Shown here: positions 1 through 55,350 of the stretch, piece by piece | Layout of the letters: the number at the start of each line of letters is the position of its first letter | Numbering within the stretch: position 1 is the first letter of the stretch | IMG/VR virus record: IMGVR_UViG_3300025009_000017 | DNA length: 55,350 nt | Strand: one strand, 5' to 3' | From: a virus | Made by a program: the position numbers and the translations under genes | The notes under the pieces: model-generated | Databases searched by the model: none | Seen by the model: only the letters and a program-made list of their open reading frames with translations | Told to the model about the DNA's origin: nothing

Positions 1-191
1 CCCCCAGTTGGGTCCTCAGTTGGGTCCACAGTTGGTTCCCCAGTTGGCTCCCCAGTTGGTCCCCCAGTTGGGTCCCCAGTTGGCTCCCCAGTTGGTTCCC
101 CAGTTGGCTCCCCAGTTGGTCCCTCAGTTGGGTCCACAGTTGGCTCCCCAGTTGGGTCCCCAGTTGGGTCCCCAGTTGGGTCCTCAAAATA
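1..191. repeat. 12-nt tandem repeat array (plus-strand unit CAGTTGGNTCCN), continuing the array at 55034..55350
   Basis: About 16 head-to-tail 12-mers can be read directly. Positions 1-64 are identical to 55287-55350, and positions 1-118 also match 55119-55236. Confidence 0.95.
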
Positions 192-391
192 CTATAAGCC
201 AAATTGCACATCATGGGAGAAGAAAAATACATTACATCTTTACATTTAATATTTGCAACGGCTAAATAATTTTTGATTGCTTCTGTAGATTTCTTCCGGT
301 CGACGGGTTCTGTGTTATAACCTATTGCATTCCATTTCTTGTTGAATTCAGGAATGCGTTTCTCTTGTGATTTAGTTAGTTTCTCTATCAT
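1..391 (-). CDS. Junction-spanning repeat protein, 5-prime segment: an N-terminal domain of about 70 aa followed by tetrapeptide repeats. The ORF leaves the window at position 1 and resumes at 55350.
   Basis: The minus frame with codon first bases = 1 mod 3 is open from the TAA at 445-443 down to position 1. It is absent from the ORF track because it has no stop inside the window. The ATG at 391-389 is preceded by AAAGGAAAAAGAGAA. Translation reads MIEKLTKSQEKRIPEFNKKWNAIGYNTEPVDRKKSTEAIKNYLAVANIKCKDVMYFSSPMMCNLAYSILR, then (G/R/W/E)(T/S/N/D)QL units. After removing the 64-nt overlap this frame is the same as that of 54445..54966. Confidence 0.6.
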   Translation of the reverse strand, partial: MIEKLTKSQEKRIPEFNKKWNAIGYNTEPVDRKKSTEAIKNYLAVANIKCKDVMYFSSPMMCNLAYSILRTQLGTQLGTQLGSQLWTQLRDQLGSQLGNQLGSQLGTQLGDQLGSQLGNQLWTQLRTQLG

Positions 392-656
392 TTCTCTTTT
401 TCCTTTCAAGTTTATTCCAGGCGAGCTTCGCCTCATATTTGGTTATTGCAAAGGGTCCCTGGTAGTCGCAGCTGTCGCAGTAATACTGCCAGCGGGGATT
501 CTCTATGGGAGCGTCGTTTCCCAGCACTATCCTCATGTTCTCGTCGCAGAGCCATATCCGGTGGCCTCCGCAGTCCGGGCAGGGCTTAAGCCTGTTGTAA
601 ACAATGGGGGTCCTGTTTGCTCCCCTGATGAACTTGGGGTTATTGATCTTTGGCAT
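372..656 (-). CDS. Lar-family restriction-alleviation-like zinc-ribbon protein (94 aa)
   Basis: ATG at 656-654 follows GGAGGTAACATA and forms a TAATG overlap with the upstream stop. LKPCPDCGG, YYCDSCDYQGP and the C-terminal EAKLAWNK fit the Lar-family pattern (CPxCGG ribbon plus A-x-x-WN). The track ORF 372..797 is an upstream extension. Confidence 0.6.
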   Translation of the reverse strand: MPKINNPKFIRGANRTPIVYNRLKPCPDCGGHRIWLCDENMRIVLGNDAPIENPRWQYYCDSCDYQGPFAITKYEAKLAWNKLERKKRNDRETN

Positions 657-1252
657 TATGTTACCTCCCTGGCAATTCTCCGCACTGCCGGCACCGCCTG
701 AAGCTGAACCCAGTCCTCGTTCGGTCTGTCGCAGTCGTTGAGAGTCAAGAATTTGAAACTTCGTGGATGTTTCAGGTAAAGGCTGTCGTGGATCCAACTG
801 AGACCTTCGATCCTCTGGTATCTTTCCCAGGCTTTCCTCTCGAACTGCAATCTCAGGAAGCGCAGAGGTATATGTCCAGTCGGGTGTCGCTTCTCCAACT
901 CCAGAAGAAATTCATTCTGCCCTTCGTGGAACCCGATGTTGATGCCCTTGATCCGTCCTGCCTTCTCCAGAGAACGCAACCGCACCACGTCCTCGTCTGT
1001 GATGAGAACTCCGTTGGTGTAGAGGTAAACATTCTTCCCCTCCGGTATGTCATCTATGATCTGGTAAAGCAGGTCTTTCTTCAGGAATGGCTCCCCACCT
1101 GTGATACAGACGTTCTGGTATTTGCTGAAGTCAATCTCCGAAAAGGTCTTCTTCTGGAACTGGCTGTAAACCCTCTGCTGTTTATTGCAGCAGTAGGAAC
1201 AGCTCAGGTTGCAGTCCAAGGTGATGAGAAGCCGGATGGTGTCCTTCTTCAC
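656..1252 (-). CDS. Small radical SAM enzyme (198 aa), substrate unknown
   Basis: GTG start follows GGGGAGGTAAAC. Contains CNLSCSYC (the CxxxCxxC cluster motif) near the N-terminus and a GGEPFL motif. No accessory domains are visible. Confidence 0.7.
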   Translation of the reverse strand: MKKDTIRLLITLDCNLSCSYCCNKQQRVYSQFQKKTFSEIDFSKYQNVCITGGEPFLKKDLLYQIIDDIPEGKNVYLYTNGVLITDEDVVRLRSLEKAGRIKGINIGFHEGQNEFLLELEKRHPTGHIPLRFLRLQFERKAWERYQRIEGLSWIHDSLYLKHPRSFKFLTLNDCDRPNEDWVQLQAVPAVRRIAREVT

Positions 1253-1254
1253 GT

Positions 1255-1485
1255 TTACCTCCCCATCAAACGTTCGAGATCTTCAAATATTCCTTCCTGC
1301 ACAGCAGGCTCAATTCCAAAAATGGAAGCATTTATGGAGTTTTCACGACGCCAGCGCTTCTCATGGATATAGATCTCCAGCTTTTGACGTAGCGATAGCA
1401 TCTGGTCGTTGAAAAGGTTTTGCAACGTCAAATCGTGTGCAACATAATCTGGGGTATGACTCAAACAAGGTGGTTTCTTCTTCAT
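1255..1485 (-). CDS. Hypothetical protein
   Basis: Minus-strand ORF. The ATG at 1485 lies 7 nt after GAGGGGGT. The track start at 1494 is a GTG inside the upstream stop region. Confidence 0.55.
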   Translation of the reverse strand: MKKKPPCLSHTPDYVAHDLTLQNLFNDQMLSLRQKLEIYIHEKRWRRENSINASIFGIEPAVQEGIFEDLERLMGR

Positions 1486-1490
1486 AATTA

Positions 1491-1928
1491 TCACCCCCTC
1501 GCTTTCAGGTTCAGCCTCAGCTGGCCCACCAGCCTATACCAGAGCCTGCTGCCCAGGAGTCTCCGGGCATACATCACCTCAGCGAAGCCGTGCTTCATCA
1601 TCCTGGCTGCCTGCTGTGCCACCTGCGCTTTGGTGGCCAGCGCGAACCCGTGCGGTGTGCTGACCACCGGCTTACCCTGGATCTGCATCCGTCTGAGAAT
1701 GCCCCTCATGTCCTTGTCGGTGAAGTGAATGTGGTAGACCTGCCTGGTTTCGGAGCGTAGGGCACGACAAGTTTGGCTGTTCGTTCCTCCTCCCCTGCGA
1801 AGCTCCAGCATCAAATACCTGGCTATCTTCTCCTCGGGGACCAGCCGGTCTGCCACCGGGCATCCGCCGACCTTGGCCACCGGCTTTCTCCAGAAGATCT
1901 TCCCGTCCCGTTCGATGTAGTTTGTCAT
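1491..1928 (-). CDS. Hypothetical protein (145 aa)
   Basis: ATGA overlap with the upstream gene and GGGAG 9 nt upstream. I recognise no motif. Confidence 0.65.
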   Translation of the reverse strand: MTNYIERDGKIFWRKPVAKVGGCPVADRLVPEEKIARYLMLELRRGGGTNSQTCRALRSETRQVYHIHFTDKDMRGILRRMQIQGKPVVSTPHGFALATKAQVAQQAARMMKHGFAEVMYARRLLGSRLWYRLVGQLRLNLKARG

Positions 1929-2161
1929 TTCTTCATCTCCCGGAAGCTGACTGTGTAACCGATCATTCCGGCCATCTCAATGATGACCTTCTTGAACAGC
2001 AGCTGGTAAGGCTTGTCGTCAGTGGGCCCCAGCAGGTTAGCTCCGATGATGTGGGGAGCGATGTGGGAGTAGGTGCTGAAGGTCTTGCCGGCGATGTAGG
2101 TGGCGATGGGTGCGAAGTGGTCAGGCTCTTTCTTGCCATAGACCATCTTTCTCTCTGGCAT
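1925..2161 (-). CDS. Hypothetical protein (78 aa)
   Basis: ATG at 2161 is preceded by CAAGGAGGATACC. The track ORF extends to 2221. Confidence 0.6.
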   Translation of the reverse strand: MPERKMVYGKKEPDHFAPIATYIAGKTFSTYSHIAPHIIGANLLGPTDDKPYQLLFKKVIIEMAGMIGYTVSFREMKK

Positions 2162-2210
2162 GGTATCCTCCTTGTAAACTTTTTGGTTGACTGGATAGGT
2201 TATACCTAAG

Positions 2211-2240
2211 AAACCCCCCAAGCATTTCTGCTTGAGGGGT
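2211..2240 (-). terminator. Candidate intrinsic terminator after gene 2268..2585
   Basis: On the minus strand, CCCCTCAAGC-AGAAAT-GCTTGGGGGG is followed by TTTCTT. Confidence 0.5.
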
Positions 2241-2267
2241 TGTTCACTAAAAGGGCACCTCGTCCTT

Positions 2268-2585
2268 TCAGGCGTTCACCGGCTCCGGTTCCGCTACCCG
2301 CTGGTCCTTGGGCACATACTTGCGTATGCCGCCCAGGTAGACGTTGGTCTTCTTGGGGTCGTTCTTCCGGAACTCCAGGTTCAGGAAGCCTGAAACCAGG
2401 TCGCCCTTGTTGATCTCGGGCCCGTTCAGGATCTCGACGTCCTTGGACTTGACCAGAACCCTGATCTTGATCTCGGCCTCGCACAGCGTGGACGCCTGCC
2501 CGTCGGCCAGTGCCGGCAGGGGCTTGAGATCCAGCACTTCCGCCACTGTCCAGGCGCTTGATGGTCTGGGATATTCTTCTGCCAT
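2268..2585 (-). CDS. Hypothetical protein (105 aa)
   Basis: GGGAGGTGACAATAC precedes the ATG. Part of the minus-strand gene train. Confidence 0.65.
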   Translation of the reverse strand: MAEEYPRPSSAWTVAEVLDLKPLPALADGQASTLCEAEIKIRVLVKSKDVEILNGPEINKGDLVSGFLNLEFRKNDPKKTNVYLGGIRKYVPKDQRVAEPEPVNA

Positions 2586-2623
2586 GTATTGTCACCTCCC
2601 TTCTATAATATAATATTGATTAG

Positions 2624-3055
2624 CTATCCTTCGTTGTGGTTCGGATGGTCCGGGTCGGCAAGGGGCCGCTTAAGAAAGCCGTCCAGACTGCTCAGTATCC
2701 TTATCGCAGGACCTTGATTGAACGTATGCTGTGCGATTGTAACTGCCAGACTCGCCGAGTAGTAGATCAGGCAGGCTGCCACATCCTCGGACACCAGCTC
2801 CAGCACTTTGGCCTTCTTGTCCTGTGGATACTGCGCCCAGAAAGCCTTGATGATCTCGCTCTTGTCAATGGAGGTATCCTTCAGGGGCCCGTCTTCGTTC
2901 AGTTTGCGAATGATGTGGTGACCGGCGTACTTGTGGGCTTCCATGAAGAAAACCCCGATCACGTCTATCTCCTCGTAATTGCCCAGTGCGGTGGTGCTGT
3001 TCCCTTCCATCTTCTCCGTCAGCATATGCCGCCAGAGCTTTTTCTCGTTCTCCAT
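2624..3055 (-). CDS. Hypothetical protein (143 aa)
   Basis: ACCAAGGAGATTT precedes the ATG. Confidence 0.65.
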   Translation of the reverse strand: MENEKKLWRHMLTEKMEGNSTTALGNYEEIDVIGVFFMEAHKYAGHHIIRKLNEDGPLKDTSIDKSEIIKAFWAQYPQDKKAKVLELVSEDVAACLIYYSASLAVTIAQHTFNQGPAIRILSSLDGFLKRPLADPDHPNHNEG

Positions 3056-3256
3056 AAATCTCCTTGGTTAAAAATTATGTTGTTGTGTGGCTCTGCTCAG
3101 TGAGGACGATTTAACCGGACTTCTACCGGACCACACGGCCGTCCTTGCAGCACTTCTTTACAGCGGCTGGTTGTCGGGTTTTAACCACACCAGATCATTC
3201 TGGGCCCAGCCTCGCACTGGGACCGCTCGTCAACCCCCATCATAGGGGGGACGTTC

Positions 3257-3517
3257 TTAGTCCACCCGTTTCATCCGGTCAGTCGGGCACATGGCCTCGT
3301 CCGAGCTGTGCACTGCGAAAGGCTTTCCGCAGGTCTCGCAGAGGTGTCCCAGGCAGTAGCCTTCCACCGGGCCCGACCAGATGTAGTCCTTGTCTATCTT
3401 GGGAGGATCCGATGGCTTGAACACGCCGGTTCTGATCTCGATGACTTTCTTCTTGGCGAACTGGAAGGTGATTGGCGCTTCCACCACCGCTGCAGGTGAC
3501 TTGCTGTTCCAGCTCAT
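3257..3517 (-). CDS. Hypothetical Cys/His-containing protein (86 aa)
   Basis: ATGA overlap with the stop of 3514..3891. Reads MSWNSKSPAAV... and contains CLGHLCETCGKPF. Confidence 0.55.
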   Translation of the reverse strand: MSWNSKSPAAVVEAPITFQFAKKKVIEIRTGVFKPSDPPKIDKDYIWSGPVEGYCLGHLCETCGKPFAVHSSDEAMCPTDRMKRVD

Positions 3518-3891
3518 TTGCCCGTCCCGTCCGGCAGCTTTGAGCTGGCCTGCTTTGAGATGCCGGAGATGGCCGTCTGGCGCTGGTCTTCCTTGATGGC
3601 TTCGATCCGGTATTCCATCGCCACCCTGATGTACTCGTTCCACTTGGTAACCAGGCTCTGCTGAGCGGTCCTGATGCCGGTGGCGATCACCGAGAATTGC
3701 TGGTGCTCGTTCATCTCCATGAAGCTGTTGAAAACGTCCTCGTTCACTGTCAACTCCTCCAGCACGTTCTTCAGTTGAACTCCGGCCACGAAAGAATCAG
3801 GGCCAAAGATACCCTGGTCCTCTTTGTCCCCTTTAAACCCGATCTTCTGTGCGGTCTCTATCAGCTTAGCCTGCCGTTCTTCCTGAGTCAT
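3514..3891 (-). CDS. Hypothetical protein (125 aa)
   Basis: ATG at 3891 follows AAAGGAGTCAAACCA. The track ORF extends upstream across a terminator. Confidence 0.6.
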   Translation of the reverse strand: MTQEERQAKLIETAQKIGFKGDKEDQGIFGPDSFVAGVQLKNVLEELTVNEDVFNSFMEMNEHQQFSVIATGIRTAQQSLVTKWNEYIRVAMEYRIEAIKEDQRQTAISGISKQASSKLPDGTGK

Positions 3892-3932
3892 TGGTTTGAC
3901 TCCTTTTATTTTTAACTGGTTGAAATTATTGA

Positions 3933-3959
3933 AGCAAAAGAAAACCGCCCGAAGGCGGT
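3933..3959 (-). terminator. Rho-independent terminator
   Basis: On the minus strand, ACCGCC-TTCG-GGCGGT is followed by TTTTCTTTTG, 25 nt after the stop of 3984..4487. Confidence 0.75.
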
Positions 3960-3983
3960 CTCTTTGGTCTGGTTTGCAAAGGC

Positions 3984-4487
3984 CTATTTCCACTTGTTGG
4001 CCAGGTGGTCCTTGTAGTCCACCCCGGCGTGGCTGGGCTCCAGGGTGAAGGTGCCGTCCTGGTTCAAGGTGATGGAGAGAGCCTGCGGGTTGATGCCGCC
4101 AGAGTTCTCTCTGGCCGGCTGGAGGATCTTCTTGATGCCGGTGGAGGTAATGTAGCAGTTGTTGCGGTCCAGTTTCATCCTCCGCACCTCGCTGCCCCTG
4201 ACCATCAGGAACTCGGTGGTGTCGGGCGAGTCGGCATACTCGCTGTGGAAGGCATCCAGGGCCTCCTCCAGCTTTGCCTCCTCGTAGGCCGGGAACACAT
4301 CCACCACCTTCTGCATCTGCTTCTCCAGGCGGACTGCCTGGGCCCGGATCTGCTTGGCTCCGGCAGGGTTCACCTTTTCCATCTGGGCGGCCAGCTGGCC
4401 CAGGCTCTCCAGCAGTTCTGCCGGATTGATGGTGGCTTCCGCTGTGACTGCGACTTGGTCAGCCGTGGCGACGTTCTCGTTCTCCAC
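3984..4487 (-). CDS. Hypothetical protein (167 aa)
   Basis: GTG start follows AGGAGACCAAAA. Confidence 0.65.
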   Translation of the reverse strand: MENENVATADQVAVTAEATINPAELLESLGQLAAQMEKVNPAGAKQIRAQAVRLEKQMQKVVDVFPAYEEAKLEEALDAFHSEYADSPDTTEFLMVRGSEVRRMKLDRNNCYITSTGIKKILQPARENSGGINPQALSITLNQDGTFTLEPSHAGVDYKDHLANKWK

Positions 4488-4699
4488 TTTTGGTCTCCTA
4501 TTTTGATTTGTTTAACTCGGCCAGTCTTTCCGCCAGCCTTACCCAGCACCCCTGCCCAATCCGCAAAGGGTCTTATCGGACTGCGGAAAATATGGCAAAT
4601 GGAAAGCCCGGACTGCGGTTTGAATTGCAATCCGGGCCTGCGTCCTGAAGCATTTTTTGGGAATGGCGGGTCTCTCTTAGTCTCCGGTGAGGGTGGCGA

Positions 4700-5998
4700 T
4701 CACCTCTTGGCAAACCACACTGACAGGGTCTCGTGCTGGCGTTCGTGGTCGCCCCTGTTGCCATACCTGACGTCCACGTCCAGGTTGAAGTCGCGGGTCT
4801 TCAGCACCGGCCCGTAGATGGCGGTGAACTCGGGGTTGATGCTGTGGGTCAGCACAAAGGTCGAGGTCCGGCCGGCTATCATGTCCACCAGCCTTTGGTG
4901 CAGACTGTGGTCGAAGGCGGCTTCATACTGCTCTGAGGCTTTGTGGCCGATGTAGGGCGGGTCGCAGAAGATGACCCGCGGTGCTTTCTGTTCCCGTTCG
5001 AACTTCTCGATAGCTTCGTCGAAGGATCCGTGCAGGATGGTGGTATCCTTGAAGGCTTCATGCCACGAGTCCAGGCTGTCGAGGGCATGGATGGCTTTCC
5101 TGACGGAGCCTTCTATCGTTTCCGCCTGCTTCGGGATATTGGCTCCCTTCCCCATGTAGGAGGCTTTCATGCGCATCACGTATGCTACTGCACGCCTGGC
5201 TATGCTCGGATCGTTCTCGGAGATGGCTTTAAGAGCCTGGAAGCCTTTCTGTGTCGGGTCTTTGGAGAAGATGGATATCAATTCCTGATGTATGTCATAC
5301 ATTTCCTGGGTCTTATTCTTCACGGCTTTCAGCAGGTTCACCATGTTGTCGTTGACGTCGTTGTAGTAGACCTTCCTGACATCAGAGCCATAGTCACCCA
5401 TCCTGAAAGTATAGCTGACAATGCCTGAGCCCCCGAAGGCGTCCAGGAATGCGTAAGGCTGTTTGATCCTGGTGTGCAACAGCGGCAGCAGATCCTGCTC
5501 GAACACTTCGATCCACTTTTTCTTCCCACCCAGATAGCTGACCAGTGACATGGGCTTCACCATCTTGCCGATCTCCGACTTCGCCGAGGCTTCGTCGGAC
5601 AAGTCCGGCTGAACCTCGTGAACCTCCATCTCCGCCAGCATCCCCAGTGGTGATGGCTCTATGGTCCGGCCGACTGGGAGAATATACAGGTGTCCGCCCT
5701 GGCCGTCCTGGAGAACCTCCTGCCAATCGGGTGAGAGCTCCATCTTCTCGACGTAGTTCTCAGGAGCCAGGAGTGCCATCTGATACTGTTTCTTTTCGAT
5801 AGAGGTTTCGGGAAGCTCGTGTATGCTGGCTGGAAACAGGTGCCTGAGAGCGTCTTCAGGCTTCAGTGTCACCCACACAGCCCGGGACTTCTCGCCGTCC
5901 AGAGCTGAGTCATCGAACCAGGATGAGCCCTGGAGCAGTGACAGCTCTTTCACGTTGGCCAGTGACGTGATGTACCCATGGGTAGAATAGCCTATCAT
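4700..5998 (-). CDS. N6-adenine DNA methyltransferase (Dam/D12-like) with an extra N-terminal region of about 150 aa
   Basis: AFGGSG (FxGxG, motif I) is followed about 155 aa later by CDPPY (motif IV). This motif order is that of alpha-group amino-methyltransferases. The N-terminal region has no motif I recognise. Confidence 0.75.
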   Translation of the reverse strand: MIGYSTHGYITSLANVKELSLLQGSSWFDDSALDGEKSRAVWVTLKPEDALRHLFPASIHELPETSIEKKQYQMALLAPENYVEKMELSPDWQEVLQDGQGGHLYILPVGRTIEPSPLGMLAEMEVHEVQPDLSDEASAKSEIGKMVKPMSLVSYLGGKKKWIEVFEQDLLPLLHTRIKQPYAFLDAFGGSGIVSYTFRMGDYGSDVRKVYYNDVNDNMVNLLKAVKNKTQEMYDIHQELISIFSKDPTQKGFQALKAISENDPSIARRAVAYVMRMKASYMGKGANIPKQAETIEGSVRKAIHALDSLDSWHEAFKDTTILHGSFDEAIEKFEREQKAPRVIFCDPPYIGHKASEQYEAAFDHSLHQRLVDMIAGRTSTFVLTHSINPEFTAIYGPVLKTRDFNLDVDVRYGNRGDHERQHETLSVWFAKR

Positions 5999-6086
5999 GT
6001 GGTCCTCCGAATTGTGTTAAAACCCGTAAGCCAACGCCGGCACGCCCCTAAAAGGCGGGCCGAGCGGTGGCGCAACTTCAGCTGAC

Positions 6087-6290
6087 TTAAATCTTTACCT
6101 TCCAGTCCATCAGCTGTCCGCAGCGGGGACACTGAGAGTACCGCTCCCCGGGGTAAGCCTGGGGAAGCTTGCACTGCGGGCACTTTGGCACAGGCGGTGA
6201 GTTCAAGTGTGAACGGATGTAGATCCCTGACGAGATGAGCCCCACGATAACGGCCATCTTCTCGATGAACTTGTTGTCTGAGTCTGCCAT
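6087..6290 (-). CDS. Small membrane protein with a C-terminal zinc ribbon (67 aa)
   Basis: Hydrophobic segment MAVIVGLISSGIYI, followed by CPQC...CPRC. Confidence 0.6.
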   Translation of the reverse strand: MADSDNKFIEKMAVIVGLISSGIYIRSHLNSPPVPKCPQCKLPQAYPGERYSQCPRCGQLMDWKVKI

Positions 6291-6311
6291 ACTGCTCCTA
6301 TGTGATAGCTG

Positions 6312-6347
6312 GCCAATAGGCTTAACCCCAGGGTTAAGCCTATTGGC
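6312..6347. other. Perfect 36-nt palindrome (16-bp stem, 4-nt loop) between two genes
   Basis: GCCAATAGGCTTAACC-CCAG-GGTTAAGCCTATTGGC. No U-tract follows on the coding strand. Confidence 0.85.
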
Positions 6348-6350
6348 TGT

Positions 6351-9245
6351 TCACTTAATGTTTGAACTGAGTTGTTCACGCCACACCAGCTTCTCCTCTT
6401 CTGAGAAACCTGGCGGGGACTTGCGTTCCAGGATGTTCTTGAGTCGGGTCTTGAACTGTTCGTCTGACTGAAGCATCTCGCGGCCGATGGGCAGCTTGAT
6501 GATGGGTTTGATCTTCAGCGGCTTCTCCTCCGGCTCGTCTTCCAGGCGTTCCTCCCAGAGCATCAGCTCGTTCTGGGCATCGTGAATGATCCTGGATCTC
6601 TCCTCGTCGGACTCCGCCTGAGCATAGTCGATCTCCATCTTCCTGGTGATCTCCCTGGGAGAGAGCCTCCGGGTGCGGGGTTCGGGCTTTTGCTCTGGGA
6701 TGTTCTGCTGGGGGTCGGGCATCACGGAATCTTCAGGACGTTCCTCCACTTCACGGATCTTCTGCATGATGTCGGCCATCTTGCGTAAGGCCGGCAGGTC
6801 GTAGTCCTGATCGGAGAGCTTGTCATAGATGATCTGGTTCTGTTCGTTCTGGCTGTAACCCTCCAGGGATTCCTTCTCGGCTTCTACGAACTCCGCCACA
6901 TGCCTCACCTGGTCCTGCAGCGCCATCTCAGCCATTCTGATCTCATCCTCCACGTCGTCGTTCATCATGGTGGTCAGGATGCTGACGTTGTGCTTGTTGA
7001 CTTCTAAAGGCGACAGGCTTCCGTCCGGCAGGGTGACCCGTTCTTTAAACAACAGCTGGTTGGATAGCCGGTTCAGGTTCTCCTCGTTGACCGGGAGCAT
7101 CACCCCGTCCTTGACGTATCCGCCCAGGTCCAGCTCTGTGATGTTGTTCTCGTCTAGGAGCATGAAGATCTGGAAGTCATGGAAGGTGGCCCTGCGGTTG
7201 CGTAACGAGTAGGTGTTCCTGACTACGACTGGATAATCCTTGCCCTGGCTGGTCTGAACCTTGAAAAAGAACGGGGGAAGCCCGTACTCCGGCCGTCGCA
7301 CTGTCAAGGGGCCCTGCATGGGTGTCCCGGTGTCGGGGTCGATCCAGGTGGCGACATGGGCGTACTTCTGGGTCCTGGCCACGTCGATCTTCCCGTCTGG
7401 GAGCCTGAGATTGTGCAGGTTCACGAAGTTCAGAATATGCTGCATCCACAAAAAGAGATAGTTGGGCCTGAACCGGCGTTCCTGGTGGTACTCCCACTTC
7501 TGGGTGGACTGGTTGAAGGACTTGGTCTGGTGGTGGTAGTAGTGACCGGGCTTCAGCACGTTCTCGATCAGCTTCTGCTTGTTGGTCTTCTTCAGCTCGG
7601 CAAAGAACGACTCCAGGGATATGATCTTCCCGTCTTGCACCAGGTTGGGGAAGGCGAACACGGACAGCAGGTAGGCATGGTCTTCCCAGGTGAACCTGTT
7701 GACGACTTCGGTGATTGGCTCCGCAGCGATGCCGGTGGCCGACTGGTCCACCAGGGCCTGGTGCTCGGACTTGTCCAGCTGGTGCTTCTTTAACCGGGTG
7801 TCAAGCATGGCCTTGGTGCGGTTGAAGGCTTCCTGACGCAGAACCACGTCGAACTTTCCGGTGCGGACCGCCCTGGTGAATACCTCCGTGACCACGTCCG
7901 GTGACGAAAGATTCTTTAACAGTTCCTCAAAAAAGGCCCGGTGGACGTCGGGATGCGGAAGCAGGAGATCTCCCACGCAGGCCAGGAGCTTCTTGAAGTC
8001 GGCCGGGGTTTCAGTAGGCAGCAGGGGCTCGTAAGCCTGAGCGATGGTCTGGCCCTGAGCTGACGGCTGGTAGCCCAGCATCATAGCGTTCAGCATGGTC
8101 CTGACAGCCACAAAGCAGGTTCTGTCCTCTGGTGTTCTCCGGTAGGGGATCCTGGTTCCCAGCACTTCCTGGAAGATGATCTGGCCCTCGGCCTCCCGGG
8201 ATACGTTGTAAACCCTGGGGTTGACCAGGAATGACCAGTCGAATGGTTCCTTCCGTCTGTCATCCATGGAGGCTGGTTTGGCCACAGCAGCCATCAGTGA
8301 CGCATACCTGACGGCAAATCTGACAGGGTCCGAGGCGAAGGTGCTGGAGATGGGCCGGTCAACCGGCTGAAGCCCGGTGATGGGGTCGGAGAACTTGGAG
8401 GACTTCTGACCCAAAGCCTGCTTGACGCACGCCTCGTGGACAGAGGTGGACTCAAACATGAAGAAGGTCAGGTCCTTGTAGAGCTCCGGAGCCAGTTTGG
8501 TGTGCAGGGGCCCTCCGTAGAGCCTGTCTACCCAGCCTGAGATGGCAGCGTCGATGTAGGCCAGGTGCCGGAAGATCTCCACGAACATCTGCAGGTTGGA
8601 CTGGATCCTTGAAGCCAGTGGGTTGCGGCCCCGGGCCGTGGGAGCCACCCCGCGGTCGATCAGGTCCACGATCTGGTAGCGGTCATCCAGGAAGTCCCGG
8701 ATCTCATAGACCAGAAGATCTATGGGCACGGGGTCCTGGAACGCCTTCAGGTCTTCCATCTGCTTCAGGTACTCGTCCCGGGTGAGGCGCGAGGCGAAGT
8801 AGTTCTGGACGATCTCCTCCATCTCGGGGGTCATGTAAAGCCAGTTCTCGGAGGGCATGAAACTGTAATGGAGAACTGACCGGACTATCTCCTGCTCCAG
8901 CTTCAGCTTCTCCATGGCTCCGGTGTTGGACATGGCAGCCAGGAAGCGGTCCGGCAGGGCCGGCATTTTTAACTGGGCGGGAGTGGCCGGGAGGGTGGTC
9001 TCCTGGGCGGGTTCCGGCCGGTCATCCAGCTCGGGATCGAACAGCCTGGAGACCTTCTCCGACTTGGCCGACCTGACCTGGAACCGCAACGGCATCAGCG
9101 CCCTGATCTCAGAGGCCAGGGTGTCCGTAAAGGCAAACAGGAGATCCCCCAGCTCCTCCACCGCCTGGATACGTTCGGCAGTGGAGGGGGCTGAGATGAA
9201 TCTCCGGTCGAGCTGAGTGACTTTTTGTTTCAGCTGCTGGATCAT
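6351..9245 (-). CDS. Large hypothetical protein (964 aa), function unknown
   Basis: Longest ORF in the window. The C-terminal third is acidic. I could not find Walker, polymerase, nuclease or portal-like motifs by eye. Confidence 0.8.
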   Translation of the reverse strand: MIQQLKQKVTQLDRRFISAPSTAERIQAVEELGDLLFAFTDTLASEIRALMPLRFQVRSAKSEKVSRLFDPELDDRPEPAQETTLPATPAQLKMPALPDRFLAAMSNTGAMEKLKLEQEIVRSVLHYSFMPSENWLYMTPEMEEIVQNYFASRLTRDEYLKQMEDLKAFQDPVPIDLLVYEIRDFLDDRYQIVDLIDRGVAPTARGRNPLASRIQSNLQMFVEIFRHLAYIDAAISGWVDRLYGGPLHTKLAPELYKDLTFFMFESTSVHEACVKQALGQKSSKFSDPITGLQPVDRPISSTFASDPVRFAVRYASLMAAVAKPASMDDRRKEPFDWSFLVNPRVYNVSREAEGQIIFQEVLGTRIPYRRTPEDRTCFVAVRTMLNAMMLGYQPSAQGQTIAQAYEPLLPTETPADFKKLLACVGDLLLPHPDVHRAFFEELLKNLSSPDVVTEVFTRAVRTGKFDVVLRQEAFNRTKAMLDTRLKKHQLDKSEHQALVDQSATGIAAEPITEVVNRFTWEDHAYLLSVFAFPNLVQDGKIISLESFFAELKKTNKQKLIENVLKPGHYYHHQTKSFNQSTQKWEYHQERRFRPNYLFLWMQHILNFVNLHNLRLPDGKIDVARTQKYAHVATWIDPDTGTPMQGPLTVRRPEYGLPPFFFKVQTSQGKDYPVVVRNTYSLRNRRATFHDFQIFMLLDENNITELDLGGYVKDGVMLPVNEENLNRLSNQLLFKERVTLPDGSLSPLEVNKHNVSILTTMMNDDVEDEIRMAEMALQDQVRHVAEFVEAEKESLEGYSQNEQNQIIYDKLSDQDYDLPALRKMADIMQKIREVEERPEDSVMPDPQQNIPEQKPEPRTRRLSPREITRKMEIDYAQAESDEERSRIIHDAQNELMLWEERLEDEPEEKPLKIKPIIKLPIGREMLQSDEQFKTRLKNILERKSPPGFSEEEKLVWREQLSSNIK

Positions 9246-9752
9246 TTATACTTCGGTTTCGGTCGGGTCGCTGGCCTCGACATTGTAGCCAGAGGCTATG
9301 ACGTCCCCGGGGTTGACTGTTTTCCCGGTGGCCTTGCTCAGACGGGTGGAATCCTCGTAAGTGGCGATCTTCAGTGCCACCCCGAAGTTCCGCTTGACTC
9401 CGCCGGGGGAGACCTTGGTGGGCTTGCTGGTGCCGGTGCGGTGGATGGTGAAATACAGGGGAGACCTGGCCGGGGCAGGCTCAAGCTCTGGCGCCCGCTT
9501 GACCACCCTGGCTCCGCCTGACGCCGGGAAGAAGACCAGCACGCTGCCGTTGGGGTCGGTCCATGCCTGACGGACCAGCTCCATCATCTCGTCCTGTCCG
9601 GTGGGCTGGAAAGAGACCGGAGGCCGGATGGCCCGGGGTGGCTTCAGACCTGCGGCCGCCAGCTTGTCCAGGGTGGCCTGATACTCGGCCATCAGCCTGT
9701 CAGCCTCCTCCTGGGAGATGGGCTGAGCCGGATTGACTAGTACTGCGTCCAT
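9246..9752 (-). CDS. Hypothetical protein (168 aa)
   Basis: Its stop abuts the ATG of the 964-aa gene (TAAATG). Confidence 0.7.
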   Translation of the reverse strand: MDAVLVNPAQPISQEEADRLMAEYQATLDKLAAAGLKPPRAIRPPVSFQPTGQDEMMELVRQAWTDPNGSVLVFFPASGGARVVKRAPELEPAPARSPLYFTIHRTGTSKPTKVSPGGVKRNFGVALKIATYEDSTRLSKATGKTVNPGDVIASGYNVEASDPTETEV

Positions 9753-9777
9753 GATATTGCTCCTTTTATTTTATAGA

Positions 9778-10569
9778 TTACATCTGGAAAAGGGGGTTGG
9801 CCAGGGCGTAGGCTGCATGGTCGATGTTGGAGCTCTTGATGATGCAGTTGCGGCAGATGGCCACTGAAGTAAAAAAGCTGGATACCAGTCCGGAACCGGT
9901 ACCATTCGGTTGGAACCCTCCGCAGAATATCTCGTCGCCTATTCCGGCAACGGCCCAGGGAATCACAGCAGAGGTGACAAAGGCCCCGACGCTCGAATCG
10001 TAGACTGTGAACTGGAGATCCTTCTGGTTGGCTCCATTGCGGACCATGTTCATCTTGATGATATTACTGTAGGCGTCGACGAAGTTGGTCACTGTGAGGA
10101 AGGATACGAATGGAGCGCCATTGAAGGAATACAACCATTCATAGGCCACTCCCGTGAAATTGACCTCGACATCAATCCAATTTAAGTATCCATTGGACCA
10201 GCTCCATGCTTCCATCACTCCTCCAATGCCCAGGGCTACCCCGCCGTTAAAACCGACAGCCCTGAGATCTACCAGCTGACTTAGGAAGTCCCGCCGGTCT
10301 TCTAAAGTGTTGGCGAAAGCGGCCTGCCAGGTGGGAGTAAACTCGGATATGACGGCCATGCCAGGGGCCCAGGGGGAACCACAGACCAAGGGAATGATCT
10401 GGTTCTGGAAGTAATCGAAGTGGGTGGTGATGGGAGTAGTGTATCCGTCCACGCCGTTCCAGGTGAAGAACCCCGCTGCGTTAAGGTCGGCCGCTGACGC
10501 CAGCACAGATGGAAACTGCTTGTCAGGCAGGGCTGGGGTGTCGAAGATGCGTTTTCTGAAGTGTCCCAT
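9778..10569 (-). CDS. Beta-rich hypothetical protein, possible receptor-binding or fibre-like protein (263 aa)
   Basis: The N-terminus MGHFRKRIFDT parallels MSNFKRRIFST of the neighbouring gene. The rest is Gly/aromatic-rich. Confidence 0.65.
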   Translation of the reverse strand: MGHFRKRIFDTPALPDKQFPSVLASAADLNAAGFFTWNGVDGYTTPITTHFDYFQNQIIPLVCGSPWAPGMAVISEFTPTWQAAFANTLEDRRDFLSQLVDLRAVGFNGGVALGIGGVMEAWSWSNGYLNWIDVEVNFTGVAYEWLYSFNGAPFVSFLTVTNFVDAYSNIIKMNMVRNGANQKDLQFTVYDSSVGAFVTSAVIPWAVAGIGDEIFCGGFQPNGTGSGLVSSFFTSVAICRNCIIKSSNIDHAAYALANPLFQM

Positions 10570-10605
10570 AATAGGTCTCCTAATAAAAGATTAAAAATAA
10601 GTGGT

Positions 10606-11361
10606 TTATGGAGTTGTGTTTGCACCCAGGGGAAGGTCCGTGTCGGCAACGGAGAATGAACGAATTGAGGACCAGTATCCGTCGGCAGAGTCGTATCCGC
10701 CGGCTTCTTCATCAAAGCCCCAGATTATCGGAGAGTCCCCAGCCAAAGCCCGGGTATCGTCGAAGGTATAGGTCCAGACCAATCCAGTGGTTCTGTCCCA
10801 ACCGCTGAAGACGTAGCGCTTGAGGTTGGCGTTTATCCTGGTGGAAGTGATCTTGATTTTCCCGGTGGAGATGTCCCTTGAGTTGAGGGGGGTGAAGGTG
10901 TGTAAAGTTGTTCCGCCTCCTTCTTCAACGTAAAGCCAGTTATTCCAGGCTGGTCCGGGAAGGCGATAGGTAGACGAGATGTGAAGCTGGATGCTTTTTG
11001 CATGAGTTATGGCGTCGACGGCGTAGAAGGTGTTGATGCCAATCCCATAGTTGATTCCCGGGACCATATTCCGCGCTCCCAAAGCCTGCCATTCGTACAC
11101 GCAGCAGGCGAAGTTGATTCGGTTGGTGTAATTGGTGATCTGATTGCTTTTCTCGCCTATATATCCACCTGCCATCATGTGAAACGCTCCATTGGCCAAA
11201 AGGCCGGCATAGGAGCAGGGATCCCTGAAGTCGATTGTCACTGGGTTATAGGAACGGAAACCAATGACGTCCAGATCGGTCACATCGGAGATCTCAGACA
11301 TGACGACGGACTTGTTGCAGATATATTCAGTAGAGAATATGCGCCTTTTGAAGTTTGACAT
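10606..11361 (-). CDS. Beta-rich hypothetical protein, possible receptor-binding or fibre-like protein (251 aa)
   Basis: Shares its N-terminal 11-mer with 9778..10569. GGAGATCACCC precedes the ATG. Confidence 0.65.
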   Translation of the reverse strand: MSNFKRRIFSTEYICNKSVVMSEISDVTDLDVIGFRSYNPVTIDFRDPCSYAGLLANGAFHMMAGGYIGEKSNQITNYTNRINFACCVYEWQALGARNMVPGINYGIGINTFYAVDAITHAKSIQLHISSTYRLPGPAWNNWLYVEEGGGTTLHTFTPLNSRDISTGKIKITSTRINANLKRYVFSGWDRTTGLVWTYTFDDTRALAGDSPIIWGFDEEAGGYDSADGYWSSIRSFSVADTDLPLGANTTP

Positions 11362-11431
11362 GGGTGATCTCCGTAAGAAGTTAAGTAATAAACTGCCCCT
11401 TTCTTAACAAGGGGAAAGTTATGGTGAGGGC

Positions 11432-11460
11432 TTGACAAACTGACAATCTTTAAGTATAAT
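11432..11460 (+). promoter_or_regulatory. Consensus sigma70 promoter for the plus-strand cassette
   Basis: TTGACA (11432-11437), a 17-nt spacer, then TATAAT (11455-11460). AGGAGGAAGT plus the ATG at 11507 lie downstream. Confidence 0.85.
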
Positions 11461-11506
11461 AATTACAGTTGAACACAACACTGATTAAATTACAAGAGGA
11501 GGAAGT

Positions 11507-11707
11507 ATGGCAAACGAGGGTCGTCCGGGATGCTGTGCCGTCTGCGGAGCTGAAGGAACCACCATCAACTGCGGGGATGCCTTCCTGAATTCCCGGTGTT
11601 ATCCCTGCCTGAAGAAAGAGGCCAAGGCGATCAGGCACGCCATCTGCAACCCGGTCAGGAACGAGAGGCTGGTAGAAGCCCTGGGGGTGCAAGATGCCTC
11701 TTTATGA
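11507..11707 (+). CDS. Small Cys-rich protein (66 aa)
   Basis: Strong SD AGAGGAGGAAGT. Contains CCAVCG...C...CYPC. Confidence 0.7.
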   Translation: MANEGRPGCCAVCGAEGTTINCGDAFLNSRCYPCLKKEAKAIRHAICNPVRNERLVEALGVQDASL

Positions 11708-11900
11708 ATTCTACTGCCCCAACTGCAACCAGTCGGTCGAGGTCCTGATGTCCCACAAGGAGTGGAAGGACGGAAAGAAGCCGCTGTGCCCCAATAAGAA
11801 CTGCTTCGAGCAGATGGGTACCATGCCCGAGATGCAGCCCTGTTTGACCCTGATGGGCCCGCCAGTGGTCAGCTGGGAAGAGAAAGGAGGCCAGACGTGA
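11694..11900 (+). CDS. FmdB-like zinc-ribbon protein (68 aa)
   Basis: MPLYEFYCPNCNQSVEV...CPNKNC matches the MPxYEYxCxxC...CPxC pattern of the FmdB/CxxC_CxxC_SSSS family. Confidence 0.6.
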   Translation: MPLYEFYCPNCNQSVEVLMSHKEWKDGKKPLCPNKNCFEQMGTMPEMQPCLTLMGPPVVSWEEKGGQT

Positions 11901-12538
11901 TACGAGCCTACATCAGAACATCCACCGGGGTCCAGGATATCGAAACCCAGCGCCATGCCATCGTGCGCTACCTGAAGCACAGGTTTCCAGACTTCTCTGA
12001 GCCGGACTGCAAGTTCTACGTCGACAAGGGTATCTCGGGGAAGAAGGCCAACCGGCCCGGGATGACCGAGCTGTTGAAGGATCTGACCTCAGAGGACATC
12101 ATCGTTGTCACCGAGCTGTCCAGGTTCACCAGGATGGGCATAGGCGACATGGTGATCACAGTGAACACCATCGTATCCAAGATCAAAGCCAAGCTGATTT
12201 CACTTGACCAGGGGGGAGACTTCACCACTCCGGAGGGCCAGCTGATGGTGGCCATTTATGGCTACCTGGCCAACAAGGAGTGGGAGGCTGACCGGGAACG
12301 GAACCTGCGGATGCAGTCGGCCAGACGTGCCGCGGGTGTCAAGTTCGGCCGGAAATGCAAGATGAACGAGGAGCAGGCCCGCACTGCAGCCGAGATGTTC
12401 AAAAGGGGCTTCAAGACCAAGAAGGTCGAGAACACCTTCAATATGTCCCGCCAGGTCATCTACGGAGCCCTGAAGCGCTACGGACTGGCAGTGCCGAAGA
12501 TCCGGGAAACATTCAAAGAACAACTTATAGAGAGGTGA
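11897..12538 (+). CDS. Small serine recombinase (resolvase/invertase family, 213 aa)
   Basis: GTG start. Contains YIRTSTGVQD (catalytic Ser motif), DKGISGKKANRPG, VVTELSRFTR, and a C-terminal HTH-like SRQVIYGALKRYG. Confidence 0.8.
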   Translation: MIRAYIRTSTGVQDIETQRHAIVRYLKHRFPDFSEPDCKFYVDKGISGKKANRPGMTELLKDLTSEDIIVVTELSRFTRMGIGDMVITVNTIVSKIKAKLISLDQGGDFTTPEGQLMVAIYGYLANKEWEADRERNLRMQSARRAAGVKFGRKCKMNEEQARTAAEMFKRGFKTKKVENTFNMSRQVIYGALKRYGLAVPKIRETFKEQLIER

Positions 12539-12540
12539 TT

Positions 12541-12744
12541 ATGAAGCCGTGGTACTTCCAACTGAGGCTCTTTGGGGCTGAGATCCTGGGACTCTATACC
12601 AATATTCCCACTCAGAATGGGAAAACTATTTTTGGAATCAGGTTCATGGATGTCTTGATCTGGGGCCTGTGCAAGAACGAACAGCACTATTTTACTGACT
12701 TTACCTGTCTTTTATGGCCAAATTCAAGCGCGGAGGTTAAATAA
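12541..12744 (+). CDS. Hypothetical protein (67 aa)
   Basis: ATG sits 3 nt after the recombinase stop. The track lists a longer out-of-context start at 12355. Confidence 0.5.
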   Translation: MKPWYFQLRLFGAEILGLYTNIPTQNGKTIFGIRFMDVLIWGLCKNEQHYFTDFTCLLWPNSSAEVK

Positions 12745-12911
12745 TGGCTCAAATTACATTCAACATCGACTCCAAGACCGGCCGGGTGGAGGCCAAAGCT
12801 GCCGGTCTGTACCCCTGCGAGGGGATGAACCGGGCCGTCAAACAGGTCAAGGAACTGCTCAGGAAGGCTGCCAGGGATAACCCCAAGGCGGTGGACTGGG
12901 TAGAAAGATAA
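12744..12911 (+). CDS. Hypothetical protein (55 aa, below the track cutoff)
   Basis: TAATG overlap with the upstream gene. SD GCGGAGGTTAAATA. Reads MAQITFNIDSKTGRVEAKAAG... Confidence 0.5.
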   Translation: MAQITFNIDSKTGRVEAKAAGLYPCEGMNRAVKQVKELLRKAARDNPKAVDWVER

Positions 12912-12920
12912 TCTGTTTAC

Positions 12921-12966
12921 TAAAAAGGCCGTAGGAAGCCATTTAAGGCGCCTACGGCCTTTTTTC
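12921..12966. terminator. Bidirectional rho-independent terminator between convergent units
   Basis: AAAAA-GGCCGTAGG...CCTACGGCC-TTTTTT. The stem at 12927-12935 / 12951-12959 is flanked by an A-run and a T-run. Confidence 0.85.
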
Positions 12967-12976
12967 TGTCCGTGGA

Positions 12977-13267
12977 CTACTTCTTCGTTTTGCCCTTAAA
13001 GAGGCCCTTCTTGATAGGTTCTGGCTTAACCGGAGCCTTCTGGGGGGTTGCCGGAGCCTGAGCCTGCAAGGTGGCCTTTACCGGGGTTCCGCGAACCCTG
13101 AACTGGGCCGGAACGGAGTCCAAGCTGACCGCAGGGGCTATTTCCCGGGGTGGCCGCTGCATCTTCTTGGGAAGGTTGGCTGTGCCCCTGGCCATGTCAG
13201 CCGCCTTCTCCTCGGGGGTCCGGACGTCCACCACGACGAAGTTACGGATCCTTCTTATCTCTGCCAT
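12977..13267 (-). CDS. Hypothetical basic protein (96 aa), last gene of the long late unit
   Basis: Minus-strand ORF ending just before the bidirectional terminator. Confidence 0.6.
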   Translation of the reverse strand: MAEIRRIRNFVVVDVRTPEEKAADMARGTANLPKKMQRPPREIAPAVSLDSVPAQFRVRGTPVKATLQAQAPATPQKAPVKPEPIKKGLFKGKTKK

Positions 13268-13289
13268 AAATTACTCACTTTCTCCTGGT

Positions 13290-13901
13290 TTACCAGGCGG
13301 CGGGAGAGATGTAGGTTATGTACATGGCTGCATCGGCGGCCACAGCGATGGGGGCGGCCGTGATGTTGCCGTAGGTGACCTCGGCGTTTCCGGCTCCGTC
13401 GTTTCTGGGCTGGGCGAATACCGCACCCGCTATCGGGGCAGCCGACAGCTGCAAACCGATTATGACGGCATCAGCCGGCATACCGGCCACGGCGATGGCT
13501 TCCATGGCGGTGGTGTTGGCGGCCAGGGCTCCGGCTCCGGCCAGGGCCAGCGGTCCGACTGTGACTATGCCGGCCACGTTGCCCTTCTCGGTGTCCAGCT
13601 CGTTGATGGCGGCCTGCACGTTTACGGCGGCTATTCCGCCGGCCGGGGTGTTGGCGATCAGGGCGGCGTTGGCCGGGGTGATCGCGGTCCAGTCGCCGTC
13701 AACCGACGGGGTGGACTTGGCCGACATGATGTACCACTGCGAGGTGTCGGTCTGGGTGCACATGTCGCCCACGTTGGCCTGGGTCGGTCCCGGCACGTTG
13801 TTGCCCAGGGCTACCCTGGCAGCGGTGTTGGCGGCGATGAACAGCTGGGTGACGTCCAGCCGCTGGCCCCGCCAGTGGTTTGATCCGCAGAAGTTTCCCA
13901 T
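13290..13901 (-). CDS. Fibre/spike-like structural protein (203 aa)
   Basis: Contains GGIAAVNVQAAINELDTEKG, a motif I associate with phage tail-fibre or spike proteins. The C-terminal half is Ala/Gly-rich. Confidence 0.5.
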   Translation of the reverse strand: MGNFCGSNHWRGQRLDVTQLFIAANTAARVALGNNVPGPTQANVGDMCTQTDTSQWYIMSAKSTPSVDGDWTAITPANAALIANTPAGGIAAVNVQAAINELDTEKGNVAGIVTVGPLALAGAGALAANTTAMEAIAVAGMPADAVIIGLQLSAAPIAGAVFAQPRNDGAGNAEVTYGNITAAPIAVAADAAMYITYISPAAW

Positions 13902-13966
13902 GATGAGTCTCCTTTGATTGAATTGAAGTGTTATTATAAAATGCCCTGTTTGGGTATTTTATCAGT

Positions 13967-14188
13967 TCACTTCACACCCTTTTTTGACTTCTTGGCCGGT
14001 ATCTCGGCCGGGGGTTCCTGTTCCACCGGAGCGGCCACTGACTGCTCTGAGTCCTCCGGCTGCATCTCCGCCTGCTCGTCCACTGACGGGAGCGGGGTGG
14101 AGAGTTCCACGGCGGCCTGGGCCATCTCCGGGGTCATGTTGGTCCGGTTGACGGATCCGTGATGTTTCCTGAAAGCAAATGGAGCCAT
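13967..14188 (-). CDS. Hypothetical acidic protein (about 73 aa)
   Basis: ATG at 14188 follows GAGAGGTGAACAAA. The track starts at a GTG at 14197. Confidence 0.55.
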   Translation of the reverse strand: MAPFAFRKHHGSVNRTNMTPEMAQAAVELSTPLPSVDEQAEMQPEDSEQSVAAPVEQEPPAEIPAKKSKKGVK

Positions 14189-14218
14189 TTTGTTCACCTC
14201 TCTTTTATTGGTTGATGG

Positions 14219-14779
14219 TTATTTATTCCTGACTACCTCTTTGATGACTTCGATCCCGCCAACCTGTCCGTCCACCATCGGATTCGCGCTGTCGTACTTG
14301 AAGGGGATGGCGCTGTTGGGCGGGGTGAACAGGAGTTCCGTGCCCTGACGCTTCTGGCCGTCAAAGGCCGTTCCGGTGGTCAGCCCGTAAACCCTGAGCA
14401 TGGGTCTGATGTAAAGCATGAAGGGATCCGGCACTGCCGTCAGGTTCAGCGTGATGGTCAGCAGCTCACCGCCGGTGGATATCACGCCCTCGATATGAAC
14501 GCCCACGTCTGAATCCTTGAATGTCACCAGTGGGGTCACTGCAGCGCCCGCAAAGGTGGCAGCGAAGGTCAGGGTGTTGTTGGGCATCATGTGGAAGACT
14601 GTGTTCAGCCAGGTGATGTCCGCCTGGTCGAACGTGGGCTGGTTGGTGTAGTCCTTAGCCACTATGATGATCGAGCCTTCTACCCTGGATGCTGTGCCCT
14701 CGCAGGGAACCCTGAAGGACTCGATGTACTGCCCGGGCGCTATGATCCGGTGCTGGTGGGGGAAGTTTATGACTCGCAT
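14219..14779 (-). CDS. Hypothetical beta-rich structural protein (186 aa)
   Basis: Lies within the late gene train. No motif recognised. Confidence 0.65.
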   Translation of the reverse strand: MRVINFPHQHRIIAPGQYIESFRVPCEGTASRVEGSIIIVAKDYTNQPTFDQADITWLNTVFHMMPNNTLTFAATFAGAAVTPLVTFKDSDVGVHIEGVISTGGELLTITLNLTAVPDPFMLYIRPMLRVYGLTTGTAFDGQKRQGTELLFTPPNSAIPFKYDSANPMVDGQVGGIEVIKEVVRNK

Positions 14780-14791
14780 GGTGAGCCTTTC

Positions 14792-15517
14792 TTATACTCT
14801 GTTTTCGGTGTCGGAGATCCAGATCTGGTCGAGGTCAAAGTAGACATCAACTCCAGGTAAACCTCCGAATTGCCACGATACTTGTATTGAATTTGTTGGC
14901 CATAAAGCAGATGGAACGAGAACGGATCCAGGAATGCGATGTAAAGAATTTACAATACTTAATGCTGGAGTTAGGCCATTCATCATAAAAGAAATTCTAT
15001 ACCAGGGATCTTCTTGAGGAATCGTAGTGGGCCATATTCTCGTAACCTGACTTCCAACGACACTGATGTCAGAATGAAAACTTGTAGAAGGAGCCCAATA
15101 AAGATCGGCGAAGGTTGTGTTTGCGAATGCCTCTTTCATTTCCCACCGACCTCCACCAAGATCGGTCCAATAAGTAACAGGAAACGTTATTGTAATTGTC
15201 GAAATGATACCAGCAGCTTGAATAGGAGTAAGTGAATAGAGGTTTGATCGAAGAATAAATCCGAAGAAACGTTCAGTCCCAACATTACCTACTGGGAGTA
15301 TACTTCTTCTTGCGGTTTGAATTCCTCCAAGAGCTTGATCATATGTGAATCTTAAACCCTTTCCGTTGTATCCATAAGTATCACCAGCAACAATACTTTG
15401 AAAAGGACTCGCCACAGAGTTGATCCACTTACTATCATCACTCCCATCGTCCAGGAACAGGTACGCCCCCGGCAGCACGCCCTGGAATATATTTACTGGC
15501 AGTCTCTCTCCAGCCAT
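14792..15517 (-). CDS. Hypothetical structural protein with a compositionally distinct (AT-richer) C-terminal two-thirds (241 aa)
   Basis: The ORF is continuous, but about 14860-15420 is visibly AT-richer than its own 5-prime end and the flanking genes. Confidence 0.65.
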   Translation of the reverse strand: MAGERLPVNIFQGVLPGAYLFLDDGSDDSKWINSVASPFQSIVAGDTYGYNGKGLRFTYDQALGGIQTARRSILPVGNVGTERFFGFILRSNLYSLTPIQAAGIISTITITFPVTYWTDLGGGRWEMKEAFANTTFADLYWAPSTSFHSDISVVGSQVTRIWPTTIPQEDPWYRISFMMNGLTPALSIVNSLHRIPGSVLVPSALWPTNSIQVSWQFGGLPGVDVYFDLDQIWISDTENRV

Positions 15518-15572
15518 GATCGTTCTCCTTTTAAGCCGTTATTATAGCTCTTTGATGGTTAATTGTCAATGC

Positions 15573-15902
15573 CTATTGGGTGGCCGGTCCGGTGCCCGAG
15601 AACTTGGCTCCCAGGAACTTCTCAGCCAGGTTGGACCCCATGTAAAGCAGGGTGATCATCACGTAGGATCCCGTCATGTAAACCCAGGCGTCATACAGTA
15701 CCTTGATGGCTCCCAGGGCTTCCGTGACGGCCCGGGCGTTCTCTATGGCTTCGTAGGATTCCCAGGTGGCCATGGAGCAGGTCCGCACGAACACCCCGGT
15801 CACCACGGCGTACAGGCCGGAAAACATGATCCAGGCGATGAACTTTCGGGAGGCCAGACGCTTGCCCTCCCGGGACAGGGCTTCTTTAAATTGGGGGCTC
15901 AT
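15573..15902 (-). CDS. Membrane protein (109 aa, about 3 hydrophobic segments)
   Basis: FIAWIMFSGLYAVVTGVFV and SYVMITLLYMG segments. Confidence 0.65.
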   Translation of the reverse strand: MSPQFKEALSREGKRLASRKFIAWIMFSGLYAVVTGVFVRTCSMATWESYEAIENARAVTEALGAIKVLYDAWVYMTGSYVMITLLYMGSNLAEKFLGAKFSGTGPATQ

Positions 15903-15914
15903 GGGGATCCTTTC

Positions 15915-16664
15915 TTATAGTGGTGGTGAACCATAATCAGGCTGGGTGTCGGAGATCTGGAAGTCGTGGATAACGAAGTAACCTTCCGTCATGTCCTCTC
16001 TGGGGTTGATCCCGAAGACAGGGAGCCAGGTGCCGGACCCGGGGACTATTGCTTCCCACATCGGATAGAGGATCCCGACGATTCTCCCGAGCACCCTGTC
16101 CCAACCCATCACTGCTATGGCTTTGACGTCTGCCGAGTAGTAGAATATGTTGATAAGCAGCTTATTCCTGCGGGCGTCCAGATCGTTGGTGAAGGATAGA
16201 ACATCAAAGAATGGCCCTGTCTGCTGGTCCCGTATCATGCTGAGTCCCGGCCTCAGCGTCATGATGTTCCTGGCGAAGTTGCCTGGTTCCACCGCCATCA
16301 GGAGAGGCCAGATGCCGGCTCCGCCCGGGTTGGTGTTCACGATGGTGTAGTCGAGCAGGCACCAGACATCCCGCCTGCGGGAAGACTTGGCAAAGGAATC
16401 AGGGGTGGCCCATGTCGGTATGTACTCGCCGATCCCGTCGTAGAAGTTCCATGGGGAAGAAACTATCGCATCGTCGCCCTGGACGAACACCGGACTGCCG
16501 TCTGTGTAATTGCCCGGAGGGAGCTTGTTGCTCATGGTCCAGTCCCAGCGCCACTGGGCGAACCCTGCCTCGTCTATGGTCTGTAAAGACCTGTTGCCCC
16601 TGGCCGGCAGGCTTTTATTACCCAGTGCGAAGTATTGCCTGGTCGGGAGCAGCGAGGTCACCAT
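15915..16664 (-). CDS. Hypothetical beta-rich structural protein (249 aa)
   Basis: CAGGAGAATCATC precedes the ATG. Confidence 0.65.
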   Translation of the reverse strand: MVTSLLPTRQYFALGNKSLPARGNRSLQTIDEAGFAQWRWDWTMSNKLPPGNYTDGSPVFVQGDDAIVSSPWNFYDGIGEYIPTWATPDSFAKSSRRRDVWCLLDYTIVNTNPGGAGIWPLLMAVEPGNFARNIMTLRPGLSMIRDQQTGPFFDVLSFTNDLDARRNKLLINIFYYSADVKAIAVMGWDRVLGRIVGILYPMWEAIVPGSGTWLPVFGINPREDMTEGYFVIHDFQISDTQPDYGSPPL

Positions 16665-16788
16665 GATGATTCTCCTGTTTGATCTTGTCCTTATTGTCCG
16701 GGTTGTCGACCCACTGCTTGATCTGTTCCTGGCGGAACTTCAGAAAGTCGGCCGGGGAGAACCCGGGTGCTACCATGAATTCACTCAT
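16618..16788 (-). CDS. Small hypothetical protein (56 aa)
   Basis: ATGA overlap with the M15 peptidase stop. Reads MSEFMVAPGFSPADFLKF... and overlaps the next gene by 47 nt. Confidence 0.4.
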   Translation of the reverse strand: MSEFMVAPGFSPADFLKFRQEQIKQWVDNPDNKDKIKQENHHGDLAAPDQAILRTG

Positions 16789-17345
16789 ACCAGACCTCTT
16801 TTCTCCCGTTGCTTCCTGTTGTAGACTACCAGAGCCAGAGTTCCGGTGAGCAGGAGAGCCGTGATACCTCCCGCGGTGATGCCGGCCTTGCTGGTGGCCG
16901 CTTTGCCCAGGGCTGCACCGGCACCCTTCAGCCATTCCTTCGCCTTGGCCACTGTGAACGAGGGATCCTCTATATGAGGGCTGTCCTTGAACTTCCAGAA
17001 GTAGCCTGAAGTAAGACCCTGTTTCTTCGCCGCCTCAGCCATAGCCTTAAATCCTGCATCGTAATTCCAATCTCCCTTGCCGGTCGCTGGATTGACCGGG
17101 AGAAGGTCCACAGCCAGACCCCAGTTGTGTGCCGACAGTCCAGGTTCAGCCTTGGTGACAATATTTCCTGGGGTGGTTCTTCCCTGTGCATAGAGATCCT
17201 TCTGTTCCTCCATCGTCCGCTTGCCGAAGACCAGGATCGAGTCGTGGGGGACCGATCCGGCAGCAGTCGTGACTTTGGTCCTGAATGCCGGGTCCAGTGC
17301 GTCCCATCCGGCCTGTTTATCTTTTGGTATAGTTAATTTGCCCAT
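16785..17345 (-). CDS. Peptidase M15 family cell-wall hydrolase (VanY / L-Ala-D-Glu peptidase-like) with a C-terminal transmembrane anchor (186 aa)
   Basis: SAHNWGLAVD (H-x6-D) and DSPHIE metal-ligand motifs. The C-terminus GITAGGITALLLTGTLALVVY is hydrophobic. The track ORF 16785..17588 is an N-terminal extension. Confidence 0.75.
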   Translation of the reverse strand: MGKLTIPKDKQAGWDALDPAFRTKVTTAAGSVPHDSILVFGKRTMEEQKDLYAQGRTTPGNIVTKAEPGLSAHNWGLAVDLLPVNPATGKGDWNYDAGFKAMAEAAKKQGLTSGYFWKFKDSPHIEDPSFTVAKAKEWLKGAGAALGKAATSKAGITAGGITALLLTGTLALVVYNRKQREKRGLV

Positions 17346-17347
17346 TA

Positions 17348-18511
17348 TTACCTGAAGTGAATAATTCCTATGGCCAGGTCGTCCGTGGCCGGAGAGGTGT
17401 TCTGTCCTATGATGCCATCGGATATCGGGTGGCCCACTTCCCGGTCGTGAACGGGAACGCCCACCAGGGTGTAGCAGTCGGCCAGGGCGTTCGTGGCGGC
17501 TGAAAGAGCAAGCACCCGGTCGCCGTTTATCACTGTTGCAGTCGGGGCGTCGATCACGGCCACATACCCGCACCCGCTGACCGTGCACCAGTACCAGTCC
17601 TGGCTGGCTACCGAGACGTCAAAGACAGTTCCTATGGGCATAAGGTCGCCGGCAGTGGCGTAGGTGGTTTTCTTATAGGACCCGGTGGATCCCTCAACGA
17701 TCCATCCGCGATACATGGTAACACCGGAGCCATTGTAAAGGCGGACGTCAACACCGCCGAGAGAATTCAGGCGGACGGAGTCGGTGGAAATCTGTTGGGT
17801 GGCTTTAAGTGAGTCGCCTTTATACATTTTCGAGCCACCATTTGACAGCCATCCACAAGTAGTAGTGCCCGTAACGCTTCCAAGTGTCCATCCGGTTCCG
17901 GTGGTAGATGAAGTAAATCCTATTTGGCTTAACGTTGCATTGTTCGTGTAAGAGCTGCTTCCAACCCGAATATTTCCCATTATTGCCAATATCGAGGCAC
18001 CAGCATCGTAAATACTCCGAGTACCGAACACAACTGGCTCAGTAGCTGTCGCTGCAAAGGTGTCCGGCCCTGCAGTCGTGGTGATCCGGGCTGGCCGGAG
18101 GATATTGCTGAAAGTCGGGGCGGCAGCCACGCCGTTTCCCTGAAGGTAGTAGTAGGCGGCCGGGAGCGCCAACTCCTGCATCACGCCAGATCCATTGGTG
18201 TAAAAGGTCTTCCAGTTCCCGCCTGTCAGCCAGGTGGAGGGCACTGTGCCACTCCAGGCAGTCCAGGCTGTTCCGTTCCAGTAGGCCATCCGGCTCACCT
18301 CACCCTTGCCCACTGAGAGCTGGGTGACCAGGCCATACCCGGCCAGTGTCCAGGGCTTCCAGGTCAGGCTGGCCACTTCCCACACCGCCATCTTGCCGAC
18401 ATTGCCCTTGCCCACGTCCAGGGGACCGCCGTGTACTATCTTGGCCAGACCGCCCAGGGCCATCAGCACCAGGATGGTGCTTATGATCGCTTTCCATTTG
18501 TCAGATATCAT
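17348..18511 (-). CDS. N-terminally membrane-anchored beta-rich protein, possible spike or receptor-binding protein (387 aa)
   Basis: Begins MISDKWKAIISTILVLMALGGLAKI. Followed by a Gly/Thr/Ser/Trp-rich body whose central part (about 17700-18060) is AT-richer. Confidence 0.6.
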   Translation of the reverse strand: MISDKWKAIISTILVLMALGGLAKIVHGGPLDVGKGNVGKMAVWEVASLTWKPWTLAGYGLVTQLSVGKGEVSRMAYWNGTAWTAWSGTVPSTWLTGGNWKTFYTNGSGVMQELALPAAYYYLQGNGVAAAPTFSNILRPARITTTAGPDTFAATATEPVVFGTRSIYDAGASILAIMGNIRVGSSSYTNNATLSQIGFTSSTTGTGWTLGSVTGTTTCGWLSNGGSKMYKGDSLKATQQISTDSVRLNSLGGVDVRLYNGSGVTMYRGWIVEGSTGSYKKTTYATAGDLMPIGTVFDVSVASQDWYWCTVSGCGYVAVIDAPTATVINGDRVLALSAATNALADCYTLVGVPVHDREVGHPISDGIIGQNTSPATDDLAIGIIHFR

Positions 18512-18597
18512 TTTCTTCTCCCAAAGCGGCCAGCAGGGGCTTACCAGGAAAAAGGGGTGAAGCCAAAAACCCGGCAGAGGCCCCACGCTGGCGAAGG

Positions 18598-19071
18598 TTA
18601 AAACATTATTATTATCGTTATCACGGCCACCACCGCCAGTAGTGATTCCCAGAGGGCGGTCTCGTAGAGGTTCAGCATCCGTGGCTCCCAGTGGTTCAGC
18701 CACACGGCCGGGATGTAAAACGGCGACCCGGGGTGGCAGGGGAAGATTGGAAGACCAAATATTGCCTTTATCACGTCGTCCACGTCCATCGCTATGCCTA
18801 TCAAACCAAACCACATCTGCTGGTAGGCTCCCAGTTCCGTGAAGGCAGAGTAGTACAGGAACATGGCGGGTATAAGCATCAGGAACAGTTTCAGTTTCTT
18901 GAGGATCTGGCTGGTCCGGGTGTTGCCCCAGTCGTAGAACTCATTGAACAGCAGGTCGGCCGGGATATGCGTCAGGAAAGCAGCGATGGCGCCGGCCACA
19001 GGAGATCCAGATATTTTCCAGGCCACAGTCCCCGCTGTCATGCTTGTTGCGAAGTGGCCTATCGGCGTCAT
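18598..19071 (-). CDS. Multi-pass membrane protein (157 aa)
   Basis: Four to five hydrophobic segments. His/Asp residues near the N-terminus (IGH..., THIPAD) faintly resemble membrane-bound hydrolases of the YdjM type. This is a weak resemblance. Confidence 0.6.
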   Translation of the reverse strand: MTPIGHFATSMTAGTVAWKISGSPVAGAIAAFLTHIPADLLFNEFYDWGNTRTSQILKKLKLFLMLIPAMFLYYSAFTELGAYQQMWFGLIGIAMDVDDVIKAIFGLPIFPCHPGSPFYIPAVWLNHWEPRMLNLYETALWESLLAVVAVITIIIMF

Positions 19072-19427
19072 TTGAATATTCCTATTAAGATTGCGGTTAT
19101 GGTTGAGATGGCCAGACCGCCGGAGGTGTATTTCCAGAAGCTGATCTTGGACTCGGCTTTGCGGGTGAGGGTCTTCTGGTCGTTGATGCTCCGCACCTGC
19201 AGCGCTATGATGCTGTCCCGCTGTTCCACTGCCATCTGTCTATTATAAACTTCCCGTTCCGACACAGTCAGAAGGGAGTCTTGGAAGGCATAACCAGCCC
19301 GAACGTAGTCGAGTGAATCAAGTTTGGCGATAAGTATTCGCGCCTGTGGCGCGTTTAACAATATCTGACTTTGAGCCAACGTCCACTGACATACGATAAG
19401 GGCCAGTATAAAGTAAATTCTTTTCAT
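19068..19427 (-). CDS. Protein with an N-terminal signal-like segment and a C-terminal TM segment (119 aa); possible unimolecular spanin-like protein
   Basis: MKRIYFILALIVCQWTLAQ is a signal with a poor lipobox. GGLAISTITAILIGIF lies at the C-terminus. Confidence 0.55.
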   Translation of the reverse strand: MKRIYFILALIVCQWTLAQSQILLNAPQARILIAKLDSLDYVRAGYAFQDSLLTVSEREVYNRQMAVEQRDSIIALQVRSINDQKTLTRKAESKISFWKYTSGGLAISTITAILIGIFK

Positions 19428-19594
19428 TTCCAATTCAGCATTTGCCCGCAGCCGGGGCATGATTTGATTCCGTTGATGACATGGGCTCCGCACACCGGAC
19501 ACCGGAAGTTGAAGCTTTTGCTGTCGTCCGTCTGGCCCACCTGGGATTCCATCAGGGGGGGCTCGCCCTGTTCGGTCAGAACTCTGAAAGACAT
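19424..19594 (-). CDS. Small zinc-ribbon protein (56 aa, below the track cutoff)
   Basis: MSFRVLTEQGE...CPVCG...CPGCGQ. ATGA overlap with the next gene, and GGAG lies 8 nt upstream. Confidence 0.5.
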   Translation of the reverse strand: MSFRVLTEQGEPPLMESQVGQTDDSKSFNFRCPVCGAHVINGIKSCPGCGQMLNWK

Positions 19595-19598
19595 GGTT

Positions 19599-20438
19599 CT
19601 ACTCCATTATATCGTTTGGCATGATGTCGTCGGTGAAGCCGGAGACAGATGCCTTGGTGGGTGACGATTTGGCAGGAACCGGGTGAAGGATGGTGAGCAC
19701 CACGCCGTGCTTGGTTTCCACGATGTAGTCCCCGCTGGACAGTTCCAGCACTTCCACGATGGGGTCTTCCAGCAGGTTGATCTCGGCCACCGGGATCAGG
19801 GTATCCTTGCCCTGCCGGGAGAAGACCTTGAAGAAGTTGTCGTCGGTGATCTTGGCGTGGGGAGCGCTGACGGAGAAGGGCCGGCCACCGGCGAACTGCA
19901 GCAGCACTTCCTGCTCCATGCTCAGGTCCTCATTGATATCTTCCAGCTTCTGATACAGATCCTGCATGGTCTGTGCCTCCGCTATGTTTGACTGCACGGC
20001 GCTTTCTACCGGCTTGCCCAGCAGGCCCTTCTCGGCCATCCACTTCAGGTGGTCCTTGTCGTTTGAAACGGCCGTGCCCACCTGCTTCTTTACCCGGGGC
20101 TTCCTGGGCTTTGATACCGCCGTGCCCACTCCGGGAGCCACAATGAAGGTTTTGGAATTGCGAAGGATCGACAGCGGGCCGGCGAAGGTCTTGGAGAACA
20201 CCTTGCCGTAATCCAGATCGTTACCCGGCCAGTCGGGTTTGAACCTCCAGTAGATGCCCTCCAGCATTTGCTTCAGGGCTGAGTTGGAGATGGAGTTCTC
20301 GGATGTGCCGGTGCGCTTCAGAGTGTCCCGGTAGACCTGGTCCATCTTCAGCATCAGGGCTTTCTGGTTCTTGTCCTGTTTTGGTTCCTCAACGCCCACC
20401 AGAGCATCCAGGGCCGAAAGGTCTTTTAACTTAGTCAT
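19599..20438 (-). CDS. Hypothetical protein (279 aa)
   Basis: Internal short duplication VGTAVS x2. No motif recognised. Confidence 0.65.
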   Translation of the reverse strand: MTKLKDLSALDALVGVEEPKQDKNQKALMLKMDQVYRDTLKRTGTSENSISNSALKQMLEGIYWRFKPDWPGNDLDYGKVFSKTFAGPLSILRNSKTFIVAPGVGTAVSKPRKPRVKKQVGTAVSNDKDHLKWMAEKGLLGKPVESAVQSNIAEAQTMQDLYQKLEDINEDLSMEQEVLLQFAGGRPFSVSAPHAKITDDNFFKVFSRQGKDTLIPVAEINLLEDPIVEVLELSSGDYIVETKHGVVLTILHPVPAKSSPTKASVSGFTDDIMPNDIME

Positions 20439-20766
20439 CGTTCTTCCCCTCTATTTTATTGATGAGTATTCTCTGGAGCTCGGCATCCTTCAGCGTGTCG
20501 GTCACTGTCCATTTGAACTTGTAGTTGGCCCACTTGTTTACCAGGAGCAGGTGTTTGGCCTGAAGGTCGGAAAAGGCCGAGTCCAGTTCCCGAACCTGCC
20601 ACTTGGCGTTGGCCAGCAGGATCGAGTCGGCTTCCAGTTCTGACTGGTGCAACAGGTCGTTGTTGTGGATCACCCTCTGCTGAGCCTTGATAACTATGGC
20701 TGATACCCAGATACAAAGAGCCAGTGCAATGGACAGGCCGATGATTATTTTGGTGCTGGTCTTCAC
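20431..20766 (-). CDS. Type-II membrane protein with a coiled-coil-like ectodomain (111 aa)
   Basis: N-terminal IIIGLSIALALCIWVSAIVI, then a heptad-like region. The topology resembles an i-spanin, but no partner lipoprotein is seen. Confidence 0.55.
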   Translation of the reverse strand: MKTSTKIIIGLSIALALCIWVSAIVIKAQQRVIHNNDLLHQSELEADSILLANAKWQVRELDSAFSDLQAKHLLLVNKWANYKFKWTVTDTLKDAELQRILINKIEGKNDD

Positions 20767-21365
20767 GACCGGGCCTCCTGCTCCATCCTGGCCAGCCGGT
20801 CGTAGTAGTCGGGGATCGAAGCGAGATGGTCCTTAGCAATGGCTTCAACTGCCTGATTTATAGTTAAGTCCTGAGCATAAAGTCTACTCAGCGTTTTGTA
20901 ATGCTCCTTCTCGTGCTCGATACCCTTGGTCAGCTGGTCGGAAGGTTCAACATCCTTTGGAAAGATGTGCCAACCGCCCACCTGTGCGTCTATCGCCCTG
21001 ATCCTGCCGCCGGCCTGCTTGTAGTGATGGGTCACCAGTGACCAGTAGGCCGGGTGGTCGGCATCGCGGTCCTTCAGTGCGGCCTTCCGAGCCTGGGCCC
21101 ACTTGTCGGGGTCCTGTACCCAGTCCTGACCGCCCACCTGGGCCTGCGTTCCGGCGAATCCTTTGAACTTCCTGACGATGGCCTTCCAGTTGGCCATATC
21201 GTATTTATCCCACTTGGCTATGGGCTTGGTCATCAGGTAGTGGCCTTCGTTTGACATCTTCCTGAGCACCATCTCCACCCGTTTGTGCGAAGGCTTGAAG
21301 CTGGGAGCTTTCACCGGAGCGCCGATGGCGGCGATGGCTTTGATTTCACGTTTGGAAAGGCTCAT
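20763..21365 (-). CDS. Hypothetical protein (200 aa), partial paralog of 21362..21979
   Basis: N-terminus MSLSKREIKAI compares with MKLSKHDIKAI. The two also share a W..(V/I)T..YKQxGGRI block. Confidence 0.65.
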   Translation of the reverse strand: MSLSKREIKAIAAIGAPVKAPSFKPSHKRVEMVLRKMSNEGHYLMTKPIAKWDKYDMANWKAIVRKFKGFAGTQAQVGGQDWVQDPDKWAQARKAALKDRDADHPAYWSLVTHHYKQAGGRIRAIDAQVGGWHIFPKDVEPSDQLTKGIEHEKEHYKTLSRLYAQDLTINQAVEAIAKDHLASIPDYYDRLARMEQEARS

Positions 21366-21979
21366 TGATCTACTCCTGCTGTTTTCATTCTGTTCCGGTA
21401 GTTCTGCTGTTTACGCTTCTGCAGAACCTGGTTGGCAAAGTCCTGCTTTTTGAAAATCCTTCCGCCCATTTGCTTGTAGAGGTTGGTGATCACACCCCAG
21501 GGAGCGCCGGGAGCCTTGGCCTTGGCAGCCATCCAGATGTCGTGGTCTGCCACCCAGGATGGGTTGGAGTTGACCTCAGACAGGATTGGACATTTACCCT
21601 TTGGCATACCGGCCGGAGTGTAACCATCGTCGATCACCTTTGGCGGGACCGGGATGCCCAGCTTTACAAGGGTCTGTTCTGTCACAGTTGACCTGTACTG
21701 GGGCAGGTTTTTATCCAGCACGTTAAAGAGGGCGATCCTGTTCCCGTCTCCGGTCTCCTGGAATCCGATGAACTTGGCCCGGGGTTCGCCTGCGCCGATC
21801 TCATACTGACGTCCCGGCCGCTTCAGGTTTGACTTGGCCTGCAGCTCCTTGTAAAGCTGATAGGCAGACTCAAACAACCGGTCCTTCTTCTCTTTGGTCA
21901 TGTGCTTGGCTGGCTTCTTCAGCTGGTCCTTGCCCACCAGTGAGCCGATGGCTTTTATGTCGTGCTTGGAGAGTTTCAT
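21362..21979 (-). CDS. Hypothetical protein (205 aa), partial paralog of 20763..21365
   Basis: See the paralog entry. ATGA-type overlap with the neighbouring gene. Confidence 0.65.
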   Translation of the reverse strand: MKLSKHDIKAIGSLVGKDQLKKPAKHMTKEKKDRLFESAYQLYKELQAKSNLKRPGRQYEIGAGEPRAKFIGFQETGDGNRIALFNVLDKNLPQYRSTVTEQTLVKLGIPVPPKVIDDGYTPAGMPKGKCPILSEVNSNPSWVADHDIWMAAKAKAPGAPWGVITNLYKQMGGRIFKKQDFANQVLQKRKQQNYRNRMKTAGVDQ

Positions 21980-22183
21980 TTATTCCTCGGTAAGATTCAG
22001 GTCCCAGACGATCTGCTGGCCGTTCTCGCGCACCAGCACTCCGCCGTTCTCGCCATCACGGATTGACTGAGCTATCTCCATGCGCTCGTCGTCGCTAATG
22101 CCTATTTCAAGGTCCTCCTCGCCCACCAGAGCCTGAAGCTCGTCTATCTCAGCCTGGATGTCTTCCATATCGTCCTGCGGCAT
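21980..22183 (-). CDS. Small acidic protein (67 aa)
   Basis: Minus-strand ORF, strongly acidic. Confidence 0.55.
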   Translation of the reverse strand: MPQDDMEDIQAEIDELQALVGEEDLEIGISDDERMEIAQSIRDGENGGVLVRENGQQIVWDLNLTEE

Positions 22184-22193
22184 AGGGTCTCCT

Positions 22194-22874
22194 TTACCAG
22201 TATTTGGTGACTGTTTTGTAAGCGTCTTCCAGCTTCTTCGTGTAGGCTGTGTCGGTGGCGTATTTGACCTTGCCGGAGATTAAGGTATCTGCAAAGGCTC
22301 CGGGAGTGGTGGCCTTGACTGCATTAGGCCACTTGGCCAGGATGATCTTCATGTGGCTGTCCAGGGCGTGCTCCAGGCTGTCATAGACCCTGAACGGCCG
22401 GACTGTCTTCTGCGGCCCGTTCTTGGTGTCCTCCCAGGTGTTCTCAAAGCTGTATCTCCCGGGCCATGAGGCCGTAGCGACGTGTCCGAAGATGTTGGTC
22501 CCGCCTATGGCTGACTTACCCCAGCCGCCCTCGTGCCCAGCCTGGGCCACTATGATCTTGGGATCTGTCATCCCGTATTTCTTGGCGATGTTGATGGCCG
22601 GCTGGCGCATCAGGTTCACGAACTGCTCCGGTCCGTCGGAGATCTTCTTGACGCTGTTCACCATTGCGGTGTCGGGGTTGAAACTGAAAAACCCTTCCAC
22701 TCCCCAAAGCTGATTCAACGGGATCGTGTCCAATCTCGTCTTAGTCTCAGGGTTGGTGATGGAAGGGTAAATCTTTGCCAGGGCCGCAGGCTTGGCTTCT
22801 AACGGAGCGGAGGCGAAGGTCAGTTTCCCATACTTGCTTAACAGATCCTTTATTTTCATTTTGTCTACAAGCAT
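22194..22874 (-). CDS. Glucosaminidase-family peptidoglycan hydrolase (226 aa from ATG 22874). An in-frame TM-like segment lies immediately upstream.
   Basis: IIVAQAGHEGGWGKSAIGGTNIFG matches the mannosyl-glycoprotein endo-beta-N-acetylglucosaminidase motif. The ATG at 22874 follows GAGCGGAGCTAAA. The same frame is open upstream and encodes KIALLIGGVIVLGVVLA. Confidence 0.7.
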   Translation of the reverse strand: MLVDKMKIKDLLSKYGKLTFASAPLEAKPAALAKIYPSITNPETKTRLDTIPLNQLWGVEGFFSFNPDTAMVNSVKKISDGPEQFVNLMRQPAINIAKKYGMTDPKIIVAQAGHEGGWGKSAIGGTNIFGHVATASWPGRYSFENTWEDTKNGPQKTVRPFRVYDSLEHALDSHMKIILAKWPNAVKATTPGAFADTLISGKVKYATDTAYTKKLEDAYKTVTKYW

Positions 22875-22936
22875 TTTAGCTCCGCTCGTTATTGGCTTTC
22901 TGGCCAGTACCACACCCAGGACTATGACGCCCCCTA

Positions 22937-23176
22937 TTAAGAGGGCAATTTTCCAGCCTTGCCCGGGTTGCTGGCTATGGCTGCCACCAGCGCCGATATC
23001 AGCTCCTTGACTCCGAGGAACAGAACGTACAGGATGAAAAGCAGGCCAATTACTCCGCAGACCATCCCGGTCAGGAACGCCATCAGCATGACGGGCTTTT
23101 TTTGAAGTGTTTCTGCCATGCGGCATATAGCACCCTCCAATCCTTCTTTAGTTCGGTCGTTGTGAGGTGTCATCAT
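22937..23176 (-). CDS. Small membrane protein (60-79 aa depending on start)
   Basis: Hydrophobic core MLMAFLTGMVCGVIGLLFILYVLFLGV. By hand count, GC at third codon positions is about two-thirds in this frame versus about 40 percent in the overlapping frame of track ORF 22194..23126. Confidence 0.6.
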   Translation of the reverse strand: MMTPHNDRTKEGLEGAICRMAETLQKKPVMLMAFLTGMVCGVIGLLFILYVLFLGVKELISALVAAIASNPGKAGKLPS

Positions 23177-23181
23177 GCCTC

Positions 23182-23979
23182 CTAACGCTTCATGGTTTTC
23201 TTGAACTCGACCTCATCCATGAACTCGAACTCGTAGATGATGTTGGTGCCTGCGGTCAGTCCGCCCACCGGAATGACCCGCTCCATGAAGAACGGCATAT
23301 CCGGCCGGATCAGGATCCCGGGCCAGTAGCGTCTGCGCTTGACTTCCTGCAGATGGTTGGCGACCCAGCGCCGGAAGGAACCCCACCTCCACCACTCCCA
23401 GTCGCCCTCGTCCACCAGTCTGACGAACCTGGAGCTGTCCAGGTAATACTTCAGCACGAAGCGGTTGGTGGTGTTCTGGCCGGCGGCTCCGGTGACGGCG
23501 ATGACGGGGTCAAGGGCGTTGTCGTCTTCGTAGCAGAACGAGTTCAGCACCCGGGAGTAATACTTCGGGTATAAAGTGAAATCCTGGTATGTGAGGCCCG
23601 GACCGAACCGGAAGTGCTTCATCATGGTATTGCCGGAGCGCTTCACCTGTTCGATGGGCTCATATTCCAGGACTAATACCGGCGGGTTGGCGTCTACCGC
23701 TGCGATCAGGGCCGCCGATGCGTTGTATTCCAATTCAAATTCCGAGTTCTGCGCCACGTACATGGGCTGGTCGAAGAAGTACGGATAGACAAACGGGGAA
23801 CATGGCAGGGTGTCCAGCCGTGCCCGTCCGTTGACCCTCAGCGTAAAGGTTACGCTGGAGGCCCAGGTGTCGTTTGTCTGGGGGTAACCGCGCAGATGAA
23901 AGCCTTTGATGGCCATGTTCATCGGCGCTTTGCGGACCTTGCGCCGGTTCTGCGGGTTGAGGACAAGTGCGTTCATCAT
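23182..23979 (-). CDS. Beta-rich structural protein, second capsid-protein candidate (265 aa)
   Basis: Lies immediately downstream of the capsid candidate. Has beta-strand-like alternating patterns (VTFTLRVNG, EFELEYN, VLVLEYE). Fold unknown. Confidence 0.6.
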   Translation of the reverse strand: MMNALVLNPQNRRKVRKAPMNMAIKGFHLRGYPQTNDTWASSVTFTLRVNGRARLDTLPCSPFVYPYFFDQPMYVAQNSEFELEYNASAALIAAVDANPPVLVLEYEPIEQVKRSGNTMMKHFRFGPGLTYQDFTLYPKYYSRVLNSFCYEDDNALDPVIAVTGAAGQNTTNRFVLKYYLDSSRFVRLVDEGDWEWWRWGSFRRWVANHLQEVKRRRYWPGILIRPDMPFFMERVIPVGGLTAGTNIIYEFEFMDEVEFKKTMKR

Positions 23980-24006
23980 AGTTCGTGATCTCCGTTTAAG
24001 TTTTTA

Positions 24007-24041
24007 CACAGGGGGCCGGATTGGATACCGGCTCCCCTGTG
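24007..24041 (-). other. Strong stem-loop downstream of the capsid candidate (no U-tract)
   Basis: CACAGGGGGCCGG-attggata-CCGGCTCCCCTGTG, 27 nt after the stop at 24068. Confidence 0.7.
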
Positions 24042-24067
24042 GGTTTGACTTTGCCTGCTCGTGGTGA

Positions 24068-24784
24068 TTAGCCGGCGTACAGCATCTGCGAGGCTTCGGT
24101 GATCAGGTCGCAGCTGACGTAGGTGTCGGCCGGGGCAGCAGCCAGGGCCGCCGGGAGTCTCATGGTGATGGAGAACTCGTCGTCCTTGCTGATGCTGATG
24201 GGGTCGATCTCGCGGGACGACTTCTTGAACATGAAGTAGCCGGCCATGGTGTCGTTCTGCGGGAAGGTGGCGTAGGAGGCGTTACCGACGCCGTCATCAA
24301 AGCCCCACTCGGTGTACTTTAACGGAGCCAGCATCTTCGAGGCGTCGATCCAGGGATGCTCGGTGTCGTTGACCTTCATCCGCACCAGGCCGTTGTTCAG
24401 CTGGTTCCAGGTCAGCATGAAGGCGTTGGCGATGACGAAAGTAGCCGCAGTGGTGACGATGATACCGGAGTGGTTGGTGGCGGTGGCACCCGAGCCGATG
24501 ATATACAGGCGCACGCCGAACAGCAAGGTGGCTACTTTGATGTAGTCATTCTTGAAGTTGCCCATCCACCAGGACAGGGCGCCGGCCGCCGGCCGGTTGG
24601 CGAAGAAGGTGATCTCCTGCTGTCCGGCCAGGCCGGTCAGGAGCTGCCGGTGGAACAGGGGGCCCATGCTGATCCGCACGATTTTCCGGACCTGTGCGAC
24701 CAGACCTTTTTGGGCACCCTGGGGCAACGACTGCTGACGGATCAGGCCGGTGCCGGTGCGGGGAACGATGTTGGGGTTGGCCAT
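24068..24784 (-). CDS. Putative major capsid/coat protein, fold unassigned (238 aa)
   Basis: AAGAGGAGAAAATACCC precedes the ATG, and a strong hairpin follows the gene. The sequence is beta-rich and small. The call rests on context only. Confidence 0.35.
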   Translation of the reverse strand: MANPNIVPRTGTGLIRQQSLPQGAQKGLVAQVRKIVRISMGPLFHRQLLTGLAGQQEITFFANRPAAGALSWWMGNFKNDYIKVATLLFGVRLYIIGSGATATNHSGIIVTTAATFVIANAFMLTWNQLNNGLVRMKVNDTEHPWIDASKMLAPLKYTEWGFDDGVGNASYATFPQNDTMAGYFMFKKSSREIDPISISKDDEFSITMRLPAALAAAPADTYVSCDLITEASQMLYAG

Positions 24785-24873
24785 GGGTATTTTCTCCTCT
24801 TGGATTTTGTACCACGATACTCCAATGCGTTAAAACATGCAAGGGAGATACGTGGCGTTAAGGGGTTTAAGGT

Positions 24874-26055
24874 TTACCGCAGTTCGGGGTTCTCGGTCAG
24901 GTCGTAGTCTCCGCCCACCAGGTTGTCGGTCATGGTGTCGTTGCCTTCGACGTATTCCCTGTCCTCGTTCTGGTCATAGGCGGAAACCGGGCTGTCTATG
25001 ACGTAACGCTCTGAGCCGTAAGCCTGCACGCCGGGGATGTTCTCGGAAGCCTGGACGCTGCGGTCGATGACCACATCGTCGCTGGCACCGATCATCTGGC
25101 CCACGTTGATGACGGGCTTGCCCTGGTATTCGATGCCGCCCAGGACATACAGGGCAGAACCGGCTACCATGCCGTCGGCCACCCTGTCAACCCACTCCTC
25201 ACGGGGCAGGAATGAACGGGCCATGCCCGGGACCACGACGCCGGTGATGGCGGCAGTGGCCAGTCTCTGCCAGATGGAGAGCTTGTCGCCGGCCTGTTTC
25301 TTGAACACGGACTGCATGATCTTCTCGACCACCAGGTCGTTCCCGTACTTGGCAGCGGCGACTCCGGCCACCACGCCCAGTGCGGTCTGTCCGCCGGAAA
25401 CCACGTTGCCCATGATGGCTTCCTTGGTGAAGTTGAACGAGGGATTGCCGAAGGCCGGGTTCATGGCGACCATGCCGCCGACTCTGCGCCGGTTGGCATA
25501 TTTACCGACCTGGGATCCGATGGTCGGCAGGGCCAGCCGTGAGGTGATGTAATCCTGGCGCTTGGAAGCCGCTTTGCTCTTCATGCCCAGCTTGGACTTC
25601 AGGGCATTCAGCTGACCGCGGAGATAGGCTTCGGTCTGCAACCGCTCACGCACCTTGCTGGTGATGTGCGGCACTCCGCCTTTTCCGGCTCTGCGGGCAT
25701 ACGCCTGCTCTAAGCCTTCGAAGCCGGTGCTCTGGATCTCGCTCCTGCGGGCCTTGGCCCGGGCGGAAGCTTTCTGGCGCAGGGCCAGGACCTGCTCGGT
25801 GGACAGGGTGACGGGGACCCGCATCCCGGACTTCTTGTGCTTCTTGTAGACGACCTTCGGGCCTGCGGTATGGATCCCCAGGTATGAACGGACGGAGGCG
25901 GCAGTCAGCTGGTATTTCTTCTCACCGGCAGCCCGCAGCTTCTCGTTTATCATCCTGGCGATCACATCGGGGGAGTGGCCTTGCTTGGCCAGCTGGTCAA
26001 TCGCCTTGACCGGACGCACTGCCGGGTTCTTGGCGATTTCGGCTATGGTAGCCAT
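24874..26055 (-). CDS. Structural protein with a basic N-terminal half and a hydrophobic/Gly-rich C-terminal half (393 aa)
   Basis: Lys/Arg-rich first 200 aa, then GGQTALGVVAGVAAA and TAAITGVVVPGMA segments. Confidence 0.65.
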   Translation of the reverse strand: MATIAEIAKNPAVRPVKAIDQLAKQGHSPDVIARMINEKLRAAGEKKYQLTAASVRSYLGIHTAGPKVVYKKHKKSGMRVPVTLSTEQVLALRQKASARAKARRSEIQSTGFEGLEQAYARRAGKGGVPHITSKVRERLQTEAYLRGQLNALKSKLGMKSKAASKRQDYITSRLALPTIGSQVGKYANRRRVGGMVAMNPAFGNPSFNFTKEAIMGNVVSGGQTALGVVAGVAAAKYGNDLVVEKIMQSVFKKQAGDKLSIWQRLATAAITGVVVPGMARSFLPREEWVDRVADGMVAGSALYVLGGIEYQGKPVINVGQMIGASDDVVIDRSVQASENIPGVQAYGSERYVIDSPVSAYDQNEDREYVEGNDTMTDNLVGGDYDLTENPELR

Positions 26056-26111
26056 TGGGTGTTCCTCCTATGGATGGATTGTAGTTGTGCCGTAGCTCAA
26101 AAGGCGGTTAA

Positions 26112-26795
26112 TTAAATTAAAGTAAAGTTCGGTTGTTCCTGAGCTTCACCCTCCGGCTCAACCTTTTTGCCCATCCTGAAGCTGGTGTACTGCAGAACGA
26201 ACGCCCGCTTGACCAGCTCTTTCAGGGACTCCAGATCATTTGTCGGCCACTCGATGCCTTCCGGGAACATGGACTTCAGAACTTTGGCGCTCTTGGAATT
26301 CAGGGCATCTCCGTAAAGGAACCTGTCGGCCTTCAGTGCCGAGTAAACCTGGACGAAGAACTTGCGGATGAGCAGCGCATCCTGATAAGCCTGATTCTCC
26401 GCCTGCCTCTCAAATTGCTTCATGCTGTCGTAGTGTTCCATCGTGGACTGCTCGGGAGGAAAGCCGCTTTTAAGGAGGTCCAGGTATCTGAAGGAAAGGA
26501 TCTTCTCGATGGTGGAGGCTCCCAGTGAGATCTCCTCGCCGTTGTAATTCCCGGTTGACAGCTCGGACTTGATCTGATTGATTATGTCGCCCTTCTTCCC
26601 GAGATCCTCCTTGAGCCTGACCGCCCGGTCGTGTATCCACCGCCAGAGTTCCTGGGTAATGACGATCCTGCCTCCGGTCCTCCCCGAGTAAGTGGTGGCC
26701 TTCTTCCCCACCTCGTCCGGCGGATTGTCCTTGCGGTTGCACTCCACCACCACTTCCCTGACCGGCTCGGCCGGGTTCATCATCACTGCTTTCAT
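26112..26795 (-). CDS. Hypothetical protein (227 aa)
   Basis: Lies within the late gene train. Confidence 0.65.
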   Translation of the reverse strand: MKAVMMNPAEPVREVVVECNRKDNPPDEVGKKATTYSGRTGGRIVITQELWRWIHDRAVRLKEDLGKKGDIINQIKSELSTGNYNGEEISLGASTIEKILSFRYLDLLKSGFPPEQSTMEHYDSMKQFERQAENQAYQDALLIRKFFVQVYSALKADRFLYGDALNSKSAKVLKSMFPEGIEWPTNDLESLKELVKRAFVLQYTSFRMGKKVEPEGEAQEQPNFTLI

Positions 26796-26796
26796 G

Positions 26797-27006
26797 TTAA
26801 TCCCAATTCAAAGTGTCCAATATTCCTTTGAGCATTTCGGACCTGGTGTAGAACTCCCGCCAGAATTGTTTCCGCTCCCAGCGCTTGACCCCGTTGGCCT
26901 TGAAGATCTCATCCAGGGTCTGCAGCAGGTAGGCCATTTTGTAAAGTTTGCGCTTCAGGTGCCACAGCCGGAAGTTCCAGATCTTCTTCAGTATCCACGT
27001 CTTCAT
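26797..27006 (-). CDS. Small basic Trp-rich protein (69 aa)
   Basis: Minus-strand ORF. The next ATG lies 1 nt after its stop. Confidence 0.55.
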   Translation of the reverse strand: MKTWILKKIWNFRLWHLKRKLYKMAYLLQTLDEIFKANGVKRWERKQFWREFYTRSEMLKGILDTLNWD

Positions 27007-27030
27007 TTCTTCACCCCTTCTTTTATATTG

Positions 27031-27438
27031 TCAGTCCATTATTCCCCTGTCAGTCACCTGGTATTTGCCTCCCACCAGGTAGAGCTGGCGGATGTTGTTG
27101 GGATCCAGGGCCAGGTGCGGAGCGTTCTGCGGTTTGAACTGGTGGAAGTATGGCTGCCATCCCTGGTCGCCTTTGGGCTGCATGGTCAGTATGGCGGCCA
27201 CCACTCCCAGGTGGGTCATGGCGCATCGTGCGCCCATCTTCTTGGTCCACTCCCTGAAGTTGATCCTGGTCCCGTCGGCGAACTCTACCACTTCGGGCAT
27301 CGGGATCTCGGCCTCGATCAGCTCACCCTGGAGGTTATTGTTCCAGAGAAATTTCTTGTAAAGCTCGGCCGACTTCTTGATCTGGTCTTCCAGAGAAACC
27401 ATCTCGGACATAAATCCGTTGTTAAAGCTCATGCTCAT
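27031..27438 (-). CDS. Hypothetical protein (135 aa)
   Basis: ATGA-type overlap with 27435..27710. Confidence 0.65.
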   Translation of the reverse strand: MSMSFNNGFMSEMVSLEDQIKKSAELYKKFLWNNNLQGELIEAEIPMPEVVEFADGTRINFREWTKKMGARCAMTHLGVVAAILTMQPKGDQGWQPYFHQFKPQNAPHLALDPNNIRQLYLVGGKYQVTDRGIMD

Positions 27439-27710
27439 CCGAGCGCCTCGTCAATGTCGTTTATGGTGATGTGAACGGCCCCGTTTTTGATGTTCTTCAG
27501 GCCGTGCAGTTTGACCAGGTCTCCGTTCTCGGCATACTGGCTGTCGATGTGCCTCATCACCGAGCGGGCCGGACATTCGTCTTCAAGTTCCAGGCAGGTA
27601 TCGCAGGCTGATGGTCCGGCCTTGATCCTGATGAGGCACTGCATCGTTTCATCGTGGCAGAGCTTGTAGATTTTCCTGGCCTGTGCATGAAAGGAACAAT
27701 TCACGTTCAC
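27435..27710 (-). CDS. Cys-rich hypothetical protein (91 aa)
   Basis: Contains C...C...C..C...C. Confidence 0.6.
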   Translation of the reverse strand: MNVNCSFHAQARKIYKLCHDETMQCLIRIKAGPSACDTCLELEDECPARSVMRHIDSQYAENGDLVKLHGLKNIKNGAVHITINDIDEALG

Positions 27711-27724
27711 CCCTTTTCAAAAAA

Positions 27725-29059
27725 TTACTTTGGACCCGTGATTCCTTTCATCAGGTTCCCCGCCAGCCCCCCGCCCTGGAGGGCACTCATGCTCTGTTGT
27801 ATCCAGCCCTTCTTGTATGCGATCCATCCTATCAAGAATACGCCAGCACCTACGGCGAAAGGGGCCCAAGGAATGTCCATGCTCTTTTTGTTGTCCACCC
27901 CTTTGTCCTGGACTTCCTTCAGGTTCTTCTGAACCTGTTCTTCCTGCTTGATGATGGCGTCCCGTTCGACTGCGGTGATCTTGCCGGCCTTGAAATCCTC
28001 CCAGGCTTTTCTCTGGCGCTCCGCAGACTCGTCGATGCCGGCGATGGTCTTTGAGTTGATCTTGTAGTTGTTCTGACGGGTGATCACCTCGGCTCCGGCG
28101 GCCAACGCTTTGCTCATGGTGAATACCAGACCAACCACTATGATGCCAACCATTATCACGCCCACTGGAACTCCCACCTGGTCTGCCGGTATCTTGTCGC
28201 CCGAGATCAGTGTGGCCGTAACCCTGGTCCCGCTTGCAGAGGTCAGTGAACCTTTTCCTTCGGTCTGGGCCAGACGGACCGCCGTGTTCAATGCGTCGTA
28301 GAATGAATTGTCCTTTGAGGCAAACCCTTTGATGGTCGGCTCCATTGCGTAGAGCTGGTCCATCAGTTTCTTTGAGGCGGAGCTGTATCCGTCGAGGATG
28401 ATCTTCACATCGGGGTCTGTCACCTGTTTGCCCTGGGATAATGCCAGCGTCCTGAAGTTGCGAAGCTGCCGGTCGCAGTATTGTTTCTGTATCAGGGTGT
28501 TGGCCCAGACGGAACAGAAGTCGTTGATGTTCTTCTCGGCTTGGGCAATCTGGGCCGGAGTATAAATGACAGCCTTCGCCACCTGTGTCGTTTTCGCTAT
28601 GAACTTGGCCGGGTCGAAGATCTTTCCGAAGGTGATCTTGGCGTCTTCTTTAATGTTCTCCAGGGTTCCCAGATAAGATGTCGCAACGTCGAGTTTTGAC
28701 TTCAGAGCCTTCATCAGCACCGGGTCGGTCAGGGCCTTGTCCCAGTTGGCGTCAACGTAATCCAGGATATTCAGGGCTGATCGTTTCTGCTGGTCGTTTA
28801 TCTTCGCGGACTTCTTGATCGGGTCATAGGCCGCCTGGAACTCCGGGTGCTTTGGGTTGTAGTCTCCGATGGCTTTCTCACCTGCCCCCACTCCGCTGAT
28901 GCTGGTGTCGGGCTCCGGCGCTGTGGTCGGGATCTGACGGACTGCGTAGATGATGTCGTCCCCGGGCTTCGGAAGCTTGGCGATGTCCATCTGGGTCATC
29001 TTTTCCCTCTCGGGTCCGCTTCTCAGCGGATCACCCTGACCGATCTGTGCATAGCTCAT
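27725..29059 (-). CDS. Membrane-spanning structural protein (444 aa)
   Basis: Central TM segment VGVIMVGIIVVGLVFTM and C-terminal WAPFAVGAGVFLIGWIAY. The N-terminus MSYAQIGQG resembles MSYAIQGQVG of 29645..31069. Confidence 0.7.
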   Translation of the reverse strand: MSYAQIGQGDPLRSGPEREKMTQMDIAKLPKPGDDIIYAVRQIPTTAPEPDTSISGVGAGEKAIGDYNPKHPEFQAAYDPIKKSAKINDQQKRSALNILDYVDANWDKALTDPVLMKALKSKLDVATSYLGTLENIKEDAKITFGKIFDPAKFIAKTTQVAKAVIYTPAQIAQAEKNINDFCSVWANTLIQKQYCDRQLRNFRTLALSQGKQVTDPDVKIILDGYSSASKKLMDQLYAMEPTIKGFASKDNSFYDALNTAVRLAQTEGKGSLTSASGTRVTATLISGDKIPADQVGVPVGVIMVGIIVVGLVFTMSKALAAGAEVITRQNNYKINSKTIAGIDESAERQRKAWEDFKAGKITAVERDAIIKQEEQVQKNLKEVQDKGVDNKKSMDIPWAPFAVGAGVFLIGWIAYKKGWIQQSMSALQGGGLAGNLMKGITGPK

Positions 29060-29068
29060 TGCAGTTTC

Positions 29069-29338
29069 CTATCTCGCTCTTTTGATTATGATTTTCCACA
29101 TCTTGCCTTCCGGTATCAGGCTCACCCAACCCCGGGCCACCAGTTCACGGGTCCAGTTCATCAGGGTTCCCTCGGCCAGCGCTTTGGTGAAGGGGTTCAG
29201 TCCGCGGATCCCTCCGGTGGCCATCAGGTCATTCACGCCTTTTACCAGGGTTTGAACGTCCCCGTCCGGAACCACAAATGTAGCCGTCATGGTCGTGGTG
29301 TCGACGAGGATCTTGGCGTTCATTTGCAGTATGGCCAT
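29069..29338 (-). CDS. Hypothetical protein (89 aa)
   Basis: Lies within the late gene train. Confidence 0.6.
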   Translation of the reverse strand: MAILQMNAKILVDTTTMTATFVVPDGDVQTLVKGVNDLMATGGIRGLNPFTKALAEGTLMNWTRELVARGWVSLIPEGKMWKIIIKRAR

Positions 29339-29339
29339 G

Positions 29340-29621
29340 TTACACCTTCATTCCGAGTTTGTCCGCCATCAGCAGGTAGGCTTTGTCGATTCCGTTGGAG
29401 AGCATTCTGGACTGCTGTTCCACCTGGTCCACCGCCTGCTTGTTGCCGATTGCCGAGTTGATGCTTCCGGCCGCCTGCAGCTGAACGAGCTGCTGTTCCA
29501 TTCCGTTTGCCTGCTGAAGCAGGGCCATCACTTCCTCTGCTGTTTTCCGGACCTGCTCCTGAATGACCGGCTCCAGGGCTTTGCGCTGGTCGGCGAAGAC
29601 TGTTTTGATTATGTTTCCCAT
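29340..29621 (-). CDS. Hypothetical helical protein (93 aa)
   Basis: Lies within the late gene train. Confidence 0.6.
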   Translation of the reverse strand: MGNIIKTVFADQRKALEPVIQEQVRKTAEEVMALLQQANGMEQQLVQLQAAGSINSAIGNKQAVDQVEQQSRMLSNGIDKAYLLMADKLGMKV

Positions 29622-29644
29622 TTTTCACCCCTTTGTTTTATGGT

Positions 29645-31069
29645 TTATTTATTGCGTTTGGCCATCATCTTCTTGACGAGGAACCCTCCGCCGAGGATCA
29701 GGGCGCTCCCTCCGAGTATCACTCCGACCTTTCCGGTGGTGGTTCCCCAGACCTTCTGCACCATGCTGTCGGAAACCTTGACCACCACACCGCCACGGAC
29801 TGCCACCGGAACCTGCGCCCTCACGACCTCGCCCTTCTTCACTGTGTCGCCCGGCTTCACGTCCCGGGTCACATCGGCTCCGACATCGTAACCCACCACG
29901 AACGGGGTGTTGGCCGGGACCGGAGTGCCTTCGGTGATGGTTGGGTACTGGGCGGTCTTGCTGAGGTCAACTGCGGCCTGGGCTTCGGTCTTGCCGGTCT
30001 GGTTCTGGGCAGTGGTGATGGAAGTGCCGAGGTTCTGGCTCTTGGGGTCTGAAGAATTGGTCAGGGCTGTGGCTGCGACAGCCAGATCCTGCTGGGTGGG
30101 TTTGGCCTTCAGCTTCTCGGCTTCAAGTTTGATGAACGACTCGTTCACCTTGGCCATCCGTTCCGCCTGAATCAGAAATATATTCGTGCTCCCATCGGCA
30201 GTTTTCTCACCGGCTATTGATGCGGCATTTGCTTCCATGCCGAGAGCTGCCTGGGAATTGGCTGTCCCTTGAGTTTTGTTCTTGGATCCATCGTTGATTA
30301 CCTTCGGATAATAAACGCCCATGATCCACTGATTGAACGGGTCCAATGCCCACCGGAGCATATTGTAGTCGTTCAGACCGGGGTTCCAGTACTTGACGCT
30401 GGTATCGTTGGCCCACCTTCCGGCAGGGCTGGCATGAAAAGCATCCACTATTTTCTGCATTTCAGCCTGAGCAGTTTTGAAGGTCTCTATGACAGCTTCC
30501 CGCTGTTTCATCTTTTCCTTCATCCCGCCGCCGAACAGATTCTTGATGGCGTTCTGTATTGAGACCGCTTTGCCAACCAAGCCGGTCGGGTCTACCGCAG
30601 CTGCGGTCTGGACCACCGGGTCATCCGCCAGGGCTCCCACCTGGGCATCCGGGTTGGCCAGTTTATAAGCGATGATCACCTTCATGGCCGCATGGCGCTG
30701 CATGGCGTTCATCCTGGGCAGTTCTCGTATCAACTGCTGGATGGCCTCCGCTGTCAGGGCGGTGCCGGTAACCACTCCGTCAGTTACCACAACCTTGACG
30801 CCGTCCTTCTGCATCTTCTGCGTGGTGATCTTCCGGCCTTCAGGTCTTCCGCCGGTTGAGGATCCACGGCCGCCCTTCTGCTCACCCGGATAACCCACCT
30901 GGGCATCCATGCCCTCGTCCATGGTGTTGTAATTCTGGCTCTGGCTGGTGCCGTAGGCCATCCGGTTCCCGGTGGACGACATCGTAAGACTGCCCTTGGC
31001 TCCCACCTGACGTGAAACCTGCCGTCTCCGGCGGGCGACTCCGACCTGGCCTTGAATTGCGTAAGACAT
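29645..31069 (-). CDS. Large structural protein with a C-terminal TM anchor and a barrel-sandwich-like GDTVKKGEVV segment (474 aa)
   Basis: The C-terminus VGVILGGSALILGGGFLV is hydrophobic. VKPGDTVKKGEVVRAQ resembles lipoyl/hybrid-barrel motifs. Confidence 0.7.
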   Translation of the reverse strand: MSYAIQGQVGVARRRRQVSRQVGAKGSLTMSSTGNRMAYGTSQSQNYNTMDEGMDAQVGYPGEQKGGRGSSTGGRPEGRKITTQKMQKDGVKVVVTDGVVTGTALTAEAIQQLIRELPRMNAMQRHAAMKVIIAYKLANPDAQVGALADDPVVQTAAAVDPTGLVGKAVSIQNAIKNLFGGGMKEKMKQREAVIETFKTAQAEMQKIVDAFHASPAGRWANDTSVKYWNPGLNDYNMLRWALDPFNQWIMGVYYPKVINDGSKNKTQGTANSQAALGMEANAASIAGEKTADGSTNIFLIQAERMAKVNESFIKLEAEKLKAKPTQQDLAVAATALTNSSDPKSQNLGTSITTAQNQTGKTEAQAAVDLSKTAQYPTITEGTPVPANTPFVVGYDVGADVTRDVKPGDTVKKGEVVRAQVPVAVRGGVVVKVSDSMVQKVWGTTTGKVGVILGGSALILGGGFLVKKMMAKRNK

Positions 31070-31093
31070 AGTTCATGCTCCTGTTAATTTGGT

Positions 31094-31708
31094 TTATCTG
31101 ATTTCCACCCCGTCAACCCTGGCGTAGTACCTGGTCATTGGGACCACAGTCTTGCGCTGTTCTCCGAACTTCAGAGTGGTTGACGATGTTTCCATGGGGA
31201 CCCATCCGTCAGAGGTTCTCATCACCGCGGGATTCTTTCTCACGAAGTCTTCCACCTGGCTGTCAACCTTCAGCTCTGGATAAACGTGGTTGATGGTTTT
31301 CTGGTTGGGTGCATACTGCGACTGCCACGCTCCCACCGCCCGGGCGGTGTATCTTCGGTTAAAGCAAAGAGCCAGCATCATTGTGCATTTTCCGTCACAG
31401 TCTTCCATCGGCTGAACCTTGGAGCCTTCGTAAAGATAATCCCATATCTGCCTGGCCATCTCCTTCGGCCAGATTATCATTTCGGCAGTGATCGGGTCGG
31501 GGTGATATCTTATCACCTTCTGGCAGACGTAAAACAATTTCTCAACAGGAGTGGATCCTTCCAGCTTCGGATCCTGGATTATTCTCTGGGCCAGCATATG
31601 CACCTGGGGAGACCAGCTGCCCTCAACTGCCAGCTCCACCACCCGGATTATCGTCGGGTCCTGGATTGTCTTGAGGTTCTGGGTTACCCTGCCCGCCATC
31701 TGGTCCAT
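31094..31708 (-). CDS. Transglutaminase-like (Cys-His-Asp) domain protein (204 aa)
   Basis: DCDGKCTMMLALCFNRRYTARAVG (Cys motif) is followed by INHVYPE and SDGWVPMETS, consistent with the transglutaminase-core pattern. AAGGAGCGGAGCAAC precedes the ATG. Confidence 0.5.
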   Translation of the reverse strand: MDQMAGRVTQNLKTIQDPTIIRVVELAVEGSWSPQVHMLAQRIIQDPKLEGSTPVEKLFYVCQKVIRYHPDPITAEMIIWPKEMARQIWDYLYEGSKVQPMEDCDGKCTMMLALCFNRRYTARAVGAWQSQYAPNQKTINHVYPELKVDSQVEDFVRKNPAVMRTSDGWVPMETSSTTLKFGEQRKTVVPMTRYYARVDGVEIR

Positions 31709-32753
31709 GTTGCTCCGCTCCTTGCTGTGGTTTCTGGTCTTCGTCGGCCGTGTAGATCTCGTTCAGGGCTTCCTGCTGTCCTTCGATCCGGCCCCGGTCC
31801 ACCGAGGTCTTGATAATCATTTCCATCTGCTTCTTGGCCACGATGTAGAGGCCCCGGTCTTCCAGCGCTTTGGCCAGCTGCGGCACGATGGGTTCCAACA
31901 GCATTCCCAGATCAAAGCCGAATATGTTCAGGCTGTTCTTCTCGCCGATGATGTCCTTGATGGCTTCCACCAGCGTCATGGCATTCCCGCCTTCGGGGTC
32001 TATCTGCGAAACTCCCTGGACCTCCTGAACCCTTTTCGCTACCAGGGCCTGCTTCGCCTCGAACGCCATGTCCTCCCGTTCCCACCGGCGGGCCCGCTCC
32101 GCTCTCCTGGTCTCCAGCTCATCGCGCTTCTCCTCGATCTGGAACTGGGTGGCCGCCATCATCGCTTCCTTCTGGACTGACAGGGCGTTCTTCAGGACCT
32201 CCTGCATCTGTTCGGCCTGGGACTGCTTCTGGTTCGCCGTCTGGTCCAGCATCCGGAGAAACATCTTTTCCATCAGGGTTCCGCCCTGGAGCTCGCCTTC
32301 GCTCTCGTCTCCGAAGATGGACTTGGCCGGCCGGTTCACTTTTTTCTCCAGCTCCTCCAGCTTGGCCATCACCGACTCCAGCACTGCTGTCACCTCGCTG
32401 CCGATCCCCTGGTCGTTTTCTTCCTCGGTGCCTTCCTCCTGGTGGGCTGCCGCTTCCAGCGGGTGCGGGGTCTGACGCATCACGTCGACTGTCTTCTGGG
32501 TTATGACCACCCCGGTCTCTTTGTTCTTGGCGACCAAATAAAAACGGCCCACGCCAAACTGCTTTTCTAAATCCTCCGAGTCAAGGTAGCCTTCAATGGG
32601 CTGACCTTGCGTAAGATTCTCTCGCTGTTTGTTTGGGCCGATGGAGTAAACATAGATCGCTATTTTCTCCTGTGGCACTTCCCGGACCATGCGGTCATCG
32701 AAGGCAGTGCCTAAAAGTTCTCTCGCTGAGACCTTTCTCTCTTCCAGGTCCAT
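31623..32753 (-). CDS. Coiled-coil-rich protein, possible scaffold (376 aa), first gene of the late unit
   Basis: AAGGGGGTGAGAGT precedes the ATG. Long Glu/Gln/Lys-rich helical middle. The tail overlaps the next gene by 86 nt. Confidence 0.65.
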   Translation of the reverse strand: MDLEERKVSARELLGTAFDDRMVREVPQEKIAIYVYSIGPNKQRENLTQGQPIEGYLDSEDLEKQFGVGRFYLVAKNKETGVVITQKTVDVMRQTPHPLEAAAHQEEGTEEENDQGIGSEVTAVLESVMAKLEELEKKVNRPAKSIFGDESEGELQGGTLMEKMFLRMLDQTANQKQSQAEQMQEVLKNALSVQKEAMMAATQFQIEEKRDELETRRAERARRWEREDMAFEAKQALVAKRVQEVQGVSQIDPEGGNAMTLVEAIKDIIGEKNSLNIFGFDLGMLLEPIVPQLAKALEDRGLYIVAKKQMEMIIKTSVDRGRIEGQQEALNEIYTADEDQKPQQGAEQHGPDGGQGNPEPQDNPGPDDNPGGGAGS

Positions 32754-32785
32754 ACTCTCACCCCCTTTTTTATGTTAGGGTGCGA

Positions 32786-32814
32786 ATTATACGCAGTTAG
32801 TTTTAAAAAGTCAA
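32786..32814 (-). promoter_or_regulatory. Near-consensus sigma70 promoter for the late/structural unit
   Basis: On the minus strand: TTGACT, a 17-nt spacer, TATAAT, then about 30 nt to the SD of 31623..32753. Confidence 0.8.
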
Positions 32815-32895
32815 GAGAAATCTTCAGTAATAAAAGAAAAATCTTTAGTTTATTAACACTTTGTAAACATTACTTGTGGTGCAGATTACTTTCAA

Positions 32896-32941
32896 AGACA
32901 AAAAAACGGCTCCTGACCTGTTTTTTACAGGCTGGAGCCGT
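32896..32941 (-). terminator. Rho-independent terminator
   Basis: On the minus strand, ACGGCTCCAGCCTG-TAAAAAA-CAGGTCAGGAGCCGT is followed by TTTTTTTG, just after the stop of 32960..33331. Confidence 0.85.
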
Positions 32942-32959
32942 AAAGATCTTTGAAACAAT

Positions 32960-33331
32960 TCAGTCGGATGCGTTAAAAATTCCCCCCCTGATTCCTCGCT
33001 TAACGCTGAATTCACTACTCTTACTGGCTTTTTTGGCTTCTTTCTCCTCGCTTTCTTTTTGTTTGCGCTTTCTGTCGGCCTCGGCTATTTCACGCTTGAC
33101 GACAATGTCCCGCTGAATGAGATCTTCTTTCGCGCATTCCACACAACTGAAAAAACCAAACAGTGTGGGTGTCGCCATAATTCCGTGTTTACTGCACTTC
33201 GCATCAGGTTCCTCCGAAAGAAACAATCCGTTTTGAATAAAATGCCTGGCGATGAGCTCCCGTACCTGCCGGTAGTTTGGATCGTTTTTTCGAGGAACCT
33301 TCACGGCACTGTTAAAGTTTAAGCGCTTCAC
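32960..33331 (-). CDS. Hypothetical protein with a Cys cluster and a Lys/Glu-rich tail (123 aa)
   Basis: GTG start follows CCGGAGGTGAAGC. Lies in the AT-rich module. Confidence 0.6.
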   Translation of the reverse strand: MKRLNFNSAVKVPRKNDPNYRQVRELIARHFIQNGLFLSEEPDAKCSKHGIMATPTLFGFFSCVECAKEDLIQRDIVVKREIAEADRKRKQKESEEKEAKKASKSSEFSVKRGIRGGIFNASD

Positions 33332-34157
33332 GCTTCACCTCCGGCCATATTTTATCTTCCCAGGTCTTTTGCAGCACTGCTGTGTTCAACAGCAGACTTT
33401 TCCAATACGCCACCGCATCGTTTGGATCCTTCTCTACGTTCAGCATTGCGTCAATGGCTCCGGCTATGGCCTGAAGATTAAAGTTTTCCCGGATGGCCTG
33501 CTGAGCGAACTTGTAAATATTAAACTTCGGGTAGCGATCCCTGATATCTTTCACGCTCGCCAGGATATAAACCGCGGTGTAGGTGTACTCCTCGTCTTCA
33601 TTTCCGGTTTTTAATAAAGGCATGGCCTTTAAATCGGCGAGCATCCTTTCCCGTTTCCCGTTCTTGAAATTCTGGTCGATCACTGTCTCTAAAAAAACCG
33701 GCGCAGCCGGAATATGTTTACCTTCACTTACCTTCCCTTCACTTCCCTTACCTTCCCTTATCTTAGGGCTGTAAAATTCAGTTTTAGAGCATTTCAAATG
33801 CTGTAAAGGCGGGGGATAACTTTCAACTCTTTCTCTTTCAAATATTTGGTGATCGTCAAAAGCCACTATTTGAAGGTATTTTTGGCCTTCAACTTCATAA
33901 ATCTCGATCAAAAACCCTGTGGATAACTCGGACAAACAGGCTTCGATTTCCTTAAATGACCAGTCGAGTCCAGGAACAGCTGTCATTTTTATGGATGAAG
34001 GTTCAGCTTCCATTCTGCCAAAATCGTCAGAGTGGGGATACATCATAAAATACAACAGTCTTGCTTTATCTGATATGGCGGAGCTGTTGAATTTCTTCGA
34101 CGTGCTTAATGATCCGTAGATCATTTTACGTTTACCAGTCTTTTTATATTTCTTCAT
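33312..34157 (-). CDS. Replisome-organizer / DnaD-like replication initiation protein candidate (281 aa)
   Basis: The N-terminal SDKARLLYFMMYPHSDDFGRME...LSELSTGFLIEIYEVEGQKYLQI resembles the winged-helix N-domain of phage replisome organizers. It sits next to an iteron-like array. The start is uncertain (M1 or M12). Confidence 0.4.
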   Translation of the reverse strand: MKKYKKTGKRKMIYGSLSTSKKFNSSAISDKARLLYFMMYPHSDDFGRMEAEPSSIKMTAVPGLDWSFKEIEACLSELSTGFLIEIYEVEGQKYLQIVAFDDHQIFERERVESYPPPLQHLKCSKTEFYSPKIREGKGSEGKVSEGKHIPAAPVFLETVIDQNFKNGKRERMLADLKAMPLLKTGNEDEEYTYTAVYILASVKDIRDRYPKFNIYKFAQQAIRENFNLQAIAGAIDAMLNVEKDPNDAVAYWKSLLLNTAVLQKTWEDKIWPEVKREALKL

Positions 34158-34560
34158 TGTTGCACCAGAAATTACGGATAAACACTTTAGGATTATTGTG
34201 TTTCATTTGGTTATAAAGAAACAGTTTAAGTATAAATTCTTCGTTAGTTAATCTATACCCTTTCCTCGCGTTACACCACATGCAAAGAGATTGTAGATTC
34301 TTCGGAACACTTGTACCGCCCTTTGATTTTGGCACAATGTGATCTATCTGAATTCTGTCCTTGTTTCCACAAATAGCACAAGGCTGATTCCATAATTTTT
34401 GCCGGAGATCGCCTGGAATTGTTTTTACTGGGTTAAACTTTCTCATATCGTTGTCCTTTAAAACAATAGAACCCCCTACTCTTACCTGTTCTTGCGGGAA
34501 CCACCAACCCCGGAGGATGCTGGTGTGGTAATTTCGGGGGTCTATGTAAATTTTAGGCAT
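34144..34560 (-). CDS. HNH endonuclease (138 aa)
   Basis: CAICGNKDRIQIDHIVPKSKGGTSVPKNLQSLCMWCNARKG is a classical HNH motif. Confidence 0.8.
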   Translation of the reverse strand: MPKIYIDPRNYHTSILRGWWFPQEQVRVGGSIVLKDNDMRKFNPVKTIPGDLRQKLWNQPCAICGNKDRIQIDHIVPKSKGGTSVPKNLQSLCMWCNARKGYRLTNEEFILKLFLYNQMKHNNPKVFIRNFWCNNEEI

Positions 34561-34602
34561 AAAAAAACTCCGGTTAAAGTTAATGGTTCCCGCAACGACC
34601 TG

Positions 34603-34631
34603 ATTATAACTCCACGTCTCCCGAATGTCAA
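34603..34631 (-). promoter_or_regulatory. Consensus sigma70 promoter for the HNH/replication operon
   Basis: On the minus strand: TTGACA, a 17-nt spacer, TATAAT. On the plus strand these appear as ATTATA at 34603-34608 and TGTCAA at 34626-34631. Confidence 0.85.
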
Positions 34632-34649
34632 GTCCTTTTTTAAACTATT

Positions 34650-34727
34650 TTCCGGCTATTTCACCGGCTTTTCACCCGGGTCCCGGCTCTCCCGGTGTTT
34701 CCCGGTTAATCCCGGCGTTTCCCGGCC
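34650..34727. repeat. Iteron-like array: eight (T)TTCCCGG-type repeats at 7-12 nt spacing
   Basis: CCGG cores start at 34652, 34664, 34676, 34683, 34692, 34702, 34712 and 34722. The last four are exactly 10 nt apart, each preceded by TTTC/TC. Confidence 0.7.
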
Positions 34728-34745
34728 ATGCTCAGGGTCAGTTTT

Positions 34746-34790
34746 GAAGACAAAAAGAACCGGACCGCCTCCGGGTGGAAGCAGTCCGGT
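34746..34790 (-). terminator. Rho-independent terminator ending the long early unit
   Basis: On the minus strand, ACCGGAC, an 18-nt loop and GTCCGGT are followed by TCTTTTTGTCTTC, 35 nt after the stop at 34825. Confidence 0.7.
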
Positions 34791-34824
34791 CTGGTTTCTT
34801 ATAGTCCGGCGGCGTTGCAAAGGG

Positions 34825-35463
34825 TTAGGTGTGGCTCTCCAGTTCCTCCAGCGGTTTTACCTCGGACAGCACTGGCCGGTTCAGCACTGCCTGGATATCC
34901 TTTGAAAGTTGTTCCTTGGTTTTCTTGTAAAGCTCGTTGTCGGGATGGGCCTTCAGAAGCTCCTCGGCGGTCTGCATGGAGTCGAGAAGTATTCCCAGGC
35001 GCTTCGGTTCCTCCAGGTTGTTCACCAGCGACTTCATCTGGTCTGCAAAACCGGAGAGCTGTGGCGTTCCGGCAACTGTGTCGTCTCCTCCGGTAAAGAT
35101 ACCGCCATGCTGACGGATCCTCGGCACTGTGATCCGATACCTTCTTGCACGGCGACCGAAACCGATTGGATTGCTTCTCATGGTGTCATCAAAGTCCTCC
35201 TCGTCATCGCCAAGCACCTCTGCCACCGGGTTTTCGTTCTCTGCCTGGATCATGAAGACGGCCGGCTCGATTACATCCTGCACCATCCTCCACCCTCCAA
35301 TCATCTTTTTGTTCATCACCTTCAGGTACATCAGGGCTTCTTGCTCGTCCTTTTCTTCCATCAGGGCCCTGACCTTCTCGGCGGTCTCGTGAACCGCCTG
35401 CTCGTAAACGCCGATGGCGAACTTCACGATTTCTTTTGCTTTGAGTTTCTGGAGCTCGTCCAT
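34825..35463 (-). CDS. Hypothetical protein (212 aa)
   Basis: TAATG overlap with the upstream gene. Confidence 0.65.
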   Translation of the reverse strand: MDELQKLKAKEIVKFAIGVYEQAVHETAEKVRALMEEKDEQEALMYLKVMNKKMIGGWRMVQDVIEPAVFMIQAENENPVAEVLGDDEEDFDDTMRSNPIGFGRRARRYRITVPRIRQHGGIFTGGDDTVAGTPQLSGFADQMKSLVNNLEEPKRLGILLDSMQTAEELLKAHPDNELYKKTKEQLSKDIQAVLNRPVLSEVKPLEELESHT

Positions 35464-35801
35464 TAAATCACCCTTTCATATCTGTCAACGTATCCGGTTA
35501 TTAAAGAGCAGCACTGCTCGATCACGATCTTCATCACCAGGATCTTCTCCGGAGGGAGCAGGCTGGGAAAGTCCACGCAGTAGGTTCGCTTCCCCTCCCG
35601 GTCCTTGCTGTAGACCCTGGCGACTTGATGTTTCTGCATGGCATCGTCTGTGGCCAGGTAGAACAGCTCGCCATTTGAACCCATCACCCGGATCATGCCG
35701 TATTCCTTGAAGTCCGCAGCGAAGTCCGCAGCCTGCTTCTGGTCCAGGTGAGCGAACAGTAGTTCCTCAGCCTTTTGCAGCGGTGTTTTATTTTCCTCCA
35801 T
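35463..35801 (-). CDS. Hypothetical protein (112 aa)
   Basis: Lies within the minus-strand gene train. Confidence 0.6.
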   Translation of the reverse strand: MEENKTPLQKAEELLFAHLDQKQAADFAADFKEYGMIRVMGSNGELFYLATDDAMQKHQVARVYSKDREGKRTYCVDFPSLLPPEKILVMKIVIEQCCSLITGYVDRYERVI

Positions 35802-36273
35802 CCAGCTTCTCCGCCATTGTCTCTGAGGCTGAGATGGCCTCGCCGCAACCCCGGGCTCCGGCCTCGACGTGCCAGATCTCCTTGATGCTGTCCACTGAGA
35901 CCTGTTCCAGCTTTTTGCTCTTGGCGGCTTTGATGGCGGTGGAGCCGTCCTTGCGGAACTCGATGAAGAAGCTCGCTCCGTTCTTCACCTTGTGCGCCTG
36001 CAGTTCCATGAAGCGGGACATCATCGTGGCCAGGGCCTCGCTCGGGCCGGTGAACACCAGCACCCCTTTCTTCTTGTCGCCGAAGCGGGAGATCTTGTCC
36101 ACCAGGGTTGGCGTGGTGGCTTCCTGGGCGAAGGCGTTCAGCATCTCGACTTCGCTGTCGGTCGGCTTGGAATACATCACCACGATGCGGTCCTGGGCAT
36201 CCTTTCCGATCTTCTTGCCCGACACCAGCTCCACCGACACGTCTCCCCGTTGGTCCAGTTTCCGGTATTTCAT
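35788..36273 (-). CDS. Hypothetical protein (161 aa)
   Basis: Lies within the minus-strand gene train. Confidence 0.65.
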   Translation of the reverse strand: MKYRKLDQRGDVSVELVSGKKIGKDAQDRIVVMYSKPTDSEVEMLNAFAQEATTPTLVDKISRFGDKKKGVLVFTGPSEALATMMSRFMELQAHKVKNGASFFIEFRKDGSTAIKAAKSKKLEQVSVDSIKEIWHVEAGARGCGEAISASETMAEKLDGGK

Positions 36274-36300
36274 GCTCCTCCTTTTGATTTGAGTTGATAT

Positions 36301-36573
36301 TTAATTATTCCGTTCTCTCCATTCATTGCAAACAAAACTCATCCTGATGTCCGTGGCTTCGCTGGCGCTGCAGCCCAGGACCGCGCACTTATGGTAGTCC
36401 TTGTTACAGCTGACTTTCAGGTGGTTCCCGCAGGTCTTGCAGCGCTTCACGGCCCCGGGCTCGGCCCTTCTGTATTTCATCTGGAGTTTCTTCTGGCCGT
36501 AGGGTCCCCTGGTGCTGTACTCAGCTTTCTTTAAAGGCCGGCCGAACAGGTCGACAGGAATCTCCTTGCTCAT
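36301..36573 (-). CDS. Cys-rich basic protein (90 aa)
   Basis: CKTCGNH...C...C..C pattern. ATGA overlap with the upstream gene. Confidence 0.6.
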   Translation of the reverse strand: MSKEIPVDLFGRPLKKAEYSTRGPYGQKKLQMKYRRAEPGAVKRCKTCGNHLKVSCNKDYHKCAVLGCSASEATDIRMSFVCNEWRERNN

Positions 36574-36848
36574 GGCCGGTATCTCTTTCTGACCTCGTCG
36601 TCATCCACCACCACCAGGCGAAGGGCATTGTTGGCCGAGATCTTGTCCCCGTACTTGGCGATGTCGGCCGGGGTCCAGGCCGGCCTGCCGCAGTAAACCG
36701 CCCAGTCGTGGGCTCCGCCCAGGACGACGGCATACCGGAGAACCTGGCCGGTGTTGTTGATGTTCACGTCCTCCGGGCAGTCCAGGAAGATGCCGTTCTG
36801 CAGTATCGTCCCGGGCCGCTCCGTGTCCAGCATCCTTACAGTTAGCAT
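36570..36848 (-). CDS. Hypothetical protein (92 aa)
   Basis: ATG follows ACAGAAAGGAGACC. The track ORF 36570..37178 is an extension. Confidence 0.6.
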   Translation of the reverse strand: MLTVRMLDTERPGTILQNGIFLDCPEDVNINNTGQVLRYAVVLGGAHDWAVYCGRPAWTPADIAKYGDKISANNALRLVVVDDDEVRKRYRP

Positions 36849-36867
36849 GGTCTCCTTTCTGTTTTTG

Positions 36868-37476
36868 TTAAAATGACATTTCTTCGTTATCGTCTGAATT
36901 TCGTGGAGCGTCCTGAACATTCGGCATGACAATTCTCCTGATGCCGTCGTTCTCTGGTTCTGGTGCAGGTGGCGCAGGTTGAGGCGGTGGTTCAATGCCT
37001 GAGTCACGCAAAGAACCCACGAAAATATTCCCTCCTTCATCCCTCGCCACTCTTTCCCGTATCGACTGCTCCAGCTCAAACAGCATTTGTCTGATCGTTC
37101 CGATGATCTTGCCTTTTGTGATTGGCAAGGATAGAAAGGCTTCAAAGTTGTCATTTCTCGCCGTAGACGGCAGCTCATGCTCCACAGGAAAACGAGTTCT
37201 CTGGTTGAATCTGCTCATGCTGATATTGTTGTCTTCAAAGCAATCCAGCATTATGTGAATAGGTTCGTACGCATTTCTCATGAGGTCCCGGCGAAGCAGG
37301 ACCGGCGACTCCCGGTGAATATGCTTTACCAATTCTTCTTCTGGTGAAATCCCTTGCAGTGAAAGCATTCTCACGAGCGGGGTATCGTTCAGGTGTTCGA
37401 TAATTGCTTCCGAAGAAAAAAACACATTACTGTATTCAGTATGGTAAAAAACAATGCGGAGCTGATAGTATCTCAT
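36868..37476 (-). CDS. Hypothetical protein ending with the shared NDGIRRIVMP motif (202 aa)
   Basis: ATGA overlap with 37473..38108. The motif is encoded at 36922-36948. Confidence 0.65.
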   Translation of the reverse strand: MRYYQLRIVFYHTEYSNVFFSSEAIIEHLNDTPLVRMLSLQGISPEEELVKHIHRESPVLLRRDLMRNAYEPIHIMLDCFEDNNISMSRFNQRTRFPVEHELPSTARNDNFEAFLSLPITKGKIIGTIRQMLFELEQSIRERVARDEGGNIFVGSLRDSGIEPPPQPAPPAPEPENDGIRRIVMPNVQDAPRNSDDNEEMSF

Positions 37477-38108
37477 GGTCCACCTCCAGGTGGAGTTGAC
37501 CAAAAGAGGTTCTCCGGCCTCGTGGCTGCTCCGGTGTAGTTCATAAAGTTCTCCCAGTCTTCATTGCTGTTATAAACCACGAAGATGTAATGTTCGTTCC
37601 AGTTTTTTAGCCTACCCCTCTGGTGCATACCTTCATTCCTGAGTTCTCTGTACTCCACCCAGCGACCGACGTCTGATCTTTGCAGGTTCTCAATTCGGAT
37701 ATGCTCCTCCTCCCTGGCCGGCATCTCGATCCGCCTGACGCCATCGTTGTCGGGCATTGTCCGAAAGTTCAGTTCATCGTCGATCACCCGGGTGGCGTGC
37801 CTCATCTCGTCCCTTCGCATTGCATTGGTAGCGTCGTTCTCATCCGGGAAACACCGCGTATACTTTCCGCAGACTACACCCAGGCACCGCATGGCGTTGA
37901 TGTCGAACTGGGTCACTCCACTGTTGAGGTGCGGTATCAGCTCAGGGCACAGCATGACGCCTTTGGCAATGGCCTCCTTGACGATGTCCTGAAGGGTTAC
38001 CGGCGTGGATTCTGGCATAGGGACTAAGACGATGTCCTGAAGGGTTACCGGCGTGGATTCTGGCATAGGGACTAAATGAACCGAGCCCATATTATTCATT
38101 CTCGCCAT
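37473..38108 (-). CDS. Hypothetical protein with an internal 16-aa tandem duplication and the shared DGVRRIEMP motif (211 aa)
   Basis: ATG follows GGAGGAGGAAAGA. LVPMPESTPVTLQDIV occurs twice. The motif is encoded at 37729-37755. Confidence 0.65.
   Translation of the reverse strand: MARMNNMGSVHLVPMPESTPVTLQDIVLVPMPESTPVTLQDIVKEAIAKGVMLCPELIPHLNSGVTQFDINAMRCLGVVCGKYTRCFPDENDATNAMRRDEMRHATRVIDDELNFRTMPDNDGVRRIEMPAREEEHIRIENLQRSDVGRWVEYRELRNEGMHQRGRLKNWNEHYIFVVYNSNEDWENFMNYTGAATRPENLFWSTPPGGGP
37981..38076. repeat. 48-bp tandem duplication (2 copies, 47/48 identical)
   Basis: 37981-38028 versus 38029-38076, read directly. In frame within the CDS. Confidence 0.95.
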
Positions 38109-38502
38109 TCTTTCCTCCTCCTCTCTTTCTCTTCGTGAGCGTGCTATCACTTCGAGCAGTCTTGAGTGCTCTCCACTTTCTGCATCTGCCTCGATTTGCG
38201 CCTAATTGAAGATCCTCTGGTGTTCCTCCTCCTGACTTCTCAATGCTGCTGCCTCCAGCCTTCGTTCCGCTGCTGCGTAAGGGCTCCTTCCGTTGGTTCC
38301 AACTCTCCGGGATAGCTAGTCGGGGTTGCGGTTTTGCAGCCATTGACCCAATAGCCTTTCTCCACTTTCTCGTTCGGCACCTGTTCGAGCAGGAGAGTTG
38401 ATCCGGGTTTGCGCTTGATGAAACCGCTCCACAGCCCGGACAAATAAATTGTTTAAGCTGGCCATATTTTCTCGGCTTAATTTTTCTTTTGCTTTTTGGC
38501 AT
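38092..38502 (-). CDS. Basic zinc-ribbon protein (136 aa)
   Basis: ATG at 38502 follows CCGGAGGTGATTGAGT. Contains CPGCG...CSNRC and is very Lys/Arg-rich. Confidence 0.55.
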   Translation of the reverse strand: MPKSKRKIKPRKYGQLKQFICPGCGAVSSSANPDQLSCSNRCRTRKWRKAIGSMAAKPQPRLAIPESWNQRKEPLRSSGTKAGGSSIEKSGGGTPEDLQLGANRGRCRKWRALKTARSDSTLTKRKRGGGKNGENE

Positions 38503-38806
38503 ACTCAATCACCTCCGGAAAATAAGTGTCCAGGTCAACCTTCCCGCAGCGGTCGGCCCAGTGGAGCATGTGCTTCTCGATGTCGGCCTCGGTGGGAAAC
38601 TTCTTGTCCAGCAGGTAGATCTCCTCTGTTACGGACTTCCACAGGTAGACCTCTCCGGTGGCGGTGATCCAGGTGATCCTGAAGGTGTCCCAGTGGGAAT
38701 GCCCCAGCGCCTTGGACCTCCACCAGACCCCGAAGTCGTATTCTCCGGATGTCCTCCTGGCCGGATTGTCGTCGTAGAACTCGTCAATGTTCCGGTATTT
38801 TCTCAT
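38477..38806 (-). CDS. Hypothetical protein (109 aa)
   Basis: Lies within the minus-strand gene train. Confidence 0.65.
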   Translation of the reverse strand: MRKYRNIDEFYDDNPARRTSGEYDFGVWWRSKALGHSHWDTFRITWITATGEVYLWKSVTEEIYLLDKKFPTEADIEKHMLHWADRCGKVDLDTYFPEVIEYAKKQKKN

Positions 38807-39222
38807 TCGGCCTCCCTTTCTTCTTTTGGTTTCATTTCAATTACCCTGACCTTGTCCTCCGCCTTTGGCACTCGTTTCCTCTGATCCGTCCAGGTCTTTG
38901 CCACCAGGACCCTTTTGGCTGGTGCACAAGTTAAAACGAGAATAAGCCTCTTTCCGGGGTCTTCTCCCAACGAAAGGAATGGACAGAGAAGATTGCATAA
39001 TGCAGCGTCCTCACTACCCTGTGGGCACACCATGGCCGACCCTCTCACATCCTGTCTGGCATCTACCAGGTCTTCTTCCCTTTTGAAGAACATCGTCTGG
39101 TGTGATGTAACCGTGATATCCTCGACCACTTCCCATGAGCTTCCTTCTGTCACAGCATCAGATAAACTATTCTTATCTATGATGCGATCTATGGCAATTT
39201 TGTCAACGTTCCATTTCTTCAT
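38803..39222 (-). CDS. Hypothetical protein (139 aa)
   Basis: ATGA overlap with the upstream gene. The track ORF is extended to 39342. Confidence 0.6.
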   Translation of the reverse strand: MKKWNVDKIAIDRIIDKNSLSDAVTEGSSWEVVEDITVTSHQTMFFKREEDLVDARQDVRGSAMVCPQGSEDAALCNLLCPFLSLGEDPGKRLILVLTCAPAKRVLVAKTWTDQRKRVPKAEDKVRVIEMKPKEEREAE

Positions 39223-39515
39223 GTTGCCCCCATCTGTCTCGCGAAGACGTGCAGGCCGCCCCGCTCCGACTTCTGCCACCACATTGTCATTGCCATGCTG
39301 TTCATCTCTATGGCGGCTATCACGGCCTCGTTGTACGACCACCCTCCGGTGGCCAGGGTAAGGACACCCTTCTCCCGGTCGTATTCATACCGACCGTAGT
39401 CCTGGTCGAAGTAATCCTCAATGATGACGGCAAAGTCTTCGAAGTTCTCCTTCCCGTCCTGCAGTGGTTCAAACTTAGAGATCGGAGAGTAGTCAATGTG
39501 ATCTCGTAGACCCAT
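39219..39515 (-). CDS. Hypothetical protein (98 aa)
   Basis: ATG follows ACAGGAGGAGATT. Confidence 0.6.
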   Translation of the reverse strand: MGLRDHIDYSPISKFEPLQDGKENFEDFAVIIEDYFDQDYGRYEYDREKGVLTLATGGWSYNEAVIAAIEMNSMAMTMWWQKSERGGLHVFARQMGAT

Positions 39516-39645
39516 AATCTCCTCCTGTAATTTTATCGGTGATTTTAATACCATTCTCAGAATTGGCCCCAGAATCGCACAGATGCCCCAGGTTGATTTC
39601 GGCGTCCAGGTGGGCCGCTTTTGTCCGGATGCTTCCCTGTGACGC

Positions 39646-39972
39646 CTATTCTTTGGTTTTCTGGGGTGTTTTGCAGGCTATCTCGGGAAATTCCGGGAAA
39701 ATGTCCTCAACCTTCTTTTTTGACCACTTCCAACCTGCCATCAGGCCGACCGCCTTCTCGGGGGTCTCGGACTTGGTATCCATCAGGTAAATCCGAAGGG
39801 AGTTCAGGTCCTGGACGATCCACTCGCCTGACTCCTCCAGCCAGCAGATCTCGAACACCGACATCTTCATGGAGGACGACCTGAAGTTCGGGAAAATCAT
39901 CTGGGCTCCGCACCTGGAGATGTTCCCTTTCTGGAAGGCGCTCCGGTTCTCGAAGATGTTAGAAACCCGCAT
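39646..39972 (-). CDS. Hypothetical protein (108 aa)
   Basis: GGAGGAGGGCA precedes the ATG. Confidence 0.6.
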   Translation of the reverse strand: MRVSNIFENRSAFQKGNISRCGAQMIFPNFRSSSMKMSVFEICWLEESGEWIVQDLNSLRIYLMDTKSETPEKAVGLMAGWKWSKKKVEDIFPEFPEIACKTPQKTKE

Positions 39973-40516
39973 TGCCCTCCTCCAGCTTCTTCTTCAGCTC
40001 GGTGATGACCTCCAGCAACCCCTGGCGAACTTCCTGCGGCATATCCTCCAGGGCCTTCGAGTCAAGCTGCCGGATCTCCTCTCCTGTCGGCATCTTCATT
40101 CCGACTGGGAGACCTCCGGAGAACGGGTTTGAAATGGCGCTCATCGCTTTGCCGAAGATGGCGATGTTGTAGATGATCTCGTAGGGCAGGTGTTCGGTCA
40201 GCACCATCTTGTGCTTCCGGTCCAGCAGGTCGAAGGCAATCCTCATGGAAAGAACGCTGTTCTTCTTTGATGACCCGTACTTCACGGCCGACTTCACCAG
40301 GGCATCCACAGCGTTGCTCAGGTCGCCTTCGATCTCCGGCAGGAACTCCCTGGTCTTGATCCTCACGTCTTTCTTGTCGCCCCGCAGGATCTTCTCCCGG
40401 GCTTCCAGGTATTCGTCCAGGTCGTCGATCTGGGCCTTGAAAAGTATCTCCATGTCGATGGGCTTGGTGGGATCGAACATCGGGGTATGGCCTTGCTTGC
40501 TGTCGTTCTCCGGCAT
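39959..40516 (-). CDS. Hypothetical helical protein (185 aa)
   Basis: TAATG overlap with the upstream gene. Confidence 0.65.
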   Translation of the reverse strand: MPENDSKQGHTPMFDPTKPIDMEILFKAQIDDLDEYLEAREKILRGDKKDVRIKTREFLPEIEGDLSNAVDALVKSAVKYGSSKKNSVLSMRIAFDLLDRKHKMVLTEHLPYEIIYNIAIFGKAMSAISNPFSGGLPVGMKMPTGEEIRQLDSKALEDMPQEVRQGLLEVITELKKKLEEGNAGF

Positions 40517-41292
40517 TATTTTACCTCTCTTGTTATTGTTCTTATTCCGTCGTTATTGGTTCTCTGGATCTCCGGTTTGCCGGCAAGTCCGCAATAGCCA
40601 ACCTCACCATCAAATATGCGCCATGCAGCGCAGATTTCACCAAGACATCCCAGCACTGACGGCATAGCATGAATACACCTGAGGTGACTGGAACTGTCCA
40701 TCAGGCCGCCTTTGAGAGTATTCTTGCTTCTGGTTCTGGCTATACCTACGGCATTTCTCTCTGCGGCCATCTCATGAAGATCTTCTCTCGGTATTACTAC
40801 AACACGAGGGTTTGGAGGAACGGCGAGGACCCTTGCTGGGTTCGGCCTTACTCGTGCACTTAGTGGGGTTGGCCTAACTCCTGGCAGGTCTGTTCGTGGT
40901 GCAGTGAAAACGAATACGCTTCCACTGCAAAACAATCTTTCTGCCCGCTGCTCGGCTCTGCGTACATCAAGTCCAATTCCTGCACGCAGTCCATTTATGT
41001 CGAACCCTTGCCTCGGTAGCTTTATCTCTATACCTCTTTTCAACAATCCACAGGACACAGCGTTCAAAGACGAGTTACTGATTATAGCTCTTTGTCTTCT
41101 CAGTAGCTCCAGCCGATGCCATAAAACATACATCTTTAATGGACTCGTCAGACGCTGGAGCCTCCGTAACATCAAAGCGTGGTCCATCTGGACTATCCGG
41201 GTATCCTCGTAAGTGATCACCTCATCGGTGACCATTGGGAAAAGGTCGGTTACGTTCCTGAAGCTCTGCGCTACTGTTGCTCTTGGCGGCAT
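40516..41292 (-). CDS. Hypothetical protein ending with NNDGIRTITREVK (258 aa)
   Basis: The shared motif variant is encoded at 40531-40551, at the extreme C-terminus. Confidence 0.65.
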   Translation of the reverse strand: MPPRATVAQSFRNVTDLFPMVTDEVITYEDTRIVQMDHALMLRRLQRLTSPLKMYVLWHRLELLRRQRAIISNSSLNAVSCGLLKRGIEIKLPRQGFDINGLRAGIGLDVRRAEQRAERLFCSGSVFVFTAPRTDLPGVRPTPLSARVRPNPARVLAVPPNPRVVVIPREDLHEMAAERNAVGIARTRSKNTLKGGLMDSSSHLRCIHAMPSVLGCLGEICAAWRIFDGEVGYCGLAGKPEIQRTNNDGIRTITREVK

Positions 41293-41293
41293 T

Positions 41294-41719
41294 TCACCCT
41301 GCCTTTCCGCCCAGACCTCTGTCGCCCATCTCCCTGGCCTGATCTCCTCTGGACATGAAAGCCTGGGCCTCGGCTCCCAGCAGTAGGGCGCAGTTGCCCT
41401 CCGGCATTCCGTAGAAGGCGGTGCTCTCGGACCACAGGGCGCACAGGCCCTTGATGCACGGCGTCATCCCGTCCGGCGGGGTGGACATGAGGGGGCAGAA
41501 GGGCTCCACCGGCTCGGGAGACTCAGGCTCGTTCTTCTGCTCCTCCACCGCGGTCTTCTCCAGAAGGTCTATGGCATCACCATGCCTATCGTAAGGTCTA
41601 CGGCAGGATGAGCAGATGTAACCGGCCGGCGTGTCGCCCTCGACTTCCACTGGGTTCATCTTGGTCACCCCGCAGGAGCATTTCTTCTGGTCGATAAAGT
41701 TGTAAGGTTTCTCGGGCAT
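41294..41719 (-). CDS. Cys-rich hypothetical protein (141 aa)
   Basis: Contains CSC...CSSC and further Cys residues. Confidence 0.65.
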   Translation of the reverse strand: MPEKPYNFIDQKKCSCGVTKMNPVEVEGDTPAGYICSSCRRPYDRHGDAIDLLEKTAVEEQKNEPESPEPVEPFCPLMSTPPDGMTPCIKGLCALWSESTAFYGMPEGNCALLLGAEAQAFMSRGDQAREMGDRGLGGKAG

Positions 41720-41730
41720 ATATCCTCCTT

Positions 41731-42528
41731 TTAGTTTTGGTTTCGATCTCTGCGGAGTCTCCGGACTGTGGCCTGGAGAGGCTGTGTCACCTCGGCCCCG
41801 GGTTCGAGTCTTTCTGGTGTGATCTCCACCCTGTCTCCGTCTCCTATTGGCATTTCAATCCTTCGGACACCATCGCTAACGTAAGCATCTCGTGGCGGTG
41901 TCCCCAGTGTTTCGCTGATGTGGAAGTCCTCCTCCTCTTTAAGTTTTTCCAGCAGGCATTCCAGACCCCACCGGGCGTCGATCTCGTGTTCCTGGAGTTT
42001 TGATGCGCTGTTCAGTTTCCACTCCGGCCGGGGCGATGGTTTAGACTTTGGCTTCTTTACATAGAATCCTTTTTTGGTTTTCTTTGGTGAAGCCACGACA
42101 ATCTCGGACTTCTTTTCGTAAAACCCCTGCTTCCTGGCGTATGCCTTGATGGTGCTCTGGTTCAGGGTCATGTAGGGGATCTTGTGAACCTCGCAGAAAA
42201 GAATCAGCAGGCCCTCCCAGGTACCGTACATCCGGTCGGCTTTGCTATGGCCGCAGAACGCCGCTTCCTCCCAGGCGAGAATGGTGCTCAAACTAAGCCT
42301 CCTCTGTATCCTTTCCATCGTGGTCGTGACGAACCTGAACTCCAGCTCGTTCCAGAATCCAATCACTCGTGGTCCTGGCTCGGTTGACGCAGAGAGTGCT
42401 CCGCTTGAAAACTCTTTTTCAGAGGGCCTATAGTTTCTTATGAGGCCAGTTCCGGCAAACGGATCTTGCCAGGTTGCCCAGCCCCACTTCGTCCCCGGGT
42501 CTATGAAGATGACCTTCTGATATTTCAT
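41731..42528 (-). CDS. RuvC-like Holliday-junction resolvase with a C-terminal extension carrying DGVRRIEMP (265 aa)
   Basis: VIFIDPGTKWGWA (first Asp motif), AWEEAAF and EHEIDARWG fit the RuvC-fold catalytic pattern. The shared motif is encoded at 41848-41874. Confidence 0.6.
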   Translation of the reverse strand: MKYQKVIFIDPGTKWGWATWQDPFAGTGLIRNYRPSEKEFSSGALSASTEPGPRVIGFWNELEFRFVTTTMERIQRRLSLSTILAWEEAAFCGHSKADRMYGTWEGLLILFCEVHKIPYMTLNQSTIKAYARKQGFYEKKSEIVVASPKKTKKGFYVKKPKSKPSPRPEWKLNSASKLQEHEIDARWGLECLLEKLKEEEDFHISETLGTPPRDAYVSDGVRRIEMPIGDGDRVEITPERLEPGAEVTQPLQATVRRLRRDRNQN

Positions 42529-42734
42529 GGCTTGGCTCCTTTCGGTTTCGGACCAAATGAAGTTGCCTTCTTGTAAAGCCTCTTTGCTTCCTTGGGCTTC
42601 ATCTCCGTAAGGGTGAAGAAATAGTTCTGATCGAACCGCTGGTTGTCGTAGTCGGTGACGACGCATCCGTTCTCAACCGGTGAATCTGTCGCCACGTCCA
42701 CCACCACACCACCGCGGACTGTGATGTGGATCAT
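42525..42734 (-). CDS. Hypothetical protein (69 aa)
   Basis: ATGA overlaps at both ends. Confidence 0.55.
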   Translation of the reverse strand: MIHITVRGGVVVDVATDSPVENGCVVTDYDNQRFDQNYFFTLTEMKPKEAKRLYKKATSFGPKPKGAKP

Positions 42735-43018
42735 GGCTTCACCTCCTGTTCCTGGAGAGCCTTGTGCCACTTCTCCCAGTTGGCCTTGTCGTTGGCGTAT
42801 TGGCGTTCAAACCTCGCCTTCTCTTTTCCATTCGATGTTCCGGTCCCGTTGCAGATGGAGCATCTCTGATCTACATATCCAGTCCCGTCGCAGTGCGGGC
42901 ACTCCACTTCCTCTTTGCCTTTGCCATCGCACGCCTCACACGGAAGTGATTCGTCCGGGAAGCTGGCCTTCCACTGCTCGTAGGTGAGGAACTTTGGAGT
43001 TGGTTTCTCCTCCGGCAT
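42731..43018 (-). CDS. DnaJ-type CxxCxGxG zinc-finger protein (95 aa)
   Basis: Contains CEACDGKG, CPHCDGTG and CSICNGTG. AAAGGAGAACT precedes the ATG. Confidence 0.6.
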   Translation of the reverse strand: MPEEKPTPKFLTYEQWKASFPDESLPCEACDGKGKEEVECPHCDGTGYVDQRCSICNGTGTSNGKEKARFERQYANDKANWEKWHKALQEQEVKP

Positions 43019-43032
43019 AGTTCTCCTTTATG

Positions 43033-43521
43033 TTAATTATTGTTAGCTCGTTCTTTACACGCTTTCACATAGATTTCATGTGCATCTTTTTCTGTTGCAA
43101 AATATCCGAGAAAGATTTTTTTGTCATTAATAGTAATTGATGCTTCATACTTTTCCCTGTGTTTATTGAAGCAACTTCCAACAAGTTTTCCCTTTTGATT
43201 AATACCATGAATAAAGCGATTTTGATTGTTTTTTCTATGGGTTACAATTCGTAAATTAGTTATATTATCATTGAGTCTGTTTAAATCTATATGATCTATT
43301 TCAAACCCATCTGGAATATCTTTTTTGTTGCATATTACCCAAACAAGCCGAGCATAACGATAGTTTCTCCCATTCCACCCAACTCTACAATAACCATCGC
43401 TGTGAGCTTTATGCTTAATAATCCTCCAGCCACTTCTCTTAAAATGTCTTTCCAATTTACCATTAGTATTAAGTCTAAACATCTTTTCTGCTTCTTTAAA
43501 ATCAATTGTTAAAGTATTCAT
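43033..43521 (-). CDS. HNH (HNH_3-type) homing-endonuclease-like protein (162 aa)
   Basis: FEIDHIDLNRLNDNITNLRIVTHRKN. The N-terminal FRLNTNGKLERHF parallels 50967..51296. The gene is markedly AT-rich. ATG follows AAAGGAGTTCC. Confidence 0.75.
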   Translation of the reverse strand: MNTLTIDFKEAEKMFRLNTNGKLERHFKRSGWRIIKHKAHSDGYCRVGWNGRNYRYARLVWVICNKKDIPDGFEIDHIDLNRLNDNITNLRIVTHRKNNQNRFIHGINQKGKLVGSCFNKHREKYEASITINDKKIFLGYFATEKDAHEIYVKACKERANNN

Positions 43522-43534
43522 GGAACTCCTTTCT

Positions 43535-44144
43535 TTTATTTTTGGGAAGCCTGTCATCATCAGCACGGAGTGGCGCTCCGTGTACCGGGGGGACGTGAGC
43601 CGGCGGCCTATCGCCGGTGAACAGATGCTTTCGGCATTCCAGGGAATACATCACTCAGTGTCTGGTAGTCAGGCAGTGCTTTTCCGCTCGTCAGCGTAAT
43701 CGTGCAAAGCCATGACATCCCGAGTTTTTGTGAAGTTCCCTCGAATTCTCCAGCTGCGTCCTGTGGACGAGGACCCGTCCTGGGTACTGCATTCACCACC
43801 TTACGTTCTGGAAAGGCTGTCCTTTGGAAACGGCCCAAACGGGCTCCGGCAGACTTATTGACTCGCAACGCCATCGTCGCTGCTGCCGTCCCTATGTGGC
43901 CTAAATGCTCCGAGCATGAACGCCCGGGCGATGTACCCGGATCTGTTGATTTCAACCGGAGCGGAACCCCGCATTTGGGGCAGACTCCCTCTCTTCGCAT
44001 ATTCAGCCTGCATTGTGTTCCTAAGTCACGTCCTATGGTCGCTGGTTAATGCTGTAAACTGTCACAGCGCACAGTGACCATTCTACCAGTTCGCCAGCAC
44101 CACAGGGTGCCGTGAACCAGTTCACCCGGTTTCGACTAAACTGT
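43535..44144 (-). ncRNA. Candidate large structured non-coding RNA or other non-coding element (about 600 nt), class unknown
   Basis: The only long stretch without a credible ORF. The two track ORFs here lack an SD and are Arg/Pro/Gly-rich. It is dense in hairpins, e.g. CACGGAG-CGCCA-CUCCGUG, CCGGCG-AUAGGC-CGCCGG, AUGC-CGAAA-GCAU and GUGAAC-UG-GUUCAC. GC content matches the genome backbone, unlike the adjacent HNH gene. Confidence 0.35.
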
Positions 44145-44348
44145 TTACTTTATCTTGGGCCAGATCCTTTCACCCGCCTGCATCATGTAGGTGGCCTCCG
44201 GTGGGACCGGCATATCGTAGGCTTTCCTGCACTTTGCCTTCTTCTTACAGCCTTCCACCACGCAGGGTTTCCCGTTAAATCCGCAGGTGCGTTTGACTGT
44301 CCCGCTGTTGTGGGTTATCAGGATCTCCCACCCGCAGTTCAGCGCCAT
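44145..44348 (-). CDS. Cys-rich small protein (67 aa)
   Basis: Lies within the minus-strand gene train. Confidence 0.55.
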   Translation of the reverse strand: MALNCGWEILITHNSGTVKRTCGFNGKPCVVEGCKKKAKCRKAYDMPVPPEATYMMQAGERIWPKIK

Positions 44349-44351
44349 GTC

Positions 44352-45107
44352 TCACCTCTCGATCTGGCGCACCGCCGTGGGTTTCTTTTCTTCTTCCTCG
44401 CCGGACTCCATCCAGGCGATCAGGTCCCGGCCGGTCTGCTCGGAGATGATCTCCACCTTCTTGTCGAACAGATCGATCCTGGTCTTGCTTGCCACCGCCT
44501 TGTGGGTGGTGTGGTCCACGTCGTAGACCAGGGTGAACTCGTACTCGATGCCTTCCCGCTGGATGGGGGCCAGGCCGACCTTCTTGATGTTCCACTTGCC
44601 GTCCGAGTCCTTTTCGTTCACCCAGTCCTGCTTGGACCGCAGCGTAACGATCATGTTCATCTTGCTGGCCAGGATGGTGTCCACCAGCTCGTTGTGCTTG
44701 GGGGTTACCTCCCGCCAGGCCCGGAAGCCGTTCTTCTGCTTCAGCTCTTCCATGCTGTGCATATCCAGGATGCCTCCGGCCCCGGACCAGGCATGGGAGA
44801 AGCTGTCGATGATCAGGTTGTCGTAGCCGGCAGCCTCGGCCTCCTTGATGGCCGCTATGTAGCGGTCGGCGCTGTAGGGCGCTCCCAGCGAGAAGCTGTC
44901 GAACTTGACCAGGTGTGAATACAGCGGCAGGGATCCGTGCTCGGTGTCGATGGCCGCTATGCTCCCGCCCAGCCCCTTGGCCAGCAGCAGCGATGAGTAG
45001 CTCTTGCCGGAACCTGATGGTCCGGCGATGCAGATGCGGAGCTTGCTCTTTCTCCGCACCGCCCTGGTGAACTGGATCGGTTCCGCCGCTTGTCCTATTG
45101 GGGTCAT
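44352..45107 (-). CDS. Sak4-like / AAA_24 family recombination ATPase (251 aa)
   Basis: Walker A AGPSGSGKS, IDTEHG, and LIIDSFSHAW (Walker B region), with a C-terminal pattern typical of phage RecA-like AAA_24 proteins. Confidence 0.65.
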   Translation of the reverse strand: MTPIGQAAEPIQFTRAVRRKSKLRICIAGPSGSGKSYSSLLLAKGLGGSIAAIDTEHGSLPLYSHLVKFDSFSLGAPYSADRYIAAIKEAEAAGYDNLIIDSFSHAWSGAGGILDMHSMEELKQKNGFRAWREVTPKHNELVDTILASKMNMIVTLRSKQDWVNEKDSDGKWNIKKVGLAPIQREGIEYEFTLVYDVDHTTHKAVASKTRIDLFDKKVEIISEQTGRDLIAWMESGEEEEKKPTAVRQIER

Positions 45108-45137
45108 GCTTTCCTCCTGTTTGAGTTTATGTTGTGG

Positions 45138-45440
45138 TTACTTCCAATCTTCGGGGCCCCCATCCCGCACTCGCACATCAAAGACTCCGCCCCAGAAAAT
45201 ATAATGCTTCTTCATCTCCATTTGCGGGAAAAGTCGATAAATAAATTGCCAGATATGCAGCTTGGCGTTTCTGTCTCCGCCGTTCGGCGCTCTCTGGAAC
45301 TCGTCACTCAGGCGGGTCAGTTCTTCCAAGTGTTTCTCGGGAACTTGATACTCCTTCAGGGGTGGTTTCTCCGGATCTTTCAGCCATTTCAGCATCTGTT
45401 CCTCCCACTGCCAGGGCCACTTCAGGTCCTTCAGTTTCAC
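45138..45440 (-). CDS. Hypothetical protein (100 aa)
   Basis: GTG start follows AGGAGGAGAACAAC. GTGA overlap with the nuclease stop. Confidence 0.55.
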   Translation of the reverse strand: MKLKDLKWPWQWEEQMLKWLKDPEKPPLKEYQVPEKHLEELTRLSDEFQRAPNGGDRNAKLHIWQFIYRLFPQMEMKKHYIFWGGVFDVRVRDGGPEDWK

Positions 45441-46252
45441 GTTGTTCTCCTCCTTCTGGTTGGCGTTTTTCTCACCTTCGGCGGTTCTGTGAAGTTCGGC
45501 CAGCACTGCCTGAAATAGTCACAGGTCAGCCGGCCTTCTTTTTTGCTCCACCAGGAGCAGGGGTATTTCACCGGGTCTGTGCATCCTTCGATGGCCTGCA
45601 TATCGGGGTTGCGGTCGGGTAAAGCCGGTATCAGACCGCCATACTTGTCCTGCAGTTCCACCACCTCTTGAGCCAGGATCTGTATCATCTGGGTGTTGTA
45701 ATGCACGTAGAACGGCGCGATGTCAAAGGCCCGGCCCTCACGCTGATAGTAGACCATTCCGGTGGGATCGTATCCGGTCCCGAACATCTGCTTCAGTCCG
45801 GCCATGGTCAGCATCACCTGGCATTTGTGGCCCTCCCGGGCCTCGGTCAGCCTGGCGTCCACGCTGATGTTCTTGCCGTCGATGATCAGGTCCGGCAGGA
45901 CGATGAAGTCGGTGCGGCCGGCAAACCGGATGTCTGGCCGGCCCGGGATCTTGTACTCGATGCCCTCGGGGAACGGCTGGTAGACTATGTTGGGAAACTT
46001 GAGCCTCAGCGATTCCAGCATGATGCCCTCAGCCATGTGCCCCCGCAGGAAAACCCGCTTTTGGTTGTCGGTAACGATACCATGTATTCCGTGAAACTTC
46101 AAGACCCGTTTCCTCCGGCAATAGCCGTCCATGCCGAGATAACCGCAGTCCGAGAACCTCCAGGTTCCCGAAACCCGGTTATCCTTCAGGTATCTTTCGT
46201 AGAGGGCGTCGAGGATCTGTTGGCGAAGCTCCGCCTCGCTGGGCAGGTTCAT
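45437..46252 (-). CDS. PD-(D/E)XK nuclease, Cas4/RecB-like with Cys cluster (271 aa)
   Basis: RTDFIV...IIDGK (D...DxK) and QVMLT, plus an N-terminal Cys and C-terminal CSWW...CDYFRQC. The track ORF is extended to 46558. Confidence 0.55.
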   Translation of the reverse strand: MNLPSEAELRQQILDALYERYLKDNRVSGTWRFSDCGYLGMDGYCRRKRVLKFHGIHGIVTDNQKRVFLRGHMAEGIMLESLRLKFPNIVYQPFPEGIEYKIPGRPDIRFAGRTDFIVLPDLIIDGKNISVDARLTEAREGHKCQVMLTMAGLKQMFGTGYDPTGMVYYQREGRAFDIAPFYVHYNTQMIQILAQEVVELQDKYGGLIPALPDRNPDMQAIEGCTDPVKYPCSWWSKKEGRLTCDYFRQCWPNFTEPPKVRKTPTRRRRTT

Positions 46253-46374
46253 AACGTCAGCCCGTCGATGGCCTTCAGCAGCTTGGTGTTGAACTCGTCG
46301 CTGAGCTTCCTCATCTTGTCGTGGTAGCGGCTCCGGCACATCTTGACCAGTGCCCTTGCGTCTTCCTTGTTCAT
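46249..46374 (-). CDS. Small hypothetical protein (41 aa, below the track cutoff)
   Basis: AAAGAAAGGACACC precedes the ATG. ATGA overlap with the nuclease start. Confidence 0.45.
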   Translation of the reverse strand: MNKEDARALVKMCRSRYHDKMRKLSDEFNTKLLKAIDGLTL

Positions 46375-46389
46375 GGTGTCCTTTCTTTA

Positions 46390-46728
46390 TTATGTTTCCC
46401 AAATTGATTGGATCTGGTTTACCACCCCGGGGTGGATGTTGAAGTAATTTCTCCCGCTGGTTCTGATCTTCTTCTCGGTCAGCCACCTCTCCATCGTGGC
46501 CGTGATGTTCGTGCTGGACTCCAGCTCCTCGATCATCATCCGGTGCTGGGCTTTCCATGAATAGTATTCCGGACTGAGGTTGTTGCTCAGGTCTTTCCAG
46601 TTGATCGAAAACGCCTTGCTGCCGACAGGCTGCACCAGTGGGTTATCCGGCAGGGCTTTGATCTTCTCAATCAGCTCCAGTCGGATCCTCTGTTCGCTTT
46701 CGGCCACAAACTCAAAAAGTTTCTTCAT
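46390..46728 (-). CDS. Hypothetical protein (112 aa)
   Basis: Lies within the minus-strand gene train. Confidence 0.65.
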   Translation of the reverse strand: MKKLFEFVAESEQRIRLELIEKIKALPDNPLVQPVGSKAFSINWKDLSNNLSPEYYSWKAQHRMMIEELESSTNITATMERWLTEKKIRTSGRNYFNIHPGVVNQIQSIWET

Positions 46729-46985
46729 CTTCGGTCCAGCTCCCCGTTCATCAGCGCTATGAATTGCCGGCCCTCCGGCGTCTGCTCAAAGAACTCGATG
46801 GCCCTGTCCTCGTTGAACAGGGTCTCGTCCATCAGCTCAATGACCCCACTTGGGATGTACGGACTCGATTCTTCGCACTGGCTTGTCTGAGCCTCCGGTT
46901 CCGTTCCGGTCCCGGAAGTGGTTTCCTCCGGAGAAGTCCTGGGCTCGGACGTGATATTTGGTTTTTCTGATGATGTCCCAGACAT
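46725..46985 (-). CDS. Hypothetical acidic protein. Start uncertain: 46985 gives a 149-nt overlap, the alternative is 46832.
   Basis: The ATG at 46985 has AAGGAGGATCCCGAAT upstream but lies inside the ATPase gene. The internal ATG at 46832 lies 2 nt after the ATPase stop. Confidence 0.4.
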   Translation of the reverse strand: MSGTSSEKPNITSEPRTSPEETTSGTGTEPEAQTSQCEESSPYIPSGVIELMDETLFNEDRAIEFFEQTPEGRQFIALMNGELDRR

Positions 46986-47715
46986 ATTCGGGATCCTCCT
47001 TCAGCACTTTCAGTTCGGTTTGGGTTTCCAGATGGCGGATGAGGGCCCGTGCCCGGGCATATCTCCGGATGATGCCCACCTTGCGCAGTGGCTTCTCATT
47101 CTCCTCCTTGGCCCAGCTCTTGCCGATGGCCAGGATGCTATCCTGAGCTTCCTGGCTGATGGGCACGTCGAAGTACTTCCCGCGTTCGATCTGGATCTCC
47201 TCTCCCGGTGCCGAGTACCCGGCCGCCATCTGCCTGGCTATGTCCTCTACCTCCGGGTCAAAGTCGATCAGCAGGCTCCTGGACAGGAACCCGGTGGACC
47301 TGAGCATACTCATGTTGGTTTTGAACTCTCCCGAGGTTACGGCCGCTATGATGCCGATGTGGGCTCCTCCGTTGCGGGTCTGGAAGTTGGTGTCGGCCCG
47401 CAGGATCCCCTTGACGCCTTCTTCCAAGGCTACGTTCAGGAACGAGGTCAGCCTCTTGGCCCTCCTGGTCAGCGCCGTGATGATGTCTGGGCAGACGATG
47501 TAGGAAAACTCGGGGTCCTTGTCGAACTTCTCCAGCACTGTCTCGATTCCGGCTGCCGTCATGTCCGAAAGGATCATGCAGTTGGACGCCCTGTTATTCA
47601 CCAGCAGATGGCTCTTGCCAACACCCGGGACTCCGATGAACAGCAGGGACGGCGGCTTCTCCTTCGCCATGGGAACGTAGTAGGACATCTTCAGCAGCTC
47701 TTTGTATTCTTTCAC
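46837..47715 (-). CDS. P-loop ATPase (292 aa) ending with a PVRRIES motif variant
   Basis: Walker A GVPGVGKS. The motif variant is encoded at 46861-46881 near the C-terminus. Confidence 0.65.
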   Translation of the reverse strand: MKEYKELLKMSYYVPMAKEKPPSLLFIGVPGVGKSHLLVNNRASNCMILSDMTAAGIETVLEKFDKDPEFSYIVCPDIITALTRRAKRLTSFLNVALEEGVKGILRADTNFQTRNGGAHIGIIAAVTSGEFKTNMSMLRSTGFLSRSLLIDFDPEVEDIARQMAAGYSAPGEEIQIERGKYFDVPISQEAQDSILAIGKSWAKEENEKPLRKVGIIRRYARARALIRHLETQTELKVLKEDPEYVWDIIRKTKYHVRAQDFSGGNHFRDRNGTGGSDKPVRRIESVHPKWGH

Positions 47716-47745
47716 GAATACCTCCCTTTTATGTTAATAGTTCCG

Positions 47746-48126
47746 TTAGAATGCGAGTTTCTCCTCCACCATGGTGAACCGGGGTGCGGGCTTGACCTTC
47801 TTGACCCGGTTCTTGTGGTAGAGCTGGGTGATCTCCCTTATGGCTGTTGGGTTCTCCTGGATCCTCTGGGTGGTCTGCTGCAGGTGCAGGTTGATGGCTT
47901 TGACCATCTCCATGTTTCCGTGGTGCAGCTCGAAGTCCGGCACGACATCGTAGGGTTTCTGCTGTGCCCGGGCCTTGGCAATGCTCCGGCCAGTGGCCTT
48001 GACGAAGTTCTGCTCCCTGGTAGAGCACATGGCCACTCCGATGTTCAGGTCTCCGTCCTCGGTTACCAAACCGCAGAGCGTGAACTGGTGCTTCTCTCCC
48101 CTCTGGTGAAAATAAGATTCCTTCAC
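47746..48126 (-). CDS. Hypothetical protein (126 aa)
   Basis: Lies within the minus-strand gene train. Confidence 0.65.
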   Translation of the reverse strand: MKESYFHQRGEKHQFTLCGLVTEDGDLNIGVAMCSTREQNFVKATGRSIAKARAQQKPYDVVPDFELHHGNMEMVKAINLHLQQTTQRIQENPTAIREITQLYHKNRVKKVKPAPRFTMVEEKLAF

Positions 48127-48416
48127 TGAGCCTCCTTTTTAGTGTTTATTTCTGCCGCTGTGAGGGCGGCTTTGAGTTTGAATATTATACAAGAATCATA
48201 ATGATTGCCAAAATTTACTGTTCCGCTGTCGCAGTATTTACAATGGGAATATTTATTTACGCAGTCTTTCTCAAGTTGTTGCAAGGCCAACTTTGTCGCC
48301 TCCCGCAACCCGGTGGGCTGGGGCGGTAAAAGATGTTTACATCGTGGTCCGGCACAAAATCCCTTTTCTGATATGCTTTTACATACCAGGTGATGTAGGC
48401 ATTCAAAGTCTGTCAT
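48123..48416 (-). CDS. Cys-rich hypothetical protein (97 aa)
   Basis: CCTAAGGAGGACGAA precedes the ATG. Confidence 0.6.
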   Translation of the reverse strand: MTDFECLHHLVCKSISEKGFCAGPRCKHLLPPQPTGLREATKLALQQLEKDCVNKYSHCKYCDSGTVNFGNHYDSCIIFKLKAALTAAEINTKKEAQ

Positions 48417-48451
48417 TTCGTCCTCCTTAGGCTTTCGCCCGGTTGTGGGGG

Positions 48452-48544
48452 TTAGTCACCATACGGGTGACTGTTACCAATCTTGCCCAAGACCAGGCAG
48501 TTGGTCGAGCGAGCGTCTATGTCAGTAAATTTCAAATGTTTCAT
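48452..48544 (-). CDS. Possible micro-ORF (30 aa)
   Basis: ATGA overlap with the upstream gene and AAGGAGGACAA upstream. It ends inside the hairpin AGTCACC-CGTAT-GGTGACT (48453-48471). Confidence 0.35.
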   Translation of the reverse strand: MKHLKFTDIDARSTNCLVLGKIGNSHPYGD

Positions 48545-48801
48545 TTGTCCTCCTTGTTGGGAATTATTTTTGTTATCGGTCTGCCCCTTTTGTCTTTGAT
48601 TGGAACGAGCCTGATTTCGCAAAGGAATAGGCGTTGCCCCCGCATATGTTCGTGGCAACCATCGTCACGGAATGCATCGTCAGGACATCTCTTATCGTAT
48701 GCACCGCTAATAAAATCAGTAACCATCCAGCCGATTGAGCCATCATTCCAAGTTCCGACATAGCCGTAACCTGTTCTTGGTTTGGGTGTTTTTAGTTTCA
48801 T
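48541..48801 (-). CDS. Hypothetical protein (86 aa)
   Basis: AAAGGAGGGGTA precedes the ATG. Confidence 0.6.
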   Translation of the reverse strand: MKLKTPKPRTGYGYVGTWNDGSIGWMVTDFISGAYDKRCPDDAFRDDGCHEHMRGQRLFLCEIRLVPIKDKRGRPITKIIPNKEDK

Positions 48802-49034
48802 TACCCCTCCTTTGCCGCTGTGGGCGGCTGGTTAGTGGGTATTGAATATTGTTTGGTTAAATGATATATTCCTTTTCTGTCCCGATACCCCTCGGCCACA
48901 TAGTCATAGAGTAGCCCATGGTCAACTCCGACACAATATGTTCTTCCTAAAATATAATGGCGAAACCAAATATATGGTCGCCTTATAACCCATATGGCTT
49001 TTCTCCGCCATAATTCTATTTTATACCCCATCAC
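48801..49034 (-). CDS. Hypothetical protein (77 aa)
   Basis: CAAGGAGGAGTG precedes the ATG. AT-richer body. Confidence 0.6.
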   Translation of the reverse strand: MMGYKIELWRRKAIWVIRRPYIWFRHYILGRTYCVGVDHGLLYDYVAEGYRDRKGIYHLTKQYSIPTNQPPTAAKEG

Positions 49035-49618
49035 TCCTCCTTGCCCGTGAGGGCGGGGAAGTTGGGGCCGTCATCCATTTCAGCATCTACCCGATCGTCA
49101 GTCTCTTGGCAAATACAGTTTCCATCTGGCGGAAGTTCCCCGCCACAATGTGAACATTTGTTATTGCCATTACCCGTGAGGGCGGCTTCATCTATAAATT
49201 CAAGTTCTTCGATAAATTCAAGTTCTTCGATTATTTCCCCATCGGCATCACACTTTTCGGGGAATGCCAATGCTAATATTTCCCATAATGCGGTCTTAAA
49301 GTCGTGACGGTCATCAAAATATAAAGCATTATTTGCCTTTGCCCCCATCCGCTTGAGCTGGGCTTTTTTGTCGGCCAGCATTACTTGAAACTGCATCAGG
49401 GCGTTGTCTTGTTCTGTTAGCGTTTCCTCCGCCTTCGCCAGCTTCTCGGTCAGCTCGGTAACCTTTGGATCCCGCTTCCAAACATGGTGCAATGCCATTT
49501 CTTCAGGTGACCAGTTACCGCTTAATGGAGCTTCCCGCTCAAAGTATTCTCTGTCTTCAATTTCATAGCTGTTTTTGAGCGCTTCCCAAAAGCGGTCAAG
49601 GCGTTGTTTAATGTCCAT
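49031..49618 (-). CDS. Hypothetical protein with an internal 6-aa tandem duplication and a C-terminal Cys cluster (195 aa)
   Basis: EELEFIEELEFI. CSHCGG...CIC. Confidence 0.65.
   Translation of the reverse strand: MDIKQRLDRFWEALKNSYEIEDREYFEREAPLSGNWSPEEMALHHVWKRDPKVTELTEKLAKAEETLTEQDNALMQFQVMLADKKAQLKRMGAKANNALYFDDRHDFKTALWEILALAFPEKCDADGEIIEELEFIEELEFIDEAALTGNGNNKCSHCGGELPPDGNCICQETDDRVDAEMDDGPNFPALTGKEE
49194..49229. repeat. 18-bp perfect tandem duplication
   Basis: ATAAATTCAAGTTCTTCG occurs twice, read directly. Confidence 0.95.
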
Positions 49619-49639
49619 TTTCTCCCCTTTCTGTGGGAT

Positions 49640-49933
49640 TTACTTTATCCACTCCACCTCGAAGCTGGCGTTCAGTTCCTTGAAGGCTGGCTTCATGGCG
49701 AAGTGTTTGTTGAATACATCTTCAGTCATGTTTTTCATTTTCTCCAGGTCGGGCTCGCTGATCTCCCCGTCAGTATTGCTGATGATTCCAGTGGCAACCT
49801 GAGCCCGTCCCGTAAGGACAGGCTTCAGGTTCAACAGCTTCATCAGGTCTTGAAAACTCTTTTCTTCGCACAGCGGTGTTTCAATCCGCAGGAACACGGC
49901 GAAGTGGTATTCCTTCTTAATCTTCGTTTCCAT
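49640..49933 (-). CDS. Hypothetical protein (97 aa)
   Basis: The ATG at 49933 begins METKIKKEYHF. The track ORF is extended to 50032. Confidence 0.55.
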   Translation of the reverse strand: METKIKKEYHFAVFLRIETPLCEEKSFQDLMKLLNLKPVLTGRAQVATGIISNTDGEISEPDLEKMKNMTEDVFNKHFAMKPAFKELNASFEVEWIK

Positions 49934-50069
49934 TGCCCACCGCTTCCTCCGCCAGTGCGATGGCGGTATCCATTTCGTCGTGGTCCTCCTGGGTAGCGCA
50001 GACACACGAAGTCTGCCACTTCTGCGCCACATCCATCAGACGCTTCAGGGCGTCCAGGGTCCTACCCAT
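49917..50069 (-). CDS. Small hypothetical protein (50 aa)
   Basis: MGRTLDALKRLMDV... fills the gap between neighbouring genes. Short overlaps at both ends. Confidence 0.4.
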   Translation of the reverse strand: MGRTLDALKRLMDVAQKWQTSCVCATQEDHDEMDTAIALAEEAVGNGNED

Positions 50070-50271
50070 CCTGCTGCTCCATCTTGACAGTCTGGCCCTG
50101 GGTCTCCACCTCCATGTTGTAGTACTCCGCGGTCTTGACCCTCTCGGCCACAGTGCCCAGGGCCTCCTCGATGGCCTTGCTGACGTCGGTGCATTTGCCC
50201 CCGTGAACTCCCTTGACACCCAGGACCGGCTTGCCGGTCTTGGTTGAGAACCTGATCTTTATCTGTGCCAT
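50062..50271 (-). CDS. DUF2997-like small protein (69 aa)
   Basis: MAQIKIRFSTKTGKPVLGVKGVHGGKCTDVSKAIEEALGTVAERVKTAEYY fits my memory of the DUF2997 pattern (G..G..C....ie.alG......t.EYY). TAATG overlap, with AAAGGAGAATA upstream. Confidence 0.5.
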   Translation of the reverse strand: MAQIKIRFSTKTGKPVLGVKGVHGGKCTDVSKAIEEALGTVAERVKTAEYYNMEVETQGQTVKMEQQDG

Positions 50272-50567
50272 TATTCTCCTTTCGTGATTGGTTTTGAATA
50301 CCTGGGACAGAAGCACTCGCGCAACCTCCCAGTTTCCCTGTCTAAAAACCTGCGGATGCCGAACACATCATGCCCAAAGTCGCTATCTGGGGCCGTTAAA
50401 AGTTCTTCCAGCTTCAATGGATTGCTGTTCAGATGGACCGCCGTGAGATCCATCTCACAATGCAACCTGGAATATTCCACTTTATTGTCTGTGGCCAGTT
50501 TAACAGCTCTGACTGCGATCTTTTGAATTAAAACGGCATCCTCTTTTGAACAATGCAGATTTACCAT
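50271..50567 (-). CDS. Hypothetical protein (98 aa)
   Basis: The ATG at 50567 lies 2 nt after the upstream stop. Contains FGHDVFGIRRFLDRETGRL...F.PRY, a block that looks conserved. Confidence 0.55.
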   Translation of the reverse strand: MVNLHCSKEDAVLIQKIAVRAVKLATDNKVEYSRLHCEMDLTAVHLNSNPLKLEELLTAPDSDFGHDVFGIRRFLDRETGRLRECFCPRYSKPITKGE

Positions 50568-50569
50568 AA

Positions 50570-50938
50570 TTAGTCTTCGACGTTGATGGTTAATTCCAGG
50601 CCCTCGTCTACCCCATCCTGGTAGACGCCCTCGTAGATCTCGAACCCCTGCCGGCGGGCCTCCACCTTGGCCTTCTCCATGCCGTAGTGGGCCGTGAATT
50701 TGTTCAGCTCCTCCTGCGCTCCCCACCGGCCGTTGAAGTTGTCGTAGGTGATGGTCCCGTCCTCCTTGACGCAGACCGGGTAGTTCCACCCGGGAAGGGT
50801 GATCTTGGTGCCGTGCTCGGTGGTGGAGAACTGCTTGAAGGTGACATCCTCCTCGATGGGCAGACCGAGCTTCCGGCAGACCGCCTGTATGACGGCCTTA
50901 TCCTTCAGCTTCAAGTCCAGCACAACTGTGTGCGACAC
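50570..50938 (-). CDS. DUF1257 (Ycf35-like) protein (122 aa)
   Basis: GTG start follows AAAGGAGGAACAGTA. SHTVVLDLKLKDKAVIQAVCRKLGL ... DGTITYDNFNGRWG ... RRQGFEI matches the DUF1257 pattern as I recall it. Confidence 0.5.
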   Translation of the reverse strand: MSHTVVLDLKLKDKAVIQAVCRKLGLPIEEDVTFKQFSTTEHGTKITLPGWNYPVCVKEDGTITYDNFNGRWGAQEELNKFTAHYGMEKAKVEARRQGFEIYEGVYQDGVDEGLELTINVED

Positions 50939-50966
50939 TACTGTTCCTCCTTTTTTAATATGTTTT

Positions 50967-51296
50967 TTATTTTTGAAGATTCTCACGATTAGTCACAACC
51001 TTAAGATTTTGGAGAGAATTGTTCATTTTATTTCCATCATTATGATCTATCTTCAAATCGGCTGAAAGTTCTTCTCCGTGCTGAAGAACCCACAGAATAC
51101 GATGGTATGGATACATTGATCCATTCCATTTAACACCAAGATAGTTTCCTCTTTTACTACCCTTAACTTCTCTCCAGTAAGGTTTTTTTAACAAGCCTCC
51201 ACCATGATGCACAACACGATAACGTTCTATGGTACCATTCTCGTTTAATCTGAAAACTTTCTTAAGTTCCTGTAAATCAATTGGCTTTGCTCTCAT
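50967..51296 (-). CDS. Small HNH (HNH_3-type) endonuclease (109 aa)
   Basis: LKIDHNDGNKMNNSLQNLKVVTNREN. AT-rich. Its N-terminus is paralogous to 43033..43521. Confidence 0.7.
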   Translation of the reverse strand: MRAKPIDLQELKKVFRLNENGTIERYRVVHHGGGLLKKPYWREVKGSKRGNYLGVKWNGSMYPYHRILWVLQHGEELSADLKIDHNDGNKMNNSLQNLKVVTNRENLQK

Positions 51297-51472
51297 TCTT
51301 TCCCTCCAGATTTCATTATTCTTGCCACGAGATATTGAGCCTTGTTCGCCAACAGTCTTACCCTTTCTTTTTCAGGATCTGCCTGTGGACCCAGCGCACA
51401 GCAAGCAAGACTCCCCACAAAATGGGCGCTGCTCCTGCCGGTCTTGGTGGACAGCTTGATGACTACCTTCAT
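51293..51472 (-). CDS. Small hypothetical protein (59 aa, below the track cutoff)
   Basis: AAGGAGAAGAAGAT precedes the ATG. ATGA overlaps at both ends. Confidence 0.45.
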   Translation of the reverse strand: MKVVIKLSTKTGRSSAHFVGSLACCALGPQADPEKERVRLLANKAQYLVARIMKSGGKE

Positions 51473-51552
51473 ATCTTCTTCTCCTTTTGGCAGTCGCGGT
51501 CAATAATGACTGCAATGATAACAATAATAATTACTAATAACAGTATTTCCAT
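51469..51552 (-). CDS. Possible 27-aa hydrophobic micro-protein
   Basis: MEILLLVIIIVIIAVIIDRDCQKEKKI. GGAGGTGTG lies upstream, and the start overlaps the AAA+ stop. Confidence 0.4.
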   Translation of the reverse strand: MEILLLVIIIVIIAVIIDRDCQKEKKI

Positions 51553-53072
51553 CACACCTCCTTGCTGATGGACCTCACCCCGTCTGACGGGTGCTCCTCG
51601 CTGTCGAGCACGTTGGCGACCCGGGCGTTGTCCAGTGCCCACTTCTTGAGGGTTTTCATGTTTGCGCTATTGCTATTGTAGATGGGCCGGATAATTTTCA
51701 TAGCCGATTCAAAGCCATCATACACCGATGCTATTACACATTTCTCTATCTCGGCTCCGGTCCAGTTCTCCATTACTTCAGCGTAAGCCAGTTCGATCTT
51801 GGTATTGTAGCGTTTGTTCATGATGGCCAGGATCTCCCTCCGTTCTTTGGTCGACGGGACATCAACGTAAAAGATATCGTCAAACCGGCGAACCAGCGCA
51901 CCAGAACTGATTTGCAATAGGTCTCCTATATCGTTTACTGTTCCCACGATATATTTTTTGGTCTTGGACTCCTGCATCCAGGTCAGCAGGTATCCGAACA
52001 TATTGCTGGTGGTCCCGCCGTCAGTTTTATTCGACGACTGCACCCCACCTATCGCTTTTTCTAATTCGTCACACCAAACCACACAGGGACTGATGGCATC
52101 TATTTGTTTGAGGGCCTGCCGCATACGTTCCTCCGACTGTCCTACCATCTGTCCTTTCAGGGAACCGATATCCAGCCGGATTAAAGGGAAATCCAACTCG
52201 GAAGCAATTACCTTTGCCGCTAAACTTTTACCAACTCCTGGACACCCTATCAAAATTATTCCTCGCAGGTTGGGCATAGAATCGTCATAGAAGGCTTTTT
52301 TCCGGTTGCGGATATAAGTTTTGAGGTTCTCTAATCCTCCCAACTCGCCAACATCAATTCTTTGGTAGAGTTCCAGTCCGTGGGTCTTCTTTACCGCCTG
52401 CAGCTTCTCGGACTCCAGGACCGACTTCTTGATGTCCTGGTGCTCACGCAGGGACAGGGCCACCGCGTTCTCGCACTCCTCCATGGTGAGTCCCCTGGCC
52501 GGCTTCAGGGTTTCGGCGTTGATGTTGTGGGCGATGTCCTTGGCGTTCTTGGCCACCATCGGCTTGACCTTCTCGTAGAGTTCGGTCTCGGTGGGCAGGG
52601 CAAACTCCACAATGGACATCATCTTCTCCAGTTCCAGGGGTATGGCCACCTTGGGGGAGATGATTATGATGGTCTTGCCTTTGGTCTTCAGCTCCTCAGA
52701 CATTTCCTTGAACTGCCTGATGGTGCTGGGGGTGCGCTCGTGGCAGAAGAAGTGAAAGTCCGGCAGGAGCAGGATGCTGTCATCGGACTTGGAAGCGAAC
52801 ATCGGCAGCACTGCGGCCGGGTCGTTCTGCTTGGCATCCGCCACTCCGCTCTGGAAGTCCACCCATCCGTTCGCCAGCTCCCATTTGTAGACCTTCTTTG
52901 ACCCTCCGCCCTCCAGCTTCAGGTTCTGGGCCCAGTCCACGATGGCTTCCACTGTCCGATGTTCCTCCAGGGTGTTGACCCACAGGACGGGGTAGCCGGA
53001 GAGGACGTAGGCGGCGAGCTTGTGAACTGCAGGGTTGGCGGTGGTCTGCTGTGGTTGTTTTCTCGGGGCCAT
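51552..53072 (-). CDS. AAA+ ATPase, Ycf46-like architecture (N-terminal domain plus C-terminal AAA module, 506 aa), ending with SDGVRSISKEV
   Basis: Walker A GCPGVGKS and Walker B VVWCDELEKA. The classic AAA module sits in the C-terminal half. The shared C-terminal motif is encoded at 51555-51584. Confidence 0.85.
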   Translation of the reverse strand: MAPRKQPQQTTANPAVHKLAAYVLSGYPVLWVNTLEEHRTVEAIVDWAQNLKLEGGGSKKVYKWELANGWVDFQSGVADAKQNDPAAVLPMFASKSDDSILLLPDFHFFCHERTPSTIRQFKEMSEELKTKGKTIIIISPKVAIPLELEKMMSIVEFALPTETELYEKVKPMVAKNAKDIAHNINAETLKPARGLTMEECENAVALSLREHQDIKKSVLESEKLQAVKKTHGLELYQRIDVGELGGLENLKTYIRNRKKAFYDDSMPNLRGIILIGCPGVGKSLAAKVIASELDFPLIRLDIGSLKGQMVGQSEERMRQALKQIDAISPCVVWCDELEKAIGGVQSSNKTDGGTTSNMFGYLLTWMQESKTKKYIVGTVNDIGDLLQISSGALVRRFDDIFYVDVPSTKERREILAIMNKRYNTKIELAYAEVMENWTGAEIEKCVIASVYDGFESAMKIIRPIYNSNSANMKTLKKWALDNARVANVLDSEEHPSDGVRSISKEV

Positions 53073-53091
53073 TGTACTCCTTATGTAAAGT

Positions 53092-53523
53092 TTACTTTTT
53101 GTGGTTCTTCAGTCTCTTTTTCACGATGTCCCGGTAGAACTCAAAGCGCAGCACGATGTCTGACCCGTAGCGAAAGGCCGGCCCCTCGATGTCCACCACC
53201 AGCCACTGCAGGTAGATCTCCCTGACCTTGTTGGGGTCCTGGGTCTTCAGGGCTGTGCAGATCAGGTCATCGATCTGGAGCCTGGCAGTCTGCCCGTTGA
53301 GCTGGATGGGAAGCCAGATCTGATTGCTCAGGTCCTCGATCACCAGGTCTTCCTTGGTGCAGTAGCAGACCTGGTCATCCTTACCGATGTACATGTCCCA
53401 CTCGTCGTATTCCCGGTGGGGCTTCCTGATGTCAAGCTCCTGGCAGATGGAAGCGATAAGGCCGTAGTCTTTTTTAACTACGGCCTTGGGCTTGGCGGTT
53501 CCGAAGATCTCTTTAAGGTTCAT
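53092..53523 (-). CDS. Hypothetical protein (143 aa)
   Basis: ATGA overlap with the upstream gene. The track ORF is extended to 53616. Confidence 0.6.
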   Translation of the reverse strand: MNLKEIFGTAKPKAVVKKDYGLIASICQELDIRKPHREYDEWDMYIGKDDQVCYCTKEDLVIEDLSNQIWLPIQLNGQTARLQIDDLICTALKTQDPNKVREIYLQWLVVDIEGPAFRYGSDIVLRFEFYRDIVKKRLKNHKK

Positions 53524-53864
53524 TTCTTCTCCTTCAGCATTTTCTCGATATTGCGAACCTTCCAGAATATTTCCATTATGTAGAACAGGGCCATCAGTGG
53601 CCAGGCTGTTCCCCACGGAATCTTACCGAGAAGCACCCCCACGCAAAGCAGTACCTTCAGGAGTCCCACCACAATGTTTCCCACCGCCTTTGCCGTCAGC
53701 CACACCAGCTGCCAGCGAAGCTTCCGCAGGTTGGCCTTAAGCTGTGACGGGGTAAGGATTGGCTCCCAGTTCTTTAGGTCATTGTTTACATCGCATGGTT
53801 GACATTGTGGGTCTGATTTTGCCAATGCATAATGCCGGCAGGTTGAACATTTCCTTTGGCTCAT
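53520..53864 (-). CDS. Membrane protein with an N-terminal Cys cluster (114 aa)
   Basis: CSTC...CQPC, followed by two or three hydrophobic segments. Confidence 0.6.
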   Translation of the reverse strand: MSQRKCSTCRHYALAKSDPQCQPCDVNNDLKNWEPILTPSQLKANLRKLRWQLVWLTAKAVGNIVVGLLKVLLCVGVLLGKIPWGTAWPLMALFYIMEIFWKVRNIEKMLKEKK

Positions 53865-54118
53865 TTGACCTCCTTCAGTATTCCAAAATACTTGGTGAAT
53901 TTCTTCCTGATGTTCCGGAGAGCCTTGATAGGAAGCCTATCAAATTCCACTCTCCGGTCGTTGACGGCCTTCAGGCTCATCCGGCCGTACTCGGTCTGGT
54001 ATGAAAACCCGCAGTCCAGGCACTCTCCGGAGACGCTGTCCACCGGCTTGTAGTCCGAGTAGGTGTAAAGCGTGCCTCCGCAGGCGGGGCACTTCTGGTC
54101 TCCTGATGTTCCACTCAT
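53861..54118 (-). CDS. Zinc-ribbon protein (85 aa)
   Basis: CPACGG...CLDCG. Confidence 0.6.
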   Translation of the reverse strand: MSGTSGDQKCPACGGTLYTYSDYKPVDSVSGECLDCGFSYQTEYGRMSLKAVNDRRVEFDRLPIKALRNIRKKFTKYFGILKEVK

Positions 54119-54123
54119 TTTCT

Positions 54124-54429
54124 CTAATCCTCCACCTTTCTCGCTTCTTCTGCAAAGTGATCGTATTCTCGAACGATAACTATTTTATAGCATCCTTTTG
54201 GAAGCGGTATTGGCTTATGTTCAGGATGTTTGATTGAGCATTTACCGGTAACTTCGAGAAATAGCTCTTTTTCTTTACTTTGTTTAATTGTTCCAGCACC
54301 TACTACTTTGTGTTCATTGCTGGTGGAAACGCCCCTTACAAGAACAGTAGTCTTGAGTTTTTTTAATCCTGTCGGTATTTTGTCGATTTGCTCCAGGATT
54401 ACTTCGCCTTGTTGGTAAAATTTGTTCAT
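54124..54429 (-). CDS. Hypothetical protein (101 aa)
   Basis: Minus-strand ORF in an AT-richer region. Confidence 0.6.
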   Translation of the reverse strand: MNKFYQQGEVILEQIDKIPTGLKKLKTTVLVRGVSTSNEHKVVGAGTIKQSKEKELFLEVTGKCSIKHPEHKPIPLPKGCYKIVIVREYDHFAEEARKVED

Positions 54430-54444
54430 CTTTCCTCTTTTCCC

Positions 54445-55350
54445 TTACGTTAAAATTATAGGTTTATTCTCGTTTTGATTTCTCCAAGTTAGAGCTTGTC
54501 GGACTGTGGTAATCCCTGTTGGAACTCCTTCGATGTGCCATGTTCCAATGCTTGGATTTTGCATCTTCAAGTATGGCCGTTTCCTATTGTCACCAATGTC
54601 CAGCATCAGTAATTCATAGCCATTATGTTCATCAATACATTTAGCATTCAACTCTTTACAAACCCGTTCTATGCCAATCTTTCGCACAATTTCACGCCGC
54701 ACTTCAGCGTTTTTCTCATGTAATATCAGTTTGACGTCAAGTTTCTTTGCTGGAGTCATCACAAGCTCTTCCGAAACTACCACGCCATTTAAATTGTACC
54801 ATCCCCAGCCATCGCTGAATTCTACAGACATTCCTTTTTCATTATGCAATCTGTCATTTTTGAATTGTAGATGCGTTGGCCTATCGGAAGCAAAACAAAT
54901 CCCATCGAAAGGATAAATTACGAAGGATGTTTTCACGTATTCTTTGTATAGATTCCAATTTTTCATACCGCTGAATTTTCCTGAAAAAACGACTGAAAGA
55001 AGAAAATCATAAAAATTACACCAACCTGCCTCAAGCGATCCGTTGCTCCATCCTCCAATCTCCAGTTGGTTCCTCAGTTGGGTCCTCAGTTGGCTCTCCA
55101 GTTGGCTCCCCAGTTGGTCCCCCAGTTGGGTCCTCAGTTGGGTCCACAGTTGGTTCCCCAGTTGGCTCCCCAGTTGGTCCCCCAGTTGGGTCCCCAGTTG
55201 GCTCCCCAGTTGGTTCCCCAGTTGGCTCCCCAGTTGGTTCCTCAGTTGGGTCCTCAGTTGGCTCTCCAGTTGGCTCCCCAGTTGGTCCCCCAGTTGGGTC
55301 CTCAGTTGGGTCCACAGTTGGTTCCCCAGTTGGCTCCCCAGTTGGTCCCC
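54445..55350 (-). CDS. Junction-spanning repeat protein, 3-prime segment: tetrapeptide repeats followed by a C-terminal globular domain of about 195 aa
   Basis: The frame with first bases = 0 mod 3 has no stop from 55350 to 54445. I read it codon by codon across 55080-54964: ...QLRNQLEIGGWSNGSLEAGWCNFYDFLLSVVFSGKFSG-MKNWNLYKEY... The ATG at 54966 used by the track has no SD. The C-terminal block NAEVRREIVRKIGIERV...YLKMQNPSIGTWHIEGVP...VRQALTWRN resembles a conserved family I recall as DUF6745-like. That assignment is from memory and unverified. Confidence 0.6.
   Translation of the reverse strand, partial: GDQLGSQLGNQLWTQLRTQLGDQLGSQLESQLRTQLRNQLGSQLGNQLGSQLGTQLGDQLGSQLGNQLWTQLRTQLGDQLGSQLESQLRTQLRNQLEIGGWSNGSLEAGWCNFYDFLLSVVFSGKFSGMKNWNLYKEYVKTSFVIYPFDGICFASDRPTHLQFKNDRLHNEKGMSVEFSDGWGWYNLNGVVVSEELVMTPAKKLDVKLILHEKNAEVRREIVRKIGIERVCKELNAKCIDEHNGYELLMLDIGDNRKRPYLKMQNPSIGTWHIEGVPTGITTVRQALTWRNQNENKPIILT
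55034..55350. repeat. 12-nt tandem repeat array (about 26 units here) with a 168-nt higher-order period, running off the window end
   Basis: Units CAGTTGG(G/C/T)T(C)C(C/T/A)(C/T/A) can be read directly. 55119-55236 repeats at 55287-55350 plus 65-118. Confidence 0.95.

Follow-up and report, generated by a model that had tools for sequence, protein, structure and literature searches.

An in-frame tetrapeptide-repeat gene of the DUF6745 family bridges the ends of an apparently circular element

The stretch of viral DNA analysed here (IMG/VR virus record IMGVR_UViG_3300025009_000017; 55,350 nucleotides, hereafter the window) carries the two parts of one gene at its two ends. This intact minus-strand gene, which runs from the ATG at position 391 to the stop codon at 54445, bridges the junction of the window ends; its three-part product belongs to the DUF6745 family, and the gene is a new member of this known but unstudied family of uncharacterised proteins. 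That one intact, repeat-bearing DUF6745-family gene lies across the ends of a circular element is the best explanation of the data as a whole, and we hold it with high confidence. For the annotation, a single gene of 410 amino acids replaces three spurious or truncated open reading frames. Such a correction is routine; of moderate wider interest are the hypervariable array present throughout the family and its effect on the assembly of viral contigs.

The window ends and the gene that joins them

An end-overlap comparison revealed that the first 64 nt of the window (1-64) are exactly duplicated at its other end (55287-55350); other suffix/prefix overlaps of 12-400 nt at ≤5% mismatch were not found in the window. 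Both ends are situated in a tandem array with a 12-nt period (2-183 and 55062-55350, as detected with TRF). The best explanation is that the window corresponds to a circular or circularly permuted element of 55,286 bp that was opened by the assembler inside the tandem array, and the apparent splitting of the gene is a product of where the circular contig was cut.

On the minus strand, a frame preceded by a TAA (443-445) is open to position 1, and the same frame is open from 55350 to the stop codon at 54445-54447, reading through the ATG at 54966. If the 64-nt duplicate is counted once, the ORF starting from the ATG at 389-391 comprises 1,233 nt (410 aa). A Shine-Dalgarno-like AAAGGA can be read directly in the sequence 9 nt 5' of this start codon (401-406, minus strand), and the gene overlaps by 20 nt the end of a Lar-like ORF with its TAA at 372-374. 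The start codon opens the N-terminal segment (185-391, minus strand; aa 1-69, MIEKLTKSQEKRIP...SPMMCNLAYSIL), which is supported by homologues beginning at the equivalent residue with a shared motif and by the AlphaFold2 (AF2) model. It is followed by the first part of the array (1-184, minus strand; x-x-Q-L units 1 to ~15.3, according to TRF, unit parse and translation), by the second part of the array (55063-55350, minus strand, where 55287-55350 duplicates 1-64), which ends with ...RNQL at aa 205, and by the C-terminal part with the DUF6745 domain recognised by Pfam (54445-55062, minus strand; aa 206-410 and the stop codon). The unique flanks of the array comprise 69 and 205 codons. Read in the Q-L frame, the joined gene is predicted to yield peptides such as TQLGDQLGSQLESQLR.

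A preliminary description of the window had postulated a junction-spanning gene of ~410 codons (1,233 nt), with a frame open from 442 to position 1, a 64-nt overlap, an AAAGGA before the ATG at 391 and a 20-nt overlap with the Lar-like gene. All these features were reproduced when the overlap, the signals and the ORF were recomputed, and the homologues described below are colinear single proteins. It had also considered the three ORF-track calls (plus-strand ORF 8-265, the PTGE-frame ORF and the ORF starting at 54966) to be wrong, and the homology support for the x-x-Q-L frame leads to the same view. It had seen no Shine-Dalgarno sequence at the ATG at 54966; the sole AGGA 5' of this codon is 12 nt away and hence not well spaced.

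A unit-by-unit parse divides the array into 34 units of exactly 12 nt each in perfect register, all of them ending with CAACTG (Q-L). Only nucleotides 1, 2, 4 and 5 vary among the units, and these are the two leading bases of codon 1 and of codon 2. G, R, W or E occurs as residue 1 and T, S, N or D as residue 2, and every polymorphism in the window array is non-synonymous, in agreement with the initial reading of the unit as x-x-Q-L with invariant Q-L. Within the array, a block of 176 nt is repeated exactly with an offset of 168 nt (14 units): 55062-55237 is identical to 55230-55286 followed by 1-119. As short-read assembly cannot fix the number of units in the presence of such a duplicate, 34 units is the assembled value and the copy number is uncertain; the duplicated block present once would give 20 units. 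The reading frame is safe whatever the copy number, because the unit is 12 nt long.

Membership of the DUF6745 family

The joined protein matches the Pfam family PF20530 (DUF6745) with 44.0 bits (E 2e-11), and its C-terminal part alone with 46.3 bits (E 4e-12), the cut-off being 27. The profile is matched from its position 34-35 onwards, equivalent to residue 246-247 of the joined protein. This is nine residues past Met238, the internal residue of the joined protein at which the 173-aa ORF called at 54966 starts. As the profile position reached so near to Met238 is already 34-35, the remaining profile extends upstream of this methionine. Furthermore, an alignment of 77 sequences has a conserved W/FY.F motif and the conserved Y223 upstream of Met238. 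The call at 54966 would truncate a conserved domain, because Y223 and a helix at residues 213-230 (predicted with pLDDT >90) precede it.

In total, 446 database proteins match the joined protein, and the best of them are single chains of 320-530 aa with 97-100% query coverage. Their parts are arranged as in the window protein: an N-terminal segment of ~70 aa beginning with M-I-x-K-L-T-x-x-Q-E, an x-x-Q-[L/V/I] array and a C-terminal DUF6745 region ending with ...WRN...P..LT. P59 and G298 are invariant in the 77-sequence alignment, and at least 90% of the sequences share I2, L5, T6, Q9, S58, Y223, H278, D289, N323, R327, G335, P375 and S376; all these residues occur in the window protein, which is ~43-55% identical to its nearest relatives. 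Separate searches with the halves and with the joined protein had been suggested in the preliminary description. The N-terminal 69 aa alone, searched against 1.84 billion representatives, matched 284 proteins, nearly always at residues 1-70. The DUF6745 C-terminal part is present in 76 of the 145 new representatives from this search; almost all of the remaining 69 are fragments 59-223 aa long, and among these 69 there are 13 that stop inside an array. The homologues are contiguous, and over half of the new N-terminal matches carry DUF6745 as well. Because the homologues are colinear single chains carrying both halves, both belong to one protein. PHROG 31813 matches the two parts in colinear order: its profile positions 23-87 align with the N-terminal part (E 0.16, which alone is not significant) and 192-308 with the C-terminal part.

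The Pfam model of DUF6745 covers only the C-terminal ~200 aa of this architecture; the conserved N-terminal segment and the hypervariable in-frame 12-nt repeat encoding the tetrapeptide array lie outside the model and are not described by it. An NCBIfam scan yielded only sub-threshold glycine-zipper matches, a PDB sequence search with the joined protein gave low-complexity noise and no relative, and a literature search on DUF6745 found no paper mentioning the family in the library covered.

The junction could in principle be an assembly artefact, with the two ends coming from different molecules or different DUF6745 copies and the 410-aa protein being a chimera. Indeed, the contig ends in a repeat, many related contigs break in the array too, and the 64-nt overlap, on which both the circular closure and the count of 34 units are based, also recurs within the array with its exact 176-nt duplicate. 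However, what one end encodes is exactly the N-terminal portion, and the other exactly the C-terminal portion, of one family architecture; the two portions share strand and frame, and the unit variants agree across the overlap. Neither the array nor either half recurs elsewhere in the window, and both unique gene parts have an equally unusual low GC content (32.5% and 39%, as compared with 54% for the element; the lowest 0.5-1.5% of windows). We regard a chimeric origin as improbable; the joined gene gives independent support for a closed circular contig.

The translated frame of the array

Openness inside the window array is uninformative, because all six frames are open there; it is the flanks and homology that carry the information. 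We compared codon use at 31 related loci (608 units) and the occurrence of stop codons in 26 non-redundant arrays. Gln is encoded by CAA or CAG depending on the array (CAA in the window), Leu by CTT, CTA, CTC or TTG in related arrays (CTG in the window) and Val by GTT, GTG, GTC or GTA in related arrays, and the codons for Q and L/V are nearly uniform inside any single array. The numbers of non-majority bases at unit positions 1-12 are 324, 137, 33, 23, 85, 4, 0, 0, 4, 16, 0 and 8 over the 608 units, i.e., diversity is concentrated at the two leading bases of codon 1 and the middle base of codon 2. The preservation of the motif through synonymous change between loci points to selection in the Q-L frame and, as Q-[L/V/I] is what is kept, to purifying selection on the array itself; the homogenised core within arrays points to concerted evolution. 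The other five frames contain stop codons in 5-13 of the 26 arrays each, and the peptides encoded in these frames vary by locus. Note that the arrays were picked via the Q-L frame, which hence has zero stops by construction. This comparative evidence argues for x-x-Q-L as the translated frame in the element.

Two other frames compete for the array. In the PTG(E/D) frame (GTG-started ORF 55031-55315, minus strand), the window array is open as well, and its Pro/Thr/Gly/acidic composition is linker-like; were this frame translated, the N-terminal 69 aa and the 173-aa ORF would be separate genes. It possesses, however, a stop three codons 5' of the array and another one nine codons 3' of it, and no ATG, as the preliminary description had pointed out. 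Among 26 related arrays, the equivalent +2 frame is broken by stops in 5, and the peptide that it encodes varies between loci; the halves flanking the array co-occur in single proteins throughout the family. The probability of this gene model is negligible in our view. An identity as a Pro/Thr-rich linker or collagen-like sequence was rejected, with no ATG, close flanking stops and an unconserved frame.

The plus-strand ORF 8-265 (with GPQL, VPQL and APQL repeats) is likewise open, and it also reads Q-L, because the core CAACTG is nearly palindromic. Nevertheless, its start codon is a TTG within the array, from which it reads into a non-repeat tail of ~29 residues; reverse-strand frames have stops in 8-13 of the 26 related arrays, and essentially all other long ORFs of the element are located on the minus strand. 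It is hardly conceivable that this ORF is a real gene.

The array across the family

Q-[L/V/I] arrays of 5-55 units were found in ~85 of the 120 relatives listed, where they follow an N-terminal flank of ~66-100 aa; the median array length over all 120 listed relatives is 13.5 units. Some relatives use other four-residue motifs (x-x-K-V, x-x-S-V, x-x-N-L, x-x-T-V, x-x-S-L, x-x-A-V), and with these included ~100 of the 120 listed relatives have at least six four-residue units at the same position. In 103 arrays, residue 1 is most often G (24%), R (23%), W (14%), E (9%), D (8%) or Y (6%), and residue 2 is S (39%), D (18%), N (16%) or A (10%). Residue 3 is Q in 74% of cases (N 10%, S 10%, K 4%), and residue 4 is L (66%), V (29%) or I (5%). 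In an autocorrelation analysis of residue 1 over these 103 arrays, lag 1 was weakly depleted and lags 5 and 9 were weakly enriched; this analysis was not used as evidence because it is confounded by higher-order DNA duplications. In two of the 120 listed relatives (P0095 and P0117), the array is absent and the N- and C-terminal parts are joined directly.

The array is a family-wide, length-variable feature and not an insertion that split the gene; it is an ancestral module. The preliminary description had left two alternatives, a variable spacer or a conserved protein split by an expanding insertion. The presence of the array in so many relatives supports the former, and the latter finds no support, as the gene is intact. 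The preliminary description had also asked whether homologues are contiguous and lack the array: they are contiguous, but most carry the array.

A related possibility is that the gene is a relic, i.e., a compact DUF6745 gene that has been disabled by a runaway microsatellite-like expansion. The directly joined parts in P0095 and P0117 and the exclusively non-synonymous variation within the array would fit with such a history. The frame, however, is intact over 410 codons, arrays of six or more and up to 55 units occupy the same site in most of the listed relatives, and Q-[L/V/I] is retained via synonymous codon change, which is a sign of purifying selection. A disabled gene is very improbable, even more so than a chimeric one, and we consider the gene to be intact and its array to be an ancestral part of it.

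Four relatives from different datasets (P0002, P0005, P0033 and P0035) have 36, 18, 9 and 8 units, respectively, between flanks of 76 aa and 204 aa that are 100% identical. Their unit differences reflect either a true copy-number polymorphism or, at least partly, assembly collapse. The array may lengthen and shorten by slipped-strand mispairing or unequal recombination, both between 12-nt units and between higher-order blocks. As 12 is a multiple of three, any such change always yields an in-frame product. Concerted evolution would hold the core identical, and selection would keep Q-[L/V/I] and tolerate or favour diversity at residues 1 and 2.

Predicted structure

The structure of the joined protein, whose prediction had been proposed in the preliminary description, was modelled by AF2 with the 77-sequence alignment. 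Both flanks were predicted with generally high confidence (pLDDT >90; 89-98 over residues 1-70 and 88-98 over residues 211-400), and the array appears as two long helices (59-133 and 142-205) of low confidence (pLDDT 44-73). The array-less relative P0095 is modelled as one folding unit (mean pLDDT 93, pTM 0.82), in which the array site of the other relatives falls between the helices 59-66 and 76-90. According to these models, the N- and C-terminal parts probably fold into one compact domain, and the pTM value suggests that they are in direct contact with each other. The array would be inserted in a surface loop between two helices and project from it as a two-stranded arm. Indeed, an insertion in a loop must exit and re-enter at one point, which implies a hairpin-like arm whatever its secondary structure.

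The arm might be an antiparallel helical hairpin, although this assignment is of low confidence. In an antiparallel hairpin, an additional four-residue unit keeps the facing residue classes, which would explain the tolerance of any copy number. Against helices speak the four-residue period, which matches neither the heptad nor canonical coiled-coil packing, and the composition: residue 1 is 25% glycine, which is unfavourable for helices, and Gly, Ser, Thr, Asn and Asp abound in many arrays.

A Foldseek comparison of both AF2 models with the PDB brought up no solved structure resembling them, the best E values being 0.9 and 1.4. The top match among viral predicted structures was a DUF6745 protein of Microcystis phage Ma-LMM01 (E 9e-16). 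With a confident prediction and neither a solved relative nor literature, the globular part is a tractable target for structural and functional work on phage accessory genes.

Genomic context and possible role

The genes neighbouring the DUF6745 gene in the window encode a weakly Lar-like protein, a small radical-SAM protein, a D12 adenine methyltransferase and an AAA ATPase. The Lar-like ORF (372-656, minus strand) matches PF14354 at profile positions 2-56 of 58 with 18.7 bits (cut-off 28.6; E 0.0022), and "Lar-like" appears to be a reasonable name for it on the basis of this similarity. The largest ORFs of the element had no match among PHROG, Pfam and PDB sequences, and blastn of the element against GenBank phages produced no match; the element may be either a phage or a plasmid. 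In one related locus (L001), an AcrVA2-like gene is present three genes upstream; in another one (L002), ERF, SSB, DnaB-like, HNH and pentapeptide-repeat genes are neighbours. When all ORFs of 83 loci were clustered by blastp, no neighbour family occurred in more than 8 loci, and the protein therefore probably acts without a dedicated, co-inherited partner. Only one "neighbour" recurred, an antisense ORF that lies within the conserved C-terminal region, and it was rejected as an artefact.

The low GC content of the unique gene parts suggests horizontal acquisition, and the gene was probably acquired by the element in this way. A scan of cellular collections with a tighter alignment found 24 loci, all of them on MAG contigs from many phyla, so that no host can be assigned; cellular genomes scanned with a single protein yielded no relative. 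A tblastn search against GenBank phages matched a single phage record, and PADLOC had no match for the gene.

Our best, though least certain, guess is that the gene product acts on its own in the cytoplasm as an accessory protein of phage-like or mobile elements. The globular head would do the work, and the arm would serve as a length-tunable spacer or interaction surface. One may go further and regard the array as a fast-evolving module maintained by selection, a length- and surface-tunable arm in the conflict between host and element, carried by a widespread accessory protein of a previously unseen fold. In such a scenario, the Q-[L/V/I] core would stay fixed, residues 1 and 2 would diversify, and the copy number would shift between otherwise identical genes. 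The arm could be used, e.g., as an anti-defence decoy, a distance-setting spacer or a multivalent binding surface. We put this forward tentatively and consider it rather doubtful.

Arrays as breakpoints of viral assemblies

The full-length alignment retrieved 80 viral loci, of which approximately 15 start at a contig end inside the array; the N-terminal alignment retrieved 59, of which 13 meet a contig end within a few hundred bases. Translation of the loci revealed that most such ends cut in the array itself. By a rough estimate, the chance of a contig end falling into a ~400-nt array of a ~40-kb contig is only 1-2%. The array ends about one in five related viral contigs, and gene callers then emit fragments; the terminal-overlap "circularity" of such contigs may rest on repeat sequence. 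The window behaves like these related contigs cut in the array and has, in addition, an overlap between its own ends. If the array is indeed a tunable arm of the kind outlined above, it would be a systematic breakpoint of metagenomic virus assemblies, creating split genes and repeat-based "circular" ends in public catalogues.

Comparison with known systems

The closest named counterpart is the DUF6745 protein of phage Ma-LMM01 (BFVD A0A7T8; PHROG 31813), which resembles the window protein when whole models are compared with Foldseek, and the three-part architecture is found in hundreds of metagenomic relatives, too. Pentapeptide-repeat proteins (PF00805) are similar in having long arrays of short units with one invariant hydrophobic position and otherwise polar or variable ones, and in their phage and mobile-element settings; indeed, one is encoded two genes upstream of the homologue in L002. 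However, the window array has a period of four rather than five residues and is predicted (with low confidence) to be helical rather than a beta-helix. An identity as a pentapeptide repeat (A(D/N)LXX) was rejected in view of the 4-residue/12-nt period and the absence of a Pentapeptide match in Pfam at E ≤1. A target of a diversity-generating retroelement was rejected as well, as no template copy with the array pattern exists beyond the two window ends.

Simple-sequence contingency loci share with the window gene a slippage-prone tandem repeat inside a gene of an element in conflict with its host. In contrast to them, the unit of the window array is divisible by three, and slippage therefore alters only the length of the protein, with no on/off switching. 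A phase-variable contingency locus was rejected, with a 12-nt unit and all 34 units in perfect register.

Literature searches for tetrapeptide or tandem-repeat phage proteins brought up only general analogies with variable-number tandem repeats. Among these, the repeat tract of E. coli tolA is an intragenic variable-number tandem repeat encoding an extended protein region, according to PMC3477136. Both are coding repeats of a short in-frame unit, with copy numbers varying among near-identical genes, and in both a change of copy number resizes an elongated protein segment with the frame being kept. The window gene differs from tolA in its family, in its 12-nt x-x-Q-L unit and in its phage-like or mobile-element accessory context; moreover, the copy-number differences among DUF6745 relatives come from metagenome assemblies and may include assembly collapse.

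The tetrapeptide array as an assembly breakpoint

The array that encodes tetrapeptides (here x-x-Q-L) within the DUF6745 gene is a recurrent assembly breakpoint. Viral contigs in IMG/VR very often start (loci L016, L021, L032, L033, L038, L042, L043, L047, L048, L051, L054, L058, L061, L067 and L073) or end (L111, L118, L122, L128-L130, L144, L145, L154, L155 and L162-L164) within the tetrapeptide array of their own DUF6745 gene, and many N-terminal fragments of this family, 59-223 aa in length, are present in the database. Arrays of four-residue units built on other residues (x-x-K-V, x-x-S-V, x-x-N-L, x-x-T-V, x-x-S-L and x-x-A-V) were found in further family members (proteins P0023, P0044, P0046, P0054, P0088 and P0100; loci L043, L051 and L054). 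Constant across these differing motifs are a hydrophobic residue at position 4 and a small or polar residue at position 2.

In the array studied here (both strands of window 1-184 and 55063-55350), the core CAACTG differs little from CAGTTG, the reverse complement of that core. Because of this near self-complementarity, the plus strand can also be read as Gln-Leu (in GPQL, VPQL or APQL), and the same symmetry accounts for the plausible-looking plus-strand ORF at 8-265. Relatives using other Leu or Val codons do not possess the core symmetry.

Neighbouring genes

The Lar-like ORF (372-656, minus strand) matches nearly the entire Pfam Lar_restr_allev profile, with a score of 18.7 bits that lies below the cut-off of 28.6; the name, plausible from this sequence match, is not established. 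On its upstream side it adjoins a gene for a radical-SAM protein of 198 aa (656-1252, minus strand; Pfam Radical_SAM, E 1.7e-11). The first ~90 residues of this protein match the PADLOC models of prokaryotic viperins (pVip; E 3e-12), whose profiles, of 257-262 positions, are longer than the protein itself. Among the homologous loci, an AcrVA2-like gene is located near the DUF6745 homologue in L001 (2665-3705), and a pentapeptide-repeat protein and an IS605-type TnpA/OrfB (TnpB-like) pair are encoded near that in L002 (4758-5441, 9451-11019).

Other features of the element

Nearly all long ORFs of the element are located on the minus strand. Six of the largest, all on this strand (6351-9245, 17348-18814, 24874-26055, 27725-29059, 29645-31069 and 31623-32753; 964, 488, 393, 444, 474 and 376 aa, respectively), have no PHROG or Pfam match, and a PDB sequence search with three of them gave none either. 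No capsid, portal or terminase gene was recognised in the element, and blastn against GenBank phages returned no match to it; it may therefore be either a phage or a plasmid.

An ORF at 33312-34157 (minus strand) matches phage replication-initiation PHROGs (E 2e-11) and contains 4.7 copies of the 10-nt repeat TTACCTTCCC (33718-33765). These repeats, located where the GC content is among the lowest of the element, may be iterons at an origin. The GC minimum itself lies at 42900-43100 (34.5% in 600-nt windows, versus a mean of 54%). Furthermore, a perfect 48-nt tandem duplication (37980-38075; 2.0 copies, 100% identity) is present within the minus-strand ORF 37473-38150.

An AAA ATPase of 506 aa is encoded at 51552-53072 (minus strand) and strongly matches phrog_8638 (E 4e-88). 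It also matches the PADLOC models (E 1.4e-16) of IetA, the ATPase component of the Ietaeris (IetAS) defence system.

Follow-up and report, generated by a model that had tools for sequence, protein, structure and literature searches.

A candidate virion module of a proposed tailless, internal-membrane, jelly-roll-capsid virus in a circular 55-kb replicon

The late unit of this replicon (positions 12,977 to 32,753 of the window, the whole 55,350-nt stretch analysed) lies on a single strand and has a late promoter and a terminator (Table 1). The sigma-70-type promoter that the sequence-only reading had placed at the head of the unit is present on the minus strand, and the bidirectional terminator at its end and the strong hairpin after the 238-aa gene are also confirmed; the hairpin is probably an mRNA stabilizer or attenuator. 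The earlier count of about 35 proteins has been revised to about 29–30 supported genes. ORF 22937..23176 is spurious (it overlies the start of the glucosaminidase gene, which is conserved, and has no homolog), ORF 29320..29628 is in the wrong frame (the real gene is 29340..29621), and the start of the ‘488-aa’ ORF is corrected to 18511, which leaves 387 aa. No late protein inside the unit exceeds 474 aa. A large unannotated ORF of 964 aa adjoins the module. A plus-strand recombinase island lies between the unit and two further beta-rich paralogs that are homologous to late genes found within the modules of relatives; the virion module thus probably extends past this island, to at least position 9778. 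The gene at 15915..16664, in the distal part of the unit, is a paralog of 9778..10569.

Table 1. Features of the late unit and its surroundings (positions in the window; TM, transmembrane segment).
Feature	Position	Strand	Evidence or character
Sigma-70-type promoter TTGACT-17-TATAAT, drives late unit	32786..32814	-	11/12 consensus positions
376-aa acidic coiled-coil protein, first gene of unit	31623..32753	-	35-38% conserved in L001, L003, L009
204-aa transglutaminase-like thiol enzyme, near operon head	31094..31708	-	invariant Q99, C104, H141, E173
474-aa protein, C-terminal TM anchor, four QVG sites	29645..31069	-	QVG at residues 8-10, 21-23, 57-59, 143-145
Two small conserved late proteins: 29340..29621 (93 aa), 29069..29338 (89 aa)	29069..29621	-	~40% identity to L001, L003, L009
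444-aa coiled-coil membrane protein, two TM	27725..29059	-	QVG at residue 294, directly before TM1
135-aa late protein, among best conserved	27031..27438	-	38-58% identity in L001, L003, L007, L009
227-aa conserved late protein	26112..26795	-	conservation in relatives
393-aa bipartite protein	24874..26055	-	conserved in L001, L003, L005, L007, L008, L009
238-aa predicted single-jelly-roll protein, orphan family	24068..24784	-	AF2 and Foldseek
GC-rich 13-bp hairpin after 238-aa gene	24007..24041	-	-32.2 kcal/mol, z = -3.35, without U-tract
265-aa predicted jelly-roll protein, orphan family	23182..23979	-	AF2 and Foldseek; conserved Trp/Arg-rich segment E191-I222 (RRRYWPGI)
310-aa glucosaminidase (peptidoglycan hydrolase), N-terminal TM	22194..23126	-	PF01832 4.8e-15; phrog_3513; TM residues 55-73
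Two related proteins, 205 and 200 aa	20763..21979	-	second: Pfam DUF5661 4e-10, GIEHEKEH motif, two AQVG sites
Small membrane proteins 20431..20766, 19068..19427, 18598..19071; 279-aa protein with QVG	18598..20766	-	hydrophobic segments
387-aa beta-rich protein, N-terminal TM anchor	17348..18511	-	anchor and conservation pattern
Distal late genes: beta-rich proteins of 249, 241, 186, 203 aa; 109-aa TM protein; small basic/acidic proteins	12977..16664	-	variable part of module
Internal promoter TTGACA-17-TATAAT	15541..15569	-	perfect consensus, 12/12
Bidirectional intrinsic terminator AAAAAGGCCGTAGG...CCTACGGCCTTTTT	12922..12964	.	ends the unit
Two beta-rich paralogs, 263 and 251 aa, beyond the unit	9778..11361	-	homologs of in-module late genes of relatives

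Six divergent relatives were compared (L numbers denote relatives), among them the distant L005 (25–28% identity). The best-conserved late genes are those encoding the 265-aa and 238-aa proteins, with identities of 45–57% and 44–61%, respectively, in five relatives and of 25% and 26% in L005. Together with the glucosaminidase gene, they keep a fixed order in all relatives, even at 25–28% identity. Both proteins had been described as small and beta-rich, which the AF2 models bear out: according to these models, both adopt jelly-roll folds. Structure models cover these two of the approximately 30 late proteins, both at medium confidence. The 265-aa model (pLDDT 63, pTM 0.68) is confident over residues 1–150, whereas its C-terminal half, the putative second barrel, has pLDDT <50. 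The 238-aa model has pLDDT 68 and pTM 0.66. No sequence-level link to any known major capsid protein (MCP), no internal duplication and no relationship between the two families were detected; the 238-aa family has only 3 representative clusters among 1.84 billion proteins.

Foldseek searches with the 265-aa model retrieve double-jelly-roll (DJR) proteins, including viral MCPs, from the PDB: GH172/DUF2961 (2.7e-4), phiCjT23 (0.033), STIV (0.037), PBCV-1 and PRD1 P3. The best 50 PDB matches include 4 entries of GH172/DUF2961, a cellular DJR family, and about 17 entries of viral DJR MCPs (phiCjT23, STIV, PBCV-1, PRD1/PR772 P3 and SGIV), and no HK97 protein is among these 50. The STIV coat protein is also retrieved in BFVD (E 6.6e-3). 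Scores for the viral MCPs are marginal (E 0.03–0.4, TM 0.2–0.38). DUF2961 has been identified as a cellular DJR homolog (PMC8812541), and some divergent DJR MCPs are recognizable only through structure modelling (PMC9894754). The confident N-terminal barrel of the 265-aa protein also matches, with high probability, the TNF/C1q-like domains of tailed-phage fibres, so a jelly-roll alone does not imply a capsid protein. The 238-aa model retrieves mostly single-jelly-roll (SJR) viral coat proteins, plus TNF/C1q domains, again at marginal scores (E 0.017–0.17). The 265-aa protein is a candidate MCP, probably with a compact double jelly-roll, and the 238-aa protein may form the vertices (penton) or be a second major capsid protein. 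Both had been proposed as capsid candidates with the 238-aa protein preferred; that choice may need to be reversed, because the 265-aa protein is the DJR-like one. PRD1-type viruses canonically pair a DJR MCP with an SJR minor capsid protein, an arrangement that the two adjacent genes resemble.

Membrane proteins are enriched in the unit. Hydrophobic 19-mer anchors occur in 10 of 29 late ORFs vs 3 of 50 early ORFs, although two of the ten (13290 and 24068) are probably not TM segments. The earlier list of at least nine anchored proteins holds as an enrichment, but two of its members do not stand: 22937 is the spurious ORF, and the Gly/Ala-rich stretches of the 393-aa protein are moderately hydrophobic without amounting to a strict TM segment. 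Two cell-wall-active proteins are tethered to the membrane. The first is the glucosaminidase, which is found in all six relatives and may serve as an entry lysin in the virion membrane or as an endolysin. The second is the 474-aa protein, whose orthologs in L009 and L007 carry a PG_binding_1 (peptidoglycan-binding) domain; it is a candidate virion-membrane entry protein. Of the two peptidoglycan hydrolases claimed by the sequence-only reading, the glucosaminidase with its upstream TM segment is real, but no M15 peptidase is found in any ORF of the unit (Pfam E <= 0.5; PHROGs E <= 0.01). The 387-aa protein has a conserved anchor and first ~130 residues and a variable distal part, and the L007 version is an 800-aa beta-helix; it is a candidate membrane-anchored spike or receptor-binding protein. 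The variable distal late genes are candidates for vertex, spike or host-range proteins. At the other end of the operon, the 376-aa protein, without a family match in PHROGs, Pfam or NCBIfam, may be a scaffold or size-determining protein. The 135-aa protein likewise has no match in PHROGs or Pfam.

The 204-aa enzyme near the operon head is 51–55% identical to its relatives. The window copy has no Pfam transglutaminase match, but one ortholog matches Transglut_core (5.9e-5) and Peptidase_C93 (0.17), so the transglutaminase-like assignment made earlier holds through the family. In L003 and L004, an intein is inserted exactly before Cys104 of the ortholog. The enzyme may be a processing protease, with a role in cross-linking as the alternative. 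The tripeptide QVG occurs 10 times in late proteins vs 1.7 expected (about 6-fold) and 0 times in early proteins vs 1.5 expected, and is also enriched in L001, L009, L003 and L005, at equivalent positions and near N-termini. The AQVG sites and HEKEH motif of the DUF5661 protein are kept in the distant L005, and the N-terminus of the 444-aa protein, MSYAQIGQ, is similar to that of the 474-aa protein. In the 393-aa protein, a conserved QVG (182–184) coincides exactly with the boundary between a strongly basic N-terminal half (1–184, pI 10.8) and an acidic, Gly/Ala/Val-rich, moderately hydrophobic C-terminal half (185–393). QVG sites may be cleavage sites, and the 393-aa protein may be a DNA-to-membrane linker or core protein.

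The replicon, from groundwater-type metagenomes, is circular, complete and about 55.3 kb long. Its terminal overlap of 64 nt (prefix = suffix) lies within one tandem array, one ORF spans the circularized junction, and contigs of relatives measure 54.8, 55.1, 55.4, 55.4 and 58.3 kb. Since the genome is complete, no gene is hidden off-window and missing genes are truly absent. As the sequence-only reading had reported, no terminase, portal, HK97 capsid or tape-measure gene is recognizable. No such family and no tail family is found by PHROGs in any ORF of the window, nor are tailed-phage hallmark families found by Pfam (every late ORF, plus the ten largest proteins encoded elsewhere in the window) or by NCBIfam (ten key proteins), and tube, sheath and baseplate have no matches. 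In the six relatives, precomputed Pfam and PHROGs likewise show no gene for a terminase, a portal, an HK97 capsid or a tail.

By sequence similarity, the early module is of tailed-phage type. Its Sak4-like protein shares 42–50% identity with counterparts in tailed phages of Pseudomonas, Erwinia and Acinetobacter, its AAA ATPase falls in phrog_8638, and it includes a Cas4-like nuclease and HNH endonucleases. The replication genes are of an ordinary phage type, unlike the particle-building genes. Such an early module would be typical of an extremely divergent member of the Caudoviricetes with hallmarks beyond profile detection, as would a 55-kb genome, and the unannotated 964-aa ORF is in keeping with this. 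In such a phage, the jelly-roll proteins would serve for decoration, as cement or in fibres, roles with tailed-phage precedents (e.g., the KHP40 cement protein and fibre proteins are among the Foldseek matches). However, TerL, the most conserved phage protein, turns up neither in the PHROGs scan of every ORF, nor in the Pfam and NCBIfam scans, nor in any relative; the genome is complete, and six frames contain no fourth Walker-A protein. Furthermore, the unit holds no protein above 474 aa and no match to tube, sheath or baseplate, its best-conserved proteins are jelly-rolls rather than HK97, and anchors in about a third of the late proteins are unusual for tailed phages. The divergent tailed phage proposed earlier has thus gained no support and is improbable.

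The six-frame scan finds exactly three genuine Walker-A (P-loop) proteins, the number given earlier, all in the early region: the AAA ATPase, the Sak4/AAA_24-like protein and a 292-aa protein with weak DnaC/IstB/Hda-like hints only. The late module is without any ATPase. The lack of VirB4, coupling-protein or relaxase type ATPases argues against a plasmid-like element of non-viral nature, in which the 20-kb module would encode a cell-envelope apparatus for transfer, adhesion or secretion and no particle. A circular replicon of fixed size across many samples would suit such an element, conjugation systems, too, typically combine membrane proteins with peptidoglycan hydrolases, and a pattern scan found no IMG/VR match. 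Nevertheless, the genome is absent from 72,556 plasmids and from GTDB genomes, and the single-strand operon with late promoter and terminator, the phage-type recombination genes, the homing HNH endonucleases, the intein, the coat-protein-like folds and the scaffold-like and protease-like proteins at the operon head make a plasmid-like element very improbable.

Most DJR dsDNA viruses possess an FtsK/HerA packaging ATPase. None of this type is found in the genome, and no packaging ATPase of any type is found in the late module or the relatives, as in two DJR groups that lack one, the Odin group and FLiP (PMC5894146). The same absence is compatible with a virus that is enveloped or pleomorphic and not icosahedral, or with a vesicle-forming element. 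Here the genome, covered by basic proteins, would be surrounded by a membrane that derives from the host and carries the TM proteins; the jelly-roll proteins would be abundant in the envelope, matrix or spikes instead of closing a shell, and a motor would be unnecessary. The high membrane-protein content, the linkage of a basic to a hydrophobic half in the 393-aa protein, and the similarity of the 265-aa N-terminal barrel to the trimeric TNF/C1q head domains typical of surface proteins also favour it. Conversely, searches with the full-length 265-aa model favour capsid-type proteins with two barrels, and those with the 238-aa model find mostly icosahedral coat proteins. Surface and receptor genes are usually the most variable, yet these two are the most conserved, and a separate variable membrane-anchored spike (the 387-aa protein) is already there. 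Known bacterial enveloped pleomorphic viruses, the Plasmaviridae, have genomes of about 12 kb, far from the size found here. This alternative is unlikely, though less so than the other two.

The reading that the evidence slightly favours takes the unit as the virion module of a new tailless, internal-membrane, jelly-roll-capsid lineage of bacterial viruses without a recognizable packaging ATPase. A tailless virus of this kind had been suggested before; the jelly-roll models and the conservation speak for it, whereas the medium-confidence models, the marginal scores, the missing FtsK/HerA ATPase, the tailed-phage type of the early module and a genome larger than those of reported prokaryotic DJR viruses speak against it. 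As deduced here from genes alone, the virion would consist of an internal lipid membrane inside an icosahedral shell built from vertical jelly-roll proteins, with the 265-aa protein as MCP and the neighbouring 238-aa protein at the vertices (penton) or as second major capsid protein. The membrane would be populated by about eight TM-anchored late proteins, including the tethered glucosaminidase and the 474-aa family, which would breach the cell wall at entry, and the 387-aa spike, anchored by its N-terminus, would bind the host through its variable distal domain. The acidic coiled-coil 376-aa protein may help assembly, and the 204-aa transglutaminase-fold thiol enzyme may process several virion proteins at the conserved QVG sites; in the 393-aa protein, this would separate the basic, DNA-binding half from the half associated with the membrane. 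With neither a terminase nor an ATPase of the FtsK/HerA type, the virus probably encloses its genome without a motor: the DNA may be condensed by basic proteins and assemble together with the membrane; packaging by an early-region P-loop protein would be less likely.

Reported genomes of prokaryotic DJR viruses span 7–18 kb (PMC5894146), and the ~55-kb genome described here is about three times larger. If the preferred reading is true, the replicon and its relatives would represent a previously undescribed lineage, with about three times the genome size of reported bacterial DJR viruses.

The 55-kb sequence can be read as a whole genome. Its last 64 nt repeat its first 64 nt, both ends lie in a 12-nt tandem array, and circularisation at the overlap gives 55,286 bp, with one minus-strand open reading frame (ORF) spanning the junction. 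This ORF joins an N-terminal domain and approximately 35 'xQLG' tetrapeptide repeats to a 173-aa protein; the xQLG frame is continuous with the flanking coding sequence, and a PTGE-repeat ORF in the same place is probably the wrong (alternative) frame of the end array. Contigs of 55,389, 55,143, 54,767, 55,422 and 58,253 bp from independent samples encode proteins identical or related to those of the window. Thus, the end overlap, the junction-crossing ORF and the independent contigs indicate a complete circular or circularly permuted genome, so that absence from the window is absence from the genome. Samples that yielded identical contigs include JGI 3300002093. Nearly all genes are encoded on the minus strand, GC content is about 0.55, and the window holds no tRNAs and, by Rfam scan, no RNA family.

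The sequence-only reading had reported a 20-kb late unit with none of the genes by which tailed phages are recognized, and this observation is essentially right. All ORFs were compared with PHROGs, the smaller ones joined into concatenated pseudo-proteins; Pfam was searched with the complete set of late ORFs plus the ten largest of the other proteins, and NCBIfam with ten key proteins. Terminase, portal, HK97 capsid, tail and tape-measure families were found nowhere in these scans. No large terminase subunit (ATPase–nuclease) was recovered at this coverage, and no portal profile matched in the window or in six divergent relatives; the portal-sized late ORFs (444 and 474 aa) encode transmembrane (TM)-anchored coiled-coil proteins. 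No profile of an HK97-fold major capsid protein (MCP) matched, and no HK97 protein stood among the top 50 fold matches listed for each search with the two best-conserved late proteins. Nor did the three libraries give a tube, tape-measure or baseplate match, and the longest ORF inside the unit has 474 codons. A packaging motor was not recognised either. A six-frame Walker-A scan found only three genuine P-loop proteins, the number reported earlier, and all are early: an AAA protein, a Sak4-like protein and a weakly DnaC/IstB/Hda-like protein of 292 aa. [quoted passage not shown] The 393-aa protein encoded upstream of the capsid candidates has neither a Walker A motif nor an ATPase match. A packaging role for the 292-aa protein was considered and is unsupported: its similarity to FtsH, IstB, DnaC and Hda is weak and at the P-loop level, and it is not orthologous to the IstB-like gene adjoining the late module of relative L001.

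The promoter of the late unit (see the table), the bidirectional terminator at its end and a strong hairpin after the 238-aa gene (-32 kcal/mol, z = -3.35) were all confirmed. An internal sigma-70 promoter of perfect consensus (TTGACA-17-TATAAT) lies upstream of the variable distal genes in what had been called a single unit. A few of the listed ORFs are spurious or mis-started. The 683 nt that separate the spike gene from the beta-rich gene following it hold no ORF conserved in relatives, and three ORFs listed there look spurious. The sole family matches within the unit in PHROGs, Pfam and NCBIfam are the glucosaminidase (PF01832, 4.8e-15) and the DUF5661 protein. A proposed M15 peptidase was not found, with Peptidase_M15/VanY matching no ORF of the unit (Pfam E <= 0.5; PHROGs E <= 0.01). 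The abundance of late membrane proteins was borne out: 10 of the 29 late ORFs encode hydrophobic anchors vs 3 of 50 early ORFs, and both the lysin and the spike are tethered. The same proteins could build an enveloped or pleomorphic virus, which we consider fairly unlikely.

Features of the late unit, the adjoining virion genes and the remaining genome (window positions)
Feature	Position	Strand	Remark
Late unit	12977-32753	-
Late promoter	32814->32786	-
Bidirectional terminator	12922-12964
Internal sigma-70 promoter	15569->15541	-
376-aa coiled-coil protein	31623..32753	-
Thiol enzyme, 204 aa	31094..31708	-	second gene of unit
474-aa protein	29645..31069	-	QVG carrier
444-aa protein	27725..29059	-	QVG carrier
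135-aa protein	27031..27438	-
227-aa protein	26112..26795	-
393-aa protein	24874..26055	-	QVG carrier
238-aa capsid candidate	24068..24784	-
265-aa capsid candidate	23182..23979	-
Glucosaminidase	22194..23126	-
DUF5661 protein	20763..21365	-	QVG carrier
Late protein	19599..20438	-	QVG carrier
Candidate spike	17348..18511	-
Segment without conserved ORF	16665-17347
ORFs that look spurious	16618..16935, 16970..17191, 17146..17307
Beta-rich paralogs, ~250 aa	9778-10569, 10606-11361, 15915-16664		N-termini MGHFRKRIF / MSNFKRRIF
Late protein	14219..14779	-	QVG carrier
Recombinase island	11897-12912	+	serine recombinase/DNA invertase, small ORFs
964-aa protein	6351-9245		largest protein of genome
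HNH endonucleases	43033-43566, 50967-51296, 34144-34560		two of phrog_99 (homing) type
Weak RuvC-like match	41731-42666
Sak4-like ATPase	44352-45107
Cas4/RecB-like ORF, 373 aa	45437-46558
ORF with tandem duplication	37473..38150		48-nt repeat at 37980-38075
Junction-spanning ORF	2-183 + 55062-55350; also 190-440 and 54445-54966	-	173-aa part, 54445..54966
PTGE-repeat ORF	55031..55315

Relatives of the late unit are few, and they keep its order. The 265-aa family comprises 11 clusters and the 238-aa family 8 clusters at 90% identity, with only 3 representative clusters of the latter in an exhaustive profile search of 1.84 billion representatives. Gene order is maintained across six divergent loci (L001, L003/L004, L005, L007, L008 and L009). 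The 238-aa, 265-aa and glucosaminidase genes occur in all six; the 393-aa, 135-aa, 227-aa and DUF5661 genes, the anchor at the N-terminus of the spike and two small TM proteins are kept wherever the region is covered. The two capsid candidates are the best-conserved late proteins (44–61% identity in five relatives, falling to about 25% in L005, the most distant); the coiled-coil and membrane proteins share 20–38% identity or are undetectable. Precomputed Pfam matches in the late regions of the relatives are restricted to Glucosaminidase, DUF5661, PG_binding_1, Big_5 and an intein, and PHROGs, scanned with orthologs from L007 and L009, contributes nothing beyond peptidoglycan-binding and lectin-like matches. 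Three beta-rich paralogs of the window have similar N-termini; L001, L003 and L009 carry homologs of these as tandem genes where the late module ends. The paralogs may be alternative vertex or receptor-binding proteins. Since two of them, homologous to genes inside the late module of relatives, lie beyond the recombinase island, the virion module probably runs past that island. The 964-aa ORF adjoins the module and has no match in Pfam, PHROGs, NCBIfam, PDB sequences or any deposited phage, with nothing resembling a tape measure.

Structure prediction gives the two orphan capsid-candidate families a fold. The AlphaFold2 model of the 265-aa protein (11 input sequences; pLDDT 63, pTM 0.68) has a confident eight-stranded beta-sandwich at residues 1–150 and a second half that is beta-rich and poorly resolved. 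In Foldseek searches of the PDB, its first matches are GH172/DUF2961 enzymes (2.7e-4 to 6e-3), which are cellular homologs of double-jelly-roll (DJR) capsid proteins (PMC8812541). They are followed by the MCPs of phiCjT23 (0.033; the best viral match among those listed) and STIV (0.037), PBCV-1 Vp54, PRD1/PR772 P3 and an iridovirus MCP. Viral DJR MCPs make up about 17 of the top 50 PDB matches (E 0.03–0.4) and HK97 proteins none; a search of BFVD finds the STIV coat protein again (6.6e-3). Taken by itself, the N-terminal barrel has a high-probability BFVD match to TNF/C1q-like domains of tailed-phage fibre proteins. The 238-aa model (11 input sequences, three of them at 27–32% identity; pLDDT 68) is a single beta-sandwich with one long helix. 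It weakly matches single-jelly-roll (SJR) coat proteins of circo-, picorna-, calici-, luteo- and bromoviruses, as well as TNF/C1q and BcsB domains (all within E 0.017–0.17). Profile searches of both families and of the thiol-enzyme family against PDB sequences gave no match. Comparison by hhalign, which is uninformative for jelly-rolls, returned nothing between the two families or between the halves of the 265-aa protein. The jelly-roll fold predicted for both proteins is solid, but a double barrel in the 265-aa protein is only suggested and the MCP scores are marginal. The models lean towards a DJR MCP, with a low-confidence second barrel and no sequence similarity found to any known DJR family; such modelling has a precedent in ANME-1 viruses, whose divergent DJR MCPs are visible only by structure (PMC9894754). 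The proposed capsid role itself derives from conservation, position, expression signals and the lack of an alternative candidate.

A second feature of the unit may concern virion maturation. The 204-aa protein had been called transglutaminase-like, which an ortholog supports by its matches to Transglut_core (5.9e-5) and Peptidase_C93 (0.17); the window copy falls below threshold. C104, H141 and E173 are invariant in a four-sequence alignment, and this Cys-His-Asp/Glu core, with the profile match through the ortholog, assigns the protein by sequence to the transglutaminase-like thiol-enzyme superfamily. Inteins tend to occupy catalytic sites, and the homologs in L003 (1788-3431) and L004 (1773-3431) are interrupted, exactly ahead of the invariant Cys104, by an intein of about 340 aa with faint LAGLIDADG_3 and weak Intein_splicing Pfam matches. 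The tripeptide QVG is approximately six-fold enriched in late proteins (10 observed vs 1.7 expected; no more than 8 in any of 3,000 shuffles) and absent from early ones (0 vs 1.5 expected). The excess is seen again in L001 (7), L009 (10), L003 (5) and L005 (2), and L007 has none. The motif, often AQVG, takes equivalent positions across orthologs, often within the first 10 residues. In the 393-aa protein it stands between a basic half (pI 10.8) and one that is acidic and moderately hydrophobic. In the 474-aa protein an Arg-rich 13-mer, VARRRRQVSRQVG, is flanked by two QVG sites and calls to mind the mu peptide of adenoviruses. QVG is a candidate proteolytic maturation site that the thiol enzyme would cut. 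Alternatively, the invariant Gln may be a site of transglutaminase-type cross-linking. Maturation by cleavage would resemble that of adenoviruses, Polintons and virophages, in which a cysteine protease processes core and cement precursors at short Gly-containing motifs. As there, the enzyme is encoded in the structural module, and several structural proteins, basic ones included, share a short conserved motif that ends in Gly (xQVG). The analogy is functional only: Ulp1/adenain have the order His-Glu/Asp-Cys, whereas the enzyme here has a transglutaminase/papain fold with Cys before His.

Outside the late unit, the genome carries an ordinary phage early gene set: a replication initiator, HNH endonucleases, a weak RuvC-like match, a Sak4-like ATPase, an AAA ATPase, a D12 methyltransferase and a radical-SAM protein, together with the plus-strand serine recombinase. 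Tailed phages of the gammaproteobacteria Pseudomonas, Erwinia and Acinetobacter encode Sak4-like proteins that share 42–50% identity with that of the window, which hints weakly at a proteobacterial host. Judged by eye, the adjoining 373-aa ORF resembles a Cas4/RecB-type nuclease in its C-terminal half, which ends in a Cys cluster. With the Sak4-like gene and the weak RuvC-like match nearby, it forms a tailed-phage-type recombination module. Such early genes, like the fibre matches of the 265-aa barrel, would suit a hyper-divergent tailed phage, a reading that we find improbable with no tailed-phage structural family in any library scan. Directly upstream of the late module, relatives encode a DnaC/IstB-type loader (L001 1103-1831; L003 and L004 1-144) and the window a different replication-initiator gene; thus, replication modules have been swapped between relatives while the virion module was kept. 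The three HNH endonucleases and the intein of relatives indicate heavy traffic of selfish elements in the lineage. The only plus-strand island encodes the serine recombinase/DNA invertase (phrog_125, 2e-39) and separates two parts of the virion module; its neighbours are beta-rich paralogs, which could be host-range proteins. Inverted repeats that would mark an invertible segment were sought around it, and none was convincing. Elsewhere, an exact 48-nt tandem duplication doubles the peptide LVPMPESTPVTLQDIV within one ORF.

Known jelly-roll viruses share parts of this architecture. PM2 P2 has about 269 aa, and PRD1 P7 and P15 are membrane-associated peptidoglycan hydrolases. Like the PRD1-type viruses (Tectiliviricetes: Tectiviridae, Corticoviridae PM2, Autolykiviridae and STIV-like viruses), the element has a candidate DJR MCP of compact size next to a predicted SJR protein, a structural module rich in small membrane proteins, peptidoglycan hydrolases associated with the membrane, candidate spike proteins at the module end and no tail genes. 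Unlike them, it lacks an FtsK/HerA (A32/P9-like) packaging ATPase and replaces protein-primed PolB or a rolling-circle Rep with a tailed-phage-type initiator, loader and recombination module; its thiol enzyme and QVG motif have no counterpart there. In the two-MCP SJR viruses (Sphaerolipoviridae, Simuloviridae and Matshushitaviridae/P23-77), the packaging ATPase gene lies immediately upstream of the MCP pair, a position held here by the 393-aa non-ATPase. The likeness consists of two adjacent, unrelated small jelly-roll genes (~170–290 aa), an internal membrane with many proteins and vertex spikes, the last two being proposed features in this element. The MCP structures of these viruses of halophilic archaea or Thermus were not among the top 50 fold matches of either model. 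Simuloviridae also have circular dsDNA (PMC12642351), and two-MCP genomes measure 16–31 kb (PMC12642351; PMC12643093), unlike the 55 kb here. Prokaryotic DJR viruses have reported genomes of 7–18 kb, with only the Odin and FLiP groups lacking a packaging ATPase (PMC5894146), and Preplasmiviricota genomes are below 50 kb (PMC11071308); the present genome exceeds both ranges. The Odin group and FLiP/phiCjT23 (Finnlakeviridae) share with it a candidate DJR MCP and no recognisable packaging ATPase (PMC5894146), but their genomes are small (9–17 kb or less), those of FLiP and phiCjT23 are ssDNA, and a motor-less route is easier to imagine for them than for 55 kb of dsDNA. The element has architecture-level features of the jelly-roll groups and departs from them in its missing ATPase, its genome size and its tailed-phage-type early module.

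From these features, a virion can be proposed in which a jelly-roll shell would enclose a protein-rich internal membrane. The 265-aa protein would form the capsomers of the shell, and the 238-aa protein would be a vertex protein or a second MCP. The membrane would bear several small TM proteins, the spike with its N-terminal anchor, the tethered glucosaminidase and the 474-aa family, which is peptidoglycan-binding in orthologs. An assembly factor may be provided by the 376-aa coiled-coil protein, and maturation may proceed by QVG processing. As no relative has a late ATPase, the circular genome would most likely be enclosed without a motor. Of the two readings offered from the sequence, a tailless jelly-roll membrane virus is thereby better supported than a divergent tailed phage, although it draws on two medium-confidence models and on inference; we hold it to be somewhat favoured overall.

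The element was also not found in most of the collections searched. Among 50,697 phage records, neither the unit (megablast) nor the 238-aa and 964-aa proteins (tblastn) had a match; the family is absent from INPHARED. The 265-aa protein found nothing in PLSDB plasmids (tblastn), nor did pattern-based scans with its profile find a relative in GTDB species genomes or IMG/VR. Metagenome scans yielded nothing with the 292-aa ATPase and two short contigs only with the 238-aa profile. The NCBI member of the family is an unbinned metagenome contig, through which no host was identified, and no description of such an element was found in the searchable literature. We judge a non-viral element slightly more improbable even than a tailed phage. 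The remaining probability falls to something else. Because the lineage went unfound in the phage, plasmid and GTDB sets and in the IMG/VR pattern scan, it may escape standard virus-calling pipelines; further members can be sought with the thiol enzyme, the QVG motif and the two orphan capsid-candidate families as markers.

Tentatively, the genome may found a new family- or order-level bacterial lineage. It would combine a jelly-roll capsid and membrane with 55 kb of circular dsDNA, tailed-phage-type replication and recombination and no packaging NTPase, the DNA being condensed on basic core proteins and enclosed by membrane co-assembly, and a transglutaminase-fold protease cutting QVG. How a particle takes up 55 kb of dsDNA with neither a terminase nor an FtsK/HerA motor would then be a question open to direct test. 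QVG maturation, if true, would mean that a bacterial virus arrived independently at a core-processing logic like that of adenoviruses. Prokaryotic jelly-roll viruses would then no longer all be small (7–18 kb; PMC5894146), this one being about three-fold larger, and the jelly-roll/internal-membrane architecture could hold a tailed-phage-sized genome in bacteria. A tailed-phage-type early region joined to a jelly-roll late region would also mean that modules have been exchanged between the two great lineages of dsDNA viruses.

Follow-up and report, generated by a model that had tools for sequence, protein, structure and literature searches.

Candidate split type II hammerhead ribozyme framing a large non-coding RNA in a phage replication operon

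Positions 43549-44136 on the minus strand of the window (the whole stretch of DNA analyzed, 55,350 nt) likely encode a 588 nt non-coding RNA within the early replication/recombination operon of the phage, the ends of which, judged from their sequence, would come together as a discontinuous type II hammerhead ribozyme. In alignments of four lineages, each end of the element carries a sharply conserved block, which reads UAGUCGAAA(A/C)NGGGG for the 5' block and CCCCNGU-H-hairpin-CUGA(U/C)GA-(U)-GACAG(G/A)C for the 3' block. Every sequence-level feature of a hammerhead that could be tested was found, and the gathering score of the type II hammerhead model RF02276 was not reached, such that membership in the hammerhead class is predicted with this reservation. 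The initial annotation had described the stretch as a candidate large structured RNA or intron-like element; the first part of this description stands, with the class now being an RNA bracketed by a predicted type II hammerhead, and the intron-like part does not.

A gene-free gap conserved in four phage lineages

The phage genome is recorded as complete in IMG/VR (55,235 bp, with terminal repeats) and is nearly clonal across groundwater and soil metagenomes from eight studies. Contigs from four DNA runs all were identical, with no variants and no joints, and none of the runs in which the sequence was identified is an RNA run. The element is found in a replication/recombination module, in the sense direction within an operon, and the genes around it all are on the minus strand:

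44352-45107, minus: AAA_24/Sak4-like ATPase gene, upstream of the 67-aa gene
44145-44348, minus: 67-aa Cys-rich protein gene, the upstream neighbor, conserved in L010, L011 and L013
43033-43521, minus: HNH homing-endonuclease gene (Pfam HNH_3 and phrog_99), across the gap from the 67-aa gene
42731-43018, minus: 95-aa zinc-finger protein gene, the downstream neighbor

A gap of 623 nt (43522-44144) separates the 67-aa gene, with its stop at 44145, from the HNH start codon, an ATG at 43521; it contains just two ORFs, 43608-44000 on the minus strand and 43702-44049 on the plus strand. Neither ORF had a Pfam or PHROG match, and no conserved reading frame was found among the four homologous elements, in line with the initial annotation, which had seen no credible ORF here. 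Its remark that the GC content resembles the backbone and not the HNH gene also is borne out by the values, 0.52-0.585 for the gap compared to 0.27-0.36 for the HNH gene, and the flanking ORFs, which it had taken to be independent genes, indeed are complete, separate and conserved in relatives. No promoter or terminator matches were found on the strand of the element.

Relatives were identified by a search with the AAA_24 protein and inspection of the encoding contigs, which yielded three diverged lineages with a gene-free gap in the same place:

L010: AAA_24 identity 89%, gap of 535 nt
L011/L012: AAA_24 identity 85%, gap kept
L013: AAA_24 identity 75%, gap of 610 nt

In all three relatives, the homologue of the 95-aa gene begins ~30 nt past the conserved 3' end of the gap. 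Lineages in which AAA_24 is at most 65% identical (L015, L016, L045 and L048, and also L002-L006) have ordinary genes, without the gap or the motif. Searches with the neighboring 67-aa and 95-aa proteins gave no extra lineages, returning the same four along with further contigs identical in the RNA, and no match to the gap was obtained by blastn among 50,697 phage records. Scans with a pattern of the 3' domain detected only unrelated compact hammerheads and chance matches in viral contigs, 18 chance matches in GC-rich coding DNA in metagenome contigs and 18 chance matches in genome contigs. The collections searched thus hold four distinct sequences of the element, all from related lineages, hence the small counts reported below.

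The predicted ribozyme at the ends of the element

The strands are in the order of a type II hammerhead, with stem II open and stems I and III closed, stem III by a domain of 456-535 nt. From 5' to 3' in the RNA, the predicted parts are:

44136-44125, minus: 5' half, GUC-GAAA-ACCGGG
44134-44136, minus: stem II 3' strand GUC, pairing with GAC at 43553-43555, invariant in four of four lineages and paired by RNAalifold
44131-44133, minus: core G12 A13 A14, invariant in four of four lineages
44125-44130, minus: stem III 5' strand (A15.1 CCGGG), pairing with 43584-43589
43590-44124, minus: 535-nt insert replacing loop III
43589-43549, minus: 3' half, CCCGGU-A, stem I hairpin, CUGAUGA-U-GAC-A-GGC
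43584-43589, minus: stem III 3' strand (CCCGG U16.1)
43583, minus: H17, here A; the cut is predicted on its 3' side (43583/43582)
43564-43582, minus: stem I hairpin CACGGAG-CGCCA-CUCCGUG, with no pair broken in relatives
43572-43574, minus: loop I bases GCC, the pseudoknot partner
43557-43563, minus: core CUGAUGA (C3-A9), invariant except for N7
43556, minus: extra U between A9 and G10.1, found in three of four lineages
43553-43555, minus: stem II 5' strand GAC
43552, minus: A between the stem II strand and the tail
43549-43551, minus: 3' tail GGC, pairing with the loop I GCC in what would be the type II pseudoknot

Across the four lineages, stem I is 7-8 bp, stem II 3 bp and stem III 6-8 bp. 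The cleavage triplet is GUA in the phage and L011, and UUC in L010 and L013; GUA is a natural hammerhead cleavage triplet (PMC1636495). For the extra U after A9, the (+) hammerhead of CChMVd provides a precedent compatible with catalysis, given that it has an extra A10 and that an A10U change sped the reaction 3-4 fold (PMC3705267). The pseudoknot is 3-4 bp (4 bp in L011), below the at least 4 bp that is typical, and shortening a 6-bp type II pseudoknot cut the rate 20 to >100-fold (PMC3088659).

Since MAFFT placed L011 (in one alignment) and mini-hammerhead constructs out of the structural register, base pairs were counted in that register by script. All 64 pair cells were Watson-Crick for the 6 pairs of stem III, the 7 pairs of stem I and the 3 pairs of the pseudoknot in the four lineages. 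Covariation in homologous regions, which the initial annotation had suggested as a check, was evident as compensatory double changes in 8 of these 16 pairs, including 5/7 in stem I and 2/6 in stem III, where C-G/A-U and C-G/U-A changes were found in relatives. The pseudoknot, GGC/GCC in three lineages, is GAC/GUC in L010, again a compensatory change. When the partners were permuted, only one of the 24 assignments, the true one, kept all pairs. Stem II is uninformative in this respect because its 3 bp never vary among the four lineages. RNAalifold, run on the plain MAFFT alignment, independently returned stems I, II and III.

We also scanned both strands of the 55-kb window with a descriptor for compact or split type II hammerheads and obtained a single match, compared to a chance expectation of 0.025 per dinucleotide-shuffled window. 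The descriptor also matched the homologous site in L010, L011 and L013, and none of nine more distant loci without the gap. Stem III is closed in the minimum free energy fold of each of the four elements, and when the insert was swapped in silico for a tetraloop, the sequence folded into a three-way junction. The initial annotation had found the gap to be dense in hairpins, and we recovered each hairpin on its list in the RNA of the minus strand; one of these, CACGGAG-CGCCA-CUCCGUG, is stem I, and another, CCGGCG-AUAGGC-CGCCGG, is a conserved hairpin by stem III. Relative to dinucleotide shuffles, the folding energy of the phage element corresponds to z = -3.2 and -3.5 in two runs, and the values for the relatives are -0.6 (L010), -3.3 and -2.6, so that three of the four elements fold better than shuffles.

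Rfam model RF02276 gave no match to the element at the gathering threshold or at E <= 10. This is expected because the model cannot span an insert of ~500 nt, and the miss is a measure of the layout, not of the core. The sole Rfam match within the element, to a C/D-box RNA on CUGAUGAUGA, was judged to be due to chance. Separately, hairpins of the form CCGCCC(T)CAC at 48-49 kb are small stem-loops unrelated to the element.

An alternative is that the element is a large structured RNA in which the hammerhead-like ends act as a closing helix or junction, for example for protein binding or stability, and no cutting takes place. The short pseudoknot and the 3 bp of stem II would be in keeping with such a role, as would the probability of stem III in a nearest-neighbor model with 80-nt coding flanks, which is 0.97 for the phage and low in the three relatives (0.22, 0.01 and 0.1). 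However, the core nucleotides are invariant in all four lineages with the exception of N7 (U, or C in L013, which has CUGACGA), the single free core position. The GAAA is invariant, H17 is A or C and never G, and the A15.1-U16.1 pair is kept in all four lineages amid pairs that covary. This pattern fits the needs of catalysis and not those of a closing helix, and we consider closure without cutting to be unlikely compared with a self-cleaving hammerhead.

The insert and the neighboring HNH gene

The insert that would take the place of loop III differs in length among the four lineages (535, 456, 530 and 527 nt) and is made up, from 5' to 3', of a variable 5' arm (101-161 nt), a central domain, a variable 3' arm (151-192 nt) and a conserved 3' hairpin region. 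For neither arm did consensus folding recover a structure common to the lineages. Two parts of the insert are conserved as structures:

43815-44008, minus: central domain, ~190 nt (98 nt in L010)
43600-43617, minus: hairpin CCGGCG-AUAGGC-CGCCGG just inside stem III, present in four of four lineages, one G-C pair being replaced by A-U in L011, a compensatory change

The central domain is closed by a helix of GGCUG (44004-44008) with CAGCC (43815-43819), which covaries among the lineages (GGCUG/CAGCC, GACUG/CAGUC, AGCUG/CAGCU and AGUUG/CAGCU). Within the domain are the purine motif GAAGAGAGG and the hairpin CCCC-AAAUGC-GGGG, the stem of which also covaries (CCCC/GGGG versus CCUC/GAGG). The conserved islands of the domain are a GAAGAGAGG-like motif, AGUCUUUAUG, GAGUCAAUAAGUCUG and UUUUACAGCAGC. 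A conserved GCCGA motif accompanies the CCGG hairpin beside stem III. Four sequences are too few to derive a fold for the full insert.

We noted two places at which alternative pairings could form. At 43813-44008, and in the corresponding domain of L010, L011 and L013, two similar pyrimidine motifs, AGUCUUUAUG and GUCUUUUACAG, are alternative partners for the purine motif (of the GAAAAGA or GAAAGGAC type). There are compensatory changes for both options in L010, which raises the possibility of a two-state switch. In keeping with the needs of such a switch, each of two similar pyrimidine motifs in the central domain, GUCUUUAUG and GUCUUUUACAG, could pair with the one purine motif. In addition, the 3' arm of the CCGG hairpin could pair with the 3' strand of stem III in the phage and L011 (GCCGG or GCUGG with CCGGU or CCAGU). 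This pairing would compete with the active fold and is impossible in L010 and L013.

A non-coding stretch of stable length in diverged lineages of a tightly packed genome argues for selection. The insert probably is either a stable RNA with its own function or a module that controls the cut through its folding. More specifically, and only tentatively, it could represent a large phage RNA of a class not yet described, functioning in its own right, for which the hammerhead would make the 3' end or serve as the switched output. If so, a case in which the switch is folding, a ligand or a protein would be a natural allosteric hammerhead.

The variable arms could instead suggest that the insert is a spacer or the remnant of a decayed gene, without function at the RNA level and located inside a hammerhead by chance: they are nearly unalignable among the relatives and lack a consensus fold, and overall column identity is only ~59%. 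Such a remnant is difficult to reconcile with the retention of 456-535 nt between tightly packed genes in lineages for which synonymous sites should be saturated, with the conserved islands and covarying helices of the central domain and the 3' hairpin, with the better-than-shuffled folding of three of the four elements, or with the lack of a conserved frame or family match. We regard a spacer or remnant as quite unlikely, leaving a functional insert as the preferred reading.

The initial annotation had offered an origin, a pac site or a decayed gene as alternatives, and none of these is favored by the data. A DNA-level element would suit the location in a replication/recombination module. The stretch nonetheless contains no iterons or direct-repeat arrays, just short two-copy matches, has the GC content of the backbone instead of being AT-rich, and is conserved according to RNA pairing rules on one strand, making a replication origin or pac site very unlikely.

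The idea of a self-splicing group I or group II intron carrying the HNH gene, or of a HEARO/OMEGA-type RNA associated with it, which is suggested by the size of the element and the HNH gene directly downstream, is hardly plausible given that the flanking ORFs are complete, separate genes in all four lineages, that relatives have the RNA without the HNH gene, that the next gene follows the HNH stop after only 14 nt, and that Rfam searches of the window, the gap and the relatives at E <= 10 found none of the classes named in the initial annotation (group I, group II, ROOL, GOLLD, HEARO, tmRNA and RNase P).

The link to the HNH gene drawn in the initial annotation also does not hold. The HNH gene is absent from the locus in all three relatives (L010, L011 and L013), which keep the RNA in the same place. 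We therefore infer that this AT-rich gene entered the A-rich spacer past the ribozyme at a later time and is outside the RNA element. The gene map is corrected accordingly, with the HNH gene as a mobile insertion apart from the RNA. A second HNH-like sequence is found at ~50916-51287 (G000:C1:3970-4341) and is 36% identical to the HNH gene at 43033-43521. There are two in-frame TAA stops in the matched range, and this paralogue may be shorter or decayed. The presence of a paralogue elsewhere in the genome would fit a mobile free-standing endonuclease.

Predicted consequences of cleavage and comparison with known RNAs

We propose that the whole element is transcribed within the operon and that folding of the insert would allow stem III to close and the core to form, whereupon the RNA would self-cut 3' of A43583. 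The upstream mRNA, with the AAA_24 and 67-aa genes, then would end in the large folded domain and a 2',3'-cyclic phosphate. The downstream mRNA would start with a 5'-OH and the stem I hairpin, followed by a leader of ~30 nt and the ribosome-binding site of the next gene, which would be the HNH gene in this phage and the zinc-finger gene in the relatives. Cutting thus would divide the polycistronic transcript in two, each half with a protected end of its own. Both types of ends, a folded 3' end with a cyclic phosphate and a 5'-OH with a hairpin, slow RNA decay in bacteria. Strong folding of a 600-nt untranslated stretch also would be expected to limit Rho loading. No RtcB or RNA-ligase families were found in the phage, and the idea of cutting and ligation, or of a circular RNA, thus is without support.

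The stop codon of the 67-aa gene sits 9 nt ahead of the first ribozyme strand (44137-44147). In L010, the upstream stop UAG overlaps the ribozyme strand, forming UAGUC (L010:5975-5990). With the stop this close to, or in L010 within, the first strand, terminating ribosomes speculatively could disturb folding, and termination of translation and ribozyme folding may be coupled.

The hallmark of type II hammerheads is a pseudoknot of loop I with the nucleotides right after stem II; their stem II often is just two base pairs, and they are sited between prophage genes (Perreault et al., 2011; PMC3088659). The phage element resembles these RNAs (RF02276) in having the full core, an open stem II of 2-3 bp, looped stems I and III, a loop I pseudoknot after stem II, an A-rich tail and an intergenic site in a phage operon. 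It differs from them in that a conserved, folded domain of 456-535 nt takes the place of loop III and sets the halves ~550 nt apart, that three of the four lineages have the extra U after A9, that the pseudoknot is limited to 3-4 bp, and that RF02276 is blind to it.

A discontinuous hammerhead has been described for the Clec2 3' UTR (Martick et al., 2008), a type III ribozyme with an insertion of 150-1500 nt in helix I (PMC6155905, PMC6765202). The mammalian Clec2 RNA is the only discontinuous hammerhead cited in these two reviews, both of which treat the purpose of bacterial and phage hammerheads as a question that still is open. The two systems share halves that are hundreds of nucleotides apart within an mRNA and must meet for cutting to occur. 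Clec2 is type III, split in helix I and in a eukaryotic 3' UTR, whereas the phage element would be type II, split in helix III and in a phage operon. Compared to Clec2, the phage insert also has conserved islands and covarying helices. What is new here would be the split type II layout and possibly a new large RNA inside.

The element is similar to the ROOL, GOLLD and HEARO RNAs in being ~500-800 nt, non-coding, phage-borne and of unknown function, though neither it nor its relatives match any of their Rfam models at E <= 10. To our knowledge, none of these classes is framed by a self-cleaving ribozyme. In engineered insulators of the RiboJ type, a hammerhead removes upstream RNA and leaves a 5' hairpin, standardizing the leader of the next gene. 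The likeness to RiboJ, which is synthetic and compact, is in the proposed effect only. The phage RNA would be a tractable case, in that a large domain should have to fold for cutting to occur. Since model-based searches miss split forms, the census of hammerheads likely is incomplete.

Compact hammerheads also were encountered. In L010, a second candidate of the type II form is present in the same operon (L010:1562-1621), in an intergenic position after a DUF2997 gene, and reads ACC-GAAA-CCCCGGG..CCCGGGG-UU, predicted cut, UUCCAG..CUGGAA-CUGAUGA-GGU. It scored 27.1 bits (E = 0.1) with RF02276, for which the gathering score of 37 was not reached, and its counterpart is absent from the 55-kb window. 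An unrelated IMG/VR contig, L017 (also L023), contains two identical RF02276 hammerheads (45.4 bits, 689-756 and 1523-1590). These are 834 nt apart, each just before a start codon, and have a single gene between them, as Perreault et al. reported for prophages (PMC3088659). The L017 hammerheads share the layout GUC-GAAA ... CUGAUGA-GAC-AGG with the split element.
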